From Spartobacteria bacterium (GTDB lineage: Bacteria; Verrucomicrobiota; Verrucomicrobiia; Chthoniobacterales; UBA6821), in contig CANIVT010000007.1 in the NCBI GenBank assembly GCA_947471565.1, positions 6,909 to 70,908 on the forward strand: DNA of 64,000 bases, in the 5' to 3' direction. Of this stretch, positions 1 through 64,000 are shown piece after piece. Numbering within the stretch: position 1 is the stretch's first letter; the number at the start of each line of letters is the position of its first letter. The notes beneath the pieces were generated by a model. The model was not told the DNA's origin. It did no database searches and was given only the letters and a program-made list of their open reading frames with translations. The position numbers were made by a program, and so were the translations under genes.

Positions 1-11
1 CACGGCAGGGA

Positions 12-26
12 GGACACAGAGCGTCC
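12..26. promoter_or_regulatory. GGAC-N7-GTCC inverted repeat, candidate WYL operator (copy 1)
   Basis: GGAC-ACAGAGC-GTCC; a second copy lies at 65-79, just upstream of the WYL ATG. Confidence 0.45.
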
Positions 27-44
27 CACCCCTTTCGAACCTTC

Positions 45-79
45 TTGAGTACGCACCGGAAGCAGGACATAACGGGTCC
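45..79 (+). promoter_or_regulatory. sigma70-type leaderless promoter of the WYL gene, overlapped by a GGAC-N7-GTCC site (65-79)
   Basis: TTGAGT(45-50)-N17-CATAAC(68-73)-6 nt-ATG(80). Confidence 0.6.
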
Positions 80-1108
80 ATGCCTCGCGTTTCCTCCAAG
101 CGGTCCGTCCGCCCTTCCAAGTCCTCAAAAGGCGGCCACGGCCGCTCGGCACGACTCCCCATGTTCCGGATCATGCAGATCCACGAGCGCCTCAAGGAGG
201 GGGGATTCCCCAATTGTCAGGCCCTCTCCGACGATCTCGAGGTCTCCTACAAGACAGTCCAGCGCGACATCGACTTCATGCGCGACCAGCTCCAGCTGCC
301 GATCGAATACGACAGCGTCCGCCACGGGTTCCTCTACACACGCGAGGTGAAGAACCTCCCCGCCATGGCGCTTCAGGAGGGGGAAGTCATCGCCCTGCTG
401 GTCGCCCAGCGTGCCGCCGAGCAGTACCGCGGCACACCCTTTGAGAAATCGCTCCGCAACGCCTTCACCAGGCTCATCGAGAGTCTCCCCTCCAAGTCTG
501 AAATCTCCCTCAAGGACCTCAGCGAGGCCGTCTCCTTCCGCCCGCCAGGACCTCCCGCCGAGGATCTGGAGTGTTTCCAGACCCTCTCCAACGCCCTCCT
601 GAAGTCTCAGGAGATCGAGTTCCGCTACCGCAAGCCCGGTGACGGCACAGGAGCCATCCGCCGGGTTCAGCCCTACCACCTCGGCTGCATCGGCGGGATC
701 TGGTACCTCATCGGTCTCGATCTCGGACGCAATGCCCTGCGCACCTTCGCCCTCGCACGCATCGCAGCACCCGCCAACCTCAACCGCCGCTTCACCCGTC
801 CGAAGGACTTTTCACTCGACGACATGCTCAGCGACAGCTTCTCGGCCTTCGAGACAAGGAACGCCCAGCAGGTCCGCATCTTCCTGGACCCGCTCGCCGC
901 GTCACTGACCTCGGAGCGCAAATGGCACCCCTCCCAGAAGATCACCTTCCGGAAGGATGGCTCTGCTGAGTTGACCATGAAGGTCGGCCTCGCCCCCGAC
1001 CTGGAGGCTTGGATCATGGGATGGGGCCCCAGAGCCAAGGTGCTCGCGCCTGTCGCCCTACGCAACCGGATTGCAGCATCCCTTCAGAAGGCCGCGATGC
1101 AGTATTGA
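80..1108 (+). CDS. WYL-domain transcriptional regulator (wHTH-WYL-WCX, PafB/PafC-like)
   Basis: 342 aa; HTH LSDDLEVSYKTVQRDIDFMR; WYL core RRVQPYHL..WYLIG..RTFALARI; C-terminal WIMGWGPRAKVLAP. Confidence 0.93.
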   Translation: MPRVSSKRSVRPSKSSKGGHGRSARLPMFRIMQIHERLKEGGFPNCQALSDDLEVSYKTVQRDIDFMRDQLQLPIEYDSVRHGFLYTREVKNLPAMALQEGEVIALLVAQRAAEQYRGTPFEKSLRNAFTRLIESLPSKSEISLKDLSEAVSFRPPGPPAEDLECFQTLSNALLKSQEIEFRYRKPGDGTGAIRRVQPYHLGCIGGIWYLIGLDLGRNALRTFALARIAAPANLNRRFTRPKDFSLDDMLSDSFSAFETRNAQQVRIFLDPLAASLTSERKWHPSQKITFRKDGSAELTMKVGLAPDLEAWIMGWGPRAKVLAPVALRNRIAASLQKAAMQY

Positions 1109-1110
1109 GA
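953..1110 (+). repeat. 158-bp direct repeat, copy 1 (3' end of the WYL gene)
   Basis: matches 2199-2356 with 3 mismatches, all synonymous. Confidence 0.95.
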
Positions 1111-1117
1111 GGCGTCT

Positions 1118-1294
1118 TCAACGCCCAACAATTTTTGCAATCCTCGCTGAAATCTCGCTCCCCGGGATCCCCTCGACAGCATCCGATCGAATCTCGGCGA
1201 CACGCTCGGCAACCACGTCCTTCCAAGCGGATTCGATACCGAGCTCAATGAATTGCTGCAGGGAATGAGTCTGTCTGTCCATGAGTTCCTCCAT
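1118..1294 (-). pseudogene. remnant of an addiction-module antitoxin (TIGR02574-like), 58 aa, not in the ORF track
   Basis: hand translation ..IESAWKDVVAERVAEIRSDAVEGIPGSEISARIAKIVGR*; N-terminus degenerate; no toxin partner. Confidence 0.6.
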
Positions 1295-1327
1295 TTGCTG
1301 AACTTTAAGTCAAAGCTGGGAGCTTTC

Positions 1328-1954
1328 TCACCGTGAGGCGGCAATGATTTCCCTCCTCACATCGATGTCCCGTCCGAAAAGACGCTGCCACAGCAACCGG
1401 GTGTTCGTGATCGGATCACCGGGAGCCGACTCGTCATAAGCCGGCTTATAGAGATGCACTGCACGGATCAGCGAATCCACCAACTCGTCCTCGGTGGGAT
1501 GGCCAGTTCGTGAAATCACCTCCTCGAATGCCTCAAAGTCCTTCTCCTCACCACGGCTGATCTTGGAAACAAGGATATCGATCGGATGTGGGAAAAGTAC
1601 ATCCAGAGCCTCAAGACGCTCGACATGAGCGCGCATCCGCCAGTCGAGGGCTGTACGGAATGTCCCTAGCGGACAAACTTCCACATACGGCGAACTCAAG
1701 CCCTTGGTAAGACCAGCCTCCTTTAAAAATGCCTCGATGCTCTCATCGGACGCAATGTCCAAATCTCCGCTCATGATAGCGTTGGAAATACCCATCTGAA
1801 GTGGGGAAGAACCAAAGACGACAACCTGAAGATGTTTAAACCCAGGCTCCTTGGAGAGCACACCCGCAGCCTGCCTCAACAGTTGAGCACCCGGAGTGCT
1901 CCAGTCGAGTTCAGGAAACCACCTTGCCCTGTGCCACGGTTCGCTCACGCTCAT
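1328..1954 (-). CDS. DUF6036/AbiEii-like nucleotidyltransferase (putative TA toxin)
   Basis: FGSSPL..SGDLDI (GS..DxD) and HPIDILVSKISRGEEKD motifs; start MSVSEPW chosen. Confidence 0.7.
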   Translation of the reverse strand: MSVSEPWHRARWFPELDWSTPGAQLLRQAAGVLSKEPGFKHLQVVVFGSSPLQMGISNAIMSGDLDIASDESIEAFLKEAGLTKGLSSPYVEVCPLGTFRTALDWRMRAHVERLEALDVLFPHPIDILVSKISRGEEKDFEAFEEVISRTGHPTEDELVDSLIRAVHLYKPAYDESAPGDPITNTRLLWQRLFGRDIDVRREIIAASR

Positions 1955-2141
1955 AATCCAGCCCCTTGTAGGCACAAAGGCAGGCCAAAGCTTGATCCAG
2001 CAATCTCGGAGTCACCGAGGGATCCCTTTCCAGCTTTCCGACCAATGCCTCCCAGCGACTACCCAGACGCCTTCCTTTCGTCAGGACAACCGACTTCCTC
2101 CAGCTAGGGCTGGCTGAAATCTTGGACGGATTAATCTTCAT
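1911..2141 (-). CDS. small hypothetical protein, probable partner of the DUF6036 gene
   Basis: 76 aa; overlaps the downstream gene; TTGAAT exactly 35 nt upstream of the ATG. Confidence 0.55.
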   Translation of the reverse strand: MKINPSKISASPSWRKSVVLTKGRRLGSRWEALVGKLERDPSVTPRLLDQALACLCAYKGLDYERERTVAQGKVVS

Positions 2142-2198
2142 GCCTACCCAATCCTCCAAAACCATGCCACATTCAAGCTAATCCCGTCACATCAGGAC

Positions 2199-2356
2199 AA
2201 GGATGGCTCCGCTGAGTTGACCATGAAGGTCGGCCTCGCCCCCGACCTGGAGGCTTGGATCATGGGATGGGGCCCCAGAGCCAAGGTGCTCGCGCCTGTC
2301 GCCCTCCGCAACCGGATTGCAGCATCCCTTCAGAAGGCCGCGATGCAGTACTGAGA
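2199..2356 (+). repeat. 158-bp direct repeat, copy 2 (orphan WYL 3' end, KDGSAE...AAMQY*)
   Basis: 155/158 identical to 953-1110. Confidence 0.95.
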
Positions 2357-2368
2357 AAGTTCCTATCC

Positions 2369-2400
2369 CCCTCGACTCCCGTACAGCCGAATGTCTCGCG
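2369..2400 (+). repeat. 32-bp imperfect direct repeat, copy 1
   Basis: ccctcgactcccgtacagccgaatgtctcgcg; 29/32 identical to 3229-3260. Confidence 0.85.
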
Positions 2401-2465
2401 CGGAGGGGCAGAGATCGCTGAGGAATAAAAGACAGACCGGACCACATTGGCTTCGCCAACAAAGC

Positions 2466-2907
2466 TCAGGCAGGAGCTAAAGTAGCGCGGATTTTCAGAT
2501 CCGTTGCGACAATGAAGCCCTTGGTCCATGAGCGCGCCTCCTCCATGGCGAAGAGTGCAGATATCCTCTCCTCAAGGGCACGCCTTGAAGGGTCGCGCAT
2601 CCTGATCAGCAGGATCCCATGATGCGTTCCGGGAGCGAATTTACGGATATCGGAGAAATCCAGATCTTGGGTGATCAGGAAGCGTCCATCCATTTGGGCT
2701 CTTTCCCAGACGATCGCATCGGGTTTGCCATTGACCCCTTCATCCTCAACTGTGTCGGTTTCATGGCCAAGCCGCGACAGAATCCCCACCAGGGTGGCAG
2801 GCAAGTTTTGTATGCTGCTCTCCCCCGAGAGAAGCACCCTTCGGGTCTGGCTTCGCCAGCTACAACTCAGCCTACCTTGGCCTCGTTTCATCCAGCTTGA
2901 TCCTCAC
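2466..2907 (-). pseudogene. DUF5615 PIN-like toxin interrupted by a 79-bp insertion
   Basis: GTG at 2907 gives MRIKLDE, then the insert (2808-2886), then NLPATLVGILSRLGH..LITQDLDFSD; the original frame hits TAG inside the insert. Confidence 0.8.
2808..2886. mobile_element. 79-bp palindrome-rich insertion (REP/MITE-like), possible 3-bp TTT target duplication
   Basis: splits the conserved LDE/NL motif; hairpins CCC-TTC-GGG, CTGGC-TTC-GCCAG and TCTC-CCCC-GAGA. Confidence 0.6.
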
Positions 2908-3143
2908 GCCGCTACCGGGACGGGTGGCAAGGGAAGATCCTCCTCGGCTGAGGAAGCAGCATAGGCAATCACAGCCCGAATAGCCTCATAGGAAAGGGTC
3001 GGAAATGCCTTGAGGATCTCCTCGATGGAGTCTCCCTCTGCAAGCGATGCCAGAACGGTACGCAGAGTCACCCTGGTTCCCCGGATCACGGGTTGTCCCC
3101 CGCAGATCAACTTGTCGGAAACAATGTAATCCTTGAATGACAT
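2904..3143 (-). CDS. DUF433 family antitoxin
   Basis: ICGGQPVIRGTRVTLRTVLASLAEGDSIEEILKAFPTL; stop overlaps the toxin GTG. Confidence 0.92.
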   Translation of the reverse strand: MSFKDYIVSDKLICGGQPVIRGTRVTLRTVLASLAEGDSIEEILKAFPTLSYEAIRAVIAYAASSAEEDLPLPPVPVAA

Positions 3144-3228
3144 GGCTCACCAATACCCCCGGGACTACCGGCAGTCAACATGCACAAAACAAGGGAGATG
3201 CGCGCGAACTGCCCTCATTGACACTGGT

Positions 3229-3260
3229 CCCTCGACTCCCGTTCAGCCCAATGTCACGCG
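3229..3260 (+). repeat. 32-bp imperfect direct repeat, copy 2
   Basis: ccctcgactcccgttcagcccaatgtcacgcg. Confidence 0.85.
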
Positions 3261-3282
3261 TTGATCGAGGAGAGATTCAATC

Positions 3283-3336
3283 CATCTCCCATCTCCTAGC
3301 TCCCCCCTAACAGCCTTCAGTCTAAAAGCCTATTTT
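3283..3336 (+). repeat. heptamer-like intergenic repeat (CCTAACAGCCTTCAG family)
   Basis: reverse complement aaaataggcttttagactgaaggctgttagg matches 11930-12000 and 10441-10545. Confidence 0.75.
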
Positions 3337-3346
3337 GGTACCCATG

Positions 3347-3405
3347 GGACACTCAGCGACCTAGCCGGTCGGTATCATTGTGGGCAACGGGGACACCGAG
3401 TTTCC
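3347..3405. promoter_or_regulatory. two imperfect GGAC-N7-GTCC sites upstream of the vWA gene
   Basis: GGAC-ACTCAGC-GACC (3347-3361) and GGAC-ACCGAGT-TTCC (3391-3405). Confidence 0.35.
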
Positions 3406-3427
3406 GACACACCACCACCTCATCCCC

Positions 3428-4114
3428 ATGACCGAACACAATCCCGCCACAAACAAACTCACTGAAATCGCCTTCATCCTCGACCAGTCGGGTTCCATGG
3501 AATCCATCAAACAGGGTACCATTGAGGGTTTTAATGCGTTCCTCTCCCAGCAACAGGAGGAGAATGACAAGTATCCGGCCCTCTTTTCGCTTACCCTTTT
3601 CAATGCCGGCATCAACGAAGTCATCACTTCGGAACCGGTGGCGAAGGTCTCTACTCTGGACTCCCACAACTACAGACCTTCGGGTGGAACGGCCCTTCTC
3701 GATGCCATCGGACTCACCATCGACAGCCTCGGCAAGCGCCTGGCAGAGACACCTGAACCCGATCGCCCCGCGAAGGTCATTGTGGCCATCATGACCGATG
3801 GCGAGGAGAACTCCTCCAGACAGTTCACCTGGACTCAGGTCAGTGACAAGATCAAGCACCAGAGTGAGGTCTACAAGTGGGAGTTCCTCTTCATGGGAGC
3901 CAACCAGGATGCGATTGCGACGGCCTCGCGGATCAGCATTGATCGCGATAGTGGAGTGAACTACTTCCAACAGGACGGCAGCGCCAGGAAAGTACTCCGC
4001 GCCATGAGTGCCTCGGTCCAATACAGCAAGCGGGCACCCAGGCCACAATGGTCTAAACCATCGTTGCAGGAGATCATGGCCGAGGAAGAGGCCAAGGATC
4101 AGTCCAAGCAGTAA
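3428..4114 (+). CDS. vWA-domain (MIDAS) protein
   Basis: ILDQSGSM, GGTALLDAIG, IMTDGEENSS, FLFMGAN. Confidence 0.9.
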   Translation: MTEHNPATNKLTEIAFILDQSGSMESIKQGTIEGFNAFLSQQQEENDKYPALFSLTLFNAGINEVITSEPVAKVSTLDSHNYRPSGGTALLDAIGLTIDSLGKRLAETPEPDRPAKVIVAIMTDGEENSSRQFTWTQVSDKIKHQSEVYKWEFLFMGANQDAIATASRISIDRDSGVNYFQQDGSARKVLRAMSASVQYSKRAPRPQWSKPSLQEIMAEEEAKDQSKQ

Positions 4115-4129
4115 CCCCTGAAATCCATG

Positions 4130-4165
4130 CCGGGTGATTCCTTCGATGGGGTCACCCGGTTTTTT
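4130..4165 (+). terminator. intrinsic terminator
   Basis: CCGGGTGATTCC/GGGGTCACCCGG stem followed by a T run. Confidence 0.85.
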
Positions 4166-4288
4166 CTGCCCAACTTCAAAAAAAGCCCAAAAAAAACCCT
4201 TGAGGAGGCTCCGGATTGACCCTTGTCGGGAGAACGGCGTAGTAAGGCAGGACTTTTTCAACTCATTGGTATCGGATACCGTGATCTC

Positions 4289-4957
4289 ATGTGCGGCCGT
4301 TTTGTCCGGAAAGGTGAATCGAAGAAGGTTGCTGAGGCCTTAGGGGTCCAAGACGGCGAGGAGAACTGGACGGAAAGCTACAACGTGGCTCCCGGATCCA
4401 CTGTTCCGATCGTCAGGGATGACCCTACTGGCCGGCATATGGCCCCCGCCGTCTGGGGATTCACATCTTCGGGCAGGGGTCCTCTGTTCAATGCCAGAGC
4501 TGAGACCGTTGATAGCCTTCCCAGCTTCCGCGACCACCTACGAGTGAACCGATGCCTGGTCCCCGCCAGTGGCTTTTACGAGTGGAGACCCAGTGATCGT
4601 CAGCCCTTCTACTTCGAGAGGGTGGATGGGCTTCCTCTGGCCTTTGCCGGGATCTGGAAACGAGTCGGCGATCACCTCGAGGCCACGGTCATCACCACCA
4701 CTCCCAACCGCGACATGTCTGCCATCCACGACAGGATGCCGGTGATCCTCTCTTCGGACAGGTGGAGCAATTGGCTCAATCCGGATCCCCTGTCATCAGC
4801 TGAGTCACAGAGTCTCCTGTGCCCGTCACCGGATGGCACCCTGACTCGTTGGCCTGTGAGCAGAGCTGTGGGGAGCATCAGGAACGACACTCAGGGATTG
4901 ATTGAACGGGTGGAGCCACAACCGACGGCTCAGGAGTTGTTTCCCATGTCCTCCTAG
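4289..4957 (+). CDS. SOS response-associated peptidase (SRAP, YedK/HMCES family)
   Basis: N-terminal MCGRF, SYNVAPG, LFNARAET, CLVPASGFYEW, HDRMPVIL. Confidence 0.95.
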   Translation: MCGRFVRKGESKKVAEALGVQDGEENWTESYNVAPGSTVPIVRDDPTGRHMAPAVWGFTSSGRGPLFNARAETVDSLPSFRDHLRVNRCLVPASGFYEWRPSDRQPFYFERVDGLPLAFAGIWKRVGDHLEATVITTTPNRDMSAIHDRMPVILSSDRWSNWLNPDPLSSAESQSLLCPSPDGTLTRWPVSRAVGSIRNDTQGLIERVEPQPTAQELFPMSS

Positions 4958-5073
4958 TGGATCGGAGTTGTTTGGAAACTCTCTCCTCATTTGACTCCAT
5001 GAGCCACCTTCCAATCTCTTTCATAATTTACATTTCCTAGACATTTATAAATATTTGAATAGGTTTTGCAATC

Positions 5074-5664
5074 ATGCCCTTGGTCCTTTCCAAGCTACTC
5101 AAGAAATCGCCGATCCACCGAACGAGCGAACTGGAGTCCCTTGGGCTCTCGCGTCCCCGTCTCAAACTTCTGGTGAAGCAGGGACTCCTAGAGAAGGCGA
5201 GTCGGGGTCTCTACGTGCTCACGGATTCCGGTGCCAGCGAGCATCGGGCCCTTGCGGAGGTTTCCAAACGGATCCCCCACGGGATCATCTGCCTCCTCTC
5301 CGCCCTGCGCTTCCACGACCTTACCACCCAATCCCCCCACGAGGTCTGGGTGGCTCTGGAACGCTCTGCTTGGACTCCCAGGATGGATCATCTCGATCTG
5401 CGGATCGTCCGCTTTTCCGGAGCTTCACTCCACAAAGGCCATGACCGGCATCTCATCGAAGGAGTGCCGGTCCTTGTGACCAACCCCGCCAAGACCGTTG
5501 CCGACTGCTTCAAGTACCGCAACAAGATCGGGGTCGAGGTGGCACTGGAAGCCCTCCGGGAAGTCTGGAACAAACGCCTCTGCACCATGTCCGAGCTGAT
5601 GCACTATGCTCGGATCTGTCGGGTCTCCAACGTCATGAAGCCCTATCTGGAGAGCGTTGCATGA
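5074..5664 (+). CDS. abiEi: type IV TA AbiEi family antitoxin
   Basis: RGLY, GIICLLSALRFHDLTTQSPHEVW, PAKTVADCFKYRNKIG. Confidence 0.9.
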   Translation: MPLVLSKLLKKSPIHRTSELESLGLSRPRLKLLVKQGLLEKASRGLYVLTDSGASEHRALAEVSKRIPHGIICLLSALRFHDLTTQSPHEVWVALERSAWTPRMDHLDLRIVRFSGASLHKGHDRHLIEGVPVLVTNPAKTVADCFKYRNKIGVEVALEALREVWNKRLCTMSELMHYARICRVSNVMKPYLESVA

Positions 5665-6071
5665 GCGATCATTCCATCGCCAATCTTGCGGCCTCGGTAC
5701 GCCAACGACTCCTCAACCTCAGCCGCACCAAGAAAGAACCCTTTGACCGCATTCTCTCCCGCTATGCCGTTGAGCGGCTCCTCTACCGTCTCAGCCGTTC
5801 CAGCTATCGAGACCGGTTTTTTCTCAAGGGCGCGATGCTTTTCTCGCTTTGGTTTGAGGAGATGCACCGTCCTACCCGCGACGTTGACCTGCTCGGCCAC
5901 GGCGATGATGACGAACCCGCCCTTGAACGGATCTTTGGAGAACTTTGTGATCTGGATGTTGAGCCCGATGGATTGGTCTTTCACGATGACTCTGTCCAAG
6001 CGGAGCGCATCAGGGAAGCAGCCGCCTACACAGGCATCCGAGTCACCCTCCTTGCTCCATCCGGAATTTGA
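5661..6071 (+). pseudogene. abiEii: AbiEii nucleotidyltransferase toxin, C-terminally truncated
   Basis: ERLLYRLS, FFLKGAML, RPTRDVDLL; only 136 aa against about 300 expected; ends at a junction with an antisense HigA fragment. Confidence 0.85.
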
Positions 6072-6252
6072 TCGCCTCCACGGGATCAGGAATGTCCATG
6101 GGGAAGTTTTCCTCCTCATAGCGCTCCACGAGCAGCGCCCACAGCTCCAGCTCCTCCTCCTCTGGCGAACCGGGAGCGGCATCCACTAGCTTCTCGATAC
6201 GGGTGAGCGCACCGGCGAGTTCCTTCCTGTTCTTGATGATCTTGGGTTTCAT
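6043..6252 (-). pseudogene. HigA-like antitoxin, truncated before its HTH; no cognate toxin
   Basis: ELELWALLVERYEEENFPMDIPDPVEAIKFRMEQ then an immediate stop. Confidence 0.8.
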
Positions 6253-6260
6253 GGCTCTGA

Positions 6261-6755
6261 TCAGATTTCGCCAGCCTCCCTAAGAAATTCACGTTCAAGC
6301 AGAGGCGAGATGAAGAAGCCTGCTTTCGATCGCAAGGACATCACTTCCTCGCCTAAGTTGGCAATCACACCCTCTCTCCTTGCTTTTAAAAGAATGCCCA
6401 AAGTTCCCACAACGGGAACATTCAGATTTCTTGCGACTCTTCTTCCCTCGAGTTCATCTATGATTAGACGGCTTGGAGAACATTCGAGCGAGAGAGCAAT
6501 TGCCTCAGCCTCACCCACATCCAGAGTAAGCGATAAGGTGGCGGCCAAGCCTTTGTCTTTACACCGCACGATTCTAAGCCATCCATCCCGTGTTGCCTCA
6601 TCAATGGACTTTTTTGCGGCGGGGTCTTCGATCCGCTCAAGTTCCCCATGAACCCCCTCGGGGATCGACACATCCCCAAACTGTTGTTTTAGCAGATCCA
6701 GTCGCCCGATGATGGCGAGAGCCGATATCGGCGAGGTGTCACTGACCGCCGGCAT
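6261..6755 (-). CDS. DUF3368 PIN-like protein
   Basis: VSDTSPI..L, LDVGEAEAIAL, LIIDELEGRRVA, GTLGILLKA. Confidence 0.9.
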   Translation of the reverse strand: MPAVSDTSPISALAIIGRLDLLKQQFGDVSIPEGVHGELERIEDPAAKKSIDEATRDGWLRIVRCKDKGLAATLSLTLDVGEAEAIALSLECSPSRLIIDELEGRRVARNLNVPVVGTLGILLKARREGVIANLGEEVMSLRSKAGFFISPLLEREFLREAGEI

Positions 6756-6993
6756 AAGCGAGATCCTCATTCACCTCGGCAGAGCCGTAGTGACGGGGAA
6801 TCCCCCGCTCGGAGAGAGCCAAACCGAACCGATCCTGACTCATTCCGGCAAGTTCGGCGGCCTTGCCGAACGCAAGCAACTCCCTCTGATACAGCGTCGA
6901 GGCAAGCTCCAACATCACCCTGCCGCGAAGCTCGGGCTCCGGCAGCTTCAATGCCCTCTCAATCTCATCAGGCATCTCGATCATCACAGACAT
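6739..6993 (-). CDS. UPF0175 family protein (partner of DUF3368)
   Basis: LYQRELLAFGKAAELAGMSQDRF..LSERGIP; promoter TTGCGG-N17-TATGCT-6 nt-ATG. Confidence 0.88.
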   Translation of the reverse strand: MSVMIEMPDEIERALKLPEPELRGRVMLELASTLYQRELLAFGKAAELAGMSQDRFGLALSERGIPRHYGSAEVNEDLAYAGGQ

Positions 6994-7161
6994 AAGGTCA
7001 GCATACTGACGGCACCCTAATTCCGCAAGGGGGTTGATCTCAGGCGACCGTCACCTCAGTGGTTACTGCCCCTAGTGGTTACGCTGCATCCGAGTCGAGC
7101 TCGGACTACCTTCGGGAGGATGAAGCCTCGATCCGGAGTTGTTTTGAGAACCCGTCGGGGC

Positions 7162-8133
7162 CTACCGAAACAACTCCAGCTGGTTTCCTCCCCCCAGGGC
7201 GAGGGCATCGATTCCCAGGGCACGAAGGTCGCCGGCAAACTCCTCGGTGAAGCCGTGCACCGTGAAGACCTTCTTGGCACCTGTCTCCTCCACATGCTCG
7301 ATGAGTTCCCCGTGATCCGCATGATCTGACAGGGGGAAAGCCGCATCACACCGGTTGCGATAGATGGCGCTTGAGTCCATGGCCCAGCCACTGATCACGG
7401 CACTGCGGCTCTTCTCAACCTTCTGGCCAGAGAGCCGGGTGTTCGGCGGAATGATCAGCACCTTCCCTGTATGGTTCTTGCCGTCCCAGAGGGTGTACTT
7501 ACCGAGATCGACTCCGTGCTTCCCGTAGACAGCACTCATCACGCCCACGGAACGATGAACCGCCACCTCCATCGCTGATCCGGCGAGGATAGCGAGGAGT
7601 TCCTGGGATTTCCCCAGAGAATAGGCGAGCAGGATTGGTGTCACCCCCTCCGAGAGGGACTGCCTGCAAAAATTCAGGATCTCCTCCCTAACCCGCTCCA
7701 CGGGAGGAAAGGCGTAGCGAAGGTGGCCGAAGGTGCATTCCATCACGAGCGTCCCGGCCTTTGCCGAGGCTGCCTCCTCGCAGGTCAGGCTCTCCCGACG
7801 CTTGAAGTCCCCCGTGTAGAGCAGCCTCCCCTCCTCCGTTTCCACGAGCACCTGCGCCGAGCCGAGGATGTGACCCGCCGGAAGGAGGGTGATCCTCGCC
7901 CTATCCGTGCAGTAGGTTTCCCCGTAATCCAATTCGATCAGGGTGCATCCCGATGGAACAGGCTTCCTGGCCTTCATGAGATCAATCGTGGCAAAGCTCG
8001 CGATCGTGACCGTGTGCCACCCCGCATGATCACTGTGAGCATGGGAGACCACGGCAAGCGGCACCTTGCGCCTGGGATCCAGCCTCAGATCGCATCCGGG
8101 AAGGTGGATGCCGTTCCCCAGCCGTACGTCCAT
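7162..8133 (-). CDS. MBL-fold exonuclease (ligase-associated DNA damage response exonuclease-like)
   Basis: SHAHSDH, AGHILGSA, YTGDF, LVMECTFG, LSDHAD. Confidence 0.88.
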   Translation of the reverse strand: MDVRLGNGIHLPGCDLRLDPRRKVPLAVVSHAHSDHAGWHTVTIASFATIDLMKARKPVPSGCTLIELDYGETYCTDRARITLLPAGHILGSAQVLVETEEGRLLYTGDFKRRESLTCEEAASAKAGTLVMECTFGHLRYAFPPVERVREEILNFCRQSLSEGVTPILLAYSLGKSQELLAILAGSAMEVAVHRSVGVMSAVYGKHGVDLGKYTLWDGKNHTGKVLIIPPNTRLSGQKVEKSRSAVISGWAMDSSAIYRNRCDAAFPLSDHADHGELIEHVEETGAKKVFTVHGFTEEFAGDLRALGIDALALGGGNQLELFR

Positions 8134-8146
8134 GGCTAAAAAGCTA

Positions 8147-9064
8147 TTATCCACAGAAGACATTTCTTCTGTGCCATCCGAGATGTTCTTCGGACGGACG
8201 GAGCATCACCCCATCTAGAAAGTGTAATGGCGCACCGTTCCGAGACTTCAGCCAAGACGCCTCAGGACCCCACTCTGTGAAAACCGTAGGTGCGACACAG
8301 ACACGCTTACTCTCATCAACTGTCCATAGTCCTTCATCAAACATCCAATGCGCATCACGGGTTAGAGCAAGCCCGTTATCGGGATTGTCATTCCGGCTCT
8401 TTGAGAATGCGTGGACATGTGCAGCCTCCACAAGAGTCGCCCCTTTGGAGGTATGGCATCCATAACCAGTGAGAGCGCATGAAAATCTATATTGCGTGAC
8501 CACGACGATCCGGAACCGTGCATCTCTGCCTTTAGACTGATACTCTTGGGAATCTTCCCGCAATTTAAACGCAGCCTTCTGGGCCTCGGCCTTGCCAATG
8601 CCCATGGCTGCAAGTAATCCCTGCTGCTCATGATCAGGAAACCAGCTACGAATAAGTATAAACCTAGCAAGACGCCTAAACGAAGCATCTTGGAGGATCT
8701 CAAAGAAATCCCTGTTGAAACGAACTGATGTTGTAGTATCTGCGGAGTTACTCACTTTTCTATCCAGCCGGAGAGGATCCCAGAAGCCCTGACTTCCTAG
8801 ATGATGAAAAGGAAGATCTAAGCCAGGCCGTCCACCCCACCGCGATTGCACAAGGGACCAATACGAGTCAAACCTTAGACGAAGCTCAGGAGATTTTCCC
8901 AGATTTTGATTTGCTAACTCAGAACTATCTGCCAAATCCAGAATGCATAGCAAAAGGAGGGGTTTGTGAGGGGCAAATCGAGCATTCCCGTTGCCCCTGG
9001 AATTACTAACGTTAGGGCGAAGCTTTTGTAGACGCCCTAACCATAGCTGCTGATTTGCATTCAT
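8147..9064 (-). CDS. HNH endonuclease with an SBD-like N-terminus (putative type IV restriction enzyme)
   Basis: PHKPLLLL..LPFHHL N-domain; EAAHV..DNGLALTRDAHWMFDEG HNH; looks AT-richer than the flanks. Confidence 0.82.
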   Translation of the reverse strand: MNANQQLWLGRLQKLRPNVSNSRGNGNARFAPHKPLLLLCILDLADSSELANQNLGKSPELRLRFDSYWSLVQSRWGGRPGLDLPFHHLGSQGFWDPLRLDRKVSNSADTTTSVRFNRDFFEILQDASFRRLARFILIRSWFPDHEQQGLLAAMGIGKAEAQKAAFKLREDSQEYQSKGRDARFRIVVVTQYRFSCALTGYGCHTSKGATLVEAAHVHAFSKSRNDNPDNGLALTRDAHWMFDEGLWTVDESKRVCVAPTVFTEWGPEASWLKSRNGAPLHFLDGVMLRPSEEHLGWHRRNVFCG

Positions 9065-9129
9065 TAGTACATTCTTTGCAGTAATTTGGTTGTCCAAGAA
9101 CACTTATCTTGCATGTGTGTTTTTATTAC

Positions 9130-9216
9130 GAGACTCGGGAGATCGGATGGAGAGCAAGGCGTGAGAGCGAAGCTGTAGTGAACTACTGCGAGCGAACGAC
9201 AACACAGCTATCCGCC
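9130..9216 (+). repeat. ~87-bp structured dispersed repeat, copy 1
   Basis: 37/50 identity to 12105-12154; shared GGATGGAGAGC and GTAG-loop-CTAC stem. Confidence 0.8.
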
Positions 9217-9737
9217 GATATCCCGAGTCTAACTGATTTGGCCCATTGGAGGGAGCTTTTCACCACCTTCCCCTCTCTATTCACGGTCCCCCTGATCTCC
9301 TGAAGAAGCCCTCTGTATTCTCCAAGAATCCTCAGCGCATCCTCGCCCATCGCCCTTCCCTCAAAGAGCTCCCGGGGTCTTGACTGGAAATCCAATCCGG
9401 CCTGCACGTCCCGAGACATCAGGGGGACTCCCAGGTCAGCATTAGAGAGGAGTAATCTGCGATCCAGATCTACCTCCACAGAGCACCCCTCTATCAGGGA
9501 TAACTCCCCTCCCCCTAGGTCGAGATGGAGGATGGAAATCATCTTCCGCTCCAGATCCCAAAGATCACCGAGCTTCTCCTCAGAGACGCCGAGATTCCGT
9601 AGATCACGAATCTTCCTCAGGAAGGCCTCGTAGCACTCGGGGTACTGCTCAAGAACAGGGAGACCGAACCTTTTACGCATCCTGCTGATCCAGAGGACGG
9701 GGCGGCCGAGCTTTTCTGACAGTTCAGATAGGGTCAT
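9183..9737 (-). CDS. hypothetical protein (N-terminus possibly HTH-like)
   Basis: 184-aa ORF; its 5' end recurs as a diverged copy at 10390-10445. Confidence 0.7.
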   Translation of the reverse strand: MTLSELSEKLGRPVLWISRMRKRFGLPVLEQYPECYEAFLRKIRDLRNLGVSEEKLGDLWDLERKMISILHLDLGGGELSLIEGCSVEVDLDRRLLLSNADLGVPLMSRDVQAGLDFQSRPRELFEGRAMGEDALRILGEYRGLLQEIRGTVNREGKVVKSSLQWAKSVRLGISADSCVVVRSQ

Positions 9738-9747
9738 TGAGGGAGGC
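9692..9747 (-). repeat. 56-bp direct repeat, copy A (5' end of the 9183-9737 gene)
   Basis: 46/56 identical to 10390-10445. Confidence 0.88.
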
Positions 9748-9776
9748 GCTGGCAGCGCGGTTAAAAAGTGAAACGT

Positions 9777-9876
9777 TGGAAGGTTACAAGGTAAGAACCA
9801 GATCCGTGAGTTTGGAATCCTACAACCTCACCTGGGTCACCAAGTGTCCTAGGGAAGCGCTGGAAGGTTACAAGGT
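9777..9876 (+). repeat. two exact 16-mers TGGAAGGTTACAAGGT
   Basis: at 9777-9792 and 9861-9876. Confidence 0.8.
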
Positions 9877-9934
9877 GGGGCTGAAATACCCTGTTCACCT
9901 TGATTTCAGTGTCATCTAATCGTAATGTCGCACA

Positions 9935-10132
9935 ATGAGTATTCAGGAAATCGAAACCGCTGTGGCGAATCTCTCGCCTGAGGAGCTTTCCGTCTTCTCC
10001 GGATGGTTTGAGGAGTTCGTCGCGGACCAGTGGGACCGTCAGATCGAGCGTGATGCGGCGGCCGGGCGCCTGAATGAAGTACTGGAACAGGCCAAACAAC
10101 ATCGGGAAGCGGGTCGCTGTATCCAGCTTTGA
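9935..10132 (+). CDS. putative antitoxin
   Basis: MSIQEIETAVANLSPEEL..WDRQIERDAAAGRL; promoter TTGATT-N17-TAATGT-6 nt-ATG. Confidence 0.8.
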   Translation: MSIQEIETAVANLSPEELSVFSGWFEEFVADQWDRQIERDAAAGRLNEVLEQAKQHREAGRCIQL

Positions 10133-10389
10133 ACCACTACGCCGACCCGGATTTCTGGGAAGCCTATAACAGGCTTCCCGACGTTGTTCGCGAACTTGCT
10201 GATAAGAACTTTGCCCTACTGAAGTCCGATCCCTCGCATCCCTCCCTTCGACTGAAGAGGATCGGGCCGCTCCATTCGGTGCGGGTGGGACTTCACTACC
10301 GTGCACTGGCCTCGGATCACCCAGATGGTCTGCAATGGTTCTGGATCGGTCACCACGCCGACTACGACCGCCTAATCTCCGGGAAATAG
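10129..10389 (+). CDS. RelE/ParE/HigB-like toxin
   Basis: FWEAYNRLP..LLKSDPSHPSL..SVRVGLHYRALA..WFWIGHHADYDRL; TTG start overlaps the upstream stop. Confidence 0.82.
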   Translation: MNHYADPDFWEAYNRLPDVVRELADKNFALLKSDPSHPSLRLKRIGPLHSVRVGLHYRALASDHPDGLQWFWIGHHADYDRLISGK

Positions 10390-10445
10390 AGAGTACGGGG
10401 CGGCCTAGTCGTTCTGAGAGATCTGAAAGGATCATTGAGGGAGGC
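10390..10445 (-). repeat. 56-bp direct repeat, copy B (orphan gene start MILSDLSERLGRPVL)
   Basis: diverged copy of MTLSELSEKLGRPVL. Confidence 0.88.
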
Positions 10446-10545
10446 TGTTGGGGAAGGCTGTTGGGGAAGGCTGTTAGGCTGAAGGCTCTTTGGCTGAAGG
10501 CTGAAGGCTGAAGGCTGTTAGGAGAAACTGAAGGGGAGATGGCAA
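10441..10545 (+). repeat. tandem AGGCTGA/AGGCTGTT heptamer-type repeats
   Basis: gaggctgttggggaaggctgtt...ggctgaaggctgaaggctgaaggctgttagg. Confidence 0.9.
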
Positions 10546-10608
10546 CTAGGAGTTGAGGTCGAGCGTGCCGAAGTTGACGGGGGCTGGATGTAGTAGTAGG
10601 GGTGAAAG

Positions 10609-10824
10609 ATGACTGTCGCTGAGCTCCGCCTGCTGCCATCGGCTGAAAAGCTGAAGATCATTGAAGCCCTCTGGGGTGATCTGGCTGCGGATAGCGACTC
10701 CTTTGAAAGCCCCTCCTGGCATGGTGAGGAACTCCTCAAGACGGAGGTCGCACTGACGTCAGGCACAGTTGAGGTCTTGGATTGGCAGGCTGCCAAGAAG
10801 GAGCTTCGGGCCAGATTTGAATGA
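10609..10824 (+). CDS. addiction-module antitoxin (TIGR02574-like)
   Basis: LPSAEKLKIIEALWGDL..SPSWHGEEL..DWQAAKKELR. Confidence 0.88.
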   Translation: MTVAELRLLPSAEKLKIIEALWGDLAADSDSFESPSWHGEELLKTEVALTSGTVEVLDWQAAKKELRARFE

Positions 10825-11120
10825 GGATCAAGATTCTGAGGTCAGCCCTTGAGGATCTGGCCACAGCAAGGGAGTTCTACGACAGCCAATCCGATGGGAT
10901 TGGAGACTATTTTTTCGATTCTCTTTTCTCCGAGATTGATTCCCTGACTTTGTACGCAGGGATCCATCCGCTCAGATTCGGATACCACCGGATGGTGGTG
11001 CAGAGATTCCCCTACTGCATCTACTATCGCATCTCGGATGAGGTGGCGACGGTGTTCCGGGTGCTCGATGCCCGCAGGAATCCCTCCTGGATCAGAAGAA
11101 GTCTGAGTGAACAACGCTGA
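10821..11120 (+). CDS. RelE/ParE family toxin
   Basis: ALEDLATAREFY..FPYCIYYRI..VFRVLDARRNP. Confidence 0.9.
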   Translation: MRIKILRSALEDLATAREFYDSQSDGIGDYFFDSLFSEIDSLTLYAGIHPLRFGYHRMVVQRFPYCIYYRISDEVATVFRVLDARRNPSWIRRSLSEQR

Positions 11121-11140
11121 GCAGGTCGTCGACGCGCTCA

Positions 11141-11926
11141 TTACTCTCCCTTGGCGAGTCGCGCAGCGTTGTGCGCCGGAAGGCCGGCTTTCTTGAACCG
11201 GGCCCGGGCTTTGCCGATGTCGTAGCTCACACGGCGCATGAGCAGGAGCCGCTGCTCGTAATCGTAGAGTGCGTAGGAGGCGCGTGGGTCGCCATCGCGA
11301 GACTGTCCCACCGAGCCAACATTGACGGTGTAGCGTTTGGAGGGATCCAGGAGGATGGGCTTCTCTCCGGGGGTGAGGCATCGGACGCCGAAGGTCTCCG
11401 GGTTCTCCTCCCAGATGCCGGGAACATGAGTATGTCCGTTGAAGCTGATGAAAGTGCTCTGGGCGGCGAAGTGGGCCTCGGCCTCCGTGGTCTCATGGAT
11501 GTAGTGAAACTCCGGTGGCTCGTTCAGCGAAGCGTGGGACAGGGTGATGGGATCGAGATTCACGGTGATGGGGAGATCCCTGAGCCAGCCAAGCTCGGCT
11601 TTGCTGACCTGCTCCTTGGCGATCTGCAGCGGTTTGCGGACAGGCACATCCCAGTCCTCCTCGAGGATCTTGTCCGCCAGCAGCAGCATGGCCTCGTGGT
11701 TACCCAGAACGGTGACTGCACAGAGGTCCATTACTTTCCTCACGCATGCTCCGGGCTCCGGTCCGTATCCGACGATGTCGCCCAGACAGAGGATCCCCCT
11801 GACCGGAAAGTCACGGAGATCCGCCAGGACCGCCTCGAGGGCGTCGAGGTTGGCATGGATGTCACTGATGAGGGCGAAGAAGTTATGGGTTGGGGTGGTT
11901 GTTTTGGCTTTTTGGGGTATGGGCAT
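11141..11926 (-). CDS. calcineurin-like metallophosphoesterase
   Basis: ISDIHAN, LGDIVGYG, LGNHE, GHTH, NVGSVGQSRDGDPRA. Confidence 0.93.
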   Translation of the reverse strand: MPIPQKAKTTTPTHNFFALISDIHANLDALEAVLADLRDFPVRGILCLGDIVGYGPEPGACVRKVMDLCAVTVLGNHEAMLLLADKILEEDWDVPVRKPLQIAKEQVSKAELGWLRDLPITVNLDPITLSHASLNEPPEFHYIHETTEAEAHFAAQSTFISFNGHTHVPGIWEENPETFGVRCLTPGEKPILLDPSKRYTVNVGSVGQSRDGDPRASYALYDYEQRLLLMRRVSYDIGKARARFKKAGLPAHNAARLAKGE

Positions 11927-11929
11927 GGT

Positions 11930-12000
11930 GAAAATAGGCTCTTAGGCTGAAAGCTCTTAGACTGAAGACTGTTAGGAGGAGCTGAAGGGGAGCTGGGTAA
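11930..12000 (+). repeat. heptamer-like intergenic repeat
   Basis: aaaataggctcttaggctgaaagctcttagactgaagactgttagg. Confidence 0.8.
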
Positions 12001-12104
12001 TGGGGGCGCGTGAAAAACACACACCTCTACCCTTAGGGGAATGAGTCAGAAGTTCTCGCCCGGCTCTTGTGAGTGGAGGTTTTCATTATCGGGATCTGCA
12101 ATTT

Positions 12105-12192
12105 GAGGCTCGCAAGCTTGGATGGAGAGCTAGGCGGTCAAGTGAAGGCGTAGTAGTCCTACGCCGAACACAGACCAACGCGGCTATTCGCC
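12105..12192 (+). repeat. ~87-bp structured dispersed repeat, copy 2
   Basis: GGCGTAG-TAGTC-CTACGCC stem; similar to 9130-9216. Confidence 0.8.
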
Positions 12193-12215
12193 AAGATCGT
12201 GAGACTCACACCTCC

Positions 12216-12464
12216 TTAGTCCTCGTAGTGGACGGCCTCGCACAGGAGGCTATCCCTCAAGACCCGGGCAATGCCCGAGTCGCTGGTGTGGAGGCTGCGG
12301 CGCACCCGGCGCTTGGTGTGGTCGGGCAAGTGCTCGGTGTAGTGGACCCACCAAGTGCCATTATTATTCCAAAAATGGTGAAATGGGTTAGCTGTGGTCC
12401 TGATGGAGAGGACCGGCCTGTCGATGGTTGCTGTGCTCGGGTGGATTGTATTCGATGCGCTCAT
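12216..12464 (-). CDS. small hypothetical protein resembling an integrase arm-type DNA-binding domain
   Basis: 82 aa; HHFWNNNGTWWVHY..KRRVRRSLHTSDSGIARVLRD. Confidence 0.7.
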   Translation of the reverse strand: MSASNTIHPSTATIDRPVLSIRTTANPFHHFWNNNGTWWVHYTEHLPDHTKRRVRRSLHTSDSGIARVLRDSLLCEAVHYED

Positions 12465-12506
12465 GTCGGTGTTTCAGTTGGTTGAAACACCAGGAACCCG
12501 GGCAAC

Positions 12507-12548
12507 AAAAAAGCGCCTCCTTGATCGGATGATCAGGAAAGGCGCTTT
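12507..12548 (-). terminator. intrinsic terminator in the 5' leader of the 12216-12464 gene
   Basis: AAAGCGCCTTTCCTGATC/GATCAAGGAGGCGCTTT followed by a T run. Confidence 0.85.
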
Positions 12549-12684
12549 CGAGAAGCCTGGAGAGATTTTTGTTCGGAGGATTTCTCCCTCCGCACATCGA
12601 CCGGCTTTCACCGATCAGCCACCGTGGGATTTCTCCGTCCCCGGTTGGCATCCTTTGGTATCACCCAAAGGCATTCCTGATGCT
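12549..12684 (-). ncRNA. putative riboswitch/attenuator-like leader RNA (unassigned)
   Basis: four consecutive hairpins, three with GAAA loops, between a sigma70 promoter and a terminator. Confidence 0.55.
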
Positions 12685-12690
12685 GATACT

Positions 12691-12719
12691 TGTATAGCAG
12701 AGGGCGACCGGGCTTGCAA
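12691..12719 (-). promoter_or_regulatory. sigma70 promoter (extended -10)
   Basis: TTGCAA-N17-TATACA with TG upstream of the -10. Confidence 0.7.
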
Positions 12720-12751
12720 GTCGGCAAGCCATGCCCTGTGTGTCATAGAGG

Positions 12752-12916
12752 CTATGCCCCCACGATCGAGAAGAACCTTTTGAGGATGCCTCGGGCCATC
12801 CGTCGTGTGGCGCTCTCGGGGAGGGCCTCCTGCCGGATCCGTGTGGAGCGTTTCTCATCGGCCCATTGCCAAAGGTTTCCCTCGGGGAGGTGGATGCGTT
12901 TGGTGGCGGTTTTCAT
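12752..12916 (-). CDS. 54-aa basic small protein downstream of lexA (not in the ORF track)
   Basis: MKTATKRIHLPEGNLWQWADEKR...ILKRFFSIVGA; preceded by an A/C-rich leader (..ACACACC-ATG) like that of the 24523 gene. Confidence 0.5.
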   Translation of the reverse strand: MKTATKRIHLPEGNLWQWADEKRSTRIRQEALPESATRRMARGILKRFFSIVGA

Positions 12917-12944
12917 GGTGTGTCTTGGGTTGGAAAAATGAAGG

Positions 12945-13556
12945 TCACGGAGTGGCCGTGCGGATGAGTGCGCGGAAGACTCCCTGGATCACGAGTTCGT
13001 GCGCTGGGATCAGGTCTGGGTAATCGGGATTCTCGGCACGCAGGAAGGGCCGGCCGGCCTCGACGAGGTAGCGCTTGAGCGTGACGGCGCCGTCGATCAG
13101 CGCGGCGACGATGTCGCGGTGGCGTGGCTCCGCGATCTCGAGGATGACGGTGTCGCGGTTAAGGATGCCGGCCCCGATCATGGAGTCCCCCCTCACCTCG
13201 AGGGCGAAGGTCCGTGAGTTCCCGGGCAAGCGGACCATCGAGGGAACAACCTGGAGTGTTCTCTCGGAATCCTGCTCCTGTCCCTCGGGGATTCCGGCGG
13301 GGATCATGCCGTAGAGGGGGATCTCCAGAAATTCCGGTCTCGGCCTGAAATCGCGCAGCACGATGTTCCGGGAGCGGCCCGACTCGCGGCGGATGACCCC
13401 TTTTTTCTCCATCAGGTCGAGGTGGCTCGCGACGGTCGCCGGGGACCGGAATCCAAAGCGGGTCATGATCTCCCGGACCGAGGGAATGCTACCGCGATCC
13501 TCCGCGTGGGAGCGGATGAAAGAGAGGATTTCGTTCTGTCGGGCCGTGAGAGTCAT
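12945..13556 (-). CDS. lexA: LexA repressor
   Basis: LTARQNEIL, PSVREI, SPATVASHL, IPAG cleavage site, VRGDSM, TLKR. Confidence 0.96.
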   Translation of the reverse strand: MTLTARQNEILSFIRSHAEDRGSIPSVREIMTRFGFRSPATVASHLDLMEKKGVIRRESGRSRNIVLRDFRPRPEFLEIPLYGMIPAGIPEGQEQDSERTLQVVPSMVRLPGNSRTFALEVRGDSMIGAGILNRDTVILEIAEPRHRDIVAALIDGAVTLKRYLVEAGRPFLRAENPDYPDLIPAHELVIQGVFRALIRTATP

Positions 13557-13560
13557 ATGC

Positions 13561-13574
13561 CGTACATTTGTTCG
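13561..13574 (-). promoter_or_regulatory. candidate LexA box CGAAC-AAAT-GTACG
   Basis: near-palindrome 4 nt upstream of the lexA ATG. Confidence 0.55.
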
Positions 13575-13626
13575 GTATCTGAAAAACGAGTGCCCCGCAA
13601 GGGTTTTTTCAGCCATCCTCTCCCTC

Positions 13627-14700
13627 ATGAAACCGTACGAGTTCCTCAAGACACTCCTCAACACCCCCTCCCCCTCCGGCTTTGAGACCCGTGGTCAGAA
13701 GGTCTGGGTCGACTATGTCTCGCGCTTTGCCGATTCCGTGGAGACCGATTCGTACGGCAACGCCTTTGCGACGCTCCATCCAACCGAGGGAGAGGGCGAC
13801 CCGTGTGTGCTGATCAGCGGGCACGTGGACGAGCTCGGCTTCATGGTTTCCCACATCTCCGACGAGGGATATCTCTCGATCAAGGGAATCGGAGGCGTCG
13901 ACAACACCCTGGTGCGCGGTCAACGCGTCACCGTGCACGGTGAGAACGGTCCCGTTCCCGGGGTCACCGGTCTGCTGGCCATCCACCTGCAGGAGCCCGA
14001 CGACCGCAAGAAGGTGCCCGATCTCCACACGATGCACATCGACATCGGGGTCTCCTCGCGCAAGGAGGCCGAGAAGCTCGTGTCTGTCGGTGACGCCGTC
14101 ACCTACTCGGCGGAATTCCAGGAACTCGAGGGAGGTCGCTTCGCGGCCCGAGGATGCGACAACCGTATCGGCGCCTGGGCGGCGGCCGAGGGACTGCGTC
14201 TTGCCTCGCTCAAAAAAGGAAAACTCAAGGCACGTCTGGTCGCCGTCTCCACGATCCAGGAGGAGAACGGACTCTACGGGGCCTCGATGGCCGGATACCG
14301 GGTCCACCCCGACGTGGCGCTGGTGGTCGACGTCACTCACGCGACCGACATCCCCAACTGCTCCAAGATCAAGCACGGCGACGTGAAGATGGGCAAGGGC
14401 CCCGTCATCAGCATCGGGAGCGTGAACCATCCCGTCGTCAACGCGCGTCTGCGCAAGGTCGGCAAGAAGGCCGTCATCCCGCTCCAGGCGGAGGTCAATC
14501 CCCGCTGGTCGGGAACCGATGCAGACGCGATCTTCAAGACCAAGGGTGGCATCCCGACCACCTCGATCGGCGTGCCCAACCGCTACATGCACTCCCCCGT
14601 GGAGATGATCCAGTATTCCGATCTGGAGCAGACGGCGGAACTGCTCGCCGCCTTTGCCCTGGACTGCGGCAAGGGTGAGCGTTTCGGGGTCAGGGTCTGA
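13627..14700 (+). CDS. M42 family metallopeptidase
   Basis: PSPSGFE, GHVDELG, DNRIG, QEENGL, VVDVTH, RYMHSPVE. Confidence 0.95.
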   Translation: MKPYEFLKTLLNTPSPSGFETRGQKVWVDYVSRFADSVETDSYGNAFATLHPTEGEGDPCVLISGHVDELGFMVSHISDEGYLSIKGIGGVDNTLVRGQRVTVHGENGPVPGVTGLLAIHLQEPDDRKKVPDLHTMHIDIGVSSRKEAEKLVSVGDAVTYSAEFQELEGGRFAARGCDNRIGAWAAAEGLRLASLKKGKLKARLVAVSTIQEENGLYGASMAGYRVHPDVALVVDVTHATDIPNCSKIKHGDVKMGKGPVISIGSVNHPVVNARLRKVGKKAVIPLQAEVNPRWSGTDADAIFKTKGGIPTTSIGVPNRYMHSPVEMIQYSDLEQTAELLAAFALDCGKGERFGVRV

Positions 14701-14755
14701 TCGTTTCCCTCCCTTTTTGCTTTTCCTGCCCAGCCCGACACCCTAGGCAGGCGGG

Positions 14756-15976
14756 GTGACTTCCCCCTCACCCTCCCACTCGGGCTGGCGCGTCGCGCTG
14801 GCAGGACTCGGCATCAATCTCGCCCTGGGCGTCCTCTACACGTGGAGCCTCTTCAAGGGAGCCATCGAGAAGGACTTCGGATGGAAGGGTGACCAACTCA
14901 ACGATCCCTACGCGCTCTGCTGCCTGGTCTTTGCCTTTGCGATGATCCTGGCAGGACGACTGCAGGACATGATCGGCCCCAGGATCACCGCAACGATCGG
15001 AGGCGTGCTCGTAGCCGCCGGGATGCTGCTCATCTCCACGACCAACAACTACACCCTCTGGGTGGTGGGATTCGGCGTGCTGGTGGGCACCGGCATCGGA
15101 TTCGGCTACGCCTGCACCACGCCCGCGGCCCTGAAGTGGTTTCCCAAGGCCAAGACAGGGCTGATCGCCGGACTGGTCGTCGCGGGGTTCGGTCTCGCCC
15201 CGGTCTACCTGGCCCCGCTTTCCGAAACGCTGCTCAAAGAATTCGGACTGCTTAAGGCCATGCTCATCCTCGGGGTGCTCTTTGCGGTGATCGTGATCAG
15301 TCTCTCCCAACTGCTCAAAAATCCTCCCGAAGGCTACGTGGCGGAGGCCCCGACATCGGGAAGCATCATGGCGGCATCCCTGCCGGCCGCGATCGACCTC
15401 ACGCCCGCACAGATCCTCTCCAAGGGATCGTTCTGGCTGCTCTGGCTGCTCTACTTCATCGGGGCGGGCGCGGGACTCATGGTCATCGGCAGTATCAGCA
15501 GCATGGCCAAGAAATCGATGGGGACCTCGGCCTTCATCGCGGTGGCGGTCCTGGCGATCGGCAATGCCCTGGGACGCGTCGTGGCAGGATCCCTGTCGGA
15601 CCGGATCGGACGTAGGATGACCCTGCTCATCGTCTTTCTGGTCCAGGCGGTCCTGATGTTCGTGGCCATCCCTGTGACGGGCGGTGAATCCACACCGCTC
15701 CTCCTAGTCCTGGTCGCCGCTCTCATCGGGGCCAACTACGGAGCCAACCTCTCCCTCTTCCCCTCGATCACGAAGGACCTGTGGGGCATCCGGAATTTCG
15801 GAGTGAACTACGGGATCCTCTTCACGGCCTGGGGCGTGGGGGGATTCGTCCTTTCACGCGTCACCCAAATGCTCAAGGCCTCCAGCGGCTCCTACAACTC
15901 GAGCTTCACGGTGGCCGGCATCCTCCTGATCCTCGGGGCGCTGCTGACCCTCGGGATCAAGCGCGAGGCGAAATAA
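14756..15976 (+). CDS. OFA family MFS transporter (oxalate/formate antiporter-like)
   Basis: about 12 TM segments; AGRLQDMIGPR, KWFPKAKTGLIAG, GSLSDRIGR. Confidence 0.9.
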   Translation: MTSPSPSHSGWRVALAGLGINLALGVLYTWSLFKGAIEKDFGWKGDQLNDPYALCCLVFAFAMILAGRLQDMIGPRITATIGGVLVAAGMLLISTTNNYTLWVVGFGVLVGTGIGFGYACTTPAALKWFPKAKTGLIAGLVVAGFGLAPVYLAPLSETLLKEFGLLKAMLILGVLFAVIVISLSQLLKNPPEGYVAEAPTSGSIMAASLPAAIDLTPAQILSKGSFWLLWLLYFIGAGAGLMVIGSISSMAKKSMGTSAFIAVAVLAIGNALGRVVAGSLSDRIGRRMTLLIVFLVQAVLMFVAIPVTGGESTPLLLVLVAALIGANYGANLSLFPSITKDLWGIRNFGVNYGILFTAWGVGGFVLSRVTQMLKASSGSYNSSFTVAGILLILGALLTLGIKREAK

Positions 15977-15989
15977 CCACTCCTCCGGG

Positions 15990-17561
15990 TCAGTCCTTGC
16001 CCTCGGCCGGATTGTCAGACTTGCGGCGGCGGTAGGCCACGCGGGAGTGATGCATGCTGCCGAGCGAGGTGACCAGGCTTTCGGCGATCGTGTGGAGCTG
16101 GCAGAGGGTTACCGGAGCCTCGTCGTACTGACCGTCCTCGATGCGATACTGCAGGAGGTCGTGCACGAGGTCGTCGATGCGCTGGGGTGTGGGCCTCTCT
16201 AGGCTGCGTGAGGCGCTCTCGGCCGCGTCGGCGATGCCAAGGATCACGGCCTCGAGTGTCTGCGGCTTGGGGCCCGGATAGCGGAAGCTCTCCTCGTTGA
16301 CCTTGGGGATATCCTCAGGCCGTATCTGGAGAAGAGTCCCCCCGGCGCGAGCGTCCTCCTCCTGCTGGCAGGCACGGCGGTAGAAATATTCCACAAGGGT
16401 GGTGCCGTGGTGCTGCCGGATCAGGTCGATGACATGCCGGTTGATCCGGCTGCGGACCGCGAGATCCACTCCCTCCTTCACATGGGAGAGGATCACGAGG
16501 GCGCTCATGGTCGGGGTCAGCTCATCGTGAGGATTCTCATCAGGGGGGGCGTTCTCCGTGAAATACTCGGGCTTGGCGAGCTTGCCGATGTCGTGGAAGT
16601 AGGCACCGACACGGCAAAGTGTGGGATTGGCGCCGACCTTCTCGGCGCAGGCCTCGGCAAGGTTGGCGAGGGCGAGCGAGTGGTGATAGGTCCCGGGAGC
16701 CTCGAGGCTGAGGCGTCGGAGCAAGGGATGGTTGAGATCGGCCATCTCGAGCCACGAGATGTCGGTGGTGATCCGGAAGAGCTGCTCCAGGAGCGGCAGG
16801 GCACCACTGACGAGCACTCCGGTGAGCAGCCCGGTGCCGAGCGGGATTCCGCAACCAAGAAGGAGTCCACGCCAATCCTCGAGGGCGGTGACATCCCAAC
16901 TGACGGGACCGGTCTTCCCGACAAGGATCGCAAGCAGAAACACGGAGGTGCCGGAGTAGAATCCCGCACGCAAAAGCCTCGAGCGGCGACGCACACGCTG
17001 GGTGGCGAGCACGGCAGTCATTCCGCCGGTGAGAGCAAGAAGGAGGGGCGTGCCATCGGAGGGACCACGGAGGATGGTCCACCAGAGCGAGGCGGCGAGG
17101 GCTGACCAGAAACCGTTCTGGGATCCGAGCAACACGGAAATCGTCAGCGGGGCCAGGGCGTAGGGAACCGCGAGCGGCATCATCCCACGCCCGGAGGCGT
17201 CGGACTCGGTCACTCCCAGGAGGAGAGCACCGGCCCCGAGCTGGATGAAGATGACCGCAAGGAACAGGGCCAGCTTGGAATTCTCGGCAAGGGCACCTCC
17301 TCGGGCGATGAGCGGGTGCACCACGACCACCGCGAGGATTAGGAGGGCGTAGAGGAGATTTTTAAGGGGCTCCACGGGATTTCCCTCGAAGGAGAGCCAG
17401 GTGAGGAGACCCGCTGCGGCGAGGATGATCGCCGCACGGATCCAGGGACTCCCCTCCAACTCGAGGGCCAACTCCCGCTCACCGGCACTGCGGCGGGTCT
17501 TGCCGCAGCTGAGACCCTTGGCGGCGAGGCGTTGCTTTTTGAAGAAACCGAGAGGGGACAT
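15990..17561 (-). CDS. 7TM-HD (HDIG) phosphohydrolase, PgpH-like
   Basis: TM region, then APGTYHHS, YFHDIGK, HHGT, IADAAESASRSL. Confidence 0.92.
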   Translation of the reverse strand: MSPLGFFKKQRLAAKGLSCGKTRRSAGERELALELEGSPWIRAAIILAAAGLLTWLSFEGNPVEPLKNLLYALLILAVVVVHPLIARGGALAENSKLALFLAVIFIQLGAGALLLGVTESDASGRGMMPLAVPYALAPLTISVLLGSQNGFWSALAASLWWTILRGPSDGTPLLLALTGGMTAVLATQRVRRRSRLLRAGFYSGTSVFLLAILVGKTGPVSWDVTALEDWRGLLLGCGIPLGTGLLTGVLVSGALPLLEQLFRITTDISWLEMADLNHPLLRRLSLEAPGTYHHSLALANLAEACAEKVGANPTLCRVGAYFHDIGKLAKPEYFTENAPPDENPHDELTPTMSALVILSHVKEGVDLAVRSRINRHVIDLIRQHHGTTLVEYFYRRACQQEEDARAGGTLLQIRPEDIPKVNEESFRYPGPKPQTLEAVILGIADAAESASRSLERPTPQRIDDLVHDLLQYRIEDGQYDEAPVTLCQLHTIAESLVTSLGSMHHSRVAYRRRKSDNPAEGKD

Positions 17562-17567
17562 GGAGTG

Positions 17568-17612
17568 GAAAGGCTGAAGGAGTTTAGGCTGAAGTCTGTT
17601 AGGTCCTGAGGC
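17568..17612 (+). repeat. heptamer-like intergenic repeat
   Basis: aaaggctgaaggagtttaggctgaagtctgttagg. Confidence 0.75.
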
Positions 17613-17661
17613 TTAGATCCTTTGAAAAAGCATTTCTGAACCTCTTGAGAATAAACGTGGA

Positions 17662-18660
17662 TCAGAGGCGGGTTTCACCGGCGCCACGGTGTTCCTTGTA
17701 GGCGGCGACGATCGCCTGGATCAGCGGATGCCGGACAACATCCCGGTCGCCGAAGTAATGGAAGGCGATGCCGGGAGTCGCGAACAGGGCTGAGGAGGCC
17801 TCGATCAGACCGCTGAGTTTGTTTTTCGGGAGATCGATTTGGGTCCGGTCTCCGGTGATCACGCATTTAGAGCCCATCCCGATGCGGGTCAGGAACATGA
17901 ACATCTGCTCGGCCGTGGTGTTCTGAGCCTCGTCGAGGATGATGAAGGCCTTGTTGAGCGTCCGACCGCGCATGTAGGCCAAGGGTGCGATCTCGATGAC
18001 GCCTCGCTCGATGGCACGCTGGATTTCGTCGGGCTCGAGCATGTCGTGGAGCGCGTCGTAGAGGGGGCGCAGGTAGGGGAGGATCTTCTCCTCCAGCTCC
18101 CCGGGAAGAAAACCAAGAGCCTCTCCGGCCTCGACTGCGGGACGGGTCAGGATGATGCGGCTGACTTTCTCAAGCTTGAGCGCGGAGACGGCCTTGGCCA
18201 CGGCGAGGTAGGTCTTGCCGGTGCCGGCGGGTCCGATGCCGAAGGTGATGTCGTGGGCGTCGATCGCGCGCAGGTAGTCGCGCTGGGACGTGGTCTTGGG
18301 GACAACGGCGGGTTTGCGCGACGAGCACTGGACCTTCTCCCCGTAAAGTTCCTCCACAGGAGAGGCGGAGGATTCCTTGTGAGCCTCGGTCGGGTGTCCC
18401 AGGGCAAAGAGGAATCCGTCGCGACCTATCTCGGCGCCGGATGCGATGATGCGGCCGAGTTGGGTGAGGATACCGAGGGCGGCGGTGATCGAGGCGGGCT
18501 CGCCCTCGAGGCGCATCCAGCCGTCGCGGCTCGTGATCCGGATTCCAAGAGAGGTTTCCATCCGCCGCAGCAGGGTGTCATCACCGGCATGGATGGCCCT
18601 CAGCGATCGGGCGTCGGCAAACTCAAGCGTGGCGCTTCGTCCGTCCCGTGAGGGCGCCAT
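17662..18660 (-). CDS. phoH: PhoH family ATPase
   Basis: GPAGTGKT, RPAVEAGE, LAYMRGRTL, LDEAQN; alternative start at 18708. Confidence 0.95.
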   Translation of the reverse strand: MAPSRDGRSATLEFADARSLRAIHAGDDTLLRRMETSLGIRITSRDGWMRLEGEPASITAALGILTQLGRIIASGAEIGRDGFLFALGHPTEAHKESSASPVEELYGEKVQCSSRKPAVVPKTTSQRDYLRAIDAHDITFGIGPAGTGKTYLAVAKAVSALKLEKVSRIILTRPAVEAGEALGFLPGELEEKILPYLRPLYDALHDMLEPDEIQRAIERGVIEIAPLAYMRGRTLNKAFIILDEAQNTTAEQMFMFLTRIGMGSKCVITGDRTQIDLPKNKLSGLIEASSALFATPGIAFHYFGDRDVVRHPLIQAIVAAYKEHRGAGETRL

Positions 18661-18715
18661 CACGAACGGAAGAGGATCCGCTGCTTTCCTGTCGGTGGTC
18701 TTCAACAAGCAACGG

Positions 18716-19192
18716 CTACTTGTAGCCGTAAACCAACGCCCATGGGGTGCGCTCCTCGGGGGACTTGAGGATCTGGACGATGGCGAAATAGGTGCCGGTG
18801 GCCTTGGGGCTCACGCGGACTCCCGCGAAGCGGCCGCGCTGCCAGCTCTCGGCGTCGACGAGGTTGCCCTTGTCGTCGTAGATGTGCACGGAAAGCGAGG
18901 CCCCCTTGAGGTCCGAGCCCATGAGGAACCAGTAGTCGTTCCCCTTGAACAGCTGGGAGCTGACGGCCTTCTTCTGGTGCACGGCCAGATCGCCGCCCCA
19001 GGCATCCTTGCGGACGGAATAGCCCTGCTTGTAGTAGGGAAGGGCCGCCTCATAGGCAAAAGAAAGGGCGTCGTCGACGGTCGCGTGGAGGAGCGGGGAA
19101 AGGGCAACGACAGCTGCAAGGACCACAAAGGCCGTAAAGCCGGTAAGGCCGGTAAGGCCCCGGCGACAGGAATGGCTCGATGAGGCGATCAT
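18716..19192 (-). CDS. exported hypothetical protein
   Basis: hydrophobic signal-like N-terminus; operonic spacing with phoH. Confidence 0.75.
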   Translation of the reverse strand: MIASSSHSCRRGLTGLTGFTAFVVLAAVVALSPLLHATVDDALSFAYEAALPYYKQGYSVRKDAWGGDLAVHQKKAVSSQLFKGNDYWFLMGSDLKGASLSVHIYDDKGNLVDAESWQRGRFAGVRVSPKATGTYFAIVQILKSPEERTPWALVYGYK

Positions 19193-20043
19193 GTTCCGTC
19201 ACCCCCGCTGACGATGCGGCGGTCGACCGCCTTGGTGAGCTCATGGATCGTCGCGATCTTATCAGGGGTGATGTGGTCTCCACTATCGCTGACGATGGGT
19301 CCGATCTTGCGGAGCAGGTCGCGGATCTCGGTCACGAGCGGGTTGCGGCGGAGGCGGCTGGGCATCGACCCGATGCAGCGGTCAAAATAGTCGACGAGCT
19401 CTGGCTGGTGCAGCAGCTCCGCGCCGTCCTTGGAGAATCCCTTGCCAACGATGTCGGTGAGGACCTCGGTGCCGCGGAGCCAACCGCCCAAACTCACGAG
19501 CTGGGAAAGATCGTGGTCGTTCAGCTCGTCCATGGCGCCGCGCACGTCCTGGAGCGCCCCGTCGAATTCGGCCCGGACTCCGCGCCAGTCGCGCTGCTCG
19601 GCCTTGTCGGTGATGCTCTTGCTGCGGGCGATGACCGATTTGCGGACATTGATCGCCTCGGCAAGGGTGAGGACCTGACGCCCGAGTTCCTTCACGCGCT
19701 CGGCATCCTCGGCCTCGACGGCCACGAAGCCCTCGGCGATCACGTTGCCGAGAAGCAGGGCCGTGCGGACGCGATCTTCCGGGGTGCGGACCTTGCCCTC
19801 GCGAAGCTCGGTCTTCCAGTTGGGGTTCCCCAGCTTGTCGAGGACGGCGAAGATTTCACTGGGCACCGGGACGACCACTTCCTGAACGGCGGCCGCGGGA
19901 AAATCCGAGAGGGCTATTTTCTTCGGGGGGTTATCCGCACGAAGTGGCGCAAGGCCGGCCAGAAGGGCCAGAAGAACCGTAAAAAATCCCTTGGCTGGGA
20001 ATTGAAAATTCCCCTCGCAGGGAAGGGCCTTGCCGTGGAGCAT
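19189..20043 (-). CDS. exported hypothetical helical protein (start uncertain)
   Basis: signal-like FFTVLLALLAGLAPLRA; 4-nt overlap with the next gene. Confidence 0.72.
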   Translation of the reverse strand: MLHGKALPCEGNFQFPAKGFFTVLLALLAGLAPLRADNPPKKIALSDFPAAAVQEVVVPVPSEIFAVLDKLGNPNWKTELREGKVRTPEDRVRTALLLGNVIAEGFVAVEAEDAERVKELGRQVLTLAEAINVRKSVIARSKSITDKAEQRDWRGVRAEFDGALQDVRGAMDELNDHDLSQLVSLGGWLRGTEVLTDIVGKGFSKDGAELLHQPELVDYFDRCIGSMPSRLRRNPLVTEIRDLLRKIGPIVSDSGDHITPDKIATIHELTKAVDRRIVSGGDGT

Positions 20044-20084
20044 GGAGGTCACGTCGTTCACCGCTTTAGTCCCGTCAATCTGTA

Positions 20085-21092
20085 ATGGACCCACGAAGAT
20101 TACAACACATTCTTGATACGGCCTCCTCCAAGCGCCTCCTGGTGGTCGGCGACCTGATGCTGGACGAATTCGTCTGGGGCAATGTCGGCCGGATCTCTCC
20201 CGAGGCCCCGGTACCGGTCGTCGAGGTCCAGAGTGAATCGAGCTATCCCGGCGGTGCCGCCAACGTGGCGCGCAACCTGAGGGAGTTCACCCCGTCCGTC
20301 ACCATGCTCGGCATAATCGGGGAGGACGAGGCCGGGCGGAAACTCACCGGGCTCCTGGAAAGTGAAGGAATTTCCGTCGCGGGTCTCTTCACCGATTCCC
20401 GCCATCCCACCATCGTGAAGACCAGGATCATCGCCCAGCGCCAGCAGGTCGTGCGCGTCGACCGGGAACGGGGAGGCGCCGCCGGTTCCTCCCGGAAGGA
20501 CATCCTTGAAAAGGCAGCGCGTCTTGTTTCGGAATCCGATGCCGTGCTGATCGAGGATTACGGCAAGGGATTGCTGGACCAGCACTTCGTCGATGCGTTG
20601 CTCGAGACGGCCTCCAAGGCGGGGATTCTCGTCACCTGCGACCCCAACCCCAAGAATCCTCTGGAGTGGCCCGGGATCGCGACGATCAAACCGAACCGTA
20701 GCGAGGCCTTTGCCGCGGCAGGCGTTCCCCTCTCCGCTCCTGTCCATCCCGTGGAGAACGATACCGCCCTCATGAAAGTCGGCGAGATCCTACTCGACCG
20801 ATGGAAGGCCGGAGCCCTGCTCATCACCTTGAGCGAACAGGGCATGATGCTCTTCCGCAAGGGGGCCGCCCCCTATCACACGCCGACAAAGGCCCGCGAG
20901 ATCTACGACGTCTCCGGAGCCGGCGACACCTCCATCTCGCTCTACACGCTCGGCATCGCGGCGGGAGCCACCCCCGAGGAGGCGGCGGAACTGGCGAACC
21001 ACGCCGCCGGTGTGGTCGTCGGAAAACTCGGCACCGCGACCTGCACGAGGGAGGAACTCGAGCGCAGCTTTTCCGTTCACGCGCAGTCATGA
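20085..21092 (+). CDS. rfaE1: D-glycero-beta-D-manno-heptose-7-phosphate kinase (HldA/RfaE1)
   Basis: GDLMLDEF, RISPEAPVPV, GGAANVA, DVSGAGDT. Confidence 0.95.
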   Translation: MDPRRLQHILDTASSKRLLVVGDLMLDEFVWGNVGRISPEAPVPVVEVQSESSYPGGAANVARNLREFTPSVTMLGIIGEDEAGRKLTGLLESEGISVAGLFTDSRHPTIVKTRIIAQRQQVVRVDRERGGAAGSSRKDILEKAARLVSESDAVLIEDYGKGLLDQHFVDALLETASKAGILVTCDPNPKNPLEWPGIATIKPNRSEAFAAAGVPLSAPVHPVENDTALMKVGEILLDRWKAGALLITLSEQGMMLFRKGAAPYHTPTKAREIYDVSGAGDTSISLYTLGIAAGATPEEAAELANHAAGVVVGKLGTATCTREELERSFSVHAQS

Positions 21093-21634
21093 CAGACGGC
21101 AGAGCACGCCGTCCCGCCCTCTTCCTCGACCGGGACGGGACACTCATGGAGGAAGTCGATCATTGCCGTGACCCGAAGGACGTGCGCGCCATCGAGGGCG
21201 CCGTGACGGAACTGGCCAGGGCGCGAGCCCTCGGATGGGCCTCCATCATCGTGACCAACCAGAGCGGCATCGGCAGGGGCTACTTCACCGAGGAGCAGTT
21301 CGAGTCGGTGCAGCGGGAGTTGATCCGTCAACTCGACGGCCTCATCGACGCCTCCTACATGGCACCCGATCACCCCGACAATCCCTCCCCACGCAGGAAA
21401 CCGGCACCCGGCATGATCCTGGAAGCGGCCGCCGAGCATGGCCTCGACCTCTCCCGCTCCTGGATGATCGGAGACAAGGCCCTCGACATCGAGGCGGGCA
21501 AAAATGCCGGCGTGCGTACCATCCTCGTGGAGACCGGCTACGGCCGCAAAGTCATCGACTGCTCTCCGGACCACCGTGTGCCGACCGTCGTCGAGGCGAT
21601 CCGCCTCGTCCTGGACGACACACCCCGAGCCTAA
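21089..21634 (+). CDS. gmhB: D,D-heptose 1,7-bisphosphate phosphatase
   Basis: FLDRDGT, VTNQSGIGRG, RKPAPGM, MIGDK. Confidence 0.93.
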   Translation: MTDGRARRPALFLDRDGTLMEEVDHCRDPKDVRAIEGAVTELARARALGWASIIVTNQSGIGRGYFTEEQFESVQRELIRQLDGLIDASYMAPDHPDNPSPRRKPAPGMILEAAAEHGLDLSRSWMIGDKALDIEAGKNAGVRTILVETGYGRKVIDCSPDHRVPTVVEAIRLVLDDTPRA

Positions 21635-21639
21635 CTCCC

Positions 21640-22419
21640 ATGCCGAAAGCCGCTGCCTCCATTGCTCTGGTCATCCCCGCCCGCTGGGGATCGACCCGTT
21701 TCCCCGGAAAGATGCTTCATCCGATCGCCGGCAAGCCGCTCCTGCGCCATGTCTGGGACCGTTGCCTTCTTGCCAAAGGAATCACCCGCGTGCTCATCGC
21801 GACCGACGACCGCAGGATCGCGGAAGCAGCCGAGGGATTCGGGGCCGACGTGGTGATGACCTCTCCAAATCATCCGAGCGGCACCGACAGAATCGCCGAG
21901 GCCACCGCGAAACTCCGCGGCATCACCCACGTCATCAACGTCCAGGGGGACGAACCGCTCATCGATCCGAAGCTCATCGGATCGCTTGCCACCGCTCTGC
22001 GCCGTGATCCCTCGGTGGAGATGATCACTGCCGCGACCCCTTTTACCGACGCAAAGGAATCCGATGATCCCAACTGCGTGAAGGTCGTCGTCTCGGCCAA
22101 GGGTGACGCCCTTTACTTTTCGCGGAGCAGGATCCCGTTCCACCGCGATGCGGCTGATCGTAAAAGCGCCGTCACCCCTCTGCTCCATCTCGGCCTCTAC
22201 GGCTACCGACGCGACATTCTCAGGAAACTCGTCCGTCTCGCCCCCTCCCCCCTGGAGCAGTGCGAGAAACTGGAACAACTCCGCGCCCTCGAACACGGGA
22301 TCCCGATCCGCGTCGTGAAGACCCCTCACCGGGGAATCGGCGTCGACACCCCCGGGGATGTCGCCCGCGTGGAAAAACTCCTCAAACGCGCCGGTAATCG
22401 CGCCAATAATCGCGGCTAG
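21640..22419 (+). CDS. kdsB: CMP-KDO synthetase
   Basis: IPARWGSTRFPGK, SGTDRI, NVQGDEP, EKLEQLRALE, GVDT. Confidence 0.96.
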   Translation: MPKAAASIALVIPARWGSTRFPGKMLHPIAGKPLLRHVWDRCLLAKGITRVLIATDDRRIAEAAEGFGADVVMTSPNHPSGTDRIAEATAKLRGITHVINVQGDEPLIDPKLIGSLATALRRDPSVEMITAATPFTDAKESDDPNCVKVVVSAKGDALYFSRSRIPFHRDAADRKSAVTPLLHLGLYGYRRDILRKLVRLAPSPLEQCEKLEQLRALEHGIPIRVVKTPHRGIGVDTPGDVARVEKLLKRAGNRANNRG

Positions 22420-22453
22420 ACCTCTGGGTTGAACCCCTAGGCCGACCTATGAC

Positions 22454-23398
22454 TCACGGCCTCGAGAGGGCTTTCGGGTAGCGGGGGCGCAGCCTTGCCG
22501 AAACCAAGAAAAGGATACCGCTCACGATCATGAAGAGCGAAAGGAATTGTCCTCGCGTCATCCCAGCGGTGAGCGGCGCATCAGGCTCACGGAAGCACTC
22601 CCCGGCGATCCGCACCAAGGCGTAGGCTATCAGGAAGATTCCCGAGAGCACTCCGTCGGAGAGCCTGCACCTGGTCCTAAGAATCCAGAGTAACACAAAG
22701 AGAAACGCCCCCTCGAGGAGCGCCTCAACGATCTGGGAAGGGTAACGTGGGGTGAGATACGAGCCGAGTAATCCGTGGAGCGCGGGTGATGCAGCGACTC
22801 CTGAAATCAGCACATCGGGGGATGCAAAGGCGGAATCGATCGCGGAGGCCCTCGTGATCAACTCCTCCTGACGGCCGGGAGACCAGAAGAGGATTTCCTT
22901 GGGAAACTGCACCGCCCAGGGGACCGTTGCCGCGCGGCCGTAGAGTTCCCCGTTGATGAAGTTGGCGCAGCGTCCCAGAAATAGGCCGACCGGAGCCACG
23001 ACGACGAGATTGTCGCAGAGATTGCGCCAGGAGAGTCCATGCTTCCGGGCGTACCAAAAGGTGTAGAGAGCAAGCCCAAGGATGCCGCCATGACTGGCCA
23101 TCCCTCCCTCCCAGACCCGGATGATGAGAAGAGGATCGTGAAGAAATCCGACCGGATCGTAGAAGAGCATGTATCCGAGCCGCCCGCCAAGAAGCACTCC
23201 GAAGAGGGCTCCCATCGTGATGAAATCCGCCACCTGGTCGGGCCGCAGGTCCGAATATCCCCGCTGAGCCAGTCTCCGGTAGAGCAGGGTGCCGATCACG
23301 AATCCGGCCAGATAGGCCAACCCGTACCAGCGGAGGCCGAATCCACCGATTTTCAGGAGAAACGGGCTCAGGTCATGGACATAGTAGGCGAGAAGCAT
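22454..23398 (-). CDS. lgt: prolipoprotein diacylglyceryl transferase
   Basis: RWYG, GGRLGY, GGMASHGG, GRCANFINGELYGR, PSQIVEA. Confidence 0.96.
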   Translation of the reverse strand: MLLAYYVHDLSPFLLKIGGFGLRWYGLAYLAGFVIGTLLYRRLAQRGYSDLRPDQVADFITMGALFGVLLGGRLGYMLFYDPVGFLHDPLLIIRVWEGGMASHGGILGLALYTFWYARKHGLSWRNLCDNLVVVAPVGLFLGRCANFINGELYGRAATVPWAVQFPKEILFWSPGRQEELITRASAIDSAFASPDVLISGVAASPALHGLLGSYLTPRYPSQIVEALLEGAFLFVLLWILRTRCRLSDGVLSGIFLIAYALVRIAGECFREPDAPLTAGMTRGQFLSLFMIVSGILFLVSARLRPRYPKALSRP

Positions 23399-23480
23399 CG
23401 GCACGGATCGTCGCGGAGAAATTTACGCGGGGCAATTTCTTTGACAGTCCGAAGCTCTTGGAATGATCCTCTCACCAACG

Positions 23481-23708
23481 ATGAGACGTTTCCCCCACCT
23501 CCCTGCCGCCCTGTTTTGCTGCGTTGCGATGATCATCCTGAACGGATGCACCACGATCCAGAACCGGCGCGACCTCTACTTCCCCCAAACGGTTCAGGGT
23601 CCCTACACCCGGATGCTCCATCACCGTCTCTCAGCCCCTTCTCCGACACCCGCAAAGTTACCCAAAAGTTCGGGCAGCGGAAAAAATGTGATCAAGCCTC
23701 GGGGTTGA
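23481..23708 (+). CDS. small lipoprotein
   Basis: signal peptide with lipobox ILNGC; TTGACA at 23441. Confidence 0.65.
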   Translation: MRRFPHLPAALFCCVAMIILNGCTTIQNRRDLYFPQTVQGPYTRMLHHRLSAPSPTPAKLPKSSGSGKNVIKPRG

Positions 23709-23732
23709 TCTCACGGCTGAGTCGTTTTCAAA

Positions 23733-23776
23733 AAAGACCGCCCGAGGGATTCCGGGTTCTCCGGAACCCCTCGTGA
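23733..23776. terminator. terminator between convergent genes
   Basis: GAGGG..TTCCGG/CCGGAA..CCCTC stem; A run on the left flank. Confidence 0.65.
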
Positions 23777-23785
23777 ACGTTGCAA

Positions 23786-24523
23786 CTACTGAGCCGGAGC
23801 CATGGTCTCGTCCTTGGTGCTATTGGAGGAGGCAGCGGAGGAGGCCGACGGTGGTCCCGCCTGATGCAGCTTTTCCAGGATCGGGCCGAGCGTGGAATCG
23901 ACCTTGAGCAGCGCGGCATCGGCCGCCTGACGCAGCGTCTCATGAGCTGCATGACGTGCCTCGGGCGTCGTTGCTGATTTCAAGGCTTGGTGTGCCGCAA
24001 CAACCGAGGGGTCGCTCTTGATCTGCTCGTGAGCTGACTTGAGTTGGGTGCGTTCCGACTCGGTCAGGTTGGCCATACCCGGCGGCGGGGCATGACGCTG
24101 ACCGCCATATCCATCTCCTCCCTTGCCGGGACCTCCGCGCTGTCCCTTGCCTTGCCCACCCCATTTCGGGGGTTCGATTTTCGCCAGAATGGGCGCAACG
24201 GCAGGATCGATCGCGATCATGGCGTCGTGCATCTCCTTGCGGGCCTTTTCCATGCTCTGATGGGCGGTCTTCATCGCCTCTTCAAGTGCCGGATTCTGCT
24301 GGGTCGCCTTGTCATGAGCCGCCTTGAGTTGGGCGCGCTCCTGCTCTGTCAGGTTGGCCATCGGGCCTCGGGGCCCAGGTCCAGATGGCGATGGCGGAGG
24401 TGGTGGTGCCTCCTGATTGCTTGAGGCAGTATTTCCCTGAGGCATCTCCTGCGCCCGGAGCGCTAAGGGGAGAGAGAACGCCAGAACGGCTACGGAGAAG
24501 AGAGGGATGCGAATCGTTTTCAT
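23786..24523 (-). CDS. exported helical-repeat protein (Spy/CpxP-like, two repeats)
   Basis: signal peptide; ANLTEQERAQLKAAH and ANLTESERTQLKSAH. Confidence 0.75.
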   Translation of the reverse strand: MKTIRIPLFSVAVLAFSLPLALRAQEMPQGNTASSNQEAPPPPPSPSGPGPRGPMANLTEQERAQLKAAHDKATQQNPALEEAMKTAHQSMEKARKEMHDAMIAIDPAVAPILAKIEPPKWGGQGKGQRGGPGKGGDGYGGQRHAPPPGMANLTESERTQLKSAHEQIKSDPSVVAAHQALKSATTPEARHAAHETLRQAADAALLKVDSTLGPILEKLHQAGPPSASSAASSNSTKDETMAPAQ

Positions 24524-24547
24524 GGTGTGTGAATTTAGGTGGTGGCG

Positions 24548-24958
24548 TCAGGAGACAGCAGGATTGGCATGCTTTGCCTCCTTGATTTTTTCGAGCACGG
24601 GGGCGAGCGATGGATCGGCCTTCAGCAAGAGGTCATGACGGGTCTGTCGAAGCGACTGGTGCGCGGCCGTCTTGGCTTCCTTGGTCTGCGCTTCCTTCAC
24701 CGCCTCATGGGCCGCGACAAGCTGCGGGTCGTTCTTGACCTGTTTCATGGCCGCCTTGAGTTGGGCGCGTTCCTGATCATTCAGGACGAAGAGCATTTCC
24801 TTACCATGACCCTTCCCGTGTTTGGCTAAGGAAGCGGGCGATGCGGCCGAAGGCTGAGAACTCTGAGGAGTAGAATTTTGGGCCTTGAGAGGAATACCTC
24901 CAAACAAGGCAAGCGCCAGGAGTGAAACGATGGTGGGGGTGGTGATTTGTGTTTTCAT
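24548..24958 (-). CDS. exported helical protein, one-repeat paralog of the neighbour
   Basis: signal peptide; LNDQERAQLKAAM..LLKADPSLAPVLEKI. Confidence 0.75.
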   Translation of the reverse strand: MKTQITTPTIVSLLALALFGGIPLKAQNSTPQSSQPSAASPASLAKHGKGHGKEMLFVLNDQERAQLKAAMKQVKNDPQLVAAHEAVKEAQTKEAKTAAHQSLRQTRHDLLLKADPSLAPVLEKIKEAKHANPAVS

Positions 24959-25042
24959 CACCAGGAATAACACCTCAACACCGAAAAGGTTTCGGATTTT
25001 TTTCGATGATGATCACGATGACCATCCCAACAGGATCCAGGA

Positions 25043-26269
25043 CTACAGACTCTCGGGGTTGGAGAGCAACTCGGCCACACGCTGCAGAAGCCTTCCGGCA
25101 GCACCTCCATCGAGCACCCGGTGATCAAAGCTCAGCGTGAACTGGGCCTCCGTGACGGGGACAAAAGCTTTTTTCTCCGGATCCCACGAGGGGGTGATCC
25201 GACCGGCTCCCATGCCGAGTAGAAGCGTCTGCTCGGGAAGTGGAATCGGGGTGGCCATGGTGAGTCCGAAGACCCCGTAGTTGGTGATCGTGGCGATGGA
25301 TCCTCCGGTATCGGAACCAGGCAGACGGCGGGCGCGGGCGAGTTCCACAAGCCGGTTGTAGCGCTCCACCAGATCAACCAGCGGGAACTGCTCCGCATGA
25401 CGAATCACCGGGACCAACACCCCGTCCTCGGCCTCGACGGCAAAACCGATATCGACGGAGCGAGGATGGATGACCCGGTCTCCGATCAGACGTCCCGCAG
25501 TGGCGGGCATCTCGGACAGGGCAATGGCGAGGGCTCGCAGCGCATAGAGGGCGGGACCGGCCTTCACCGTCTGCTTCTTGCGGTGGGCAAGCAGGATGTC
25601 TAGGGTGACCGGAAGAACGACGGTAGCCAGAGGGCGAGTCCAACTACGACGCATGGCGTCGGCCACGGCAACACGCATCGAGGAGGCCGGGGAAATGGTA
25701 TTGCGCTCCAGATCCTGGAGGAAGCGTTCGAGATCGTCGATCGTGACGCGCCCACCCGCACCACTGCCTGCCACACCGGCGAGATCGGCGGCGTGGAGAC
25801 CGAGTTCGGCCATGCGGGCCTTCATGCGGGGAGAGAGGAAACTGGCTCCGCCCGCGTGGGCAGGAACGGGCAGACCACTCACGGTGGGAGCCACTTCTTT
25901 CTTTGCCGAAGTAGCCTCCTCCTTGCCGGAGGATTTTCCCTTCTTGGGCTTCTTCTCCGGAGGCGGGGGCGGCGCGTCATGGAGACCGAGTCGCTCGGCA
26001 TCCTCGTCGCTGACTTCCAGATAACCAAGCGTGGCACCGACAGCGTAACTCTCGCCGACGACGGCGGAGATTTCGCGGAGGATTCCGCCGCAGGGAACAG
26101 TGACTCCCATGACCGCCTTGTTGGTCTCGACCTCCAGCAGATCGGTGTCGGCCTCCACCCGGTCACCGACCGCGAAGGCCGCCCGGATGATGGTGGCTTC
26201 GGCGATCGACTCGCCGAGCTGGGGCATGATGATGGGAAGAAGGTTGGCCGATTCGGGTGACGGGAACAT
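25043..26269 (-). CDS. 2-oxoacid dehydrogenase E2 (dihydrolipoamide acyltransferase)
   Basis: lipoyl domain MPQLGES..VETNKA; catalytic FDHRVLDG. Confidence 0.93.
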   Translation of the reverse strand: MFPSPESANLLPIIMPQLGESIAEATIIRAAFAVGDRVEADTDLLEVETNKAVMGVTVPCGGILREISAVVGESYAVGATLGYLEVSDEDAERLGLHDAPPPPPEKKPKKGKSSGKEEATSAKKEVAPTVSGLPVPAHAGGASFLSPRMKARMAELGLHAADLAGVAGSGAGGRVTIDDLERFLQDLERNTISPASSMRVAVADAMRRSWTRPLATVVLPVTLDILLAHRKKQTVKAGPALYALRALAIALSEMPATAGRLIGDRVIHPRSVDIGFAVEAEDGVLVPVIRHAEQFPLVDLVERYNRLVELARARRLPGSDTGGSIATITNYGVFGLTMATPIPLPEQTLLLGMGAGRITPSWDPEKKAFVPVTEAQFTLSFDHRVLDGGAAGRLLQRVAELLSNPESL

Positions 26270-26286
26270 GGCGGTGGCTCGGTTGG

Positions 26287-27255
26287 TCAGAGTTCGAGAA
26301 GATGTCGCAGGGAGGAGGCGATCGTGCCGGCGGTGGGACGATGCGTTCCCCAGAGGGCGGGATGATAGGGGACGGGGGTCTCCTTGGCGTTGAGTCGCTG
26401 AGGCGGTGCATCAAGCAATCCGAATCCCTCGGACGCCACGCGTGCGACCACCTCGGCGGTCACGCCTCCCCAGGGCCATGCCTCGCCGACAGCCAGCAGT
26501 CGGCCGGTCCGGGCCACAGAGGCTAGGATTGTATCGGTGTCTAGCGGACGGACGGTGCGCAGATCGACCACCTCGATATCATAGCCGTCGGAGGAAAGTT
26601 CCTCGGCGGCAGCCAGCGACTCATGGAGCATGGCTCCGTGGGTCACGACGGTGACATCCCTGCCGGGACGCGCGATGCGCGCCTTGCCAAAAGGAAGGGC
26701 CTGATCGGGAAGTTGCTCCGCCTTGAGATGGTAGTAGAGGAACTTGTGCTCGCAGAAGATGACAGGATCATCGAGGGCCACCGCCTCAAGCAGCATCGAG
26801 TAGGCATCGTCGACCGTGGCGGGCGTCATCACCACAAGTCCGGGATAGTGGGCGTAGATCGCCTCCATGCTCTGGCTATGGAAGGGTCCGCTGCCCGGAG
26901 TTCCGCCGCTGGGAAGGCGCACCACGATGGGGCAGGCCGTGCCGGTACGGTAGTGAAGCGTCGCCGCCTGATTGACGATCTGGTTGAAGCCGCAGGTGGA
27001 GAAATCGGCGAATTGCATCTCCACGATCGGCCTCATTCCCTCGACGGCGGCTCCGATTGCCAACCCCACCATGGCATCCTCACTGATCGGGGAATCGAGG
27101 ACGCGTCCCGGGAATTCCTTGGCAAGACTCTTGGTCGCCTTGAAGGCACCGCCGAACGTGCCGATATCCTGACCGTAAAGGAAGACCCTGGGATCGTCGG
27201 CAAGCGCCTTGCGCTGGGCGAGACGGATCGCCTCCAGGTAGGTGATGCTGCTCAT
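26287..27255 (-). CDS. 2-oxoacid dehydrogenase E1 beta subunit
   Basis: DSPISEDAMVG, EMQFADF, FHSQS, FCEHK. Confidence 0.95.
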   Translation of the reverse strand: MSSITYLEAIRLAQRKALADDPRVFLYGQDIGTFGGAFKATKSLAKEFPGRVLDSPISEDAMVGLAIGAAVEGMRPIVEMQFADFSTCGFNQIVNQAATLHYRTGTACPIVVRLPSGGTPGSGPFHSQSMEAIYAHYPGLVVMTPATVDDAYSMLLEAVALDDPVIFCEHKFLYYHLKAEQLPDQALPFGKARIARPGRDVTVVTHGAMLHESLAAAEELSSDGYDIEVVDLRTVRPLDTDTILASVARTGRLLAVGEAWPWGGVTAEVVARVASEGFGLLDAPPQRLNAKETPVPYHPALWGTHRPTAGTIASSLRHLLEL

Positions 27256-28361
27256 TGCTCACCCTCCCTGCCGAGTGAGGCGAAGGCATTCCAATCCTCA
27301 TCCACGGGATCGGGAGCAGGTTCGCGAAGAACCTTTGAGGCGGTTTCCTCGACCTCGAGCGCCACGGCATCGCGCCAAGCCACGGCTTCTTCCTCGGTCA
27401 TCCATCCTTTTTCGATCAGAGACTCGCGGGCCAGCAGGAGACAATCCCGTCCGAGTTCGGATTTCTTAAGGCTCTCGGGGATGTAGGAGGCGTCGTCATG
27501 CTCCCCATGGCCGACAAGTCGGAGTAGATCCGCAACCACGAGCTGGGGCCCCTCCCCGGAGCGCGCCGCGGCCACGGCCTCGCCGATCACCCGGAGGCAG
27601 TCGATCAGGTCGTTGCCCACCGCGCGGCGTCCGACAATCCCGTATCCCGCGGCGCGTGCCGTGAGATCCGGGCAGGCGAACTGCCGGTCATTGGGGGTGG
27701 AGTAGGAAAACTGGTTGTTGGCGACCACGACGACCAACGGGAGTTTCTCCACGGCAGCCATGTTGAGGCCCTCGTGGAAACTCCCGGTCGAGGTTCCCCC
27801 CTCGCCGATGCAGGTGGCGCCAACCACACCGCTCTCACCGCGGAAACGCCTCGCCACAAGACCGCCGCAGACCGTGGAGACCATGGCCCCGAGATGGCTG
27901 ATCATCGCGTGATATCCCTCGGAGGGACGACCCCGGTGGATGTTCCCGTCGCGACCTCGCATCGACCCCAGAATGGAGCCGAGATAGGTGCGCAGCGTGT
28001 CGAGAATCGTGTCCCCAAACGCGAGGCGGCCAGCCTGATCACGGATCAGAGGCGCATAGATGTCACCCCGACGCAGGTGAAGGCCGAGCGCCACGCTGAG
28101 CGCCTCCTGACCACGACCGAGAAAGACGCCGCCGACGATTTTTCCGGAGCGGTAAAGCGCCGCGAGTTTCTCCTCCAGGAGGCGCGCCTCAAGCATCGTG
28201 CGGTATCCCTTGCGGGCAAGTTCGCGGGTCACGCCGGCGCCGGTGCCGGTGTCCCCGGTGCTTTTGGATGAGGACTTGCCGGGGGTCTTGGAGGCAGGGG
28301 AAATTCCTGTCTTGGGTGACTCCTTCGCCTTGCGCGGACTGGTGACACTACCCTTACTCAT
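27252..28361 (-). CDS. 2-oxoacid dehydrogenase E1 alpha subunit
   Basis: GRGQEA, ThDP motif GEGGTSTG..NNQ, RLVGHGEHD. Confidence 0.93.
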   Translation of the reverse strand: MSKGSVTSPRKAKESPKTGISPASKTPGKSSSKSTGDTGTGAGVTRELARKGYRTMLEARLLEEKLAALYRSGKIVGGVFLGRGQEALSVALGLHLRRGDIYAPLIRDQAGRLAFGDTILDTLRTYLGSILGSMRGRDGNIHRGRPSEGYHAMISHLGAMVSTVCGGLVARRFRGESGVVGATCIGEGGTSTGSFHEGLNMAAVEKLPLVVVVANNQFSYSTPNDRQFACPDLTARAAGYGIVGRRAVGNDLIDCLRVIGEAVAAARSGEGPQLVVADLLRLVGHGEHDDASYIPESLKKSELGRDCLLLARESLIEKGWMTEEEAVAWRDAVALEVEETASKVLREPAPDPVDEDWNAFASLGREGEQ

Positions 28362-28431
28362 GGCATGAGGATAGGAGAGGTGAAGCGTGCTTGCAAACCC
28401 CGTTCGGTGACCGGTCCTCGGAATCTTCTGC

Positions 28432-28854
28432 TCAGCGGATCGATTTCCAAAGAAGGATCAGGATGAAGGTCAGGACACCGCAAAGCAGCAAAAACTGAAC
28501 CCGCGCGGCACGCTGCTCGGGCAGGGTCATCCGGCGCCCGGCCACGCTGGCCTTGAGCGCCACATGACGCTTGTCGCGGCGTTTTCCGAACACATCGTCG
28601 GTGGCCGTGCTCAGTGCCCGCTCACGGATCATCTCGCGCTGCTTTTTCTCGCGTTCGGCGATCTTTCTGGGGAGTTCCGCCATCTCCTTTTTCTTGAGCT
28701 CCTCAAGCCTGCGGAGTTCGGCCTCCTTCCTGCGCAGTTCCTGAAGGTCCCTCTCGATCCGCAGACGATCCTCATTCAGGGAGGAGGAGACGCGCGTCTT
28801 GGGCGCGGAGGAGGGTTTCGAACCGCGCCGTCCGGAGGGGGAAGTGAACGCCAT
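28432..28854 (-). CDS. hypothetical coiled-coil protein with C-terminal TM segment
   Basis: E/K/R-rich helix; C-terminal FLLLCGVLTFILILLW. Confidence 0.75.
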   Translation of the reverse strand: MAFTSPSGRRGSKPSSAPKTRVSSSLNEDRLRIERDLQELRRKEAELRRLEELKKKEMAELPRKIAEREKKQREMIRERALSTATDDVFGKRRDKRHVALKASVAGRRMTLPEQRAARVQFLLLCGVLTFILILLWKSIR

Positions 28855-28867
28855 GACGGGACGAAGT

Positions 28868-29494
28868 TCAGCGCGCCGCGGTCATCAGGTGCCAGATCCA
28901 GGCGATGAGCGCGATCGTGCCGAGAATGAGAAGCGGAAGAGTGAACGCCACCCCGCTACGGAGCCAGTAAGCGAATCCCTGGTCGCCAAAATCGGGCGCA
29001 AAGGAGGAGGCGCTGTCGCCGGGGAATCCTCCCTCCGGGTCTGCCGTGGGAGCGATCTTCGCATGCGACCGGGCATAGGCACTGCGGGCCTCGTCGACCG
29101 TTCCGAGTGCACGCGTCAACTCGCGCGGCAGGTCGCGTCCGGGCCACGACTTGGGATCGATCTCCTCGAGATTGCGGAGATGCTCGGCAAAGGAATCCTG
29201 AATCCCGTTCAACTGCTCGAGACGGCGCTGCGACTCCTCGGTTTCGCGCTGCACTAGAATCAGGGCGCGGGAAAGTTTGTCGGCGATCTCATTGCGTCCG
29301 CGCTCCAGCTCTTCCTGGCGGCGGGTCAGATCCTCGAGCCGCTGCTTCTCCTTCTCGATCTGGTCCTGTTTCTGGCGCAGCTGCAGCAACTCGGCCTGGG
29401 CGCGCTTGACTTGGTCCTGAAGCTCCTCAGCAGAGGCGGCTTGCTCGAGATCGAGCAGTTCATCGTGGTCTTCTTGAAAGTCTGACATGAACAC
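28868..29494 (-). CDS. hypothetical coiled-coil protein with C-terminal TM segment
   Basis: heptad-rich; C-terminal hydrophobic segment. Confidence 0.78.
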   Translation of the reverse strand: MFMSDFQEDHDELLDLEQAASAEELQDQVKRAQAELLQLRQKQDQIEKEKQRLEDLTRRQEELERGRNEIADKLSRALILVQRETEESQRRLEQLNGIQDSFAEHLRNLEEIDPKSWPGRDLPRELTRALGTVDEARSAYARSHAKIAPTADPEGGFPGDSASSFAPDFGDQGFAYWLRSGVAFTLPLLILGTIALIAWIWHLMTAAR

Positions 29495-29610
29495 TACCCG
29501 TAGCGTAGTTAATGCCTTTTGACTTCAAAAATCTTCCATTAGCGGGATTTTTTTAGCCCATGGGGCTAACTAGGAGATGACTGGGGGTCCCGACCTGAAT
29601 TAGGCCCCTG

Positions 29611-30291
29611 TCAACGACTGCCAAAAATGGCTGAACCGACCCGGACCAGGGTGGCTCCCTCCTCGACTCCCACCGCGTAATCGCCGCTCATCCCCATGGA
29701 AAGGGTCGGGAAGGAAATTCCCGCCCGTTGGGCAAGGCGATCGCGCAATTCCCGGAGCGACCGGAAATGAGGCCTGGAGGCCTCTGCCTCAGGAGCCAGC
29801 GGAGCCATCGTCATGAAACCCTCGATCTGGAGTCGCGGCATGGCCAGCAACTCCTCCAGATGACGCTCCAACACCGCGGACTCAAACCCGTGCTTGCTCC
29901 CCTCCCCCGAAACATTCACCTCCAGAAGGATCCGGGGGAAGACCCCTTCCTCCGCGGCGATCCGGTCGATGTCGCGCGCCAGATCGAGTGAATCAACCCC
30001 GTGGATCAACTCGAAATGGGGCAGCGCCTTGCGGATCTTGTTGGACTGAAGGTGGCCGATCAAATGCCAGCGGAGCTTTCCGGGCAGCATCGGGATCTTC
30101 GCCAAAGCCTCCTGCACCCGGTTCTCCCCGAAGAGTTCCTGCCCGGCATCCACCGCTTCGCGGATGACCTCGGCAGGATGGGTCTTGGAAACGGCGACCA
30201 ACTCGATCTCAGAGACATTGCGGCCGGCCCGATCGGCAGCCGCGGCGATCTTTTCCCGCACCGATTCCAGGTTTTCCAGAAGTGAGGACAT
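29611..30291 (-). CDS. yggS: PLP homeostasis protein
   Basis: LVAVSKTH, FGENRVQE, WHLIGHLQSNK, LSMGMSGD, VRVGSAIFG. Confidence 0.96.
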   Translation of the reverse strand: MSSLLENLESVREKIAAAADRAGRNVSEIELVAVSKTHPAEVIREAVDAGQELFGENRVQEALAKIPMLPGKLRWHLIGHLQSNKIRKALPHFELIHGVDSLDLARDIDRIAAEEGVFPRILLEVNVSGEGSKHGFESAVLERHLEELLAMPRLQIEGFMTMAPLAPEAEASRPHFRSLRELRDRLAQRAGISFPTLSMGMSGDYAVGVEEGATLVRVGSAIFGSR

Positions 30292-30357
30292 GGCTGTGTG
30301 ACGGGGTGATGTTTTCGTGCTTGGGGTTTCGTGACGGGGCAAGACAGACTCTGCGTC

Positions 30358-31260
30358 ATGAACCTCGATGGCTTCAAGGTCTTCTGCGATCTCTGCGACA
30401 CGGGAAGTTTTTCCCGGGCAGCGGAAGCGAGCGGAATCACCCAGAGCGCGGTCAGTCAGCAGATCCGTGCTGTCGAGAGACGCTTCGGTGTCCCACTCCT
30501 GGACCGTAGTAGGAACGGATTCAGCCTCACCCCCGAGGGACGCGTCTACCTCGAGGTCTCGCGCGATATCCTGGCCCGGTGGGACAGCCTTGATTCCCGA
30601 TTCCGCATGGCCCGCGGAAAGCTCGGCGGGAAACTCCGTGTCGCCAGCGTCATCAGCATCGCGCTCCACGACCTCCCGCCGCTGCTTCGACAATTTCGCA
30701 AACAACACCCCGCCGTGGAGGTGACGGTCGACTACCGCAAGGCCGAGGAAATCTACGATGCCGTCGAGGACGGGCGCGCGGACCTGGGACTCGTCGCCTA
30801 TCCCAAGGCCAGGCCCGGCCTGCGGGCCATGACCTGCTGGCAGGAGCGGATGGTTCTCGTGATGCCTCCGGGTCATCCCCTCAAGGGGAAAAAACCCGTT
30901 GCTCTTTCCCAACTCGACGGGATGCGCTTTGTCGGGCTGAGCCCGGATATCCCGACACGCCAATATCTCGACAAAATCCTGCGCCAGGCCGGAGTAAAGG
31001 TCTCCCTCGTTGCGGAGGTGGAGAACATCGAGACCGTGAAGGCGGCCGTCGAGGCGGAGCAGGCCGTCTCGATCATTCCGGAAACGTCGGTCCGTCAGGA
31101 AACCCGCCAGGGAATCCTCGTGACACGACCGATCGATGCGGAACGACTCTGGCGCCCCATGGGTGCGGTGACGCGCCGCCCGATCCCGGCACAGGCTGCC
31201 CTGCTGGAGTTCCTTTCCCTGCTGACGCCACGCGCCAAGGCCCTCCTCTCCCGATCCTGA
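30358..31260 (+). CDS. LysR family transcriptional regulator
   Basis: GSFSRAA..ITQSAVSQQI; substrate-binding domain. Confidence 0.95.
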   Translation: MNLDGFKVFCDLCDTGSFSRAAEASGITQSAVSQQIRAVERRFGVPLLDRSRNGFSLTPEGRVYLEVSRDILARWDSLDSRFRMARGKLGGKLRVASVISIALHDLPPLLRQFRKQHPAVEVTVDYRKAEEIYDAVEDGRADLGLVAYPKARPGLRAMTCWQERMVLVMPPGHPLKGKKPVALSQLDGMRFVGLSPDIPTRQYLDKILRQAGVKVSLVAEVENIETVKAAVEAEQAVSIIPETSVRQETRQGILVTRPIDAERLWRPMGAVTRRPIPAQAALLEFLSLLTPRAKALLSRS

Positions 31261-31333
31261 AAAACGCCCCGGCGCTGTTTCAGGCGATCAGGGCGTGCAA
31301 CTTCCGCGTTTTGTGTCAGGTTCATGGTTCACC

Positions 31334-32146
31334 ATGACCAGCGTTTCCAGACTCCTCGCCCTGCCCGCGACGTTTCTCCTGACGATCGCCCCGCATCTCT
31401 CCTCGGCCGAAACGGCGCCTCCGGCGATGGCCATGCAGACCCCGGAACAACTGCCGGTGCAAACCGCCGAACGCACTTCGATCAACTCGCTGCATGTCGA
31501 CCAACCCGTGATCGCAATGACCTTCGACGACGGTCCGAGCGCGGTCCTCACGCCCCGTCTTCTCGACATCCTCAAGCAACGCAACATCAAGGTCACCTTC
31601 TTCGTCCTCGGGCAGCTTGCGCAGGAGCATCCCGAGATTCTCCAACGCGCCGTGGCCGAGGGTCATGAGATCGCCAACCACAGCTGGGACCACAAGGCCC
31701 TGAACAAGTTGGCAGAGGGTGGACTGCGTCATGAGTTGGCCGATACTTCCGCGGAAATCACCAAGGCCACCGGAAAGCCCGTCACGATGATGCGCCCGCC
31801 CTACGGGGCGACCAATCCACGACTGAATCGTGCCATCGAGAAGGAATACGGCATGAAGGTGATCCTCTGGTCGGTCGATCCCCTCGACTGGAAACGACCG
31901 GGGCCCCAGGTCGTCTCCCAGCGCATCCTCAAGGAAACCCAACCCGGCGCCATCATTCTCTCCCACGACATCCACCCTGGCACGATCGAGGCGATGCCAG
32001 CCACGTTCGATGCCCTTCTGGCGAAGGGATACAAATTCGTGACCGTTTCCGAACTTCTGGCCATGGAGAGCAAGCAGCCTGCACCCGCAGCCAAAGCGCC
32101 GGAGTCAAAGCCCGCCGCAGCACCGACTCCGCCGAAACACTCCTAG
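31334..32146 (+). CDS. polysaccharide deacetylase (CE4/NodB)
   Basis: TFDDGP, HEIANHSWDH, RPPYG, LWSVDPLDW, ILSHDIH. Confidence 0.95.
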   Translation: MTSVSRLLALPATFLLTIAPHLSSAETAPPAMAMQTPEQLPVQTAERTSINSLHVDQPVIAMTFDDGPSAVLTPRLLDILKQRNIKVTFFVLGQLAQEHPEILQRAVAEGHEIANHSWDHKALNKLAEGGLRHELADTSAEITKATGKPVTMMRPPYGATNPRLNRAIEKEYGMKVILWSVDPLDWKRPGPQVVSQRILKETQPGAIILSHDIHPGTIEAMPATFDALLAKGYKFVTVSELLAMESKQPAPAAKAPESKPAAAPTPPKHS

Positions 32147-32159
32147 GCAACTGATCGGG

Positions 32160-32552
32160 TCACGATTCCCCGACGGAGCATCGTCCCGTACTGCAGACTG
32201 CGGAGAGCTTAGCCCGGCGAGCAGCCACCCAGGCATAACCCCAGTCATTCAAGGCACGGAACCATCCCGAGCCGCAATAGAGGTTCCAGAGCAGTCCGCC
32301 ACCCAAGTCTCCACAGAGCGCCATCATTCGGAATACGGCGGCGGCCCCTTTGTGAATTACCCCATGATCATTCACCAGATGGATCGCCCCCATCGGCTTG
32401 TCAGGGGCCAGCGCGAACGGGATCCCAGCTCCCCCCTGCACCGGAAGAACTTCCACGGCTGACTGATTCTTCCATCGGGCCACACCTGCCGTGCAAAAAC
32501 GGCACTCCCCGTCGTAAAAAAGGATCGGCTTGGCAGGCGAAACGTTTGTCAT
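32160..32552 (-). CDS. DUF393/DCC thiol-disulfide oxidoreductase family protein
   Basis: FYDGECRFC. Confidence 0.85.
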   Translation of the reverse strand: MTNVSPAKPILFYDGECRFCTAGVARWKNQSAVEVLPVQGGAGIPFALAPDKPMGAIHLVNDHGVIHKGAAAVFRMMALCGDLGGGLLWNLYCGSGWFRALNDWGYAWVAARRAKLSAVCSTGRCSVGES

Positions 32553-32641
32553 TTCCCTCTAGGATAGCTTCTTTCCCAAAGACTTCCACGATGCACTCGA
32601 CCGTTGCCCGCCATCATTCGTGGGCATACCGTGCCTCGGTG

Positions 32642-33316
32642 ATGATTCGATCCGTTTTTCTCTCCGTGATGCTTCTCCTGTCAGGAGGCATGATCCTCCG
32701 TGCGCAGAACGCCGAGGAGATTCTTCAGGCCGCGCGACTCACGCCGACTCTCCGACCAGCCGTCTTGAACGCTCGGATCCGTTCGGAGGAGAAGAGCTCT
32801 CCGCTCAAACTCAGCCTGAAGGATCACGTGATCAGCTACGAGTTCTCCGACCCCGCGCAGCTCATTCTCCTGAAACTCAACTCTGAGAACACACGACTGA
32901 TGGAAAAGAAGGATGGAAAGACGCTGCCTGTCGCTCCGTCCCATCTCCATGACCAAGTCCGTGACACCGGCGTCTCCTATCAGGATCTCTCGCTCGGATT
33001 TCTCTACTGGCCCCGTCCTGTCCTCCAAGGAGAGGAAACCGTGAAGACCCGCTCCTGCTGGAAGATCGACCTGCAGGCTCCCTCCGATGAACCACTCTAC
33101 GGCGTGGCCCGCGTCTGGATCGACAAGGAGAGCGGCGCCATCCTCCGCATCGAGGGGTATGACAAAAAGGGAGTGCTCCTGCGCCGGTTCGAAATCGTCT
33201 CGGCCCAGAAACTCGACGGCCTTTGGATGCTGCGGCAGATGCGCATCGAGAGCTTCACTCCCGGAAACTCTTCCCCGATCTCAAGGGTCTACCTTGAGGT
33301 TTTAGGAAAAGAGTAA
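32642..33316 (+). CDS. outer-membrane lipoprotein-sorting (LolA-like) protein
   Basis: signal peptide; DTGVSYQDL, RVWIDKES, KLDGLW. Confidence 0.75.
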   Translation: MIRSVFLSVMLLLSGGMILRAQNAEEILQAARLTPTLRPAVLNARIRSEEKSSPLKLSLKDHVISYEFSDPAQLILLKLNSENTRLMEKKDGKTLPVAPSHLHDQVRDTGVSYQDLSLGFLYWPRPVLQGEETVKTRSCWKIDLQAPSDEPLYGVARVWIDKESGAILRIEGYDKKGVLLRRFEIVSAQKLDGLWMLRQMRIESFTPGNSSPISRVYLEVLGKE

Positions 33317-33370
33317 AATTTCCCGCGGAGACGCCGTGCCTCTGCGCCTCTGCGGGAAAACAATGGATCT

Positions 33371-34273
33371 CTAGACTTTTTCCGCCGCAGAACTTCCGAA
33401 GAGTCCCGAGGGACGCACCAGGAGAATCAGGATCAGAATGCCGAAAGCGATGGCATCACGGTAGGAGGAGAGATCCGATCCCCCCAGAAGGCATTCCGTG
33501 AGACCCAGCAGCAGGCCGCCCACGGCAGCACCGGGCATACTCCCGATCCCACCAAGGACTGCGGCCACAAAGGCCTTGATGCCCGGAAGCGTTCCCATCA
33601 AGGGCTCAATGGAGTGAATGTTCATTGCGTACAGGACGCCTGCTGCTCCGGCGAGCGCGGAGCCGACGGCAAAGGTCAGCGAAATCACGGCGTTGCTGTT
33701 GACCCCCATGAGTGCGGCGGCGTCGCGATTCTGAGAGAGAGCGCGAAGGGCCAGGCCGAAACGGGTCCGCTGGATGGTTTCCCTGAGGGCGACCAGAAGT
33801 AAAAGTGTCACCGCCATGACCAGCAAATGGTTGCCTGATATGGTCACGCTCGAGCCGAGCGAGACCCTGATCGGAGGCAGGAGATCGGGGAATGCCTTCT
33901 GGTTGACCCCAAAGAGGATCTGCCCCCCGTAGGAGAGCAGGAGCGAGACTCCGATCGAGGTGATGAGCACGGCCAGCTTTGGCTGGTTACGCAGCGGCCG
34001 GTAAGCCAGGCGCTCGATGACGACACCTAACACGGCACAGACGGCCATCGACCAGATCAGCACCGCGGCCGTTGTCGTCCAGGGATCGGGAAAGATTCCA
34101 TGGATCATAGGCACGGCGTAGAATCCGGCAAAGGCCCCGATCATCAGCACATCACCGTGGGCGAAGTTGATGAACTTCAGAACCCCGTAGACCATGCTAT
34201 AACCGAGCGCGATCAGGGCGTAGATCGCCCCGAGCGAAAGTCCGTTGATCACCTGCTGCAGGAACTCGTGCAT
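33371..34273 (-). CDS. livH: branched-chain amino acid ABC permease
   Basis: INGLSLGAIYALIALG, INFAHG, KAFVAAVLGGIGS. Confidence 0.94.
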   Translation of the reverse strand: MHEFLQQVINGLSLGAIYALIALGYSMVYGVLKFINFAHGDVLMIGAFAGFYAVPMIHGIFPDPWTTTAAVLIWSMAVCAVLGVVIERLAYRPLRNQPKLAVLITSIGVSLLLSYGGQILFGVNQKAFPDLLPPIRVSLGSSVTISGNHLLVMAVTLLLLVALRETIQRTRFGLALRALSQNRDAAALMGVNSNAVISLTFAVGSALAGAAGVLYAMNIHSIEPLMGTLPGIKAFVAAVLGGIGSMPGAAVGGLLLGLTECLLGGSDLSSYRDAIAFGILILILLVRPSGLFGSSAAEKV

Positions 34274-34286
34274 GGAGAGAAGGAAA

Positions 34287-34320
34287 GGGCGAAAGCTGAA
34301 AGCTGAAAAGCTGAAATCTC
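34287..34320 (+). repeat. short AAGCTGA heptamer repeat
   Basis: gcgaaagctgaaagctgaaaagctgaaa. Confidence 0.7.
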
Positions 34321-34389
34321 CTTCCGCAGAAGACTCCGGCAGTTGAACCCAGATTTCGCGATAGGACTTGTTTTTCAGGTTTTGACGCT

Positions 34390-34571
34390 TCACCCAGATG
34401 GTGAGTCCATGCGGAGTTAAAACGTGAAAGCGTTAGAGCCAAGCCGGTGGGTACCGGTGCGGCAGACTACGACGAAGTCGAAGCCCGGAGGGCGCCACGG
34501 CTTCCCTGGAGGGAAGTGGCGTCAAAGTTAAAATGGGGCTGAATCCAATCGGCGTGAAATTGGAATGCCCC
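34390..34571. ncRNA. unassigned multi-hairpin non-coding element
   Basis: five stems: 34390-34404, 34421-34434 (GAAA loop), 34444-34457, 34491-34523, 34535-34571. Confidence 0.4.
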
Positions 34572-34721
34572 TCTTGTGCCTTATGTGCATCTTGTGGCCA
34601 TCTGCATCCGCTGGCCTGTTCGATACCCATCTCCACGTTGTAACCTTGCATCGATTATAACCCTTTTAACCAATTTTTCCTGCTCGGATCCCAGTTCCTA
34701 ATGCAAATTTTGGGTTGAAGC

Positions 34722-34751
34722 AAAAAGCCCCGGGTTCGCACCCGGGGCTTT
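34722..34751 (-). terminator. pnp intrinsic terminator
   Basis: AAAGCCCCGGG/CCCGGGGCTTT stem with a U tract on the minus strand. Confidence 0.9.
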
Positions 34752-34773
34752 CCTTGATTGATGTGGCGAAAGA

Positions 34774-37215
34774 TTAAGCAGCGCCTTCGGAAGCGGCCCC
34801 ATCAGAAGCAGCCTTGTCGCGCTCCTTCATGGCGGCCTTGCGGCTGAGCTTCACCTTACCCTTGTCATCGATGCCGATGCACTTGACCGAGATGACATCG
34901 CCGACCCGGACGACATCCTCGACCCTGTTGACGCGGACATCGGCGAGTTCGGAAATGTGTACGAGACCATCCTTACCGGGCAGGATCTCGACAAAAGCGC
35001 CGAAGTCTTTAAGCGAAACAACGGTTCCTTCGTAGGTTTCGCCGACATTCACCTTCACATCAGGCGTAGGGGCAACCGTTCCACCGGAGGCAATGATGTC
35101 GCGGTCTTTCATCGCGGCCCTGCGGCTGAGCTTGACCTTGCCCTTGTCATCGACGCCGATGCACTTGACCCAGATGCGGTCACCGACCTTCACGACGTCC
35201 TCAACCTTGTTCACGCGGGTGTCCGCAAGCTCCGAGATGTGCACGAGGCCATCCTTGCCGGGCATCACCTCGACAAAGGCGCCGAAATCCTTGATGGAAA
35301 CGACGGTTCCCTCGTAGGCCTCGTCGACGACAATATCCTTGGTCATGCCCTGGACGATTTCCTTGGCACGTTGGAGGCTCTCGGCGTTGTTGGAGTAGAT
35401 GTGGACGAGGCCGTGGGCGCCCTCTTCCTCCACGTTGATCTCCGCACCGGTCTCCGCGACGATCCCCTTGATGGTCTTGCCACCGGGGCCGATGATGAGG
35501 CCGATCTTGTCCTTGGGGATGACGACGGTCTCGATGCGGGGAGCATACTTGCTCATCTCTCCGCGTGGTGCGGGGAGTGTCTGCGTCATGTGCGAGAGGA
35601 TGAGTCCGCGGTTCTTGCGGGCGTCGTCGATGGCGGCGGCCATGAGCTCGTGGCTGATGCCCTTGAGCTTGAGGTCGAGCTGGAAGCCGGTGACTCCCTG
35701 TTCGGTTCCGCAGAGCTTGAAGTCCATGTCGCCGAAGTGATCCTCGCTGCCGATGATGTCGGTCAGCAAGGTGTGGCGGGTGAGCTTACCCTGATCGTCA
35801 TTCTCGGTCACGAGGCCGACGGAGATACCGGCGACGGGGCGCTTGATGGGAACACCCGCATCCATGAGGGCGAGCACGCCTGCGCAGACGGAGGCCATCG
35901 AGGTGGAGCCGTTGGACTCCATCACCTCGCTGGTGACGCGGAGGGCGTAAGGGAAGTCTTTCTGGCTCGGGATGACCGGGAAGATGGAGCGCTCGGCGAG
36001 GGCTCCGTGACCGATCTCGCGGCGGTTCTGTCCTCCGAAACGGCCGGTCTCGCCGACACTGAAGGGAGGGAAGTTGTAGTGCAGCAGGAAGCTCTTGGTG
36101 GTCTCGCCGCCGCCGTACCCGTCGATCATCTGGGCCTCGTCGGTGGTGCCGAGCGTGGCCAAGGCCATCGCCTGGGTCTCGCCACGGGCAAACAGAGCCG
36201 ATCCGTGGGCGCGCGGGAGAACGGAGGTCTCGCTGGAAAGCTGACGGAGCTCGGCGAGGCCGCGTCCGTCGCAGCGCTTCTGCTTGTCGAGAATGCTGAC
36301 GCGGAAGGCCTTCTTCTGAAGGTAATCGAAAGCCTGGGAGATTTCGAACTTCGAAGCGGCGGGGAATTTCTCGAGGATCTTCGCGCTTACTTCCTCGCGC
36401 AAGGCTCCGACGGCCTTGCCACGGGCAACCTTGCTGGGGGTGTAGAGGGCCGCCTCGATGCGGTCGCCCGCAACCTGGTAGGCGATTTCAAGCATCGCCT
36501 CGTCGACGTTGAGGAGGGTGAACTCGCGCTTGGGCTTGCCGGCCTTGGCGATGAGCTCGTTCTGAGCGGCGATTAGCGGACGGGTCTGCTCGCGGGCAAA
36601 ATCAAGGGCCTTCTTGAAGTCCTCCTCGGGAAGCTCATTGGCGGCACCCTCGATCATGATCACCTGCTCGCCGTCTCCGACGTACACGAGATCGAGATCA
36701 CTCTCTTCGCGCTGGGCGTGGGTGGGGTTCACGACGAACTGGCCGTTGATGCGGCCGACACGGACTGCCGCGATCGGCTTTTCGAACGGAATGTCCGAGA
36801 CACAGAGGGCAGCGGAGGCGCCATTAATGGAGAGGATGTCGGGATCGATCTCTCCATCCGCGGAGAGCAGGATGCTGATGATCTGCGTGTCGTAGAAGTA
36901 GTTCTTGGGGAAGAGCGGTCGCAGGGGGCGATCGGTCATGCGTGCGGTAAGAATCTCCTTCTCGCTGGGACGGCCCTCGCGCTTGAAGTATCCTCCGGGG
37001 AACTTGCCGACAGCGGCGGCTTTCTCCTTGTAGTCAACGGTGAGGGGGAAGAAGTCCTGCCCCTCCTTGACGGTGGTGGCGGAGACGGCGGAAACGAGGA
37101 CGATGGTCTCGCCCGAGGTGACGACGACGGCGCCGTCGGCGAGTTTGGCGATCTTGCCGGTCTCGAAGGTGATGGGATTCTGGCCAACGTTGGCCGTGGT
37201 GATGGTATGGGACAT
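34774..37215 (-). CDS. pnp: polyribonucleotide nucleotidyltransferase with two S1 domains
   Basis: [34 protein letters not shown] domain, tandem S1. Confidence 0.98.
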
Positions 37216-37342
37216 GGGAATCAGTGGTGTTGGGGTGGGTGAGGCTCTCCAGATGCTCGCTCCTTGGAGATCAAGGGCGGGGTGGATGCGGAGGATGCTC
37301 CATGCGGGAGCACCGGCCTCGTGGTGGTTCTTGTGTGGGTCG

Positions 37343-37369
37343 ATCCTGCCTTCGACGGAAGGCAGGGAT
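37343..37369. other. strong hairpin in the rpsO-pnp spacer (processing site or terminator)
   Basis: ATCCTGCCTTC-GACG-GAAGGCAGGGAT. Confidence 0.5.
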
Positions 37370-37456
37370 TATGCGGTCGGGTCGTGGAATGTTCCAAAGC
37401 CCATACCCACCCTCATCGGGCAAGTCTCGTGGCTGCGGAAATTCCGAGGATCCGGA

Positions 37457-37711
37457 TTACTTGCGGAGATCGAGCTTCTCGATGAGCTTCTGATAGCGCT
37501 CGGAAGCAGTCTCCTTGAGATAATCAAGAAGACGGCGGCGCTGGGCGACCATCCTGAGAAGACCGCGACGCGAGGAATGATCCTTGGCGTTGGTCTTGAG
37601 ATGGTCGGTCAGGGAGCCGATCCTCTGGGTGAGGCTGGCGATCTGGACATCGGCGCTGCCGGTGTCGTTGTCATGCAGCCGGATTGCTGCGATTTCTGTG
37701 GTCTCTGTCAT
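37457..37711 (-). CDS. rpsO: 30S ribosomal protein S15
   Basis: [28 protein letters not shown]; upstream of pnp. Confidence 0.98.
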
Positions 37712-37788
37712 GTTTTTATTTAGCGAAAGGTGAGTGTAGGAGAAAATAGCTCCCCCGAACAAGGGTTTTATTGGAAAACCCGGCAGGA

Positions 37789-38682
37789 TCAGTTCCCTTT
37801 GGAGTCAACCAGCTTGGAAACGGCGATCTCGTTCAGGGTCACCGGATTGTCCTGCAGTAGCTTGGCCAAGTAGGCCTTGCCGAGCACCTGGGCCTTCTGG
37901 TTGCGCAATTCGTTGGTCAGCGAAGCCTTCACCTCGTCCAAGGAAGCCGTGTAGGGATCCTTGACCTCCGTGAGTCGCACGATATGCCATCCGTCATTCA
38001 GGCGGATCGGTTCGGTTGTGCCGTTCTTGGAGAGGGCGGCGACGGCCGAGCGGATCTCAGGCTGGATCTGTGATTCCGCAAGGAAGCCAAGATCCCCTCC
38101 CCGCTGGGCACTCGCGGCATCATCGCTCTGGGTCTTGGCCACCGAAGCAAAATCACCGGCCTTTGCCGCTTTCACGGCGACATCAAGCCGCGACTGGGCC
38201 TTTTCCTCAACGGCCTTATCAGCTCCCTTGGGGCAGGCGATGTAGATCTGGGAGAGATGATACTGTTTGGGAACCTGCAGGGCATTCGCCTTCTTCAACT
38301 GGTCATAGGCTTCCTGCAGTTCGGAGGCAGAGGGGAACTCCTGCGGTGGGGCTGCAACGGATTGCAAATAGGACTGGGTGATCGCTTGCTGGCGCATCTT
38401 CTCCAACGCCGCGACGACTTGGGCCTGCTGGTCCCATTTCCTGGAGAGCGCCTCTTTGTACACCAACTGCTGGATAATCAGTCCGCGAACATATTCGTTC
38501 AGGGCGGCGGGATTCTTGGAAAGGGCGAGCTGATCCCGCACCGAGAGTTTCTCGATAAACGGCTTGATGTCGTCGGAGCGCACCTCGCTCCCGCCGACCT
38601 TGGCAATGACGGTGGAATCAGCGGCCGTCACGGAGAGCGTGAGGGCGATGAAGGAAAGAAGGAGGGTTGCTTGGGTTTTCAT
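37789..38682 (-). CDS. PpiC/parvulin-type peptidyl-prolyl isomerase, exported
   Basis: signal peptide; [27 protein letters not shown]. Confidence 0.9.
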
Positions 38683-38730
38683 AAAGTGTTTTGCGGAGAT
38701 TTTTCGGGAATGTTGAGGGATAGGATCCTG

Positions 38731-39414
38731 TTAGTCGACTTTCTTTGCCTGAGCGCTTGAGCCCGCAGCAGGAGAGACCTCTTGCTTCTCCGGGCGGATG
38801 GTCTGGTCAGAGAGCTTGTTCTGATAATCCTGCACCAGGTTCTGGAATTTCACCTTGGTCACTCCGACGAAAGGCTCTCTGGCCGCAATGGCCGTTCCCA
38901 GACCGAACTGGGCGTAGCGGTCGAGCACCTCGTTGGCAAGGCGGTACATCTCGGCGTTGCGCACCTGCTGATCGGCAATGCGTCGCTCGAGCAGAATGCA
39001 CTTGGAGGCAAATTCGGCACGCTTTCCCTCGGTAGCCTTGGCGTAGTCGGCCAACTTGGCGTAGCCCTGCTTCCACTTGGAGAGCGACTCGGTGAGGTGA
39101 TTCCCGATCATCTCGCTGTTGGCCAACTTGGTGCGCAGATCATCGATCGTCTCGTTGGCTGTCTTCCGCTCGGCCGCAGACTTCTTGGTGAGTTCCTCAA
39201 GTTTACCCTGCAGCTCCTTGACCTTGTCCTCCGCCTCGGCCTGCACAGCCTGGGCGGTGGCAAGTTTTGCGTTTGCATCGCGGAGTTGGATCATGGAGTT
39301 CTTCACCGCCTCACGCATCTTCTGCATGGCGGGATCGGCCTTCTCGGCGGCCTTCAATGGAATGGAGGCAAGTAGAAGGGCCACCACGATCACGGGGTAT
39401 AATTTCATGCTCAT
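38731..39414 (-). CDS. exported coiled-coil protein (PA0697-like)
   Basis: signal peptide; long heptads; C-terminal REPFVG..NLVQDY. Confidence 0.72.
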   Translation of the reverse strand: MSMKLYPVIVVALLLASIPLKAAEKADPAMQKMREAVKNSMIQLRDANAKLATAQAVQAEAEDKVKELQGKLEELTKKSAAERKTANETIDDLRTKLANSEMIGNHLTESLSKWKQGYAKLADYAKATEGKRAEFASKCILLERRIADQQVRNAEMYRLANEVLDRYAQFGLGTAIAAREPFVGVTKVKFQNLVQDYQNKLSDQTIRPEKQEVSPAAGSSAQAKKVD

Positions 39415-39426
39415 GTTCGGGAATTG

Positions 39427-41844
39427 TTAGAATCTGGCATTGACGTCCAGTTGCAGAATATCGGACTTGTACGTGGGGCCGGCGATGCCGGTGGCACTAA
39501 GCCACCGTGCCCCGATAAAGACGTTTTTGCTCAAGGCAAGATTGCCTCCCACGGAGAATCCCTTGAGGTTGGTTCCACCTCCGCCAAAGTCCGAATCGCA
39601 GAAGCCGTCGATCACTGCATCGGACTCGACATAGCGGTAAGCGACGCCGAAATCCCAATCCCAGCGTTTCTGAAGGGCTCCGTGTCCAATCTTGGCCTGA
39701 ACAATCCAAGCTGTGTTTCCACCGTTGTAGGAAGTGTAGTTTCCATTTGCCAAGTTGTTCACCGGACCACGCGGAAGGGCCTGATTGTAGTTGTTGTCGG
39801 GGCCGGGTAGCGGGCCGTTATTAAGGATATTCTGAGAATTCCAAGCAACGTTACGATCCCATTCACCCGATAGAGAAACTAGGAAAGGTTCCCAGTGCTT
39901 GTATTCAAGACGGGCATTCGCAGAGAGGATATTGTACGGCGTCGCCAGTCCAAAGTATTGCCACTGGTTGATGTAGTAGGGGTCTACTCCCTGCGTAGGA
40001 TCATTGATGTAGTTGGCTTGGGGATTTCCCGTGGGGATTCCGTTGGCATCGTAAGCGTCGACTTTCTGGATATTTCTGAGCGCGACATATGTGTTGCCGC
40101 GCTGAGCAAAGGTAGGCCTCGTGTCGTCGGTATTCAACTGAGCCTCTTGATTAGGCGTAACCCCAGGGGCCGATACTTTACCCTGCACATTCTGAAAGTA
40201 ATAATAACCCGCAGCGCTCTTGAAGTTGAGGTCCCTTGTGATTTTCCAGTCGATACCCACTTGTCCGGCATAGAGGTACTTGTCGTTACTGGAAATCTTG
40301 GGTTGTTGGGTTGCAGGGAAATTCAAATCGGTATTGTAGACAGGAAAGATTCCACCACTGATGAAAGGAGTGAATCCTTTGAGGATTTTATATCGGGCTT
40401 GGGCTGCAACGCCGTCAAAGCCGATGTCATTCGCCCACATGATGGTGGTCGGTGTGAAGAAGGGATTGTCAAACCGGCCCAGGGAAATCGCCGCCATCCG
40501 GTCAGGGTCATCTCCGATCTCATACTTGAGGAAAGCACGGTCCAGCCAGATCGCGTAGGAACTGAAGTTGCCACCCTGGGCCATTCCTTGGTTGCCAACA
40601 AATCCGAAGGTCTGATTTTCAGAAACAGGGCTTCCGTTCTGACCCGTTCCGATCCGGAATCCGGAGGTGAAGTTTTCACCCAGATTCATATCCGCGCCGA
40701 ACCTGAACCTGACACGCGCCAGATCGCGTTGCTGGGTCGTGTTGTAGGTGGGCGGTCCCACGGGATTCTGGGCCTGATAATAACCAAAGTAATTATAATA
40801 TTGTGTCGCACCAGGAATCGCCATCAGGTTGACCGGCCACCCCGTGTTGATGGCGTTGTAGTTCATGGTCTCAAAGAGATCCGTGCTATTGCCGGAAGGA
40901 TACTCGTTGGCTTGGAAGCGTGTTCTCAAATCCATGAAAGGCCGGAACTTACTCAGCCACTCGGGAATATTGGGTTGGTTCCACCCCTCGGCTTGGGCAG
41001 CAGCCATGACATCTCGCTTGATCTCATCCTTCATCTCCGCCTTCACGATCTCTGGAACGTAGGAAACGCTGACCTGATCATCCGATTGAGGCGGAGCCGC
41101 GGCCTCGACCGCCATCTGCTGGGCGGCGGCAGCCTGAGTCGCGGCTTGTTGGGCTGTCTGCGCCTGTTGGGCGGCATTCTTTGCATCGTCCTGGGCCTGA
41201 CGGATCAGGTCACCTGCATCCTCTTTGGTCAGGATACCGCGCTGGACGAGTCGGTTGATCAAATTGAGCGTCACGTTCTCGGAAGGAGGAGCTGGCGCCG
41301 TGGCCGCCATCTTATCAGGCGGTTGATCCATATTGGGGGGCTGATCCACAGGAAGCGGCTTGATCGTGGGAGCAACCGTGGAAAGAGAAGAAGTGGTGTT
41401 AGTAGCCTCCAGAGGAGACGGCGTGGCAGAAGACTTTACTGCATCGGGTTTTGGCTCGGAGGTATCAACGGATAACGCTGTGTTCGTAGAAGGAGCAGCA
41501 GGAGTCGCGTTCGTGGAATCACTCGGCGATGCTGGAGCTGGCACTTGTTGCGAATCGGTTGAGGGCACCGGAAGGGTCGCTGAACCCGCTGTAAGTGCCG
41601 CATTCGATGCTCCAGGATCCGAGGAGGAAGTCGTAGGCGTGAGACTGATTGGGGGAGCACTGGAAACTGAGGCGGCGGCATCCGCCATGGCGGCAGTGTC
41701 CGAGGCCAACGAGGAGGCCGTCGATTGCTGCGAAGACTGCGTGCCAAACAGCGAGTCAGCCGCCTTGGTGAGGCCAACCGCCATCACCATCAGGAAAAGC
41801 CAAAGGAAACCCTTTGCCAGCTTTGAGATCGGATAAGATTTCAT
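39427..41844 (-). CDS. putative porin (outer-membrane beta-barrel, PA0696-like)
   Basis: NLINRLVQRGIL, IWLDRAF, DSDFGGGGTN, C-terminal LDVNARF beta-signal. Confidence 0.85.
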   Translation of the reverse strand: MKSYPISKLAKGFLWLFLMVMAVGLTKAADSLFGTQSSQQSTASSLASDTAAMADAAASVSSAPPISLTPTTSSSDPGASNAALTAGSATLPVPSTDSQQVPAPASPSDSTNATPAAPSTNTALSVDTSEPKPDAVKSSATPSPLEATNTTSSLSTVAPTIKPLPVDQPPNMDQPPDKMAATAPAPPSENVTLNLINRLVQRGILTKEDAGDLIRQAQDDAKNAAQQAQTAQQAATQAAAAQQMAVEAAAPPQSDDQVSVSYVPEIVKAEMKDEIKRDVMAAAQAEGWNQPNIPEWLSKFRPFMDLRTRFQANEYPSGNSTDLFETMNYNAINTGWPVNLMAIPGATQYYNYFGYYQAQNPVGPPTYNTTQQRDLARVRFRFGADMNLGENFTSGFRIGTGQNGSPVSENQTFGFVGNQGMAQGGNFSSYAIWLDRAFLKYEIGDDPDRMAAISLGRFDNPFFTPTTIMWANDIGFDGVAAQARYKILKGFTPFISGGIFPVYNTDLNFPATQQPKISSNDKYLYAGQVGIDWKITRDLNFKSAAGYYYFQNVQGKVSAPGVTPNQEAQLNTDDTRPTFAQRGNTYVALRNIQKVDAYDANGIPTGNPQANYINDPTQGVDPYYINQWQYFGLATPYNILSANARLEYKHWEPFLVSLSGEWDRNVAWNSQNILNNGPLPGPDNNYNQALPRGPVNNLANGNYTSYNGGNTAWIVQAKIGHGALQKRWDWDFGVAYRYVESDAVIDGFCDSDFGGGGTNLKGFSVGGNLALSKNVFIGARWLSATGIAGPTYKSDILQLDVNARF

Positions 41845-41881
41845 GCGTTGTTGAGAATTTATAGAAAGTGCTTGATGACCT

Positions 41882-42562
41882 TTAGTTAGGGCGCTTGGCG
41901 CTGAAGTGCATGACGATCGGCATTGGCATTCCCGCGGGCGGGGGCTCAGGCATCGAAAGTTCGGCGAAGGCCTCGCTGCGGATCGCGTTATCCACATCGG
42001 GATTGCCCGTCGACTTGGCTAGGCTGACCTTGGAGACGTGGCCGGTCTCATCCAGCCAGACCCTCACCTGCACATCCATGACGGCGCTGCGGGTCTTTTT
42101 ATTGCCCAGTAGGCAATTGACCATGCGGTTCTTCACCTGTCCGGCGTAGTAGCCGAACTTGGAACCGCGTCCCCCGCCCATGCCCCCGCCCCCGAATCCG
42201 CCACCCCCTCCGTTGCCGGCGGCAAGACCCGAGGCGTCGTTACCCTGGATACTGGTGGCAAGCGGTGCAGGCTCGGGAGCCTTGTCGGGCGGCTTTTCGT
42301 CCGTCGGAGCCTCTTCTTTCTGGAATTTGGGTGCATCCGGAGGCGGGGGTTCCTGCTTGGGGGGCGGCGGCGGAGGCGGCGGAGGCGGCGGAGGGGGAAG
42401 CGAGATCATCTTGATCTCACTCTTCGAAGCGGGTGCCCCGCCGTCATCGTCACCGTGGTGGAAGATGAAAAACGCCACGACACCACCCAACACCACAACG
42501 CCGCCGATGATCAGCGGCAGTGGCAGCTTTTTCTTCTCAGGTGATGTCTGCGTGACGGGCAT
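41882..42562 (-). CDS. TonB-like energy transducer (TM, Pro-rich linker, TonB_C)
   Basis: N-terminal TM, poly-Pro, C-terminal VRVWLDETG..STGNPDVD. Confidence 0.85.
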   Translation of the reverse strand: MPVTQTSPEKKKLPLPLIIGGVVVLGGVVAFFIFHHGDDDGGAPASKSEIKMISLPPPPPPPPPPPPPKQEPPPPDAPKFQKEEAPTDEKPPDKAPEPAPLATSIQGNDASGLAAGNGGGGGFGGGGMGGGRGSKFGYYAGQVKNRMVNCLLGNKKTRSAVMDVQVRVWLDETGHVSKVSLAKSTGNPDVDNAIRSEAFAELSMPEPPPAGMPMPIVMHFSAKRPN

Positions 42563-42589
42563 TGTCGGATTTGTTTTTTCGATGGCCGT

Positions 42590-42991
42590 TTACTGGCGCT
42601 TCTGCGTGGCAAGACCGACCTTCTCCATCCCGATCCGGCCGATCACATCCAGGACATCCATGACCCCCTGATACTGTGTGGCGCTGTCTCCTCGGACCAC
42701 GACCGGCGTGTCGGCATTGGCCGACTTGGCCTCGGTCAGTTTCTGCTCCAACTCGGGCAGGGTGACCGGGAGAGTATTCAGGAAGACAGCCCCCTCGCTA
42801 TTCACGGTGACGGCCTGCGTCTTGGGACCACCCATGCTGGGCGCGGAGCTTCCCTTCGGAAGATTGACCTTCACCCCCTGAATGCCGGCCGTCGTCATGA
42901 TGATGAAGATCAGCAAGAGCACGAGATACAGGTCAACCATCGGCGTGACATTGATGTCGGCGATGGCTTCTCCTCCGGAATCGGCTTGCAT
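42590..42991 (-). CDS. exbD: ExbD/TolR biopolymer transport protein
   Basis: INVTPMVD..LVLLLIFI, VRGDSATQY. Confidence 0.93.
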   Translation of the reverse strand: MQADSGGEAIADINVTPMVDLYLVLLLIFIIMTTAGIQGVKVNLPKGSSAPSMGGPKTQAVTVNSEGAVFLNTLPVTLPELEQKLTEAKSANADTPVVVRGDSATQYQGVMDVLDVIGRIGMEKVGLATQKRQ

Positions 42992-43026
42992 GGTCGTGGG
43001 TGGTTAGGTTGCAGGGATTTTGTAAC

Positions 43027-44856
43027 TCAATGCGCCGAGCCTTCCGATTTCTCAGGATAGCATTCGGCCATCTTGGTCAGAAACTCCTCAAGGAAGAGGT
43101 GGAGGTCCGTCGTGATGTCCTTAACCTGGACGCTCAGATAGTTGTAGCCGAAGAGCGCAGGGATCGCGACGACCAGACCGCAGACAGTCGCCAGAAGCGC
43201 GGCCGCGATACCTGGAGCGATGGCGTTGATGTCCACCTCTCCGAGCATGGCAATCTCGCCGAAAGTAATCATGACGCCGATGATGGTTCCCAGCAGGCCG
43301 ACATAGGGACCGCCGGCGATACAGATCGTGAGAAGGACCATCATGCTCTGGAGCCTTGCGTTCTCACGTGTGATCTGGGCACTCATGCTGGCCTCGATGG
43401 CCTTGACGGAACGGTGGGCAAGCCCCTTGCCTTCAGCAACCCTAAGGCGGATTTCCTGACAGCCAAGATGATAGACCCTGTAGATAGGGGTGGAGTGGAT
43501 GAACTTGATATGAGCCGCCTCGGCTTTTCCACCCAGGGTGGCCACGTGCTCGTCATCCTCGGTGTCGAGCGAAAGGAGCTCCCCCCGCAGGTGATGCCAC
43601 TGGTTCATGAACTCCTTGGACCCCTTGGCCATCGAGGAGATGTACTGGTTCTTGGCCACCATCACGATCCAGCTGATGGCCGACATGATGCCGAGGATCC
43701 CGATCACCACCCATGCGTCGAAGGTGACCGATTTGATCAGATAGCCAAAGAGTCCGAGGCTATCGAGGAAACTTACCTTGGCGGCCTCCGGCTTTCCTGG
43801 GACGAGAAGCTTCGCGTTCTGTTGGCCCTGACCGAGGGCGGCTAGCTTGATGAAACCCGCGGAGCGGGCGGACTTGGAAATTTCCATCTCGTCGACTTCC
43901 CCCTTGAAGGAGGCTTTCCCCTCCTCCCCTCCGATGAAGGCTGCACTATTCAGAGCCGGAATGGCAACCGGCAGATTGGCGACCGCATTGCCGTCGACAT
44001 AAAGCGTCGTGCGGGTGCCGTCCGAAACCAAGGCAAGATGCTTCCAGGAACCGGCCGCCAGCGGGGCTGCCGGGGTCGAGCGCTGGTTGCCGGCGGCATT
44101 CGTGATCTCGAAGAAGGGAGCGCCGCTATCGAGGCCGATTTTAAGCCCATTGGCCCCGTCCTTGCGGCTGTAGATGATCGCATTGGGATCGAGTGAGGTC
44201 GGCTTCACAAAGCTCATCCAGGTGTAGGGAGCCGACTCAAGAACGGCCGAGTTGGGGTTTGCCGGGATGCTGATCGGCTTCTTTCCATCGAGTTTGATGC
44301 CGCCCCCGATCATCGATCCCTCGACAGGGATGCCGGGCGTCTCGGCGCGGACACCGTTTCCGGAGGAATCGCCCGGAGGAGTGCCGTGCTCGTTGAAATG
44401 ATAGACCGAGACTGTGTCGGCATCATAGGCCGTCTTGGGGAGGTCGGTCTTCTCTCCCTTGGCTGGTTTTTTCTTCTCGTTACGGCCGTAGTAAAGGTAG
44501 ATGTCGCGGGACTGGCCGGGCTTGATGTCGGGGATCTTGACCCAGACGAAGCCCTCGTTCATGACCGGATCAAATTTCTCAATCTGGGAGGCAAGAAGCG
44601 TCTTGTCATCGGAGTCGACGAACCGGAGATCCGTACCGTCCTCCTTGCACTGGGAGAAATCGAGGACCCCGTCGTGAAGACGGACCAAGACGGTGGCCGT
44701 TCCGGCAGCATCAGGGAGAGGGACCCCGTTGTCGGTCGTATCAACAGTGAATTTCTCGCGGGCCGCCCAGGCCTCGTTCCACCAGGTGCGCGCGTGGAGC
44801 GAACCAGATGCCACAAGCATCAGGGAGAGCAGAGAGAGCAGGGATCGTAATTTCAT
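43027..44856 (-). CDS. DUF2341 + LamG-like + MotA/TolQ/ExbB fusion
   Basis: DGTDLRF..WVKIP; WKHLALV (LamG); GPYVGLLGTIIGVM..APGIAAALLATVCGLVVAIPA. Confidence 0.9.
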   Translation of the reverse strand: MKLRSLLSLLSLMLVASGSLHARTWWNEAWAAREKFTVDTTDNGVPLPDAAGTATVLVRLHDGVLDFSQCKEDGTDLRFVDSDDKTLLASQIEKFDPVMNEGFVWVKIPDIKPGQSRDIYLYYGRNEKKKPAKGEKTDLPKTAYDADTVSVYHFNEHGTPPGDSSGNGVRAETPGIPVEGSMIGGGIKLDGKKPISIPANPNSAVLESAPYTWMSFVKPTSLDPNAIIYSRKDGANGLKIGLDSGAPFFEITNAAGNQRSTPAAPLAAGSWKHLALVSDGTRTTLYVDGNAVANLPVAIPALNSAAFIGGEEGKASFKGEVDEMEISKSARSAGFIKLAALGQGQQNAKLLVPGKPEAAKVSFLDSLGLFGYLIKSVTFDAWVVIGILGIMSAISWIVMVAKNQYISSMAKGSKEFMNQWHHLRGELLSLDTEDDEHVATLGGKAEAAHIKFIHSTPIYRVYHLGCQEIRLRVAEGKGLAHRSVKAIEASMSAQITRENARLQSMMVLLTICIAGGPYVGLLGTIIGVMITFGEIAMLGEVDINAIAPGIAAALLATVCGLVVAIPALFGYNYLSVQVKDITTDLHLFLEEFLTKMAECYPEKSEGSAH

Positions 44857-44874
44857 GAGGAGATGAGCGGTTTG

Positions 44875-46659
44875 TTAAAATTCACCGAAGAGGCGGAAAG
44901 TGATGAGAAGCGAGTTGGCCATATTAAAGTAGCTTGACCTCGGATATCCCCAGGCACCTGCATTGGGATCCGGTGAGTTGACAGGATTCAGACTGATCAT
45001 CGGAATGCCAGCATCGATGGAGGCGTTGAGATAGTCTGTGATGCGGAGTCGCGTGCCCCCGCCATAGCTCGCCATAGTATATTGTGTGTCCGAAGTGAGG
45101 AGATTGCCGTCGTTGGAACTCGTGGTTCCCGGAGTGCCGTCCAGCAAGGTGCCGAAATCCAGGAATGCGTAGAACCTCCATCCCGTGATCCCACAGTGCC
45201 CCTTGAGAATCTCCGGTGAACGCAGTTCGATGCTTCCGAACGCGGCGCTGTCACCCAGTGCAGTCGCCTCAGTGTAGCCTCGGCAGCTGTCCAGACCTCC
45301 CGCCACGAACTGCTCCGTGAAGATGAGAGGGGTCGGCGACCACTGTCCCTGGAACTTACCGAAGATCTGGAACCCGCCGGGCAAATCGTGCGTATGCGAC
45401 AAATCACCCCGGACGGCAAAGAAACCTCCCCCAACAGTCTCATCGTCGAACTGGCCCTCGTTGGCATTGTAAGAACCGAGCCCATACACCGGGATGGTCT
45501 GTCCACGGATACCGAAGGAGAATCCTCCGTCAAAAATGGTGACCGAATTTGAAGGCGCCCAGACCGCGGTGTAGTTAAAACGCACCGGGGAATAATTGTA
45601 GTCGTTGAGGGGCACATTTGCTCCCGTCGTGACGTCGTTATTCACATTGAGAACCTGCTTGAAGTCCATCCCGGCGGAAATCGAGTGATTGAAATCCTTT
45701 TCCGATGGCAGGCTGAAAAGAAACCGGAAGCCTGCAGTGCTGCCATTGCCGGCAACAGACCCACCGCCGAGCGTTGAAAGACTGTTCTGTTTCCCGTAGG
45801 AAACATTCAGCTTCAGCCAGTCCACAGAAGGAATCCTGGCGGTATAGAAAGTATTCCAGTTCTGCACCGAGGAGGGATCCTGGGGGGACATCTGATAAGA
45901 TCCCCCGATCGAGTGACCTGCCTGCCATAGATTGTCGTAACTCCCCGCAAAGTTGAGTCGCAACGGGGGAGAACCATTGTTCCAGCGGTTGTTCAACTCA
46001 GTGCTGCCGTGCAATGGCAGGGTATCCTTGACCTTAAGATTCACGTCGACCGTTCCGGGTTCAAAACCAGGCGTCAGGGTCGGAATCACCTGTCGGTCAC
46101 TCCATTGATTGAGCGCCAGGATTTCCTTGGAGACCTTGTTAAAATCAGGAACTGACCCTGGCTGCAGTGAGGGCACCTGCTTCTTGATGGAGTTGATCGT
46201 GAAGTAACGGGAACCCTCCACGTTGAGGCGCCCTACTTTGGCCTCTTCGACCTGAAGGAAGACGATGCCCCTTTTGCCCGTCTGCTGGGGAATCTGAACA
46301 TTCACAGTCTGGAAACCCTTTTCCTGAAAGGCCTTTTCCAGTGCAGCACGGGCATGCTCGACATCATCGGGAGTCCTTTCAGGACCCATAAAGGGATAGA
46401 CAGCCTTCTCGACCTCGGTGCGGCTCAGTTGGTGATTGCCCAGCACGCGGAACTCCCGGATGTAGAGCATCTGGTTGCGGTCGACCGCATTGGTCGGCAT
46501 CCCGGTCGGGGAATCCGCCACCTTGGGAACAGCAGGAGGCTCATCGCCTAGGGTCTCCCACGTGGCGGCAAGCCCGCTGGACAGAATCAAGCATGCTGCA
46601 AGACCAACCCCTGCAAAGGAGATGGCTCGGCGCTGAACTCTGTATTTGAGGTGAGGCAT
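44875..46659 (-). CDS. ShlB/FhaC/HecB (TpsB) Omp85-family transporter
   Basis: POTRA_2 (FRVLGNHQL..FQEKGF..IPQQ), barrel GLDSCRGY, C-terminal LFGEF. Confidence 0.92.
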   Translation of the reverse strand: MPHLKYRVQRRAISFAGVGLAACLILSSGLAATWETLGDEPPAVPKVADSPTGMPTNAVDRNQMLYIREFRVLGNHQLSRTEVEKAVYPFMGPERTPDDVEHARAALEKAFQEKGFQTVNVQIPQQTGKRGIVFLQVEEAKVGRLNVEGSRYFTINSIKKQVPSLQPGSVPDFNKVSKEILALNQWSDRQVIPTLTPGFEPGTVDVNLKVKDTLPLHGSTELNNRWNNGSPPLRLNFAGSYDNLWQAGHSIGGSYQMSPQDPSSVQNWNTFYTARIPSVDWLKLNVSYGKQNSLSTLGGGSVAGNGSTAGFRFLFSLPSEKDFNHSISAGMDFKQVLNVNNDVTTGANVPLNDYNYSPVRFNYTAVWAPSNSVTIFDGGFSFGIRGQTIPVYGLGSYNANEGQFDDETVGGGFFAVRGDLSHTHDLPGGFQIFGKFQGQWSPTPLIFTEQFVAGGLDSCRGYTEATALGDSAAFGSIELRSPEILKGHCGITGWRFYAFLDFGTLLDGTPGTTSSNDGNLLTSDTQYTMASYGGGTRLRITDYLNASIDAGIPMISLNPVNSPDPNAGAWGYPRSSYFNMANSLLITFRLFGEF

Positions 46660-46739
46660 GGAATCTATCCGCTAGACGCTTAGCACGAACGAAGCGAGTT
46701 GATTATTTAAGCGTTTTCTCCTTCAGGAAGGGAACTTAA

Positions 46740-46761
46740 AATTGTGACAAAATCGTAACGC
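46740..46761 (-). promoter_or_regulatory. candidate Pho box upstream of the tpsB operon
   Basis: GCGTTAC-GATT-TTGTCAC-AATT, 11-bp period. Confidence 0.4.
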
Positions 46762-46797
46762 CCAAGCTCGTTTTTATGTGCAAGAAGTAGAGATCCT

Positions 46798-47031
46798 CTA
46801 TGAACTCTCACGATCCTTGCTCTCAAGACGAATTCTTGTACTCGTCTCAATCTGGACCACCAGGCCCTCATGCACGGTGATTCCGATGGTTCCGAATCGA
46901 AGCCTCTGCACGTGTTCCTCGACAATACCGATCCAACCAGGGGAGGAAAGCTTCACTTCGGCCGCTAGGGATGGTTGGCCGGAGAGCGTCTGTTGAGAGT
47001 GGGCAATTGCAGTCATGAATGGATCAAGCAT
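46798..47031 (-). CDS. DUF2292/YezD family small protein
   Basis: LRFGTIGITVHEGLVVQIETSTRIRL. Confidence 0.75.
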   Translation of the reverse strand: MLDPFMTAIAHSQQTLSGQPSLAAEVKLSSPGWIGIVEEHVQRLRFGTIGITVHEGLVVQIETSTRIRLESKDRESS

Positions 47032-47370
47032 CTTAAAGACGTCCTTTATGGTCGTGTATTAAAAGTTCAGCAAGATTTTTTCTGTATCCCCAAGTGATTT
47101 TTTTGATCGGTCCGTGATGCAGCAAAGAAAATTTCTCCAAAAACGCTTGACCGGAATTATTATGTCGACCATTGTGATCGCATATTGATGCGCGGCCACC
47201 CTATACTCCGGGAGCATTCATCAAGCACTATCGACCATCTTCGGATCAGCAACCTCATTCCAAGGAGCTCATCCAAAATCCAACCAAGACGACAACCAAC
47301 AACCCAACTCCTTGATCCAACCCGAAGGAAAAAAGACCCAACATATCAAACACTTGACCAACCAAAACCA

Positions 47371-48135
47371 ATGAAAACAATTTACACCAGATTACTGACT
47401 GCCCTTGCGGCCATAGCGGGAACGGCTTTGTCCCTCATGCCTGCAAGCGCAGCTCAGACTTACACGACTGGCGACGTCTTCGTCGGCTTCCGTTCCACGA
47501 CCAGTCCCAACAACGGCCTGATCATCGATATCGGAGATATCAGCCAGTTCACAAACGCGTCGAGCTTCTCCAATTTCAGTTTTGGAGGCGCCAGCACGAC
47601 GGGGGCCGACTTGGCATATCAGTTCGGCTCGGGGTGGTACACCGACCCGACGGTCACCTGGGGTGTCTTCTCCGCTGTTACGGGACAATATGCCTTGGCA
47701 TCAAAAGTGCAGCCGGTGAATGGAACCCTGTCCACGACCCCAACAGCCCTGAACAACACCAAGACAGGAGCCCTTATTACGGGCATCAATACGGTGCAGA
47801 GCGGTTTCGTCACATCGACCGCGGCCACCTACACTGCGAACTCAGCCTATCAGACCGGAACGGCCAACGGCACTTATTACGCCGCTGTGAATGCAAACCC
47901 TGACTTCACTTCTGCGGCGTGGGCGGCCGGATCGAGCATTGAAGGAGCCGTTGGAAAGCTGCTGGATCTCTACTATTTCACGCCAAATGCCGTTCAGTTG
48001 CTCAACCCCTCGGGACTTGCCCTCTCGATCAACAGCACCGGAACCATCACTGTCATTCCGGAGCCCTCTACCTACGCATTGATTGGCTTGGGATCCCTCC
48101 TGCTGATCACTGCTTACCGTCGGAAATCGGCATAA
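47371..48135 (+). CDS. PEP-CTERM exosortase-target protein
   Basis: signal peptide; C-terminal IPEPSTYALIGLGSLLLITAYRRKSA. Confidence 0.95.
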   Translation: MKTIYTRLLTALAAIAGTALSLMPASAAQTYTTGDVFVGFRSTTSPNNGLIIDIGDISQFTNASSFSNFSFGGASTTGADLAYQFGSGWYTDPTVTWGVFSAVTGQYALASKVQPVNGTLSTTPTALNNTKTGALITGINTVQSGFVTSTAATYTANSAYQTGTANGTYYAAVNANPDFTSAAWAAGSSIEGAVGKLLDLYYFTPNAVQLLNPSGLALSINSTGTITVIPEPSTYALIGLGSLLLITAYRRKSA

Positions 48136-48187
48136 AAACACCAACGCACCAACTGCAACTTTTCAAAACCAACAACGCTCAATACCC

Positions 48188-49525
48188 GTGAAAATCACAA
48201 AACTTCTCTTTAAGACGATCGCCATCGTTCTACTCGCTTTGGCAGGCGCTACCAATGCATCAGCCCAGCTCAATATCTATATTGTCGGTTCCAATGGAGA
48301 TCGCACACCAACCCAGAAGGCCATTCAGACCTTGCTTGAAGCAAGCGGAGGGTGGTCCTTCCAAGGAAACAGGGGAACTGCAACCAACTCATCTCCAAAC
48401 AATGCATTGAATTCGAATTTCGGTGCTTGGAACGGAAGATACAAGGGAACCAACGTCATCATCCGCACCTCCTTCATCGGGGCAGTCGGAGCAGTGCGTT
48501 CGCTGGCAGGGCTCCAACCGGAGCGTTATGTGGTGGCCAATGGCAGCGGTACGAATGCAACCTTTGATATCTACCTCAACACCAATGCAGTGCTGAATGG
48601 TAATAGCACCAACGGTTACACAACTAACCTTCCCAACATAGCCCTCTCCACCGTGTTCCAGGGAACGACACCCTACACCGGCGCAGGTTATGACACCTTG
48701 ACAGAGTCCTCGGTGGGCGTTTCTCCCATCGTTTTTGTTGCAAGCCCAGGATCAGGACTGACCAATATCACGACCCAGTTGGCCCAAAATCTCTACCAGA
48801 ACGGGTTTCTCACAGCAGCCCAATTTTCGGGAAATGCCGCCGACACCAACAAGATCATTTTCGCTTTGGGCCGCAACTACGACGCGGGACAGCGGTTTGC
48901 GGTTCTTGCCGAGACCGGCACCGGGACAGCGAGCAGTGTCAATCATTGGCAACCGTCCATCACGGGCACGACTACCAATGCCGCAAACATCGTGATCGGA
49001 GGCAGAGTAACCAACCAGATCCTCTGGCCCCGCGAGACGATCAGCGGAAACGACAGCGTCTCGGCTGGGAATAGCGGTTACTCCACCGGGGCATTGCTTG
49101 CCTCCGCCCTGACCGTGACAAACATCGCAACCAACGCGATCAAGGATACGTTCGGCTACGCAATTCCCGGGGCAACTGCCGCATATTATATCGGTTACAT
49201 CACCACGGGGGATTACAACACAACCATTGCCACGAACGGGCCCGGCGGAACTCCACTGGCCACCCTGCTGAGCTACAATGGCGTTCCATACTCCTCCAAC
49301 AACGTGATCAACGGCGCCTACACGTCATGGGTCTATAACCGGGTCCTGGAGCGTTCCGATGCGAGGCTGCCCGGAGGCACACTGGCCAACCCGACGATCG
49401 CATCCTTCAAGGATGATCTTGTGAACACCATCACCACGACGACCGGAGGCGTCAACGGAGGTATCCTCATCGGAGATCTCAAGGTGGGACGCACTGCTGA
49501 CGGAGGGGTGGTCACCCCCAACTGA
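48188..49525 (+). CDS. exported N/T/G-rich protein, possible PstS/DING-like PBP2 fold
   Basis: signal peptide; SPIVFV, GRNYDAGQR, LSYNGV, INGAYTSW follow the PstS-family motif order. Confidence 0.55.
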   Translation: MKITKLLFKTIAIVLLALAGATNASAQLNIYIVGSNGDRTPTQKAIQTLLEASGGWSFQGNRGTATNSSPNNALNSNFGAWNGRYKGTNVIIRTSFIGAVGAVRSLAGLQPERYVVANGSGTNATFDIYLNTNAVLNGNSTNGYTTNLPNIALSTVFQGTTPYTGAGYDTLTESSVGVSPIVFVASPGSGLTNITTQLAQNLYQNGFLTAAQFSGNAADTNKIIFALGRNYDAGQRFAVLAETGTGTASSVNHWQPSITGTTTNAANIVIGGRVTNQILWPRETISGNDSVSAGNSGYSTGALLASALTVTNIATNAIKDTFGYAIPGATAAYYIGYITTGDYNTTIATNGPGGTPLATLLSYNGVPYSSNNVINGAYTSWVYNRVLERSDARLPGGTLANPTIASFKDDLVNTITTTTGGVNGGILIGDLKVGRTADGGVVTPN

Positions 49526-49569
49526 CCGAAAAGACCGGGAAATTCCTGTTCCCGGCACACAGACTCAGG

Positions 49570-49601
49570 GAAGCCCGGGATAACCCCGGGCTTCTTCCTT
49601 T
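49570..49601 (+). terminator. terminator hairpin (a second stem at 49535-49555)
   Basis: GAAGCCCGGG/CCCGGGCTTC followed by TTCCTTT. Confidence 0.7.
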
Positions 49602-49625
49602 GGATGGGATCTTCCGAAAAAACGC

Positions 49626-50312
49626 ATGAGCAAAATTTCTGAAAAAACCATCGCGTTGGCAGCCTCCTTCCTTCTGCTTCTCATGGGAATGGCATGGTAT
49701 GTCATCCTTGCGGGTGATCCCTCCCCACCTGCAACTGATGACGAATCGGCAGTTGTAGCGCATTCCTCTTCAAGCACCGTCAGGTCTCAGGGACTGTTTG
49801 TTCATCATGATAAGCCGTCCATCACACCGCATCCGATGACTCCTTCGGAGATTGCTCACGCAACCTCCGAGGCTACCCCATCCTCAGGCCCAATCATGCC
49901 GGCCTCGTCGCAGGAATACCTCAACCCAGGGGTGAGCCGGTCAATTCCGAGCCCTAATGCTGAAGCGCCCGCCGCATCCGAATCATCCTCGCGACTAATT
50001 CGCGAAAATCCCACCGCGCCGGGAAATTGCCTTTTGGTGAAGGGTCACTCGGTGAGAATTGATTACCAACAAAAGACTCCCTTGTCCCAAGACCTTGCCA
50101 TCTCGGTGTCTTCCGAAATCCCGACACAGAAATCCTTGGTGCCGGGGTCCGAATCCATCCAAGCATTTTCAACACCCGGCAGTGCAAGCACCTCCGCTCC
50201 AAGGGTACGGGCCACACCGGATCCGGCGGAACTTTTCAAAGCAAAATGGGGATGGCGGGTATTTGAAGAGGCACAGCGTGCGGCCAATGGCACAACCTCC
50301 GGATCCCCCTAG
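49626..50312 (+). CDS. membrane-anchored low-complexity hypothetical protein
   Basis: N-terminal TM, S/P-rich body, C-terminal ELFKAKWGWRVF. Confidence 0.6.
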   Translation: MSKISEKTIALAASFLLLLMGMAWYVILAGDPSPPATDDESAVVAHSSSSTVRSQGLFVHHDKPSITPHPMTPSEIAHATSEATPSSGPIMPASSQEYLNPGVSRSIPSPNAEAPAASESSSRLIRENPTAPGNCLLVKGHSVRIDYQQKTPLSQDLAISVSSEIPTQKSLVPGSESIQAFSTPGSASTSAPRVRATPDPAELFKAKWGWRVFEEAQRAANGTTSGSP

Positions 50313-50652
50313 CGAATCGGACTGGAATGTTTGAGCGGGCAGATTTGATTGATCATAGATGCTACGTTCGTTCTCTGGGTTAACGAACCAAGGGGCCACC
50401 TCGGCGCCGTTTTCCGTCGACTTCTTCGGTTCCTTCCTTAAGGGATCGGTAAACGCATTCTCTGTAACTACGTGTTTCAGTCTTCCCGATATTTGGAGCG
50501 GGTTTCGGCAGATCCTCAGCACCGATTCCCGTCTCCCGAGAATGGGATAGGGACGGTGGTGTACCCATCAGGCATTGATGCAGATTCCTTGAGTGGATTG
50601 TATTCTCGGACTCCAACCTCTACCCGCTCAATGCCACTACGAGCCTCTTTTT

Positions 50653-53600
50653 CTAGAGGGAAGCCTGAACCGGAGGCTGGCTGGCATTAGCTGACTTCCT
50701 TTCCTCTTCCTCCTCATCTCCTCCATAACCAAGGATGTCGATCGAGAAGACGGAGGGAGGGGGATCGGCCTGGGCAGGAGATGTGTTCCGGGCAGTGTTT
50801 GCCGACGCGCTGTTGGCGGCCGCGGTGGCTGCCGTCGCACCCGCGGGCGGTGCGGCGGGTGGTGGCGCGGTGATCGGCCCTGCAGAAGGAGCCACAGGAG
50901 GCGCTCCGACCGTCACCCCTCCGACAAGGATGTTATCGGCATTGCGGATTTCGCGTGCAGAGAGGTTCAGATTGCCGGTCGACCTGATTCCTGCGTCGCC
51001 CGCATCGATGAAACCGCTCGGGGCGATGAGATCCACGTTGCCGGGGGGAATCCCTGCAACGGCCGCCAGCACGCCGATGCCGCCACCGGTGGCCAGACCC
51101 GCAAGATCGGTCCTCACGGCCGCGCTCTGGGGATCGAGCAGGACACGGGTCGGCGGTGCGGACTTGATCGTCTTGGACGACGAGCCGGCGGCGATGTCCC
51201 CCTTGTCGGACCAGATCATGATGTCCCCCCCCCGGAGCGTGAAGATACGGCCGATTCCCAGCGTCACGCTGTCACGGCTGAACATGTTCACGCTTCCTCC
51301 TCCTTCACTCACGATTCCCGGAGGAGCAAGGCTGCTTCCCACTGAATATTCAGCGAGCGCAACGCCCCCTCGGGGCGCCAAGACACTGATATCCCCGCCG
51401 CTCTTGGTCCGGATGTTCCTTGAGTTGAGAATGACACCCCCTCCCGATGCGACTCCGGGGAACAGGGATTCGATGGCAACTCTCCCCTGCCTGTATGTCC
51501 CGAAGTCCTTGGAGCGGGGATCACCGTGGTTTCTCCCAGAATCGCGCAGGATGACATAGAAAAGGGAGAGGGCGATCCTTGACTTCGCGTCCTCTTCGAT
51601 CGGCGAGGTGATGATCCCCGCGATCGATCCCGCCCTGTCGAGTTCCTCGGACAATGATTTGTCTCCCTGCGCCGACACAACCCTCATGAGTTCCGCGAAG
51701 TAAGCCTGCGCCGAATCCATCCCCGCCGCCCTGCGAAGCAGCCCCTCCGTATCCGATGCCCCGAGCCCAAGCTGCCGCGCCGACGCGAGTCCGGCCCCCA
51801 CGATGAGCGAGGCCCCTTCGAAGGGAAGTGACGGATTGCGCGCGTTGCCGATGCTGGTGATCCCGGCGCCGCTTCCGTCGGGTCGGGCGTCACCCGTCCC
51901 GAGATCAAGGTTTTCCCCCGCAAAAACCTGGAGGGTGCCCGGACCGCTGATCTGAACGTCGCCGGAGAGCGGTTCGGGCAGGAAGGCCACGTTGGCGCCA
52001 AGATCCTTTCTGGCCTCGTTGCGGGATGCCGTGTTGGCATCAAAAAGCGTCATCCCCCCCCCTGAGATCACCGAGCTGACATCAGATGATGACACATGTT
52101 GCAGGGCTAATGACACGTCCCTGATATTGCCGGTGGCCACAATACGGGCCAACTTGGGGGAGAACAGCCGGATTCCTGAAATGTCTCCACCGGGGGAATA
52201 AACCCTCACGGGATCGGAATCGCCCAGATGCAGCAGGGACTGGTCGTGCCTTAGGACTTTTCCCTGCAACGAGGCGTCATCGCCTTCCGTCGAGAGTGTC
52301 TCGTTCAGAGAGGTCGAGAAATTCTCGAGGTAGAACGGCAGTGTGGAGTAACTCGAATTCGCATTCAGATACGTGGTATCCAGTGCAGGCCAGAAATTAA
52401 GTTGAGACTGAGAGAGGGGGGAGAGAGGCGATGGGATTGTCCTCGGGTCGGCATCGGAGACATTCAGTGTCGAATAGGACCACCTGACCCCCTTTTGCTG
52501 TCGGTTCAAACCATTGATTCCATCCATCGCATAGATGGAAAGGTTTCCCCGTGCGGAGGGAGCGAGGGTTGCATCACCTTGGATCAGGACACTGCCGGCC
52601 AGGGCGGTGAGCGACACGTTGCCGGGCATCAACCGCGCCCCGGCTCCAAGGATCGGGTCAGCGGGTTGCAACTCGGCAAGCCTGAGCCATGGCTGATAAT
52701 ATCCGGCACTCTGCGGTGGGGCCTGATTCCCCATCACTGAGGACTGCAGCCATTTCTGAAATGCAGGAAGCCCCAGGATCTGGTTCCTGAGCGTTACGGA
52801 ACCTCCGAGGGAGATCGCGGAAAAAGCGCTCTCCGACCCGTACGTTGAGAAGTAGTTCTTGTACTGGACGCCGTTAATGAATCCTTGGGGGAGAAGAAAA
52901 ACATTTCCAACGGGTCCCAAAAGCATGTCGCCGCCCGCCTTCACCGAAATCGCCCCCCTTCCCAAGAGGAAAGAGGTGGGAAGCCATGTTTCCTCGGAGG
53001 GATTGGCGTATTCGGAGCGGCGGCTTACAAGGGAATAGAGATAGGCCCCGGCCACGTCGCGTGTTTTGTTGCTGACAATCGCTCCGCCGGCGCGGATCGA
53101 GGCGTTCCCCCGTTCCACGTAATAGATGCCCGCATCGATGTTGCCCCCGGCCTGGACCGTGACATCCCCTCCGCCCGTCTCGATCAGACTGCCCTGCTGG
53201 GGGACGAGTTGGATTCCCGCGGGATCACGAGCCGTGAGCCGCCCCTGCGTGGGGACAACCGCATCCACATTGCTGATATCCCCACCCGCCCGCATGGAGA
53301 CGTTGCCGCCACCGAGCGCGCCGACATTCTGGAAAAAATTGCTGAAATCGATCCACCAGCTCGTGGAGGTGATCTCTCCGTTGGGAAGGGTGAGCCACCC
53401 GCCCGTCGCATCGGTCTGACCACGGCGCATCAGCCAGTTTCCGGGAAGTTGCCTGGAGGAATCGGCGATGTACGACAAACCGTCGCTGGAAAGTTGCAGG
53501 TGACGGATGTTTCCGGCCGCACGGAGCTGTACGTCTCCTCCCCGAACGGAATATTGAGCGGGATAAAGGGCGGGTTGCTGTAGGGTTCCGAAATTCACAC

Positions 53601-56600
53601 GCTGCGAGTTTCTGAAAATGACCGGCATCGTGTGGGGATCAAAGGCTCCCCCGAGGGTCGGGTCCGCCACCTGCGCCCCCGCGGTGTAAATCGTCGCGAA
53701 CTGGTTGAGCAGACGGATGTCCTTCCCGGCGGCGATCGAGATATCGCCTGTTCCGGTCCGGATCACCTGATAGTTGCCGCTGATGATAGTGGCGGTCGAG
53801 GCATTCTGGCCCACGCTTGAAGCAAGCGCGCTGGAGGTTTTCGTAGGTTTGCCGAGGTTGATGGAACCCTCGGATGAGACCGCGAGTGGATCGGCGGATG
53901 AAAAATCCTTGCCGGCGGCGATGGAGTAGCTCCAGGAACTCTGGCCGAATGTCTTGGATGGATCGCCTAGATCGCTCGATACCACAGGAAGCAGGGGGGC
54001 GAAGTAGAGACCGTAGTTATTGCCACCGGCATTCGCGGCCCTGTTCACACTGTCTCCGAAGCCGTCGGAAAGACTGCCGTTGAACGTGAGGTCTCCGAGA
54101 GCCCTCAGTGATAGGAATCCCGAACTCCGCCCGATCGTCCTGCCGGTGACATTCCCGGATGCATCCAGGATGCTGACCTGCCTTCCGTACCGTGCGAGGG
54201 AGAGATCCCAGTCGTTGTTCAGGACCAGCGAGCCCCTTGAATTCACGATTTCCTCCCCCGGATTGATTTCCAGTATGCCGGCCAAGGCGGCTTTCGACGA
54301 GGGATCGGCGGGGAGAATCCGTGATCGAACGGCGTCCGCATAGGCCATGAAGGAGGTGGCGTTGTCGAGAGCCTTCTGCTTGAAGCTGGTGTCTGGCGTC
54401 GCGGTCCAGTATGTACCATTAGGCGGGGTGAAGTTTCTTCCCGTTCTCTTGGCGGTGTAGAGTTGGCCATTGTAGAGGACTTTGGTGCCGGTCGTGTAGC
54501 TTGTGGTGCTGTCCCAAACTGCCGCCTGGGTATCGATCGAGGCGGTGCCGGTCGTTGCCGCGTCCTGGCGGAAGACCCCCTCGACCACGATAGCCGAAGC
54601 CCCCTCAATCGTTGTTGCGATTGGGTTCACCTGAACATCTTTGTTATCAGCAGTCTGAGGCGCTCTGAGGTGCAGACGGCCTGAGGACTGACCCAGACCT
54701 GAAACCTCATCCACGGAGAGGTCGATCACCCCTCCCCCGAGATCAATGACCCATGCATCAGAGGCAAAGGATCCGGAAACACCCATTGCGGCAACTCCCG
54801 CTGAACCGAGCGATGGGTTGTTTCCCGCTTCCAGTGTGACATATCCCCCCTTCCCGGCTGAGTCGAATTCATCCCCGCTGGCATCCAATGTCGCACCTGA
54901 CTTGAACAAGACGCTCTTCCCAGCATAGAGGCTGATATTTCCACCCGTCACTCCAGAGGCATCGATGGAACCTGTTACGGTGATGCTGCCCGAATCTGCA
55001 GAGAGCGAATAGGAATGGGCCTTGGCACCGGCGAGCGTGACATCCCCGTTGCGGATGCGAATGCCCTGCGACTCCGTGAAGCCCGACTGTGTCAGGAGGG
55101 ATTCGAGTTCGCTGAGATCACCTGTCCCGTATGTTCCAAGATCCAGAACCAGATTCCCGCTCAGACCAGAGCTTCCCGAGTGCGCAGAAATAACTCCCAA
55201 ACCGATATCTAGCGTGCCGTTGACGGCATTTACTGCAAGTGTTCCGGCCGATCCGCCATTCGCAAGGGCATCCAATCGTAGAATGGCACCATCCCCTAGG
55301 CGGACATCTCGTCCGGAGGAAAGGGTTATATTCCCGGCATCAACGTATTTGGCTAGGTCATCGAAGCGCTGGACCGTTCCGCCGACATCGACACGCGAGG
55401 AAATCACCAGATCACGGTCACTTCCCGTGGACTCGGCAACAAAGGATCCCCCGGGCAAAAGAACCGGTGCATTCAACGCGACTGCGTTGCCTCGGAGTGT
55501 CAACGAGGCCCCGAGGCCCGGATCCAATATTGTGGGCATTGTGCCTAAAAGACTCGTCGTCAGATTCCCTTGGGCGGAAAACACTGACGAGGATGCACCT
55601 TCTCCGGTGAGAGACGGAGCGTTCAGGAAAAGACTTCCGGCAACACTGAGGGCGCCCGTGCCCCTGCCCACAATACCGGCAAAGGCGTTGAGCGTGACGT
55701 TCTGGAAACCCGATAGCTTGATCTCGCCACGACCCCGGATCAACGTTCCCGTGTTGATGATCAGGCTTCCCCCGTTTGCGGCTAACGAACCCGAGGCTGT
55801 GTAGGGATTGTCCATAAGAACGCTTCCCGAGTCGATCGTGACCGATGACACATCATCACCCCGCAGCATGCTCGTATGAAGAGCAAGCGAACGTAGTGAC
55901 GACGAACCGATCGTGCCCGAACCCTTAAAGAATATTCCATCGCGCCCGTTCAGGGAAATCGATGCCACACGGGTGAGAGTCCGTAGAAAATCGCCGCCGA
56001 TCTGCATGGTATCAGCGGCCTTAGATGCATCGCCGAAGGAGAGGACAATTTTTCCGGCGTTGAGATTCAATCCCTGTGCATCAAACCTCACACTCTCAGC
56101 AACGTCACCTCCTCCGGAGGAATCAAGGGTCACGGAACCCCCGGAAACCGAGACTTGCTCGCCGAGGTCGTAGCCGCGCACAGGCGCCGTGCCAGTCCCC
56201 GAGCGGGTCACGATGGCCAGTGGATCGGAACTCACGCGAATCAGCGCGCCGTTTCCCGAAACCTCGAGATCCTCGGCTTTCATGGTGCCGCGGGATTCAA
56301 TCGCAGAACCATCCTCAAGGACGACCCCTCCACCCGAAGCAAGGATCAGATCGGATGCCGCCAGAGGTGACACCGAGTTCTCCACGGTGACCAAGGAGGT
56401 CATGGGAGCGACACTAAAACCAGAGCCGGTGACTTGGCGCACTCCCCCGATAAGCAGACTGCCCGCATTCCAGGAACTCAGGACCGAATGATCAAGCAGG
56501 ATCGCGGCGGGATCCGGTGTTCGTCCGATCCTGAAATTCGCGGTGCTGGCGAGATCGATCATCGCACCCCTTCCGCCGTTTGAACCGGCGCCCTCCACCT

Positions 56601-59600
56601 TGCCGCGCAGGTTCATGGAGTCCGTAGCCCGGATGATCAATCGGGCGGCATCCTCAACCGGTGCCGTGTCGGAGGTTCGCGGAAGAAAGGTCGAAGCTAA
56701 GGAAATCTGATACTCGGCACGGCGGGAAACAAGGGATGGAGACGCCACTTCATAGAGAGAGGAAAGCTGTTCTCCTTTGCCGTCCAGCGAACTGGATCTG
56801 CTCCCGGCGACCATCGCCGAACCATCGGGTCGCTGAAGACTGTCGGGGGCAAGATCCTGCATGAGACCCATGGGAGTGATCAGGTAGGCACCGGGCATGA
56901 TGGCGTAACGTGACGGGAGCAGGGTATAGATCCCGGCAGCGAGACCACCGCCGGCAGCGAGCGTAATCCGATCTCCAACGCCAAGCGATCTGGAGACATA
57001 TCCCGGATCACCCGCCGTCTTGTTGACATCACCGAAGGGGGCAAATGGCTGCGCCAAGGGGTTAAAGCCGGGAATGACCGCGTAACTCTCCCGAACCCGG
57101 CTCCAGTAAGAACCCACAGCAGGTGTTTCCCCACTGTTGTCCTGCCTCGCCGAGTAAATATCCCCGTCGAAAACCACACGGTCTCCCTTAAAGTAGGCCG
57201 TGGAACTGCTCCAATCACCTCTGGACTGTCCGGCAGGGTCGATTGTGCCGCGAAGACCACCAATCCAATCGTATGCCATCAGGTCCCCTCCACCGGAAAG
57301 AAGGACCCTTGATGTTGTCCCCGTGATGACCTGCCCGGCAGAAAGCGTGACTCCCCTGGCAGGGAGCCCTGAAACGCTGATGTCATTGCCAGCAGGATCG
57401 ATCCACTGGGAACCGTTGAGGATCACTCCGTAGGGCATCGTGACTCCCCTGCCTGTCACGACATCGATTCCCGAGACCGATGTCGTTCCGCCGTCCTCAA
57501 GACGCACTACGGATGACACCGGGACGGTGGTCTCCACAGGAATTGGATCGGTGTCATAAAGGCGTACAATACCTGCACCCGTTAGCGGATCCTCGGGCGA
57601 TGATCCCGAACCATCCCATCCCAGCTTGATCATACCGAAGGGGGCGACCATCGTTCCACCCTGACTGATCGAGTGGGCGTAAACCGAGATGTTCCCTCCC
57701 GCCGTAAGAGGCAAGGATCCGGGAACACCGGCCTGCTCCACGAGGACCGATCCTTTGGTCTCCCCGCGGTCATAGGAAACCAGGTTGAAGGAGGCTTTGG
57801 TCATGGGATAAATCATACCGGCAATAAGCTTGAGCTGACCGGCCATGGAAAAGGTCCCGTTACCGCGAATTTCACCCGGACCCGCATCAACGGTCACGCT
57901 ACCCATTCCCTTGACCAGCGTGTTGCCAAGATCCGCAACACGAGCCCGGATCACGAGGGATCCGGTACCGCCTGAGGGGGAGTCATATCCCCCCAGGGCA
58001 AGTCTGGACCGGCCGTCCCCGGGGGCAAGCGGAGCCTCAAAGAAATTTCCCACGGAGACATAGGGAGACAAAAGTTGCACCGCGGCATCCCCCGAGATCA
58101 CTCCTCCCGAGGCAACCGAGATGCTCTTGTCAGCGGCAAGCGAAACTGGTCCTAGAAAACCGAGATTTCCTGAAAGAACAAGGCGGTCAAATTGCCCCCG
58201 GTCAACGATGTCAGCCGACAGGTACCCTCGGCTGATCCGTCCTGTCAAATCACTGGCCATGACTCCAGCAAGCCCCTCTTGGTTTTGCGAGATGAAAAGA
58301 CTTGTCCCAAAGATCACGGAAGGGGGAGAGGCAAAATCCAACGGGTAGAACGTACCGGAGGATACCGTTAGCTGGCCACCGGAGGCGGATGACCCTCCGG
58401 CTAGGGCAAGAAGATCACCCTTGGCAACAAGGTACTGATTCCCCAAAAGTGTGATCGCTCCTCCATCTGAGGCGATGTTTCTGGTTTGGTAGGGGAACGC
58501 CCCCCCGGATCGAACGGACACGCTTCCGGAGGAACCCGACACATCGACGACCGATCCTTGAGAAAGGCGGATGTTACCTGTCATGGAAACTTCGCCGCCG
58601 CGAAGCACCGAGGCCACCGAGGCCACCGCGCGCCCGATCATCCCGGGATCGCCGATCGAAAAAGTGGCTCCGGCGGCGGAGACCCTTGCGGTCGCGCCCA
58701 GTTCTAGGGTCGGCTTGGCAAACGGCGCACCGCGCACCGGATCATAGTTGTCGGGATAGGAACTCGCTGCAGATAGGGTGATGCTGCCGCCTGGCACATC
58801 GAGCATTCCATCAACACTCGTGATCTTTCCTGTGACGGCAAGTCTTGAGGTCTTTACCAAAGGGGTGACGGAACCCATTTCTGTGAGCGAAAGTTGAGGA
58901 TCAAGCCTGATTGATGCTCCGCTTTGGATGAGGGTCCTACCCCTCACCGAAATCAATCCACCGCTTGAAATACCCAGCGCACCTAATGATACGCTGACTG
59001 CCGGTCGCATTCCTTCAGGCAGCAGAACCATTGAGTAGTCTCCGTTCGGTTTCAGGATGCGGTTAATCACGGCCGGGTGAATCATAGTTCCTGCCGTGAC
59101 AAGCATGCCCGGCATCTCATCGTCCGACGATCCTTCCGCAACTGCGACACCGATGCCCGAGAGGCTGAATTCCGCAAAACCTCCGTTGTTAAAAAATTCG
59201 GGACGGAGGCCAAGAATACCCGCTACATAACCTTCATTTCCGATACGTATGGATGGAGCAGTCAGTGACAAGGAGCCGGCATTCGCGTTCAGGCCAGCAT
59301 ATCCCTGCAGCGTGGAGTTGAGATTGAGTACCCCTCCACCGAGGGTTCCGTATTGTGCATCGACTCCTCCCGATATCTTTATCTTACCGGCATCCCCGTA
59401 AACGACTTGTCCTGCTGTCGTGAGCAGATAGGCGCCGGAAACATCGACAAGACTTCCCTCATCCAGCGATACACGGAAGCCCTCCACGGACACTCTACCT
59501 CCATCCGATGCAACAGGAGAGGAATAGGGGTCGCCCCAGTTGCTGGACGGTATTCCTGCCGTGGACAAGACAGCGGAAGGTCCGATTAGAACCCCTCCTC

Positions 59601-62600
59601 TCGATGCGTTGCCCAGCGATGGGAAGGAACCCGCATCCTCGTACGAACGGATCTCGTCGTAGCCAAAACTATTCGCCGACAGCGATATCGTACCGCCTGG
59701 CACCGACACCCTTCCAAAGATGTCAATGTTGCCGGCAGAGAGTTCAAAGCGACCTCCCGGTGCCATGGAGAGATCCGTCCCCACAGGCAGCAGGATCGAG
59801 CCGTCATGGTTGTCGATGTTGAGCGAACCGATCCCTCCTTTCGAAAAATACGAGGTGGAAAGAATGATCCTGCCGTTGTCGGAAGCGGCCCCGGGATCCT
59901 TGGAAAAGACCAACTGCTGTGGCTGCGGCGACTCGAAACCACCGTCAGGCCTTAGGCTGAAAACACGTAGCGTCAGGCTCGATTGTCCCGGCAAAGCACT
60001 GGTTTCGGGTGTGGAGCGTGTCTGCCTTGCCCCCGAAACAACGAGGCCCGTCATCGTTCCAGCAAGCTCCATGGAGGGGGACCTGAGCAATACCGATCCC
60101 CCGGCGCCCCCGCTGATATAGGGGGACTCGCGTACAGGCTTGGGATTTTGCACGAATCCGGCATAAAAGCGGTCGGGCGTCGCCTTGGAGATATCCACGA
60201 CCGTTCCCTGGCTTGTGAGTAGTTTTGTTGTGGTGAATTCCCCGCCCGAGTACTGGATCCATCCGCCCGAGACGTTCAGCAGGGAATCCCGGGCCAGACT
60301 GAGCCTGTCGCCGGATCCCAAGGAGATATTCCCACCCTCAACGGTCAACTCGCCGACCGTCCTCTGGATCAGCGATGCGTAACCCGTGGCATCGCCCAAG
60401 GGTGTGCCGATCCAATACTGCCCGTCATACACGCCGCTGATCCGCGCATCGACCGTGATGTTCTTTGCCCGGACAATGCTCTCGCGCTGAAGGGGCGAGT
60501 TGGCCAACTCCGGTCCGCGCAACTGGAGTGTGATGAAGTTTTTTGAACTTTCAACGCGCACCGAGGTCGAGCCTGAGACATCAATCACGCTACCCTCGCC
60601 CAGGGTGATGCTTCCCCCGTTACCTCCTCCGTAAGAACCAGATAAAAATTGGCTTTTGTCAACGGAAGACGAATCACGGTACCAGTTGCCGCTCAGGATG
60701 CTGACCCCCGCCTGAATCGTTGCCGCGGCGGACCCGCGGGCAACCGATGTCATGTCGAGAAAAGCGGTGCCAGAACCGACCTTCGCTCCCGGCGCGACCA
60801 ACACGGAACCTGCGTCGAGGCTCACCCGGTTTCCCAGAATGCTGATCAGCGAGGGCAGTGCCAGCGAAGTTCCGGGTGCTGTTTCCAGGCTGTCCCATTC
60901 CGGCAACAGCCTGATGACTCCGGTTCCCATCATCCTAAACGATCCGGAAGTGCCGTCCGAAACGGAGTGGTCGTAGTAATAGGGGCTCCCCAAGGAATTT
61001 GCCGAAACCGCCGCGTTATAGGATGAGACGATATCCACCCTCCCGTTGAGGGAGACCGAGGTCGTTCCGTCGATCACACCGGAATGAGTAATGGATGACC
61101 CGGCAAGAGCGGTGTGTCCCCTGGGAATCTCGATCAATCCGGCATTGAAGACGGTGCCGGCATTGTTTCCTCGGGGCGCATTGAAATCGATCAGTCCGTC
61201 AGCGCCCAGTTTCGGACCATTGTCGATGCTTCCCCCGGAAGAATCGGAGATCCTCCCGATGTAGACATCCAGACCGCGCAGACTCGGATCATCGGATGGG
61301 TGCGCGGCCAATCCCACCTGGAGTCCTGCTGCGAGGATCGTCTGCCCGTCGGGCGTCGCAATCGTTCCTGAATTGGCAACGCTGGCCCCTACGAGCGCCA
61401 CACGACCTCCGATCTTTGAAGACGAGGATGGGGAGTAAATCAATGCCCCCCGCTCCGCAATTACTGCTCCGACATTGGCAGCTGCAATCGATCCGGAGAT
61501 ATCGGATCCAGAAGACATATCTGCAGAGAGCGGCTTCGAGAGGTTGATCATTACGGAGCCGTCATTGTTTGCGGATACGGAAACCACTTTGGTTCCGGTT
61601 TCGATTCCGGATCCCGTGACGGAATCCCCAGGCCTGTAAGAACTGGCCGGAGCAACCGTGATCGATCTGTCCCCTGTTACCGCGCGGGAAGCGAGCGTCG
61701 TCGAAAGGGGATCGAATGAGTCGGAACCCGCCCGCGAGGCACCCGATGGCAAGGCACTGAAAAGGAACTGGTATCCCGGATTGTTCAATAATCCGACCCC
61801 CTCGATCCCCTTCATGGGATCACCTGCGAAGTAGGGGTTGATGGGGAGGGTGGAGGCAACCAAAGAGTGGACATTCACCTCGGAGCCGTTGTGGAACATG
61901 ATCCCGTCCTGGTTGAGAATATAGACCTGCCCCCTCATGTTCTCGGTTCCCGGAGTTCTGCCCCCTGAGGTTATCCTTCCGTAGATGCTCGAGGGGGAAG
62001 CCGTGCCCGTGATCTTGTTGAAGGCAATCCACTTGCCGGCATCCGCACCGCCCCTGCTCTGGTCGAAATTCACCGTGGTTCTCGGACCCACATTGAAATT
62101 CTTCCAGTAGAGATAGGCATTCTGCTCCGTCTGGGTGATCTCGACGTTGTGGTCTCCCGAGGACTGAAGACCGGTCTTGTCCGCATTGATGGATGCGCCC
62201 TTCCATGAGGTGGTCAGGGGCTTTCCGGCACCATCAAAACCATCGTGCGGGTGAAGCCAGTTGACCGCGAGGCCATTGGGGATTGGTTGCCCATTTGGGA
62301 GTAGAGGGGTACCTGAGCGCGCCGCTGCCTTGGCTGCGGCGGCGGCGTTCTGCTGCATGGCCCTCATGGCACCGACAGCCGTATCCGACCGCTCGATCGA
62401 CTTGCGGGCGAGGGCCGCTGTCATCGCGGCAGAGGCCGCACCGGCATTCTGAAGATTGGAGGCCGCGCCGCGACCGGCAGTTCCTGTGGCCGATCCACCT
62501 GTCGTTCCCAGCGTGATGGCCAGGAGAGGCTTTCCTGCCCAGGGCAATAGCACAAGCACCCAAAAAGCAAAGACGATCGATGTGGTCGTCTTTGCTTTTT

Positions 62601-62622
62601 GAGTTATCCTTTTTGGGTGCAT
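50653..62622 (-). CDS. giant filamentous hemagglutinin-like TpsA (TPS domain + DUF3739 C-terminus), ~3,990 aa
   Basis: signal peptide; AYLYWKNFNVG..VYILNQDGIMF; beta-helix repeats; GGDIMIWSDKGDIAAG..GNVDLIAPSGFIDAGDAGIR; alternative start at 62637. Confidence 0.93.
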   Translation of the reverse strand: MHPKRITQKAKTTTSIVFAFWVLVLLPWAGKPLLAITLGTTGGSATGTAGRGAASNLQNAGAASAAMTAALARKSIERSDTAVGAMRAMQQNAAAAAKAAARSGTPLLPNGQPIPNGLAVNWLHPHDGFDGAGKPLTTSWKGASINADKTGLQSSGDHNVEITQTEQNAYLYWKNFNVGPRTTVNFDQSRGGADAGKWIAFNKITGTASPSSIYGRITSGGRTPGTENMRGQVYILNQDGIMFHNGSEVNVHSLVASTLPINPYFAGDPMKGIEGVGLLNNPGYQFLFSALPSGASRAGSDSFDPLSTTLASRAVTGDRSITVAPASSYRPGDSVTGSGIETGTKVVSVSANNDGSVMINLSKPLSADMSSGSDISGSIAAANVGAVIAERGALIYSPSSSSKIGGRVALVGASVANSGTIATPDGQTILAAGLQVGLAAHPSDDPSLRGLDVYIGRISDSSGGSIDNGPKLGADGLIDFNAPRGNNAGTVFNAGLIEIPRGHTALAGSSITHSGVIDGTTSVSLNGRVDIVSSYNAAVSANSLGSPYYYDHSVSDGTSGSFRMMGTGVIRLLPEWDSLETAPGTSLALPSLISILGNRVSLDAGSVLVAPGAKVGSGTAFLDMTSVARGSAAATIQAGVSILSGNWYRDSSSVDKSQFLSGSYGGGNGGSITLGEGSVIDVSGSTSVRVESSKNFITLQLRGPELANSPLQRESIVRAKNITVDARISGVYDGQYWIGTPLGDATGYASLIQRTVGELTVEGGNISLGSGDRLSLARDSLLNVSGGWIQYSGGEFTTTKLLTSQGTVVDISKATPDRFYAGFVQNPKPVRESPYISGGAGGSVLLRSPSMELAGTMTGLVVSGARQTRSTPETSALPGQSSLTLRVFSLRPDGGFESPQPQQLVFSKDPGAASDNGRIILSTSYFSKGGIGSLNIDNHDGSILLPVGTDLSMAPGGRFELSAGNIDIFGRVSVPGGTISLSANSFGYDEIRSYEDAGSFPSLGNASRGGVLIGPSAVLSTAGIPSSNWGDPYSSPVASDGGRVSVEGFRVSLDEGSLVDVSGAYLLTTAGQVVYGDAGKIKISGGVDAQYGTLGGGVLNLNSTLQGYAGLNANAGSLSLTAPSIRIGNEGYVAGILGLRPEFFNNGGFAEFSLSGIGVAVAEGSSDDEMPGMLVTAGTMIHPAVINRILKPNGDYSMVLLPEGMRPAVSVSLGALGISSGGLISVRGRTLIQSGASIRLDPQLSLTEMGSVTPLVKTSRLAVTGKITSVDGMLDVPGGSITLSAASSYPDNYDPVRGAPFAKPTLELGATARVSAAGATFSIGDPGMIGRAVASVASVLRGGEVSMTGNIRLSQGSVVDVSGSSGSVSVRSGGAFPYQTRNIASDGGAITLLGNQYLVAKGDLLALAGGSSASGGQLTVSSGTFYPLDFASPPSVIFGTSLFISQNQEGLAGVMASDLTGRISRGYLSADIVDRGQFDRLVLSGNLGFLGPVSLAADKSISVASGGVISGDAAVQLLSPYVSVGNFFEAPLAPGDGRSRLALGGYDSPSGGTGSLVIRARVADLGNTLVKGMGSVTVDAGPGEIRGNGTFSMAGQLKLIAGMIYPMTKASFNLVSYDRGETKGSVLVEQAGVPGSLPLTAGGNISVYAHSISQGGTMVAPFGMIKLGWDGSGSSPEDPLTGAGIVRLYDTDPIPVETTVPVSSVVRLEDGGTTSVSGIDVVTGRGVTMPYGVILNGSQWIDPAGNDISVSGLPARGVTLSAGQVITGTTSRVLLSGGGDLMAYDWIGGLRGTIDPAGQSRGDWSSSTAYFKGDRVVFDGDIYSARQDNSGETPAVGSYWSRVRESYAVIPGFNPLAQPFAPFGDVNKTAGDPGYVSRSLGVGDRITLAAGGGLAAGIYTLLPSRYAIMPGAYLITPMGLMQDLAPDSLQRPDGSAMVAGSRSSSLDGKGEQLSSLYEVASPSLVSRRAEYQISLASTFLPRTSDTAPVEDAARLIIRATDSMNLRGKVEGAGSNGGRGAMIDLASTANFRIGRTPDPAAILLDHSVLSSWNAGSLLIGGVRQVTGSGFSVAPMTSLVTVENSVSPLAASDLILASGGGVVLEDGSAIESRGTMKAEDLEVSGNGALIRVSSDPLAIVTRSGTGTAPVRGYDLGEQVSVSGGSVTLDSSGGGDVAESVRFDAQGLNLNAGKIVLSFGDASKAADTMQIGGDFLRTLTRVASISLNGRDGIFFKGSGTIGSSSLRSLALHTSMLRGDDVSSVTIDSGSVLMDNPYTASGSLAANGGSLIINTGTLIRGRGEIKLSGFQNVTLNAFAGIVGRGTGALSVAGSLFLNAPSLTGEGASSSVFSAQGNLTTSLLGTMPTILDPGLGASLTLRGNAVALNAPVLLPGGSFVAESTGSDRDLVISSRVDVGGTVQRFDDLAKYVDAGNITLSSGRDVRLGDGAILRLDALANGGSAGTLAVNAVNGTLDIGLGVISAHSGSSGLSGNLVLDLGTYGTGDLSELESLLTQSGFTESQGIRIRNGDVTLAGAKAHSYSLSADSGSITVTGSIDASGVTGGNISLYAGKSVLFKSGATLDASGDEFDSAGKGGYVTLEAGNNPSLGSAGVAAMGVSGSFASDAWVIDLGGGVIDLSVDEVSGLGQSSGRLHLRAPQTADNKDVQVNPIATTIEGASAIVVEGVFRQDAATTGTASIDTQAAVWDSTTSYTTGTKVLYNGQLYTAKRTGRNFTPPNGTYWTATPDTSFKQKALDNATSFMAYADAVRSRILPADPSSKAALAGILEINPGEEIVNSRGSLVLNNDWDLSLARYGRQVSILDASGNVTGRTIGRSSGFLSLRALGDLTFNGSLSDGFGDSVNRAANAGGNNYGLYFAPLLPVVSSDLGDPSKTFGQSSWSYSIAAGKDFSSADPLAVSSEGSINLGKPTKTSSALASSVGQNASTATIISGNYQVIRTGTGDISIAAGKDIRLLNQFATIYTAGAQVADPTLGGAFDPHTMPVIFRNSQRVNFGTLQQPALYPAQYSVRGGDVQLRAAGNIRHLQLSSDGLSYIADSSRQLPGNWLMRRGQTDATGGWLTLPNGEITSTSWWIDFSNFFQNVGALGGGNVSMRAGGDISNVDAVVPTQGRLTARDPAGIQLVPQQGSLIETGGGDVTVQAGGNIDAGIYYVERGNASIRAGGAIVSNKTRDVAGAYLYSLVSRRSEYANPSEETWLPTSFLLGRGAISVKAGGDMLLGPVGNVFLLPQGFINGVQYKNYFSTYGSESAFSAISLGGSVTLRNQILGLPAFQKWLQSSVMGNQAPPQSAGYYQPWLRLAELQPADPILGAGARLMPGNVSLTALAGSVLIQGDATLAPSARGNLSIYAMDGINGLNRQQKGVRWSYSTLNVSDADPRTIPSPLSPLSQSQLNFWPALDTTYLNANSSYSTLPFYLENFSTSLNETLSTEGDDASLQGKVLRHDQSLLHLGDSDPVRVYSPGGDISGIRLFSPKLARIVATGNIRDVSLALQHVSSSDVSSVISGGGMTLFDANTASRNEARKDLGANVAFLPEPLSGDVQISGPGTLQVFAGENLDLGTGDARPDGSGAGITSIGNARNPSLPFEGASLIVGAGLASARQLGLGASDTEGLLRRAAGMDSAQAYFAELMRVVSAQGDKSLSEELDRAGSIAGIITSPIEEDAKSRIALSLFYVILRDSGRNHGDPRSKDFGTYRQGRVAIESLFPGVASGGGVILNSRNIRTKSGGDISVLAPRGGVALAEYSVGSSLAPPGIVSEGGGSVNMFSRDSVTLGIGRIFTLRGGDIMIWSDKGDIAAGSSSKTIKSAPPTRVLLDPQSAAVRTDLAGLATGGGIGVLAAVAGIPPGNVDLIAPSGFIDAGDAGIRSTGNLNLSAREIRNADNILVGGVTVGAPPVAPSAGPITAPPPAAPPAGATAATAAANSASANTARNTSPAQADPPPSVFSIDILGYGGDEEEEERKSANASQPPVQASL

Positions 62623-62740
62623 ATTGGCCACTAACAATTATGCGAGAACCCATGATAAATCAACTATATAATCAGTCGTTTATTCAGGGGTTCATTCTCA
62701 CCACAAAATCATAAACTCAGGCATGATCACGGGAGTCTCC

Positions 62741-64000
62741 TCAGCGCACTTTGAGAGCATTCACGCTGGTCAGGATGCCCGAGATCATCGAGTAGGCCAC
62801 GATGCCGACGAAGAGCGCCACGATCAGGATCACCGCGGGTTGGATCAGGGATGTCATGACCTGGATCCGGGTTGAGAGTTCCCGGTCATAGCGCTTTGCG
62901 GCGCGCTGCAGGGAACCGGACAGATCCCCGGTCTGCTCCCCCACTCCCAGGATATCGAGAAGGACGGGAGGGAAGAATCCCGTTCTTCTCATCGCCCCTG
63001 AAAGAGAGGCTCCCTCACTGATCAGGAGAGTGATTTTTTCCAGCAATCCCCCGAGGTAGACATTGGTCGTCGATCCACGGAGTAATCCCATGGAAGCCAT
63101 CATGGAAACGCCGTTGGAGACAAGCGTGGAGAGATTCTGCGTCGTCTCGGCCAGGAAGCGCGCGCGGAGCACGGGGCCGACCACGGGCAGGTCGAGTTGA
63201 GCCTGATCCCACCAGGCTCTTCCTCCCGGCGTCTGCAACCCCGCCTTCACCCCGGCTGCGACCAGCAGGGCTCCGAGGAGCAGGGCCCACCAGTAATGGC
63301 CGCAGAAGAGGCTCACATCGATCAGGATCCGCGTCATGAGCGGCAGCTTCTGGCCTGACTTCCCAAGCAGCACCGAGAGCTGGGGAACTAGGAATGTCAG
63401 AAAGATGAACATCAGCAGGATCGCCGAGGAGAAGACAATCGAGGGATAGACCAGGGCTGAGGAGACCTTCTTGGCCAGTTCCCCGACCATCTCGAGGTGC
63501 TCGCACTGACGCTTGAGGATTTTCGGCAAGACACCGGCCGCCTCCCCAGCAGCGACCAGATTGCAGTAGAGCGGATCAAAGGTCCCCCCGCAGCCCCTGA
63601 GGGCGGCCGAGAAGGAGACACCCTCGCGCACCTGCGAGCGGAGACGGGCCGAGACCGGACCGATCGGGGACTTCTCCTGTCGCTCGGCAAGCACCCGCAG
63701 GGCCGCCTCCAGCTGGAGGCCCGCCTCCAGAAGCTCCGAAAGCTCCTCGGTGAAGAAAAGAAGCTGCTGCCTGCTGAACCGGGGAAGAGGGCCAGCGGCG
63801 TTGCTCTCCTGATGGGTGGTGGTTTTCTCCCCTTGACGCGCCCTGGCGACCTTGGTTTCAGATCCCGAAATGATCAGCGAGACCGGCTGCAACCCTTGCT
63901 CCCGAAGCTTGCGGTAAGCGTCGGCCTCGGAGAGCGCCTCGATCGTCCCGCGCTGGGTTTTCCCCGCATGATCGTTGGCTTGGTAGGAATAAGAGGTCAT
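62741..64000 (-). CDS. gspF: type II secretion system F (GspF/PilC) protein
   Basis: QLSELL-like EELSELLEAG, GEAAGVL, ALVYP, GEQTGDL; ATG at the window edge. Confidence 0.93.
   Translation of the reverse strand: MTSYSYQANDHAGKTQRGTIEALSEADAYRKLREQGLQPVSLIISGSETKVARARQGEKTTTHQESNAAGPLPRFSRQQLLFFTEELSELLEAGLQLEAALRVLAERQEKSPIGPVSARLRSQVREGVSFSAALRGCGGTFDPLYCNLVAAGEAAGVLPKILKRQCEHLEMVGELAKKVSSALVYPSIVFSSAILLMFIFLTFLVPQLSVLLGKSGQKLPLMTRILIDVSLFCGHYWWALLLGALLVAAGVKAGLQTPGGRAWWDQAQLDLPVVGPVLRARFLAETTQNLSTLVSNGVSMMASMGLLRGSTTNVYLGGLLEKITLLISEGASLSGAMRRTGFFPPVLLDILGVGEQTGDLSGSLQRAAKRYDRELSTRIQVMTSLIQPAVILIVALFVGIVAYSMISGILTSVNALKVR

Follow-up and report, generated by a model that had tools for sequence, protein, structure and literature searches.

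A toxin-antitoxin cassette between two copies of a gene start in a freshwater verrucomicrobial genome: probable insertion with long target duplication

The entry into chromosomes of cassettes that lack mobility genes of their own is poorly understood; toxin-antitoxin and defence genes spread nonetheless. Tyrosine integrase elements found in tRNA genes target the end of the gene and carry a replacement copy of it. In naturally transformable bacteria, homology-facilitated illegitimate recombination combines a homologous anchor with a join at 3-10 nt of microhomology. Insertion with long target duplication (ILTD) was described for restriction-modification (R-M) gene complexes (Nobusato et al., 2000, Gene 259:99; Furuta, Abe & Kobayashi, 2010, PMC2853133). 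Its mechanism is unknown even for R-M genes, where host recombination is suspected (PMC2853133).

The locus described here was found in a window (the whole stretch of DNA that was analysed, 64,000 nucleotides) from a lake bacterium of the Verrucomicrobiota. It comprises a gene, referred to here as gene X, a ParE-like toxin-antitoxin cassette (TA1) and a second, orphan copy of the gene X start. The features are as follows.

9131-9230, no strand assigned: E100, a 100-nt hairpin with 16-nt terminal inverted repeats, overlapping the last 16 codons of gene X
9183-9737, minus strand: gene X, an open reading frame (ORF) of 184 aa, the intact gene with the duplicated start; putative HTH-like helical N-terminal part
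9692-9747, minus strand: repeat copy A, the resident gene X start, ATG at 9735-9737 (repeat family D3 and genome-wide search)
9748-9934, no strand assigned: spacer between the repeat copies, holding element U, a motif, U' and an upstream box
9767-9792: element U (D5 repeat)
9838-9853, minus strand: motif CCTAGGACACTTGGTG, which holds an imperfect GGACAC-N3-GTGTCC palindrome (here GTGACC)
9851-9876: U', a partial copy of U (D5 repeat)
9898-9909: conserved TA1 upstream box CCTTGATTTCAG, common to the TA1 copies of genomes G010 and G006
9935-10132, plus strand: TA1 antitoxin, an ORF of 65 aa without a Pfam family
10129-10389, plus strand: TA1 toxin, 86 aa, ParE-like (PF24732 ParE_like, 30.5 bits, cut-off 24.4)
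10390-10445, minus strand: repeat copy B, the orphan gene X start, ATG at 10433-10435, truncated after codon 15-16
10442-10522, no strand assigned: heptamer/15-mer tandem array, unit AGGCTGTTAGGCTGA (TRF)
10609-11120, plus strand: TA2 cassette, with an Unstab_antitox antitoxin (10609-10824) and a ParE toxin (10821-11120) identified by Pfam

The first-pass annotation had proposed that about the first 15 codons of gene X and the bases upstream of them recur at 10390-10445, and that a toxin-antitoxin pair lies between the two copies. Both proposals were borne out. In a repeat search, the two stretches were found to form a direct repeat with 46 of 56 bases identical, which runs from 10 nt 5' of the ATG through 15 codons and one further base (-10 to +46) and encodes the peptides MTLSELSEKLGRPVL and MILSDLSERLGRPVL. 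The 642-nt insert between them consists of the TA1 pair and 187 nt of its upstream spacer, and the orphan is joined to it by a 4-nt microhomology, AGAG (10390-10393), at the cassette end. Within TA1 the start of the toxin gene overlaps the antitoxin stop by 4 nt; the toxin scores above the curated cut-off for the ParE family, and a small upstream antitoxin gene shares one operon with it. TA2 lies outside the repeat pair and occurs in other arrangements in genomes G001 and G008. A long antisense ORF (9761-10639) passes through the orphan start.

A further proposal, that the last codons of the toxin are read in antisense from the orphan (SISR against WISR), did not hold. The detected repeat ends at 10390, one base past the TAG of the toxin, and the 12 nt beyond it match gene X at only 6 of 12 positions. 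Moreover, the C-terminus LISGK* is also present in the cassette of G005, which adjoins no orphan, while the copy in G006 ends in LISGT*. The toxin-end codons therefore belong to the cassette.

Searching the whole 2.28-Mb genome with the 56-base repeat returned these two copies only (E 1e-9 for the second). The possibility that the orphan is one member of a dispersed paralogue family, which the first-pass annotation had named as a potential refutation, was thus examined and rejected. That the resemblance is due to chance, a dispersed repeat or an assembly artefact is of negligible probability. The region is rich in short repeats (arrays and E100), and a Logan contig considered as a different arrangement (L075) proved to be chimeric, a heptamer array linking it to a pyruvate dehydrogenase locus of another contig. 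Against this stand the significance of the second copy and the lack of a third, together with a structure that is the same in independent ENA, NCBI and Logan assemblies and is conserved in a second species. In fact, assemblies made independently from several samples carry the orphan-cassette arrangement at 99.7-100% identity, which excludes an assembly artefact.

Searches for the hallmarks of known mobile elements were negative. No inverted repeats were found to bracket 9748-10389, and the duplication is 56 nt in place of 2-15 bp, which does not correspond to a DNA transposon or MITE. No recombinase gene was present among the ORFs of the insert (ORF list and Pfam), tRNA and Rfam scans detected no tRNA or att-like RNA gene near the start repeat, and a Ku gene for NHEJ was not found. 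By the definition of Furuta et al. (2010, PMC2853133), which was drawn up for restriction plus modification genes and is applied here to toxin plus antitoxin, ILTD is recognized by repeats of more than 30 bp, an insert of less than 20 kb with a complete addiction unit and without mobility genes, low copy number, and duplications that vary across sites; each of these was found for TA1. The definition also asks that the repeat align with one copy of the sequence at the corresponding site of a related genome without the insert.

The orphan is therefore best explained, and with reasonable probability, as the fossil of an earlier 5' end of gene X, left behind when TA1 was inserted with a long target duplication. 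A segment of about 0.64 kb, comprising the ParE-like TA1 and a promoter-like spacer with U, the motif and U', would have entered gene X after codon 15-16, and with it the stretch from -10 to +46, a minimum of 56 nt, would have been duplicated. Owing to this duplication, gene X would have remained whole with a newly copied start, while the old start and its heptamer-array leader would have been stranded across the cassette. Since no recombinase is encoded in the cassette, the insertion was probably the work of host recombination. The sequences show that the cassette later passed between related species by homologous recombination, and addiction to TA1 would oppose loss of the insert through recombination between the repeats.

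Gene X itself gave few clues to its function. Matches were found in 17 of 61 related genomes, all 17 in the genus of the window, and three copies are present in this genome. No Pfam family passed the threshold, PADLOC gave a single weak match to a control protein (E 0.017), and a profile search of PDB sequences returned chance-level matches only. The AlphaFold2 model was poor (pLDDT 55), with confident helices only in about the first 70 residues. Several relatives contain fragments of gene X, and in G005, G008 and G009 gene X stubs are fused to E100. The latter element has a second copy in the window at 12106-12206, 24 copies in the genome, and representatives in all 23 genomes of the genus. 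Among 35 metagenome loci, most have a DUF4236 gene upstream of gene X, directly so in many.

The number of gene X copies and fragments, and the stubs joined to E100, lend themselves to another account, in which two gene X copies once stood in tandem and the arrival of TA1, by deletion or replacement, left only the first 15-16 codons of one of them. This account is improbable. No body or 3' remnant of gene X lies between the orphan and TA1; instead, the orphan abuts the toxin stop in two species. Starts of the other paralogues are far more diverged (at most 25 of 46 positions identical), and stubs of differing length at other cassette boundaries are what repeated insertion would leave.

Position also bears on this question. 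In the second species, G001, the orphan was found downstream of DUF4236 and a TA3 antitoxin. Since DUF4236 is the usual upstream neighbour of gene X, the G001 orphan marks the normal, ancestral position of the gene X start, which argues against a lost tandem copy. G001 carries the identical junction between toxin stop and orphan, AAATAGAGAG followed by TACGGGG, and beyond it a decayed orphan with a 3-nt deletion and then the array. Moreover, the intact gene X of G001 has a heptamer array directly upstream, the arrangement that had been predicted for a relative from the sequence of the window. The array at 10442-10522 is accordingly proposed to be the former upstream leader of gene X, now joined to the orphan; arrays of period 7-8 number about 355 in this genome. 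Two further short start stubs were found in G001, where they bound a pair of 95 and 105 aa that appears to resemble BrnT/BrnA.

Comparison of the alleles revealed a more complex history for the orphan. A recombination breakpoint was located at codon 6/7: the toxin-side half is near-identical between the two species, and the array-side half is lineage-specific. One crossover within the stub has thus made the orphan a mosaic, and the stub has since provided the homology through which the cassette was exchanged. The two copies in the window differ at 10 of 56 positions, 4 nt of which fall in codons 9-10. There the orphan (CGA CTA) matches L089, L026 and G001, and the resident copy (AAG CTC) matches L079, L080, L082 and L092. 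The dN/dS comparison of the copies, suggested as a check in the first-pass annotation, gave 0.14 (Sd 6.5, Nd 3.5). Neutral drift of both copies was rejected (P = 0.007), but the value is equally compatible with a neutral orphan beside a constrained resident gene and with two copies that each had a function at one time, and thus gives no means of choosing between the models.

This split of the two copies between allele classes at codons 9-10 would fit a start supplied by a donor as well as, or better than, duplication in place. Under such an account, a related strain supplied DNA in which TA1 and the spacer were accompanied by a gene X start of its own; this DNA was joined homologously within gene X on one side and illegitimately, at AGAG inside the resident start, on the other. 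The orphan is then the displaced resident start, the working start is of foreign origin, and nothing was duplicated in place. Apart from the allele classes, which occur elsewhere, the account draws on the microhomology junction lying exactly at the toxin stop and on the breakpoint inside the orphan, evidence that recombination does occur in such short homology. A comparable case is an extra copy beside the L083 cassette, which at 91% is more diverged than the orthologous flanks of L083 and L081 (94-97%), as would be expected of a copy introduced by a donor. On the other hand, the 10 nt upstream are common to both window copies, and Val14 to these and the G001 orphan; neither feature occurs in any other group-1 allele sampled. 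The account would also require a donor with TA1 beside each of the three unrelated targets at which the cassette has different long repeats. Displacement by donor DNA is consequently a serious but rather unlikely alternative.

L083 and G001 each carry, at the edge of a cassette, a unit of motif and U homologous to that of the spacer. A promoter and terminator scan of 9100-10700 gave no sigma-70-type match; a promoter role of U or of the array is therefore only conjectural. The palindrome within the motif might suggest that a site-specific recombinase of integron or integrase type acted in trans, with the repeats as att sites that are perhaps centred on GGACAC-N3-GTGTCC. In L083 compared with L081, a cassette with a small ORF and a putative zeta-toxin-like ATPase has the palindromic motif on both sides, and the motif also adjoins TA1 in the window and in G006. 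As a general recombination site, however, the palindrome had to be rejected: at up to 2 mismatches it has three copies in the genome, none of them at the WYL site or other cassettes. The repeats that flank TA1 differ wholly between sites, cassettes occur in both orientations, and within the first 14 kb of the window the sole integrase-like sequence is a fragment of 82 aa that resembles DUF6538 weakly (E 0.0098). A recombinase in trans is thus very improbable.

Further genomic analysis revealed that TA1 recurs in other settings. The toxin is present in 5 of 23 genomes of the genus, and in four other genomes the pair has been kept together; the antitoxin shows 83-97% identity in G005, G006 and G001. 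Four genomic contexts are known within the genus, three of which have a different, locus-specific direct repeat of 53-126 nt. These flanking repeats are unrelated in sequence: 56 nt in G000/G001, 126 nt at 90% identity in G005, and 53 nt at 79% in G010. An NTase cassette at the WYL gene shows the same behaviour: its repeat measures 158 nt (98%) in this genome, and in G001 it is another one, of 101 nt. The first-pass annotation had seen the same logic at the WYL gene and at gene X, and the parallel holds, as both loci have an addiction cassette between copies of host-gene sequence (158 nt at 98% against 56 nt at 82%). Its inference of an older divergence at gene X also stands, given a junction common to a second species. 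The 82% identity is nevertheless not a simple clock, because the orphan is mosaic and the resident allele class differs at codons 9-10.

All contigs of the same species hold the insert at gene X. In most relatives the gene X start occurs once and TA1 is absent, but they are other species with different DNA upstream. No near-isogenic empty site was found, and exact-protein look-ups with gene X and the WYL protein returned the filled arrangement only. For the WYL cassettes, G005 was considered as a source of an empty site and discarded, its spacers being too diverged for base-by-base alignment. Across the genome, repeats of 40-200 nt flank HipBA, AbiE-like, DUF5615/DUF433, HEPN, ORF6N and AAA_14 genes, and about 8 of 14 repeat-flanked loci enclose toxin-antitoxin or defence-type genes. 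It is tentatively suggested, at less than even likelihood, that such cassettes move in this genus mainly by recombinase-free, target-duplicating insertion, with gene ends and spacers rich in repeats (heptamer/octamer arrays and E100 hairpins) as landing sites, the long repeats as homology arms for transfer into related genomes, and addiction retaining an insert that would otherwise be unstable.

The locus is a genuine further example of the ILTD pattern already described for R-M genes. Comparisons of R-M loci had revealed that pattern by 2000, and the same footprint is seen here in another phylum, with a classical toxin-antitoxin pair as cargo. A gene start can thus be what is duplicated, in which case the host gene survives, and the leftover stub can later serve, as read from its sequence, as a crossover site in the exchange of the cassette from one species to another. 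Annotators should not call genes at orphan starts or at long antisense ORFs across them, such as 9761-10639. If the interpretation is correct, about 8 cassettes in 2.3 Mb and one cassette at three targets would provide a natural system in which to study the mechanism of ILTD.

Among known systems, integron cassettes resemble those described here in being small, with or without a promoter, often of toxin-antitoxin type, and accumulated at one locus. They differ in that the flanking repeats here are site-specific pieces of host gene or spacer and both orientations occur; moreover, no integron integrase or attI was found among the ORFs scanned in the first 14 kb of the window. As in integration at tRNA genes, the target gene stays intact through a second copy of its end, and the displaced or duplicated piece forms a direct repeat across the insert. 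Here, however, both an integrase and a fixed att core are lacking, and the same cassette has unrelated repeats at each site. Homology-facilitated illegitimate recombination would yield an AGAG junction such as that at the toxin stop, but it usually deletes or replaces recipient DNA, whereas a duplication is seen here; ComEC and DprA are both encoded in the genome, although they are nearly universal and thus uninformative on competence. R-M ILTD differs in its cargo, here a type II toxin-antitoxin pair, in the duplicated piece, here a gene start, and in the host, here a freshwater member of the Verrucomicrobiota. In addition, the copies here are old, mosaic and 82% identical, published cases being mostly above 90%, and near-isogenic genomes offered only filled sites, which leaves membership of the class probable. 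In its architecture the locus agrees with R-M ILTD: a small addiction-type unit devoid of mobility genes is flanked by direct repeats that exceed 30 bp, these repeats derive from duplication of target sequence that sometimes overlaps a gene end and is unique in the genome, and their length and sequence vary by site for the same kind of cargo.

The start of gene X is present twice in the window, as the first-pass annotation had claimed: a repeat search recovered a 56-nt direct repeat family (9692-9747 vs 10390-10445) identical at 46/56 positions. The antitoxin/toxin pair (TA1) said to lie between the copies was likewise found there. The features concerned are:

9183-9737, minus strand: gene X, a 184-aa ORF
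9692-9747, minus strand: copy A, the resident start; 10 nt upstream, ATG, 15 codons and one base of gene X; reads MTLSELSEKLGRPVL
9935-10132: first ORF of TA1 (antitoxin), 65 aa
10129-10389: second ORF of TA1 (toxin), 86 aa, passes Pfam ParE_like
10390-10445, minus strand: copy B, the orphan start; reads MILSDLSERLGRPVL, then directly into the end of the toxin gene
10442-10522: heptamer/15-mer array next to the orphan
9131-9230: copy of E100, a 100-nt hairpin element
12106-12206: second copy of E100

When 81 nt around copy A were used as query, only two sites were found in the whole 2.28-Mb assembly (the second at E 1e-9), and the next-best matches, of 14-17 nt, were at chance level. Independent ENA, NCBI and Logan assemblies have the same layout in contigs that are 99.7-100% identical, and the arrangement is therefore neither chance nor an assembly artefact. 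The last codons of the toxin (SGK*) had been proposed to be read from the antisense of the orphan, and this part of the annotation was not borne out. The repeat ends at 10390, one base past the stop, and direct reading of the next 12 nt gives a match to gene X at 6/12 only. Moreover, the TA1 cassette of genome G005 has the same C-terminus (LISGK*) without an adjoining orphan, and that of G006 ends in LISGT*. The junction is a 4-nt microhomology, in which the cassette end ...AAATAGAGAG and gene X ...CCAGAG(G/T)ACGGGG on that strand give the product AAATAGAGAGTACGGGG.

A genus search with the orphan itself as query identified a second species (G001), whose locus was assembled from three contigs with end-to-end overlaps of exactly 141 nt. 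The order there is gene X, spacer, a 95-aa + 105-aa pair, TA1, orphan start, array, DUF4236 with the antitoxin of a further pair (TA3), a YbjN-like gene, the pair TA2, and a metallophosphoesterase (MPE). The 95-aa + 105-aa pair resembles BrnT/BrnA; this and the YbjN-like gene were named from sequence, and the pair was not scanned. The junction of toxin stop and orphan is identical in both species. The G001 orphan is decayed, with a 3-nt deletion (it reads MAHSEPSERLPPVLS), and a heptamer array (G001:C69, 1757-1815 of locus L121) replaces the middle of its TA1 toxin gene (corresponding to 10160-10300 in the window). Therefore, neither is under coding selection there, and arrays can take the place of coding DNA.

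Gene X is confined to the window's own genus among 61 related genomes searched, with three copies in the window's genome. A Pfam scan gave no family at E 0.01 or better, and the AlphaFold2 model is poor outside the N-terminal stretch of about 70 residues, which is helical. A DUF4236-like gene stands upstream of gene X in genome G007 and in most of 35 metagenome loci, and adjoins it directly in many of them. At other loci cassettes are wedged between the two, one being TA3 (an Unstab_antitox/ParE-like pair) and another holding a zeta-toxin-like ATPase, both named by sequence reading and not scanned. The window's genome is without DUF4236 at this locus. In the reading direction of gene X, the G001 orphan lies downstream of DUF4236/TA3 and the array, where gene X starts in other genomes, and thus occupies the ancestral position. 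Heptamer repeats joined directly to an intact gene, which the annotation had suggested seeking in relatives, were also found: the G001 gene X has an array directly upstream (CAT/TGAGAAAGGC/TGTTAGGCTGAAGGC...). In G001 the boundaries of the additional 95-aa + 105-aa cassette carry two further start stubs, both very short (GGGTCAT/TGAGGGAGGC...). The simplest reading is that the 5' end of gene X was hit by repeated insertion, each leaving a stub.

TA1 was found in 5 of 23 genus genomes, and its flanking repeats are specific to the site. In G005 a 126-nt spacer segment stands on both sides of it (copies 90% identical). In G010 the flanks are two 53-nt copies of a degenerate E100-like segment, which resemble each other more than they do eight other E100 copies of that genome. 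A flanking repeat was looked for around TA1 of G006 and not found. We consider it fairly probable that the copy pair at gene X arose by in-place duplication, since all 10 upstream bases are common to both window copies, and Val14 to both and to the G001 orphan; no other sampled group-1 allele has either. Alternatively, donor DNA may have supplied the working start, the orphan being the displaced resident one. Codons 9-10 (CGA CTA in the orphan, AAG CTC in the resident) each fit a different allele class of other species, and in the only filled/empty pair available at the locus (L083 vs L081) the extra copy beside the cassette is 91% identical, vs 94-97% for orthologous flanks. This alternative is nonetheless unlikely, given the shared upstream bases and Val14, and it accounts poorly for unrelated repeats at three targets. 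Between the copies dN/dS is 0.14, which rejects neutral drift of both (P = 0.007) but is equally compatible with a neutral orphan beside a constrained resident.

Comparison of the window with G001 further shows that the orphan start was later exchanged in part. The final 90 nt of the toxin gene match at 88/90 positions, and identity across the flanking TA2+MPE block is only 84%. Within the orphan, codons 7-16 differ at 1/25 sites and codons 1-6 at 7/18 (Fisher P = 0.006). The toxin-side half therefore travels with a recently exchanged TA1 segment and the array-side half is each lineage's own, which places the breakpoint of a homologous crossover inside the stub. Thus, the 82% identity of the copies is a mix of age, decay and allele exchange, and is not a clock.

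Addiction and defence genes form an island over the first 13 kb of the window: a WYL regulator (80-1108), a DUF6036 nucleotidyltransferase pair, DUF5615/DUF433, VWA and SRAP proteins, AbiEi/AbiEii, UPF0175/DUF3368, a metallo-beta-lactamase-fold protein, an HNH protein, gene X, TA1, TA2 (Unstab_antitox/ParE, 10609-11120), MPE and LexA. Arrays of period 7-8 number about 355 genome-wide (TRF). E100 has 16-nt terminal inverted repeats and fold z-scores of -4.2 and -5.0, with 24 copies in the window's genome and a presence in 23/23 genus genomes; it resembles dispersed elements of the MITE/REP kind. Gene X takes its last 16 codons and its stop from one copy, and this overlap explains the repeat 9130-9179 vs 12105-12154.

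Several other observations were made. Gene X truncated after about 28-30 codons and fused directly to E100 occurs in G005 (L037 7049-7235, downstream of an intact DUF4236 gene), G008:C50 and G009:C210; these are a different kind of stub. The motif CCTAGGACACTTGGTG(TCC), which is based on a palindrome (GGACAC-N3-GTGTCC), is found upstream of members of the gene X family and at the edges of cassettes in relatives (window 9838-9853, minus strand; genome C4:47012-47027; L083 1447-1465, 2540-2560 and 2708-2726). A helix-turn-helix protein, perhaps that of gene X, may use it as an operator, or crossovers may occur there preferentially. Array ends bracketing TA2 and MPE (10483-10542 and 11936-11996) have a 61-nt stretch in common (84%), including the non-array tail CTGTTAGGAG.A.CTGAAGGGGAG.TGG, and may stem from another old duplication or belong to a single array family. 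A 292-aa open frame (9761-10639, minus strand) crosses TA1, orphan and array in antisense; public assemblies annotate a protein there (224-253 aa in L072, L076 and L077), which is almost certainly spurious. A SAM-I/IV riboswitch (12558-12688, minus strand) barely exceeds the Rfam gathering threshold (42.6 vs 41.1 bits). Genes for methionine or SAM are absent downstream on its strand, where there is only an ORF of 82 aa (12216-12464) weakly matching DUF6538 (integrase N-terminal); the island may have displaced the gene that the riboswitch regulated.

Small addiction units that carry no mobility genes sit between long direct repeats, and each site has a repeat of its own. At the WYL gene, the DUF6036 cassette has 158-nt flanks (98%) in the window; in G001 its flanks are an unrelated 101 nt (94%), and the cassette lies in the opposite orientation. 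The DUF5615/DUF433 pair (2466-3143) lies within a 32-nt direct repeat (2369-2400/3229-3260, 91%). It is the window's third cassette with flanking repeats and directly follows the orphan copy of the 3' end of the WYL gene. Whole-genome self-comparison gave 34 direct-repeat pairs spaced 0.3-4 kb, and 14 loci were left after filtering (repeats of 40-200 nt, identity at least 80%). About eight of these enclose toxin-antitoxin or defence-type genes and four enclose ordinary genes, the rest being assigned to neither class; the repeats are thus associated with addiction genes genome-wide. Besides the two cases in the window, the eight comprise:

C1:153042-156411: HipBA
C1:248175-249719: AbiE-like pair
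C1:309233-310291: DUF5615/DUF433
C12:2948-3663: small RHH-like gene, a possible antitoxin with no Pfam match; repeated here is a Clp-like gene's 3' end
C12:28644-33371: ORF6N with AAA_14/DUF4143
C14:39265-41126: HEPN gene

Host recombination would have inserted the cassette with a long target duplication, and gene X would have been rescued by a fresh start with a new promoter-like spacer, in which a simple scan detected no promoter. The toxin-antitoxin pair may stabilise the repeat-flanked insert, whose repeats could act as homology arms for spread to related genomes. The footprint of cassette insertion at this locus is real and well-supported, and is a further example of a known pattern. Insertion with long target duplication has been published for R-M genes (PMC2853133); in the literature that could be searched, no description of it for classical toxin-antitoxin pairs was found. 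The cassettes described here follow the same pattern, and at this locus the cargo is such a pair. New aspects are this cargo class, the phylum, and the fact that a gene start was duplicated instead of a gene end; the later reuse of the stub as a crossover site is a useful demonstration.

What the first reader, a model, noticed from the sequence alone, without database searches (positions are those of the whole stretch)
12505..12719. Orphan riboswitch-like leader: promoter, four hairpins, terminator, small gene
On the minus strand: TTGCAA-N17-TATACA promoter; stems at 12652-12671, 12622-12644, 12599-12616 and 12575-12591 (the last three with GAAA loops); then a strong intrinsic terminator 43 nt before the ATG at 12464. 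This is classic attenuator layout, yet I cannot match it to SAM, TPP, FMN, B12, glycine, c-di-GMP, c-di-AMP, guanidine or ZTP consensus. It is a candidate new cis-regulatory RNA, or a stand-alone sRNA of about 175 nt.
Basis: partly seen in the sequence, partly recalled or inferred. Interest (0 to 1): 0.7.

Follow-up and report, generated by a model that had tools for sequence, protein, structure and literature searches.

The report
SAM-I/IV riboswitch before small gene
The "orphan" structured leader belongs to an already known class of S-adenosylmethionine-sensing RNA switch (SAM-I/IV); what is unusual is that across Verrucomicrobiota this switch almost always controls one small uncharacterised protein rather than methionine genes.

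Summary
Its claim that the RNA matches no SAM class is wrong.

- **Class.** With permissive filters, window 12688..12558 (-) matches Rfam SAM-I-IV (RF01725) end to end at 42.6 bits (cut-off 41.1). Rfam's fast filters missed it.
- **Architecture.** The four hairpins are P2, P3, P4 and P5. P1 and the PK-2 pseudoknot (GGAGA 12636-12632 with UCUCC 12563-12559) complete the class architecture.
- **Support.** Eighty-five relatives from the same order give strong covariation. The SAM-contacting core is invariant or nearly so.
- **Mechanism (inferred).** It is an OFF switch. Without SAM, the 5' strand of P1 plus J1/2 pairs with UUCCUGAU inside the terminator's 5' arm. A second complement, next to a hairpin just before the AUG, suggests added translational control.
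- **Copies and target.** The genome holds three copies. In 66 of 80 instances the first downstream gene is a ~75-aa protein (HHLWNNNGTWW...TKRRVRRSL) of unknown function. About 71 of 80 such genes carry the switch, and the two occur together across genomes.
- **Extra element.** A conserved TATGACAC box lies upstream of the promoter.

Verdict: a new member of a known riboswitch class, with an undescribed gene association. Moderate interest.

The parts
12553..12688 (-). SAM-I/IV riboswitch aptamer (P1-P5 plus PK-2)
   Evidence: RF01725 scores 42.6 bits (GA 41.1), E 9.4e-6, model positions 1-99 of 99. Own model R1 scores 150.8 bits.
12679..12683 (-). P1 5' strand, GCAUC. Together with J1/2 (AGGAAU, 12678-12673) it also acts as the switching segment.
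   Evidence: The A-U and U-A pairs are near-invariant across 79 distinct relatives. G11 and A12 of J1/2 are invariant.
12594..12598 (-). P1 3' strand, GAUGU
12652..12671 (-). P2, an undivided 7-bp hairpin with no internal loop or k-turn
   Evidence: All 7 pairs show double (compensatory) changes.
12618..12649 (-). P3 with the conserved GCCAACC / GGUGGC core and bulged A. Its loop carries the PK-2 5' strand GGAGA (12636-12632).
   Evidence: The core pairs C-G and A-U are invariant or nearly so, and the inner pairs covary.
12599..12616 (-). P4 hairpin with a GNRA loop, inside the four-way junction
   Evidence: All 7 pairs covary. The GAAA loop becomes GCAA in the paralogous copy.
12574..12592 (-). 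P5 hairpin, 3' of P1
   Evidence: All 7 pairs covary.
12559..12563 (-). PK-2 3' strand, UCUCC, which pairs with GGAGA in the P3 loop
   Evidence: The best loop-tail helix averages 5.77 bp against 3.71 +/- 0.11 for shuffled tails. Compensatory variants occur, e.g. CAGAGA/UCUCUG and GUGAGA/UCUCAC.
12507..12548 (-). Intrinsic terminator: stem 12548-12513 and U-tract 12512-12507. Its 5' arm holds X1, UUCCUGAU (12539-12532), complementary to AUCAGGAA of P1/J1-2.
   Evidence: Folding. X1 is present in related terminator-bearing leaders.
12459..12497 (-). Second complement X2, GUUCCUGGUGUU (12497-12486), overlapping a hairpin (12492-12483 with 12476-12467) that ends 3 nt before the AUG. GUUC 12497-12494 can pair with GAGC 12462-12459.
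   Evidence: There is a 12-bp complement to 12685-12674. The hairpin covaries across genera. The complement changes with the J1/2 sequence: AGGAA/UUCCU, AAGAG/CUCUU, ACGAG/UCGUG.
12691..12719 (-). Promoter-like TTGCAA-N17-TATACA. The inferred transcription start is near 12684.
   Evidence: Seen directly in the sequence. TTGC and TAnAnn hexamers are conserved in position in relatives. No transcript data were available.
12740..12747 (-). Conserved TATGACAC box upstream of the -35 hexamer; candidate protein-binding site
   Evidence: A TGAC(A/G)(C/A) core (TGACAC, TGACAA or TGACGC; mostly the full TATGACAC) was found in 69 of 79 distinct instances, 47-50 or 57-61 nt before the aptamer. It also occurs in Opitutae loci. 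Three of the genome's 20 copies sit at the three riboswitches.
12216..12464 (-). Regulated gene: an 82-aa protein of a large uncharacterised family (HHxWNNNGTWWxHYT...TKRRVRRSLxT)
   Evidence: It is the first downstream gene in 66 of 80 riboswitch instances. It is under purifying selection. AF2 gives pLDDT 83 with a beta-sheet plus one helix. The only family signal is a sub-threshold Pfam DUF6538 hit.

Best explanation
The element is a SAM-I/IV-class S-adenosylmethionine riboswitch working as a genetic OFF switch for the small gene at 12464-12216.

**Aptamer.** Transcription probably starts near 12684. The aptamer (12688-12553) folds into a four-way junction of P1, P2, P3 and P4. It is followed by hairpin P5 and a pseudoknot (PK-2) between the P3 loop and the 3' tail.

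**With SAM.** P1 and PK-2 are locked. The terminator (12548-12507) then forms and transcription stops, leaving an RNA of about 178 nt.

**Without SAM.** The weak 5-bp P1 opens. Its 5' strand plus J1/2 (AUCAGGAA) pairs with UUCCUGAU in the terminator's 5' arm as soon as that arm emerges. This acts as an antiterminator, so RNA polymerase reads through.

**Possible second layer.** In read-through RNA the same 5' segment can pair with a second complement, 12497-12486. Otherwise that complement helps a hairpin occlude the AUG region, which would be a translational layer of control.

**What is shown and what is inferred.**
- Shown: class membership by covariance model, architecture, covariation, core conservation, conserved complementarity, and the gene association.
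- Inferred: SAM as ligand, the switching order, the translational layer, and the function of the protein.
For: **Class and structure**
- RF01725 matches the full model above the gathering score at the window copy (42.6 bits) and at a paralogue (43.2 bits).
- Published class features are an undivided P2, no PK-1, a P4 helix, and P5 with PK-2 (PMC6890682). The order of helices in the crystallised env87 RNA agrees (sequence in PMC5393176). All of these are present here.
- Across 79 distinct relatives, 95.4% of cells are paired against 72.5% in shuffles. Twenty-six of 36 pairs carry double changes, and every pair of P2, P4 and P5 covaries.
- PK-2 is supported by covariation.
- The SAM-clan core is invariant or nearly so: CAUC / GAUG, G11 and A12 of J1/2, CAACC / GGUG.

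**Switching**
- Stepwise folding gives P1 as the minimum-free-energy structure at 129 nt.
- At 158-169 nt the minimum-free-energy structure is the 5'-segment:X1 helix, with pair probabilities of 0.71-1.0.
- The terminator is favoured once its 3' arm exists.
- Complements to P1-5'/J1-2 are far longer than chance: mean 8.8 bp against 5.4 for shuffles. They co-vary with three different J1/2 sequences across families.

**Distribution**
- The RNA is found in 61 of 201 genomes of the order.
- The small protein lies directly downstream in 66 of 80 instances.
- The RNA lies upstream of the protein gene in 53 loci, plus 18 more with filters off, out of 80.
- The small protein was found in 10 of 10 genomes that had a match to the RNA model and in 1 of 20 that had none.
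Against: - The Rfam score is only 1.5 bits above the cut-off, and the default filtered scan of the window found nothing.
- No ligand-binding or transcript data exist.
- Downstream genes are mostly not classical methionine or cysteine genes.
- At equilibrium the antiterminator (-69.3 kcal/mol) is weaker than the terminator (-78.4), so the model depends on kinetic control.
- In this copy, forcing the full 12-bp pairing with X2 is unfavourable (-81.5 against -104.0). The pre-AUG hairpin survives in the minimum-free-energy fold, so the translational layer is weakly supported here.
Confidence: 0.85

Rival explanations
1. It is a specificity variant of the SAM clan, or a new riboswitch class, that senses a metabolite other than SAM. 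That would explain why it controls an unknown protein rather than methionine genes.
For: - The gene context is atypical. The small unknown protein is the first downstream gene in 66 of 80 instances.
- The other first genes are YbjN-like proteins, a DSP phosphatase and unknown families.
- The Rfam score is marginal.
Against: - Every nucleotide known from SAM-I structures to contact SAM is invariant or nearly so in 79 sequences. This covers the P1 A-U/U-A pairs, G11, the C-G and A-U pairs of P3 and the bulged A. The contact list is established knowledge, not tested here.
- Some operons do contain SAM-related genes. Canonical MetK follows the small gene in L041 (identified by reading the translated sequence, not by a family search). 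A MetK-like gene lies in the C24 operon, and ThiS lies after the third copy.
Confidence: 0.07
2. The terminated ~178-nt RNA (about 12684-12507) is itself the functional product: a trans-acting sRNA, as described for SAM-riboswitch-derived SreA/SreB in Listeria (from my own knowledge). Regulation in cis would be secondary.
For: A strong terminator follows a stable structured RNA. The genome holds three copies.
Against: - The coupling to the downstream gene is tight and runs in both directions.
- The expression-platform complements extend to the AUG.
- Many relatives have no terminator at all, only the AUG-proximal hairpin.
- No target complementarity was sought or found.
Confidence: 0.08
3. It is a decayed, orphaned leader left behind by rearrangement in an insertion hotspot, with the 82-aa ORF being an integrase N-terminal remnant.
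For: - The region borders toxin-antitoxin cassettes (earlier notes).
- The paralogous C24 locus carries 5.4 kb of extra genes between the small gene and the phosphoesterase.
- There is a weak DUF6538 hit.
Against: - The ORF belongs to a family with 960 representative clusters. All 150 best are stand-alone proteins of 63-150 aa.
- It is under purifying selection.
- The direct arrangement of small gene then phosphoesterase recurs in other genomes.
- All parts of the aptamer and platform are intact.
Confidence: 0.02

Closest known systems
SAM-I/IV riboswitch (Rfam RF01725; Weinberg et al. 2010, PMC2864571; env87 crystal structure PDB 4L81, sequence in PMC5393176)
   Same: - Same order of elements: P1, J1/2, undivided P2, P3 with CAACC/GGUG core, P4 hairpin, P1', P5 hairpin, and a 3' tail pairing with the P3 loop (PK-2).
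- Full-length model match above the gathering score.
   Different: - J1/2 is AGGAA, against ACGAG in env87 and AAGAG in the Rfam consensus.
- P2, P3 and P5 are longer, which is why Rfam's fast filters miss it.
- The expression platform uses the 5' strand of P1 plus J1/2 as the switching partner of a distant terminator arm.
- The regulated gene is an uncharacterised small protein.
SAM-I riboswitch (RF00162)
   Same: Shares the ligand-binding core and a four-way junction with P4.
   Different: - There is no kink-turn or internal loop in P2 and no PK-1.
- P5 and PK-2 are added.
- The RF00162 model does not reach E <= 1 on any of the three copies, yet finds the genome's one canonical SAM-I at 80.1 bits.
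SAM-IV riboswitch (RF00634)
   Same: Shares P5, PK-2 and the binding core.
   Different: SAM-IV lacks P4 and has a split P2 with PK-1 (PMC6890682). This RNA has P4 and an undivided P2.
N-terminal arm-type DNA-binding domains of tyrosine integrases / Pfam DUF6538 (for the regulated protein)
   Same: Sub-threshold DUF6538 matches in 9 of 9 members tested (best E 1.6e-5). The predicted fold is a beta-sheet followed by one helix.
   Different: - It is a stand-alone protein of about 75 aa with no catalytic domain.
- The window protein scores 16 bits against a cut-off of 27.
- No significant structural match was found in PDB or BFVD.
- No integrase-length proteins appear among the 150 best relatives.

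Membership tests
SAM-I/IV riboswitch (RF01725) | Covariance-model score at or above the curated gathering score over the whole model | tested here: met
   Scores 42.6 bits against 41.1, model 1-99 of 99. A paralogue scores 43.2 bits. It was found only with permissive filters; the default scan gave 0 hits.
SAM-I/IV riboswitch (RF01725) | SAM-clan binding core: P1 A-U/U-A pairs, G in J1/2, and P3 C-G and A-U pairs flanking a bulged A (CAACC/GGUG) | tested here: met
   These positions are invariant or at least 74 of 79 in relatives, and are present in the window copy.
SAM-I/IV riboswitch (RF01725) | Undivided P2 (no kink-turn or internal loop) and no PK-1 | tested here: met
   P2 is a continuous 7-bp hairpin and all its pairs covary. 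Only one nucleotide (U12617) separates P3 from P4, so there is no J3/4 strand to form PK-1. The feature definition is from PMC6890682.
SAM-I/IV riboswitch (RF01725) | P4 helix inside the junction | tested here: met
   Located at 12616-12599. All 7 pairs carry double changes.
SAM-I/IV riboswitch (RF01725) | P5 hairpin 3' of P1, and PK-2 between the P3 loop and the 3' tail | tested here: met
   All 7 P5 pairs covary. The PK-2 helix averages 5.77 bp against 3.71 for shuffled tails, with compensatory variants.
SAM-I/IV riboswitch (RF01725) | Selective binding of S-adenosylmethionine | not testable with these tools
   Needs in-line probing, ITC or a transcription assay.
SAM-I/IV riboswitch (RF01725) | Location upstream of SAM, methionine or sulfur metabolism genes | tested here: inconclusive
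   Some operons hold MetK, a MetK-like gene or ThiS. Most instances precede only the unknown small protein.
SAM-I riboswitch (RF00162) | Match to the family model; kink-turn in P2 and PK-1 | tested here: not met
   There is no RF00162 match at E <= 1 at any of the three copies. P2 has no internal loop.
SAM-IV riboswitch (RF00634) | Three-way junction without P4; split P2 with PK-1 | tested here: not met
   P4 is present and covaries. Within the clan, cmscan kept SAM-I-IV as the best match.
Pfam DUF6538 (regulated protein) | Score at or above the Pfam gathering score (27 bits) | tested here: not met
   The window protein scores 16 bits, E 0.0098. All 9 members tested match weakly, and a few distant homologues carry a precomputed PF20172 label.

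The most novel reading that the evidence does not exclude
The ~75-aa protein may be a SAM-responsive nucleic-acid-binding regulator whose level is set by the riboswitch. It may bind the conserved TATGACAC box that precedes every riboswitch-controlled promoter of this kind, giving autoregulation and co-regulation of the few other riboswitch units. That would be a riboswitch-to-transcription-factor relay spread through Verrucomicrobiota.
Probability: 0.2. Interest if true: 0.65.

Novelty: new member of a known kind. Interest (0 to 1): 0.38.

Why it matters
For the RNA itself the result is corrective. A suspected new riboswitch is a member of a class known since 2010 and crystallised in 2014.

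Three points have some value beyond that.

1. **Annotation gap.** Standard Rfam scanning with fast filters misses these Verrucomicrobial members. They are therefore probably unannotated in public genomes.
2. **Undescribed gene association.** I found no description of this pairing. The library searches for DUF6538 and for SAM riboswitch with Verrucomicrobia returned nothing. The switch and a large family of small unknown proteins (960 representative clusters) travel together and are lost together. This links the protein family to SAM status and offers a route to its function.
3. **Unusual platform.** The expression platform uses the 5' strand of P1 plus J1/2 as the mobile element. Its complements co-vary with three different J1/2 sequences. 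In this genus a terminator is combined with an AUG-proximal hairpin.

Tried and rejected
- **Rfam gathering scan of the whole window:** 0 hits. This was a false negative caused by the filters.
- **tRNA/tmRNA scan:** none found. This ruled out my first idea of an integrase fragment next to a tRNA-like integration site.
- **Extra hairpin 12616-12599 as a new feature:** I first read it as a novel insertion relative to the Rfam consensus. I rejected this because P4 is a defining part of SAM-I/IV.
- **SAM-I model:** no match on these copies.
- **Small protein:**
  - PDB profile search gave only chance hits.
  - Foldseek against PDB and BFVD gave nothing at E <= 0.001.
  - NCBIfam gave none, and PHROGs gave one weak integrase hit.
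  - The profile search of 1.84 billion representatives returned only short stand-alone proteins among the best 150.
- **Full 12-bp anti-sequestor with X2:** forcing it in this copy costs about 22 kcal/mol relative to the minimum-free-energy fold. I therefore downgraded the translational layer for this locus.
- **TATGACAC as a -35 element:** rejected, because no -10-like hexamer follows it at 16-18 nt.
- **TATGACAC as a genome-wide regulon signal:** rejected, because the other 17 copies in the genome appear, from their sequence context, to lie mostly within coding regions.
- **Not available:** Trausch et al. 2014 is not held in the library.

Full report
**Observation.**
- Promoter hexamers: TTGCAA (12719-12714), 17 nt, TATACA (12696-12691).
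- Four hairpins: 12671-12652, 12649-12618, 12616-12599 and 12592-12574.
- A G+C-rich hairpin at 12548-12513 followed by T6 (12512-12507), ending 43 nt before the ATG at 12464.

The 191-nt leader is much more stable than shuffled versions: -78.4 against -57.2 +/- 4.0 kcal/mol, z = -5.35. The simple promoter and terminator scanner reported neither signal, because both fall outside its strict rules. ARAGORN found no tRNA or tmRNA.

**Identity.**
A gathering-threshold Rfam scan of the whole window returned nothing. The same library searched with permissive filters on 12400-12800 gave a full-length match to SAM-I-IV (RF01725). It covers 12688..12558 on the minus strand at 42.6 bits against a gathering score of 41.1, E 9.4e-6. 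A whole-genome search with that family found this copy and a second one on contig C24 at 43.2 bits. BLAST found a third copy. So the genome holds three copies.

I first took the hairpin 12616-12599 for an insertion, because the Rfam consensus has no helix there. The literature shows it is the normal P4 of the class. SAM-I/IV has an undivided P2, lacks PK-1, and has a P4 helix plus P5 and PK-2 (PMC6890682). The crystallised env87 RNA (PDB 4L81; sequence printed in PMC5393176) has the same order of helices.

The window RNA reads as follows.

| Element | Window coordinates |
|---|---|
| P1 | 12683-12679 with 12598-12594 |
| J1/2 (AGGAAU) | 12678-12673 |
| P2 | 12671-12652 |
| P3 | 12649-12618 |
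| P4 | 12616-12599 |
| P5 | 12592-12574 |
| PK-2 | GGAGA 12636-12632 with UCUCC 12563-12559 |

The SAM-I model does not match these copies at E <= 1. It does find one canonical SAM-I elsewhere in the genome, at C38:4403-4517 with 80.1 bits.

**Comparative support.**
I built a covariance model from 12 copies with the P1-P5 structure (R1).
- It found all three own copies (150.8, 150.0 and 126.5 bits).
- It found matches in 61 of 201 genomes of the same order, in 25 of 71 genera.

On 85 model-aligned matches (79 distinct):
- 95.4% of cells form standard pairs, against 72.5% in shuffles and 34-44% when partners are slid.
- 26 of 36 pairs have changes on both sides.
- Every pair of P2, P4 and P5 covaries.
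- The alignment is fitted to the model and the sequences are related, so these numbers lean towards the structure. The sliding control and the many pair types still argue strongly for it.

PK-2 was not in the model, so I tested it separately. The best helix between the P3 loop and the tail averages 5.77 bp, against 3.71 +/- 0.11 for shuffled tails. Compensatory variants include CAGAGA/UCUCUG, GUGAGA/UCUCAC and GGAGAAC/GUUCUCC.

Core positions are invariant or nearly so:
- the A-U and U-A pairs of P1;
- G and A of J1/2;
- GCCAACC and GGUG of P3;
- GAUG of P1'.

From SAM-I structures (established knowledge, not tested here), these are the positions that contact SAM.

**Expression platform.**
The 5' strand of P1 plus J1/2 (AGCAUCAGGAAU, 12685-12674) has two downstream complements.
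- X1 is UUCCUGAU (12539-12532), inside the terminator's 5' arm.
- X2 is GUUCCUGGUGUU (12497-12486). It overlaps the 5' arm of a hairpin (12492-12483 with 12476-12467) that ends 3 nt before the AUG.

Across 46 distinct leaders, the best complement to this segment averages 8.8 bp against 5.4 +/- 0.13 in shuffles.

The complement also changes with J1/2:

| J1/2 sequence | Complement | Where |
|---|---|---|
| AGGAA | UUCCU | this genus and others |
| AAGAG | CUCUU(C)GAUGC | one family group |
| ACGAG | UCGUGAUGCG | Opitutae-type loci |

In the last two groups there is no terminator. The complement overlaps a hairpin that abuts the AUG (GAUGCGU/ACGCAUC-AUG, and GCGUC/GACGC-CC-AUG). That is the classical layout for translational control.

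For the window copy, stepwise folding gave the following.
- At 129 nt, P1 is the minimum-free-energy structure.
- At 158-169 nt, the 5'-segment:X1 helix is the minimum-free-energy structure, with pair probabilities 0.71-1.0 and P1 at 0.
- Once the 3' arm is made, the terminator is favoured (-78.4 against -69.3 kcal/mol).

This fits a kinetically controlled OFF switch in which SAM locks P1 and PK-2. That is inference; nothing here measures it.

The translational layer is weaker for this copy. The pre-AUG hairpin persists in the minimum-free-energy fold. Forcing all 12 pairs with X2 is unfavourable. The P1-locked state adds only GUUC/GAGC pairs that reach the G of the AUG.

**The regulated gene.**
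The 82-aa ORF is a real gene.
- Relatives differ about twice as often at third codon positions, and synonymous codon changes outnumber non-synonymous ones.
- It is the first downstream gene in 66 of 80 riboswitch instances in the order.
- What follows it varies and is often on the other strand. A metallophosphoesterase recurs, MetK follows once, and a MoxR ATPase follows once.

In the other direction, 348 loci in species-representative genomes encode relatives. By record title they are essentially all Verrucomicrobiota: Chthoniobacterales ("Spartobacteria"), Terrimicrobiaceae and Opitutales. Of the 80 fetched:
- 53 have an R1 match directly upstream on the same strand;
- 18 more have one at the same place with filters off;
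- four Opitutae loci reach 40-41 bits with RF01725 itself.

In a sample of 30 genomes, the small protein is present in 10 of 10 genomes where R1 found the RNA and in 1 of 20 where it did not.

The protein has no assigned function.
- All 127 database homologues are labelled hypothetical.
- Pfam gives only sub-threshold DUF6538 matches, 9 of 9 members with best E 1.6e-5; the window protein scores 16 bits against 27.
- NCBIfam gave nothing and PHROGs one weak integrase hit.
- The AF2 model (pLDDT 83) shows a small beta-sheet followed by one helix.
- It has no significant match in PDB or BFVD.
- A profile search of 1.84 billion representatives finds 960 clusters. The best 150 are all proteins of 63-150 aa.

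A nucleic-acid-binding role is therefore only a guess, based on the basic TKRRVRRSL segment and the weak arm-domain resemblance.

**Other copies and context.**
- Copy C24_a is 90% identical to the window copy. It precedes a paralogue of the small gene, then a 112-aa ORF, a MoxR-type AAA ATPase, a VWA protein, a divergent MetK-like protein, and a metallophosphoesterase 80% identical to window 11141-11926.
- The window locus has the small gene and the phosphoesterase without the 5.4-kb block in between. Both arrangements occur in relatives.
- Copy C24_b precedes a 96-aa unknown ORF and a ThiS-family protein.

**Upstream box.**
A motif, mostly (C/T)TATGACAC with a TGAC(A/G)(C/A) core, lies 47-50 or 57-61 nt before the aptamer in 69 of 79 distinct instances, whatever gene follows. 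It also occurs in Opitutae loci. In the window it is at 12747-12740. The two distance classes differ by about one helical turn. The 8-mer occurs only 20 times in the genome (about 44 expected from composition), and three of those sit at the three riboswitches. A protein-binding site is the simplest reading. Whether the small protein binds it is untested.

**Verdict.**
The proposal of a new RNA class is not supported: this is a SAM-I/IV riboswitch with an intrinsic-terminator platform. The residual novelty lies in the tight, phylum-wide coupling to an uncharacterised small protein family, the conserved upstream box, and the use of the P1 5' strand plus J1/2 as the switching element.

**Not available.**
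The Trausch et al. 2014 paper is not held in the library.

Noticed in passing
window 12740-12747 (-); also L003:2348-2355 (+) and about L003:10426-10433 (-): A conserved TATGACAC box lies at a fixed distance upstream of the promoter of nearly every SAM-I/IV unit in the order and in Opitutae loci. The distances fall in two classes about 10 bp apart. It is a likely protein-binding site, and the binder is unknown.
   Followed up: partly
window 11141-12701 versus L003:2394-2824 and 8291-9053 (G000 contig C24): Segmental paralogy. The riboswitch plus small gene (78% identity) and the metallophosphoesterase (80% identity) are duplicated. Only the C24 copy has a 5.4-kb block between them: a 112-aa ORF, a MoxR AAA ATPase, a VWA_CoxE protein and a divergent MetK-like protein.
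   Followed up: partly
L003:10247-10382 (-) (G000:C24:16246-16381): A third, more divergent riboswitch copy precedes a 96-aa ORF with no family match and a ThiS-family sulfur-carrier-like protein.
   Followed up: partly
window, whole: Rfam's default fast filters miss these SAM-I/IV members even though the full model scores above the gathering cut-off. Such riboswitches are probably unannotated in Verrucomicrobial genomes.
   Followed up: yes
L058:3001-3696 and L052:389-1106: Two complete riboswitch modules lie in tandem. Each has its own box and terminator. A ~100-aa ORF follows the first and the small protein gene follows the second.
   Followed up: no
L132, L138, L139, L142, L143, L145, L147, L148, L150-L152, L157, L159, L162 (about 400-550 nt upstream of the aptamer): In Opitutae-type loci a tRNA gene lies at a conserved distance upstream of the riboswitch and small-protein unit.
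   Followed up: no
G000:C38:4403-4517 (+): The genome's single canonical SAM-I riboswitch (RF00162, 80.1 bits) sits at the end of a 4.6-kb contig, so its regulated gene is cut off.
   Followed up: no
window 12752-12916 (-) and 12945-13664 (-): A LexA homologue (LexA_DNA_bind plus Peptidase_S24) is followed by a 54-aa ORF with no family match. That ORF's stop codon lies 5 nt before the TATGACAC box.
   Followed up: no

Follow-up and report, generated by a model that had tools for sequence, protein, structure and literature searches.

Gene order and sequence similarity support a verrucomicrobial form of the Pseudomonas two-partner secretion and Ton-like motor cluster, with a conserved accessory block and a possible role in ligand capture

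The core of the gene cluster considered here has been on record in Pseudomonas aeruginosa since 2009 and is said to be one of the sets that phosphate limitation induces most strongly there. In that species the operon phdA-pdtB-exbB2D2-tonB4-PA0696-PA0701 is regulated by Pi and PhoB (PMC4971064, PMC2729926, PMC9769906), and Rhodopseudomonas palustris and Burkholderia have been named as carrying a cluster homologous to P. aeruginosa PA0690-PA0699 (PMC2729926). Also in Pseudomonas, LapA and LapB, which are DING or DING-like proteins of the phosphate-binding family, adjoin the genes of the Hxc T2SS (PMC2225411). For the association of two-partner secretion (TPS) with TonB-dependent uptake, the precedent is HxuCBA (PMC5422565). 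No functional account of Porin_5, DUF3739, DUF2292 or DUF2341 was found in the literature.

How does a locus from a lake verrucomicrobium compare? The window, i.e., the whole 64-kb stretch of DNA analysed, lies on a 104-kb contig (C7), and Pfam matches place every gene of the initial annotation where it had been put, including a closely packed run of seven on one strand whose intergenic gaps prove to be 12-48 bp. Read in order on the minus strand, these are tpsB, for a 594-aa Omp85-type exporter (44875..46659; Pfam POTRA_2 and ShlB); the gene for DUF2341-LamG-ExbB, an ExbB/TolQ-type proton-channel subunit recognized by Pfam (43027..44856); exbD, for a 133-aa ExbD/TolR-type motor subunit (42590..42991; Pfam ExbD, E 9e-25); tonB, for a TonB-like protein of 226 aa (41882..42562; Pfam TonB_2, NCBIfam tonB_Cterm); the gene for the stalked porin Porin_5 (ORF 39427-41997, with a likely true start at 41844 giving 39427..41844 and ~805 aa; Pfam E 4.6e-176); that for an exported coiled-coil protein of 227 aa, with weak coiled-coil-type matches only (38731..39414); and that for an exported PpiC-type (parvulin) PPIase of 297 aa (37789..38682; Pfam Rotamase, E 5e-17). 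A 77-aa DUF2292 small protein is encoded 138 bp upstream of tpsB (46798..47031, minus strand; Pfam E 2.8e-10). The giant two-partner-secreted exoprotein is specified by tpsA1, a 3994-aa ORF (50653..62637, minus strand), and 103 bp upstream of it, on the same strand and away from the other T2SS genes, is gspF (62741..64000), whose 419-aa product is a T2SS inner-membrane platform protein (Pfam T2SSF, E 6e-52).

The genes for TpsB, ExbB (DUF2341-LamG), ExbD, TonB and Porin_5 keep one order and one strand in 60/60 proteobacterial loci, R. palustris and Burkholderia among them, which were searched for with a 9-sequence alignment as query, and the survey of synteny across Verrucomicrobiota that had been proposed gives the same five-gene order in 12/12 loci with a contig long enough. 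With such constancy of order and strand this is a conserved gene set and not a chance neighbourhood; the linkage of the five-gene core is far beyond chance and defines one envelope gene set. The PPIase accompanies it in 50 of the 60 proteobacterial loci and the coiled-coil protein in 42, while every verrucomicrobial locus that reaches far enough has a homologue of the latter at the corresponding place. Clusters in R. palustris BisB18, Burkholderia, Lysobacter and elsewhere encode, in matching order, proteins with 30-60% identity to those of the window, and the Burkholderia order, through the PPIase to a regulator, parallels PA0692-PA0701; a search with the Burkholderia porin gave 120 best matches that were all from Burkholderiales. 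Taken by way of the R. palustris and Burkholderia clusters and of PMC2729926, sequence comparison supports the locus being the verrucomicrobial form of the pdtA / phdA-pdtB-exbB2-exbD2-tonB4-PA0696-PA0699 cluster. The initial annotation had seen a complete counterpart of the Pseudomonas cluster in another phylum; that stands for the core, by order and identity, and falls short for a PhdA-like gene, as it is DUF2292 that precedes tpsB. Free-living lake Verrucomicrobia retain all nine parts, one gene for one, which marks the set as an environmental device of great age and not one peculiar to virulence.

The T2SS had been counted as part of the system. The rest of it was expected beyond 64 kb and the full set is indeed present just past the end of the window, running divergently, as the genome's only secretin-based system. 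Adjacency to the cluster is also found in some Proteobacteria (also PMC2729926). However, it is not kept in eight verrucomicrobial relatives with the cluster, where the secretin is on another contig or 0.8 Mb away; the adjacency here is lineage-specific, and a T2SS integral to the system is not supported. The search for an ECF sigma or anti-sigma gene past the window came up empty, with no Sigma70_r2 gene on the 104-kb contig. As to the wider neighbourhood, sulfur genes are near the cluster in the relatives L098 and L103, and an APS kinase is near it in B. lata. That the cluster regularly sits among sulfur or phosphorus genes in Verrucomicrobia was considered and rejected, since L014 and L016 show no such neighbours.

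Between DUF2292 and tpsA1 are the three genes of an accessory block, here on the plus strand. The first (47185..48135; ORF 316 aa) encodes a PEP-CTERM protein whose likely start is at 47371, giving ~254 aa with a signal peptide. It scores 23.2 bits with Pfam PEP-CTERM (PF07589) against a cutoff of 20.7, and 18 bits with TIGR02595 against 16, and its C-terminus, ...VIPEPSTYALIGLGSLLLITAYRRKSA, has the PEP motif, membrane helix and basic tail. The exosortase gene is on another contig, C5. The second gene (48188..49525) is for an exported protein of 445 aa, and the third (49626..50312) for a membrane protein of 228 aa, whose membrane helix is N-terminal and whose conserved C-terminal motif, ELF(K/R)(A/T)KWGW, recurs in the correspondingly placed proteins of L099 and L097 (183 and 237 aa). 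The block had been thought an inserted PEP-CTERM module. Actually, it is a conserved part of the verrucomicrobial cluster, inverted in place in this genome: in the relative L099 it is collinear, between tpsA and DUF2292-tpsB, and it is upstream of tpsB in L013-L016, L097-L099, L103 and L105. PEP-CTERM homologues precede the gene of the 445-aa family in L016, L097, L098 and L099, in L105 that place is taken by an unannotated gene of similar size, and five of six look-ups of the 445-aa family land beside tpsB. DUF2292 likewise precedes tpsB in L099, and in L103 is amid cysteine-synthesis genes. Could the inversion be an assembly error? Two independent studies provide single contigs that run across 46000-51500 with zero differences, which rules that out, and no inverted repeats or mobile-element signs were found at the borders of the inverted block. 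The block is missing from 60/60 proteobacterial loci and from 4/8 porin-anchored verrucomicrobial loci, and is thus not essential to core function.

The 445-aa protein had been described as an exported, PBP-like protein, and structure prediction bears this out in the direction of LapA and LapB. Its AF2 model (pLDDT 87) has a type II periplasmic-binding fold, and with Foldseek the best 27 PDB matches are all phosphate-binding proteins, including 4lat at E 1.8e-11 and TM 0.82. The predicted likeness to PstS/DING is at the fold level only. Kinship with PstS at the sequence level was rejected, since the PDB profile search and Pfam were negative and the hhalign probability against the genome's own PstS was 0.1; the family has no Pfam model, the protein having no Pfam match, and the genome search gave no PBP_like_2 match for it. 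An invariant loop, GRNxDAGQR (228-236; here GRNYDAGQR), follows a strand just as the phosphate loop TRADGSGTT does in the genome's own PstS. It retains the Arg and Gly, but the phosphate-binding Ser and Thr are replaced, and for that reason the ligand may not be phosphate. Nevertheless, the recruitment in Verrucomicrobia of a PstS-fold protein together with a PEP-CTERM partner is an independent pointer to ligand capture.

By their Pfam domains the TPS partners are of type Vb: the TPS domain of TpsA is N-terminal, and TpsB has POTRA and a ShlB-type barrel. The likely start of tpsA1 is M6, its TPS domain is at 156-273, two CBM_5_12 modules are present, and a C-terminal DUF3739 is followed by a Pro/Ala-rich tail. 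A second TpsA paralogue, of 4035 aa, is encoded outside the window at C7:82.6-94.7 kb, with an N-terminal region, TPS domain included, 78% identical to that of tpsA1; upstream of it is a diverged copy of two block genes (PEP-CTERM and a 446-aa protein), the paralogous pair on C7, its PEP-CTERM member included, being 31% identical. As tpsB is single copy in the genome, there are two TpsA paralogues to one TpsB. The DUF3739 C-terminus is kept between both paralogues and across phyla, and TpsA of L099 and of L105 has, as in tpsA1, a TPS domain and a C-terminal DUF3739.

The motor is unusual in its ExbB, which has a signal peptide and an N-terminal DUF2341 plus LamG (ConA-like) region of ~340 aa that ExbB topology places in the periplasm. 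Along its entire length it shares 37-45% identity with copies in eight proteobacterial loci; DUF2341 and LamG are on ExbB in Burkholderia and in other Verrucomicrobia also, and the verrucomicrobial copies form a single clade. The TonB-like protein starts from a membrane anchor and ends in a TonB_2 domain, with a spacer of poly-Pro and Gly-rich sequence between the two. TolQ and TolR are the top-scoring models for ExbB and ExbD, and TolA is a weak additional match for TonB, whose C-terminal domain exceeds the tonB_Cterm cutoff. The genome has seven MotA/ExbB genes and one Plug-domain receptor only, which is on C15 with its own ExbB.

Porin_5, single copy in the genome, has a signal peptide, then an S/T/P/A-rich stretch of ~190 aa, conserved periplasmic helices and, in its AF2 model (pLDDT 78), a 16-strand barrel. 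Among PDB structures it is matched best by OmpM1, a stalked attachment porin (TM 0.74, within a range of 0.72-0.75). Pfam gives neither a Plug nor a TonB_dep_Rec match, so that it departs from the classical TonB-dependent transporter with its 22-strand barrel, Plug and TonB box, and a domain search shows no SLH or OmpA-like peptidoglycan-binding domain. The periplasmic helices carry the motif V-x-V-x-Y-V-P-E, of which the V-x-Y-V-P-E segment is near-invariant and may be TonB-box-like, in a stretch where AF2 confidence is low. The PPIase, SurA/PrsA-like in its N-terminal part, is fused to Porin_5 in some relatives, and other than that parvulin fusion and low-complexity extensions no Porin_5 fusion partners were found; these fusions, and the gaps of 12-48 bp, are hints of physical links.

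What might such an assembly do? The reading preferred, at a probability of roughly 40%, is that the Ton-like motor acts on the stalked 16-strand porin, beside the TPS-displayed fibre, for capture and uptake. TpsB, aided by the parvulin, would export both TpsA fibres, and their CBM5/12 modules might hold them to particles. The PstS-fold protein would be exported, with its PEP-CTERM partner an exosortase-anchored surface protein. Serving no classical TonB-dependent receptor, the motor would, through TonB, act on Porin_5 at its conserved N-terminal segment in the periplasm, and so open or otherwise work it for uptake of a scarce, surface-harvested ligand, probably phosphorus-containing or bearing another oxyanion. 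The overall logic would be that of Hxu capture and import, with a porin replacing the 22-strand receptor. In favour are the PstS fold, the 16-strand barrel with its N-terminal helices and near-invariant segment, and the genome's lone Plug receptor with its own ExbB set against seven MotA/ExbB genes. Against are the chaperone and the position of tpsB, which fit a motor role on the secretion side equally well, and, for a phosphorus ligand in particular, that some neighbours are of sulfur rather than phosphorus type. The more specific proposal, that Porin_5 is a new kind of plug-less TonB-energised channel and that, with a ring of five LamG-ExbB, the TPS fibre and, in Verrucomicrobia, the exosortase-anchored PstS-fold protein, it constitutes an oxyanion-nutrient capture-and-import machine, is doubtful in that full form. 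Candidate contacts are those between the C-terminal domain of TonB and the N-terminal segment of Porin_5, those of the LamG ring, and those between the parvulin and the porin stalk.

Myxococcus Agl-Glt, in which a TolQR-like motor and TonB-like proteins operate an outer-membrane adhesin, offers a precedent of another type. By analogy the motor, via TonB, with the LamG ring and a Porin_5/coiled-coil platform, could thread, fold, retain, tension or release the 4000-aa fibre, perhaps by acting on DUF3739 and the tail, the last to leave the periplasm, in which case Porin_5 would be a platform and not an uptake channel. That the motor operon invariably begins with tpsB, that the set includes a periplasmic chaperone which is sometimes fused to the porin, that DUF3739 is conserved between paralogues and across phyla, and that the proteobacterial core has no PstS-like partner are all as energised secretion or display would have it. 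Yet type Vb secretion requires no outer-membrane energy source and for the secretion of many giant TpsA proteins no motor of this kind is present; contact of TonB with TpsB or TpsA is putative, and a 16-strand open-barrel protein is left without a role. The possibility is a serious one, if still rather more probably wrong than right, and a motor making type Vb secretion or display energy-dependent would be as novel as a plug-less channel. If the motor does act on either a plug-less porin or TPS secretion, the known range of Ton-type motors widens.

The resemblance of Porin_5 to OmpM1, and of ExbB and ExbD to TolQ and TolR with the weak TolA match of TonB, brings to mind instead that an OmpM-like Porin_5, the coiled-coil protein and a Tol-like motor stabilise or remodel the outer membrane at the fibre anchor with no ligand transport. 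This is improbable, as Porin_5 is without an SLH or OmpA-like domain, the C-terminal domain is of the TonB type and above the tonB_Cterm cutoff, and the Pi-starvation control in P. aeruginosa is left unexplained (PMC4971064). That a TPS, a spare TonB system, a porin, a chaperone, a T2SS and exosortase cargo are independent, and together by chance or island formation, is most improbable and for the five-gene core already contradicted, for though the T2SS adjacency is not conserved, DUF2292 is elsewhere in a cysteine-gene context and the exosortase is on another contig, the core order is identical in 60/60 and 12/12 loci of two phyla at 30-60% identity, gene fusions exist, and the 445-aa family look-ups fall by tpsB in five cases of six.

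Set against known systems, the locus is closest to PA0690-PA0701 of P. aeruginosa PAO1, of the PhoB/sigma-VreI (PUMA3) regulon by the Hxc T2SS and lapA/lapB. Common to both, and identically ordered, are a giant TpsA, TpsB, ExbB, ExbD and TonB, then a protein with a signal peptide in the porin's place, PA0697 and, last, a PpiC PPIase (PMC2729926, PMC4971064), and here too a T2SS and an exported protein of predicted PstS/DING fold adjoin. However, DUF2292 is in place of phdA, the PstS-fold protein comes from another family, one without a Pfam model, and has a PEP-CTERM protein and a small membrane protein for partners, two TpsA paralogues go with one TpsB, the T2SS link is not kept in relatives, and the contig has nothing like the vreAIR ECF system; the YbjN-like gene that Burkholderia has between those for the coiled-coil protein and the PPIase is absent. 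With PstS/DING proteins (4lat, 5j1d; LapA/LapB, Psp) the 445-aa protein shares, in its model, the two-lobe type II binding-protein fold, and differs in ~180 extra residues and in having R-N-x-D-A-G-Q for R-x-D-x-S-G-T. Porin_5 is like Veillonella parvula OmpM1 (PDB 8bym/8bys/8byt) in the periplasmic helical N-terminal extension of a 16-strand porin, but where OmpM has a peptidoglycan-binding SLH domain, Porin_5 has the V-x-Y-V-P-E segment and its gene always follows that for TonB. With HxuCBA of Haemophilus influenzae, which serves haem-haemopexin and whose surface TpsA captures the ligand, the common elements are TpsA/TpsB and, if Porin_5 is indeed such, a TonB-energised outer-membrane uptake component (PMC5422565, PMC4873976); HxuC, though, is a 22-strand, plug-containing transporter and hxuCBA is without its own Ton motor, whereas here there is a Plug-less 16-strand porin and a private motor with lectin-like periplasmic domains.

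All the genes listed in the initial annotation were borne out by Pfam and NCBIfam. On the minus strand are gspF, a 3994-aa TpsA with a TPS domain, two CBM5/12 modules and a C-terminal DUF3739, a DUF2292 gene, TpsB (44875-46659; POTRA_2 and ShlB), a 609-aa ExbB in which a signal peptide, DUF2341 and LamG lie N-terminal to the MotA_ExbB channel, ExbD, a TonB_2-type TonB with a poly-proline spacer, a Porin_5 protein (39427-41844; E 4.6e-176), an exported coiled-coil protein and an exported parvulin PPIase. On the plus strand are a PEP-CTERM protein (47185-48135), an exported 445-aa protein with no Pfam match (48188-49525) and a 228-aa membrane protein (49626-50312). From tpsB to the PPIase gene the intergenic spacing is 12-48 bp, and rpsO-pnp begins 26 bp past the latter. 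The PNPase (813 aa; 34774-37215) ends in a C-terminal tandem of two near-identical S1 domains; that of the relative in L007 is of comparable length at 808 aa. The host genome, 2.28 Mb in 46 contigs, is reasonably assigned to its phylum since the closest homologues of the window proteins carry the names Verrucomicrobiota, Chthoniobacterales, Terrimicrobiaceae and Luteolibacter, and several lake-water metagenomes hold sequence identical to the window.

Is the cluster a unit? In a synteny survey marked by the Porin_5 domain, for which nine of the distant representatives collected served as query with one genome per species, all 60 loci with full 10-kb flanks, every one proteobacterial, have TpsB, LamG-ExbB, ExbD, TonB and Porin_5 on one strand in identical order. 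Carriers include Bradyrhizobium, Rhodopseudomonas palustris BisB18, Burkholderia, Lysobacter, Solimonas, Steroidobacter and a member of the Moraxellaceae. Downstream there is a PPIase in 50 loci and a coiled-coil protein that can be recognised as such in 42; TpsA is within reach in about half. Against eight tabulated proteobacterial loci the window proteins have identities of 37-45% (ExbB), 46-61% (ExbD), 37-39% (TpsB) and 31-42% (porin). Seven verrucomicrobial genomes in which Porin_5 matches strongly, together with five metagenomic or NCBI contigs, have the same core; it is one conserved unit. Within the phylum the strong orthologue is patchy, being found in some 10 of 301 sampled genomes. 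In a tree of ExbB the 12 copies from Verrucomicrobia group as a single clade, separate from the 27 proteobacterial ones (SH-aLRT 93), which is consistent with one origin in the phylum.

The PEP-CTERM module had been taken for an insertion. This was wrong, as the three-gene block of which it is part sits upstream of tpsB in verrucomicrobial relatives. In four of the eight verrucomicrobial loci anchored on the porin, a homologue of the 445-aa protein is encoded just 5′ of tpsB and on its strand, and look-ups starting from those homologues place five of six directly upstream of tpsB, the contig of the sixth ending too early. In four of these loci the 445-aa family gene is preceded by a PEP-CTERM homologue, in a fifth by a gene of similar size; in two verrucomicrobial loci, L097 and L099, it is followed by a small protein sharing with the 228-aa protein the C-terminal motif ELF(K/R)(A/T)KWGW. 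In L099 the order on one strand is TpsA, PEP-CTERM protein, 437-aa protein, 183-aa protein, DUF2292, TpsB, ExbB, ExbD, TonB, an 856-aa Porin_5, a 226-aa protein and PPIase; gene for gene and place for place the window corresponds to this, with just the three-gene block reversed. Assembly error as the source of the inversion was ruled out by contigs from two independent studies that span it with zero differences, and a search for repeats flanking the inverted block found none. The block occurs in none of the 60 proteobacterial loci. Between L099 and the window, identity is 95% for ExbD, 81% for ExbB and 76% for TpsB, against 43-59% for TpsA, 45% for the 445-aa protein and 30% for the PEP protein: the parts at the surface have diverged far more quickly than the motor. 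In a closely related strain, seen in sequencing run X9, window positions 46563-47398, spanning DUF2292, the divergent promoter region and the 5′ end of the PEP-CTERM gene, are replaced by unrelated sequence; contigs break exactly at that stretch, and the flanking ones each have 22 letters differing from the window.

What is the 445-aa protein? No sequence method, whether Pfam or profile comparison, detects a likeness to phosphate-binding proteins, but its AlphaFold2 model (pLDDT 87, from a 41-sequence alignment) has as its 27 best matches in the PDB exclusively such proteins, PstS and DING-type, with top scores of E 1.8e-11 and TM 0.82 normalised to 4lat. A family-invariant loop, G-R-N-x-D-A-G-Q-R, is placed after a strand just as is the phosphate loop T-R-A-D-G-S-G-T-T of the organism's own PstS; it retains the Arg and Gly, while the Ser/Thr hydroxyls are missing. 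From the modelled fold together with the altered loop, the protein is a derived putative binding protein. In P. aeruginosa PAO1 the DING-like LapA and LapB, of the phosphate-binding family, are encoded between hxc and pdtA, and Psp, the DING protein of P. fluorescens, has a link to Hxc (PMC2225411). Support for the parallel with LapA/LapB that had been drawn extends to fold and position but not to family.

Beyond the window the same genome has a second, diverged copy of the block (31% identity). A second TpsA, of 4035 aa with TPS and DUF3739, is at 82610-94700 of contig CANIVT010000007.1, on the far side of the T2SS genes, and upstream of it at 94800-101100 are a 446-aa PstS-fold-family paralogue, a 249-aa PEP-CTERM protein, a 1105-aa PATR/PEP-CTERM protein and a 247-aa protein (together L002 13611-20000 and L003 1-12119, stretches of the contig past the window). 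The N-terminal regions of the two TpsA proteins, TPS domain included, are 78% identical, and as TpsB is single in the genome, both fibres presumably share it.

The rest of the T2SS was to be sought past 64 kb and is there, in divergent orientation to gspF; the genes code for a 414-aa unknown protein, two pseudopilin-like proteins, GspK, PilN/GspL-like and GspM-like proteins, the secretin GspD, which is the only secretin in the genome, and the ATPase GspE. Set apart from all of these, gspF shares the strand of tpsA and lies upstream of it across a gap of 103 bp (62637-62741), and so the two may be co-transcribed. Is the T2SS part of the system? It adjoins the cluster here, but eight verrucomicrobial relatives with the cluster have their secretin on a different contig or ~0.8 Mb distant; T2SS genes are near it in Burkholderia, an Acidocella and a Zavarzinia genome, and also in Pseudomonas, so the association is recurrent but not conserved. 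An ECF sigma factor was also to be looked for past the window; no sigma-70-family gene is present anywhere on the 104-kb contig. Sulfur genes are among the neighbours elsewhere: SrpI-like, cysteine desulfurase, rhodanese, CysE-like, DUF2292 and CysK-like genes in one verrucomicrobial locus (L103 1-5600), an SsuA/NMT1-type ABC transporter with two Rrf2 regulators in another (L098 2500-6400), and an APS kinase adjoining tpsB in Burkholderia lata (L091 4297-4947). Rather than being part of the machine, DUF2292 may be a member of a sulfur regulon.

The motor has no classical receptor partner. The Porin_5 protein lacks a Plug domain, and the sole Plug protein of the genome is on another contig adjoining its own ExbB. 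With seven MotA/ExbB-family genes in 2.28 Mb versus one Plug-domain TonB-dependent receptor, most Ton/Tol-like motors must serve something else. The extra domains of ExbB are periplasmic, given its signal peptide and known ExbB topology. Porin_5 itself has a periplasmic stalk, its AlphaFold2 model (pLDDT 78) consisting of three N-terminal helices and a 16-strand barrel, with OmpM1 of Veillonella, a stalked attachment porin, as top PDB match and general porins next. Between the helices is the best-conserved non-barrel segment, V-x-V-x-Y-V-P-E, whose Tyr and Pro are invariant or nearly so in 28 diverse members; it is a candidate TonB-contact strand, in a stretch where model confidence is low. 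The chaperone is linked to the porin: in some verrucomicrobial relatives (L008 10001-12619; proteins P0027, P0030 and P0035) a parvulin PPIase domain is fused to the Porin_5 N-terminus, a separate PPIase gene being kept downstream, which argues that the chaperone may work at the stalk. The window porin's clade also has an S/T/P/A-rich low-complexity stretch of ~190 aa between signal peptide and conserved stalk (residues ~30-240; 41130-41844) that proteobacterial members (~600 aa) are without. Some betaproteobacterial Porin_5 proteins (P0435-P0439) additionally match PF07396 (phosphate-selective porin O/P), a hint that the two porin families are related.

What might such a machine do? TpsB would export both fibres with parvulin assistance, and the motor would act on Porin_5 via TonB. 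Capture and uptake is tentatively favoured, with a probability of about 0.4: in Pseudomonas the cluster is under phosphate control, one partner has the PstS fold, the fibre bears CBM modules and Hxu offers a precedent. Nearly as likely is that the motor has its role in secretion, retention or release of the fibre. A tethering role is improbable.

How, finally, does the locus relate to PA0690-PA0701 of Pseudomonas? The account of that cluster in the initial annotation agrees with the literature (PMC4971064, PMC2729926, PMC9769906), and its interpretation of the locus is supported in part, the observation itself standing. In PAO1 the pdtA transcript stands alone and phdA-pdtB-exbB2D2-tonB4-PA0696-PA0701 is a single operon controlled by PhoB and sigma-VreI (PMC4971064). 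Both PA0696 and PA0697 carry signal peptides, PA0699 is a PPIase of the PpiC type, and homologous clusters with TPS, ExbBD and PA0696 are in P. fluorescens, Burkholderia vietnamiensis, R. palustris and Janthinobacterium (PMC2729926); under phosphate limitation PA0696 and PA0698 are among the most enriched proteins, their function still unknown (PMC9769906). Direct comparison of the window was with the R. palustris BisB18 and Burkholderia loci. On a Burkholderia contig TpsB, DUF2341-LamG-ExbB, ExbD, TonB, Porin_5, a 229-aa protein, a YbjN-like protein, a 137-aa protein and PPIase are followed by more small genes and then a regulator, with a divergent T2SS gene (GspK) upstream, an order mirroring PA0692-PA0701 beside hxc. 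Through these loci we infer that the window cluster is the counterpart of that of P. aeruginosa. What the window contributes is the conserved, inverted and duplicated PEP-CTERM/PstS-fold block, one TpsB with two TpsA flanking the genome's only T2SS, and two negative results, that the T2SS is not a conserved neighbour in the relatives and that the contig has no ECF regulator. The locus represents a new form of a system already known yet uncharacterised.
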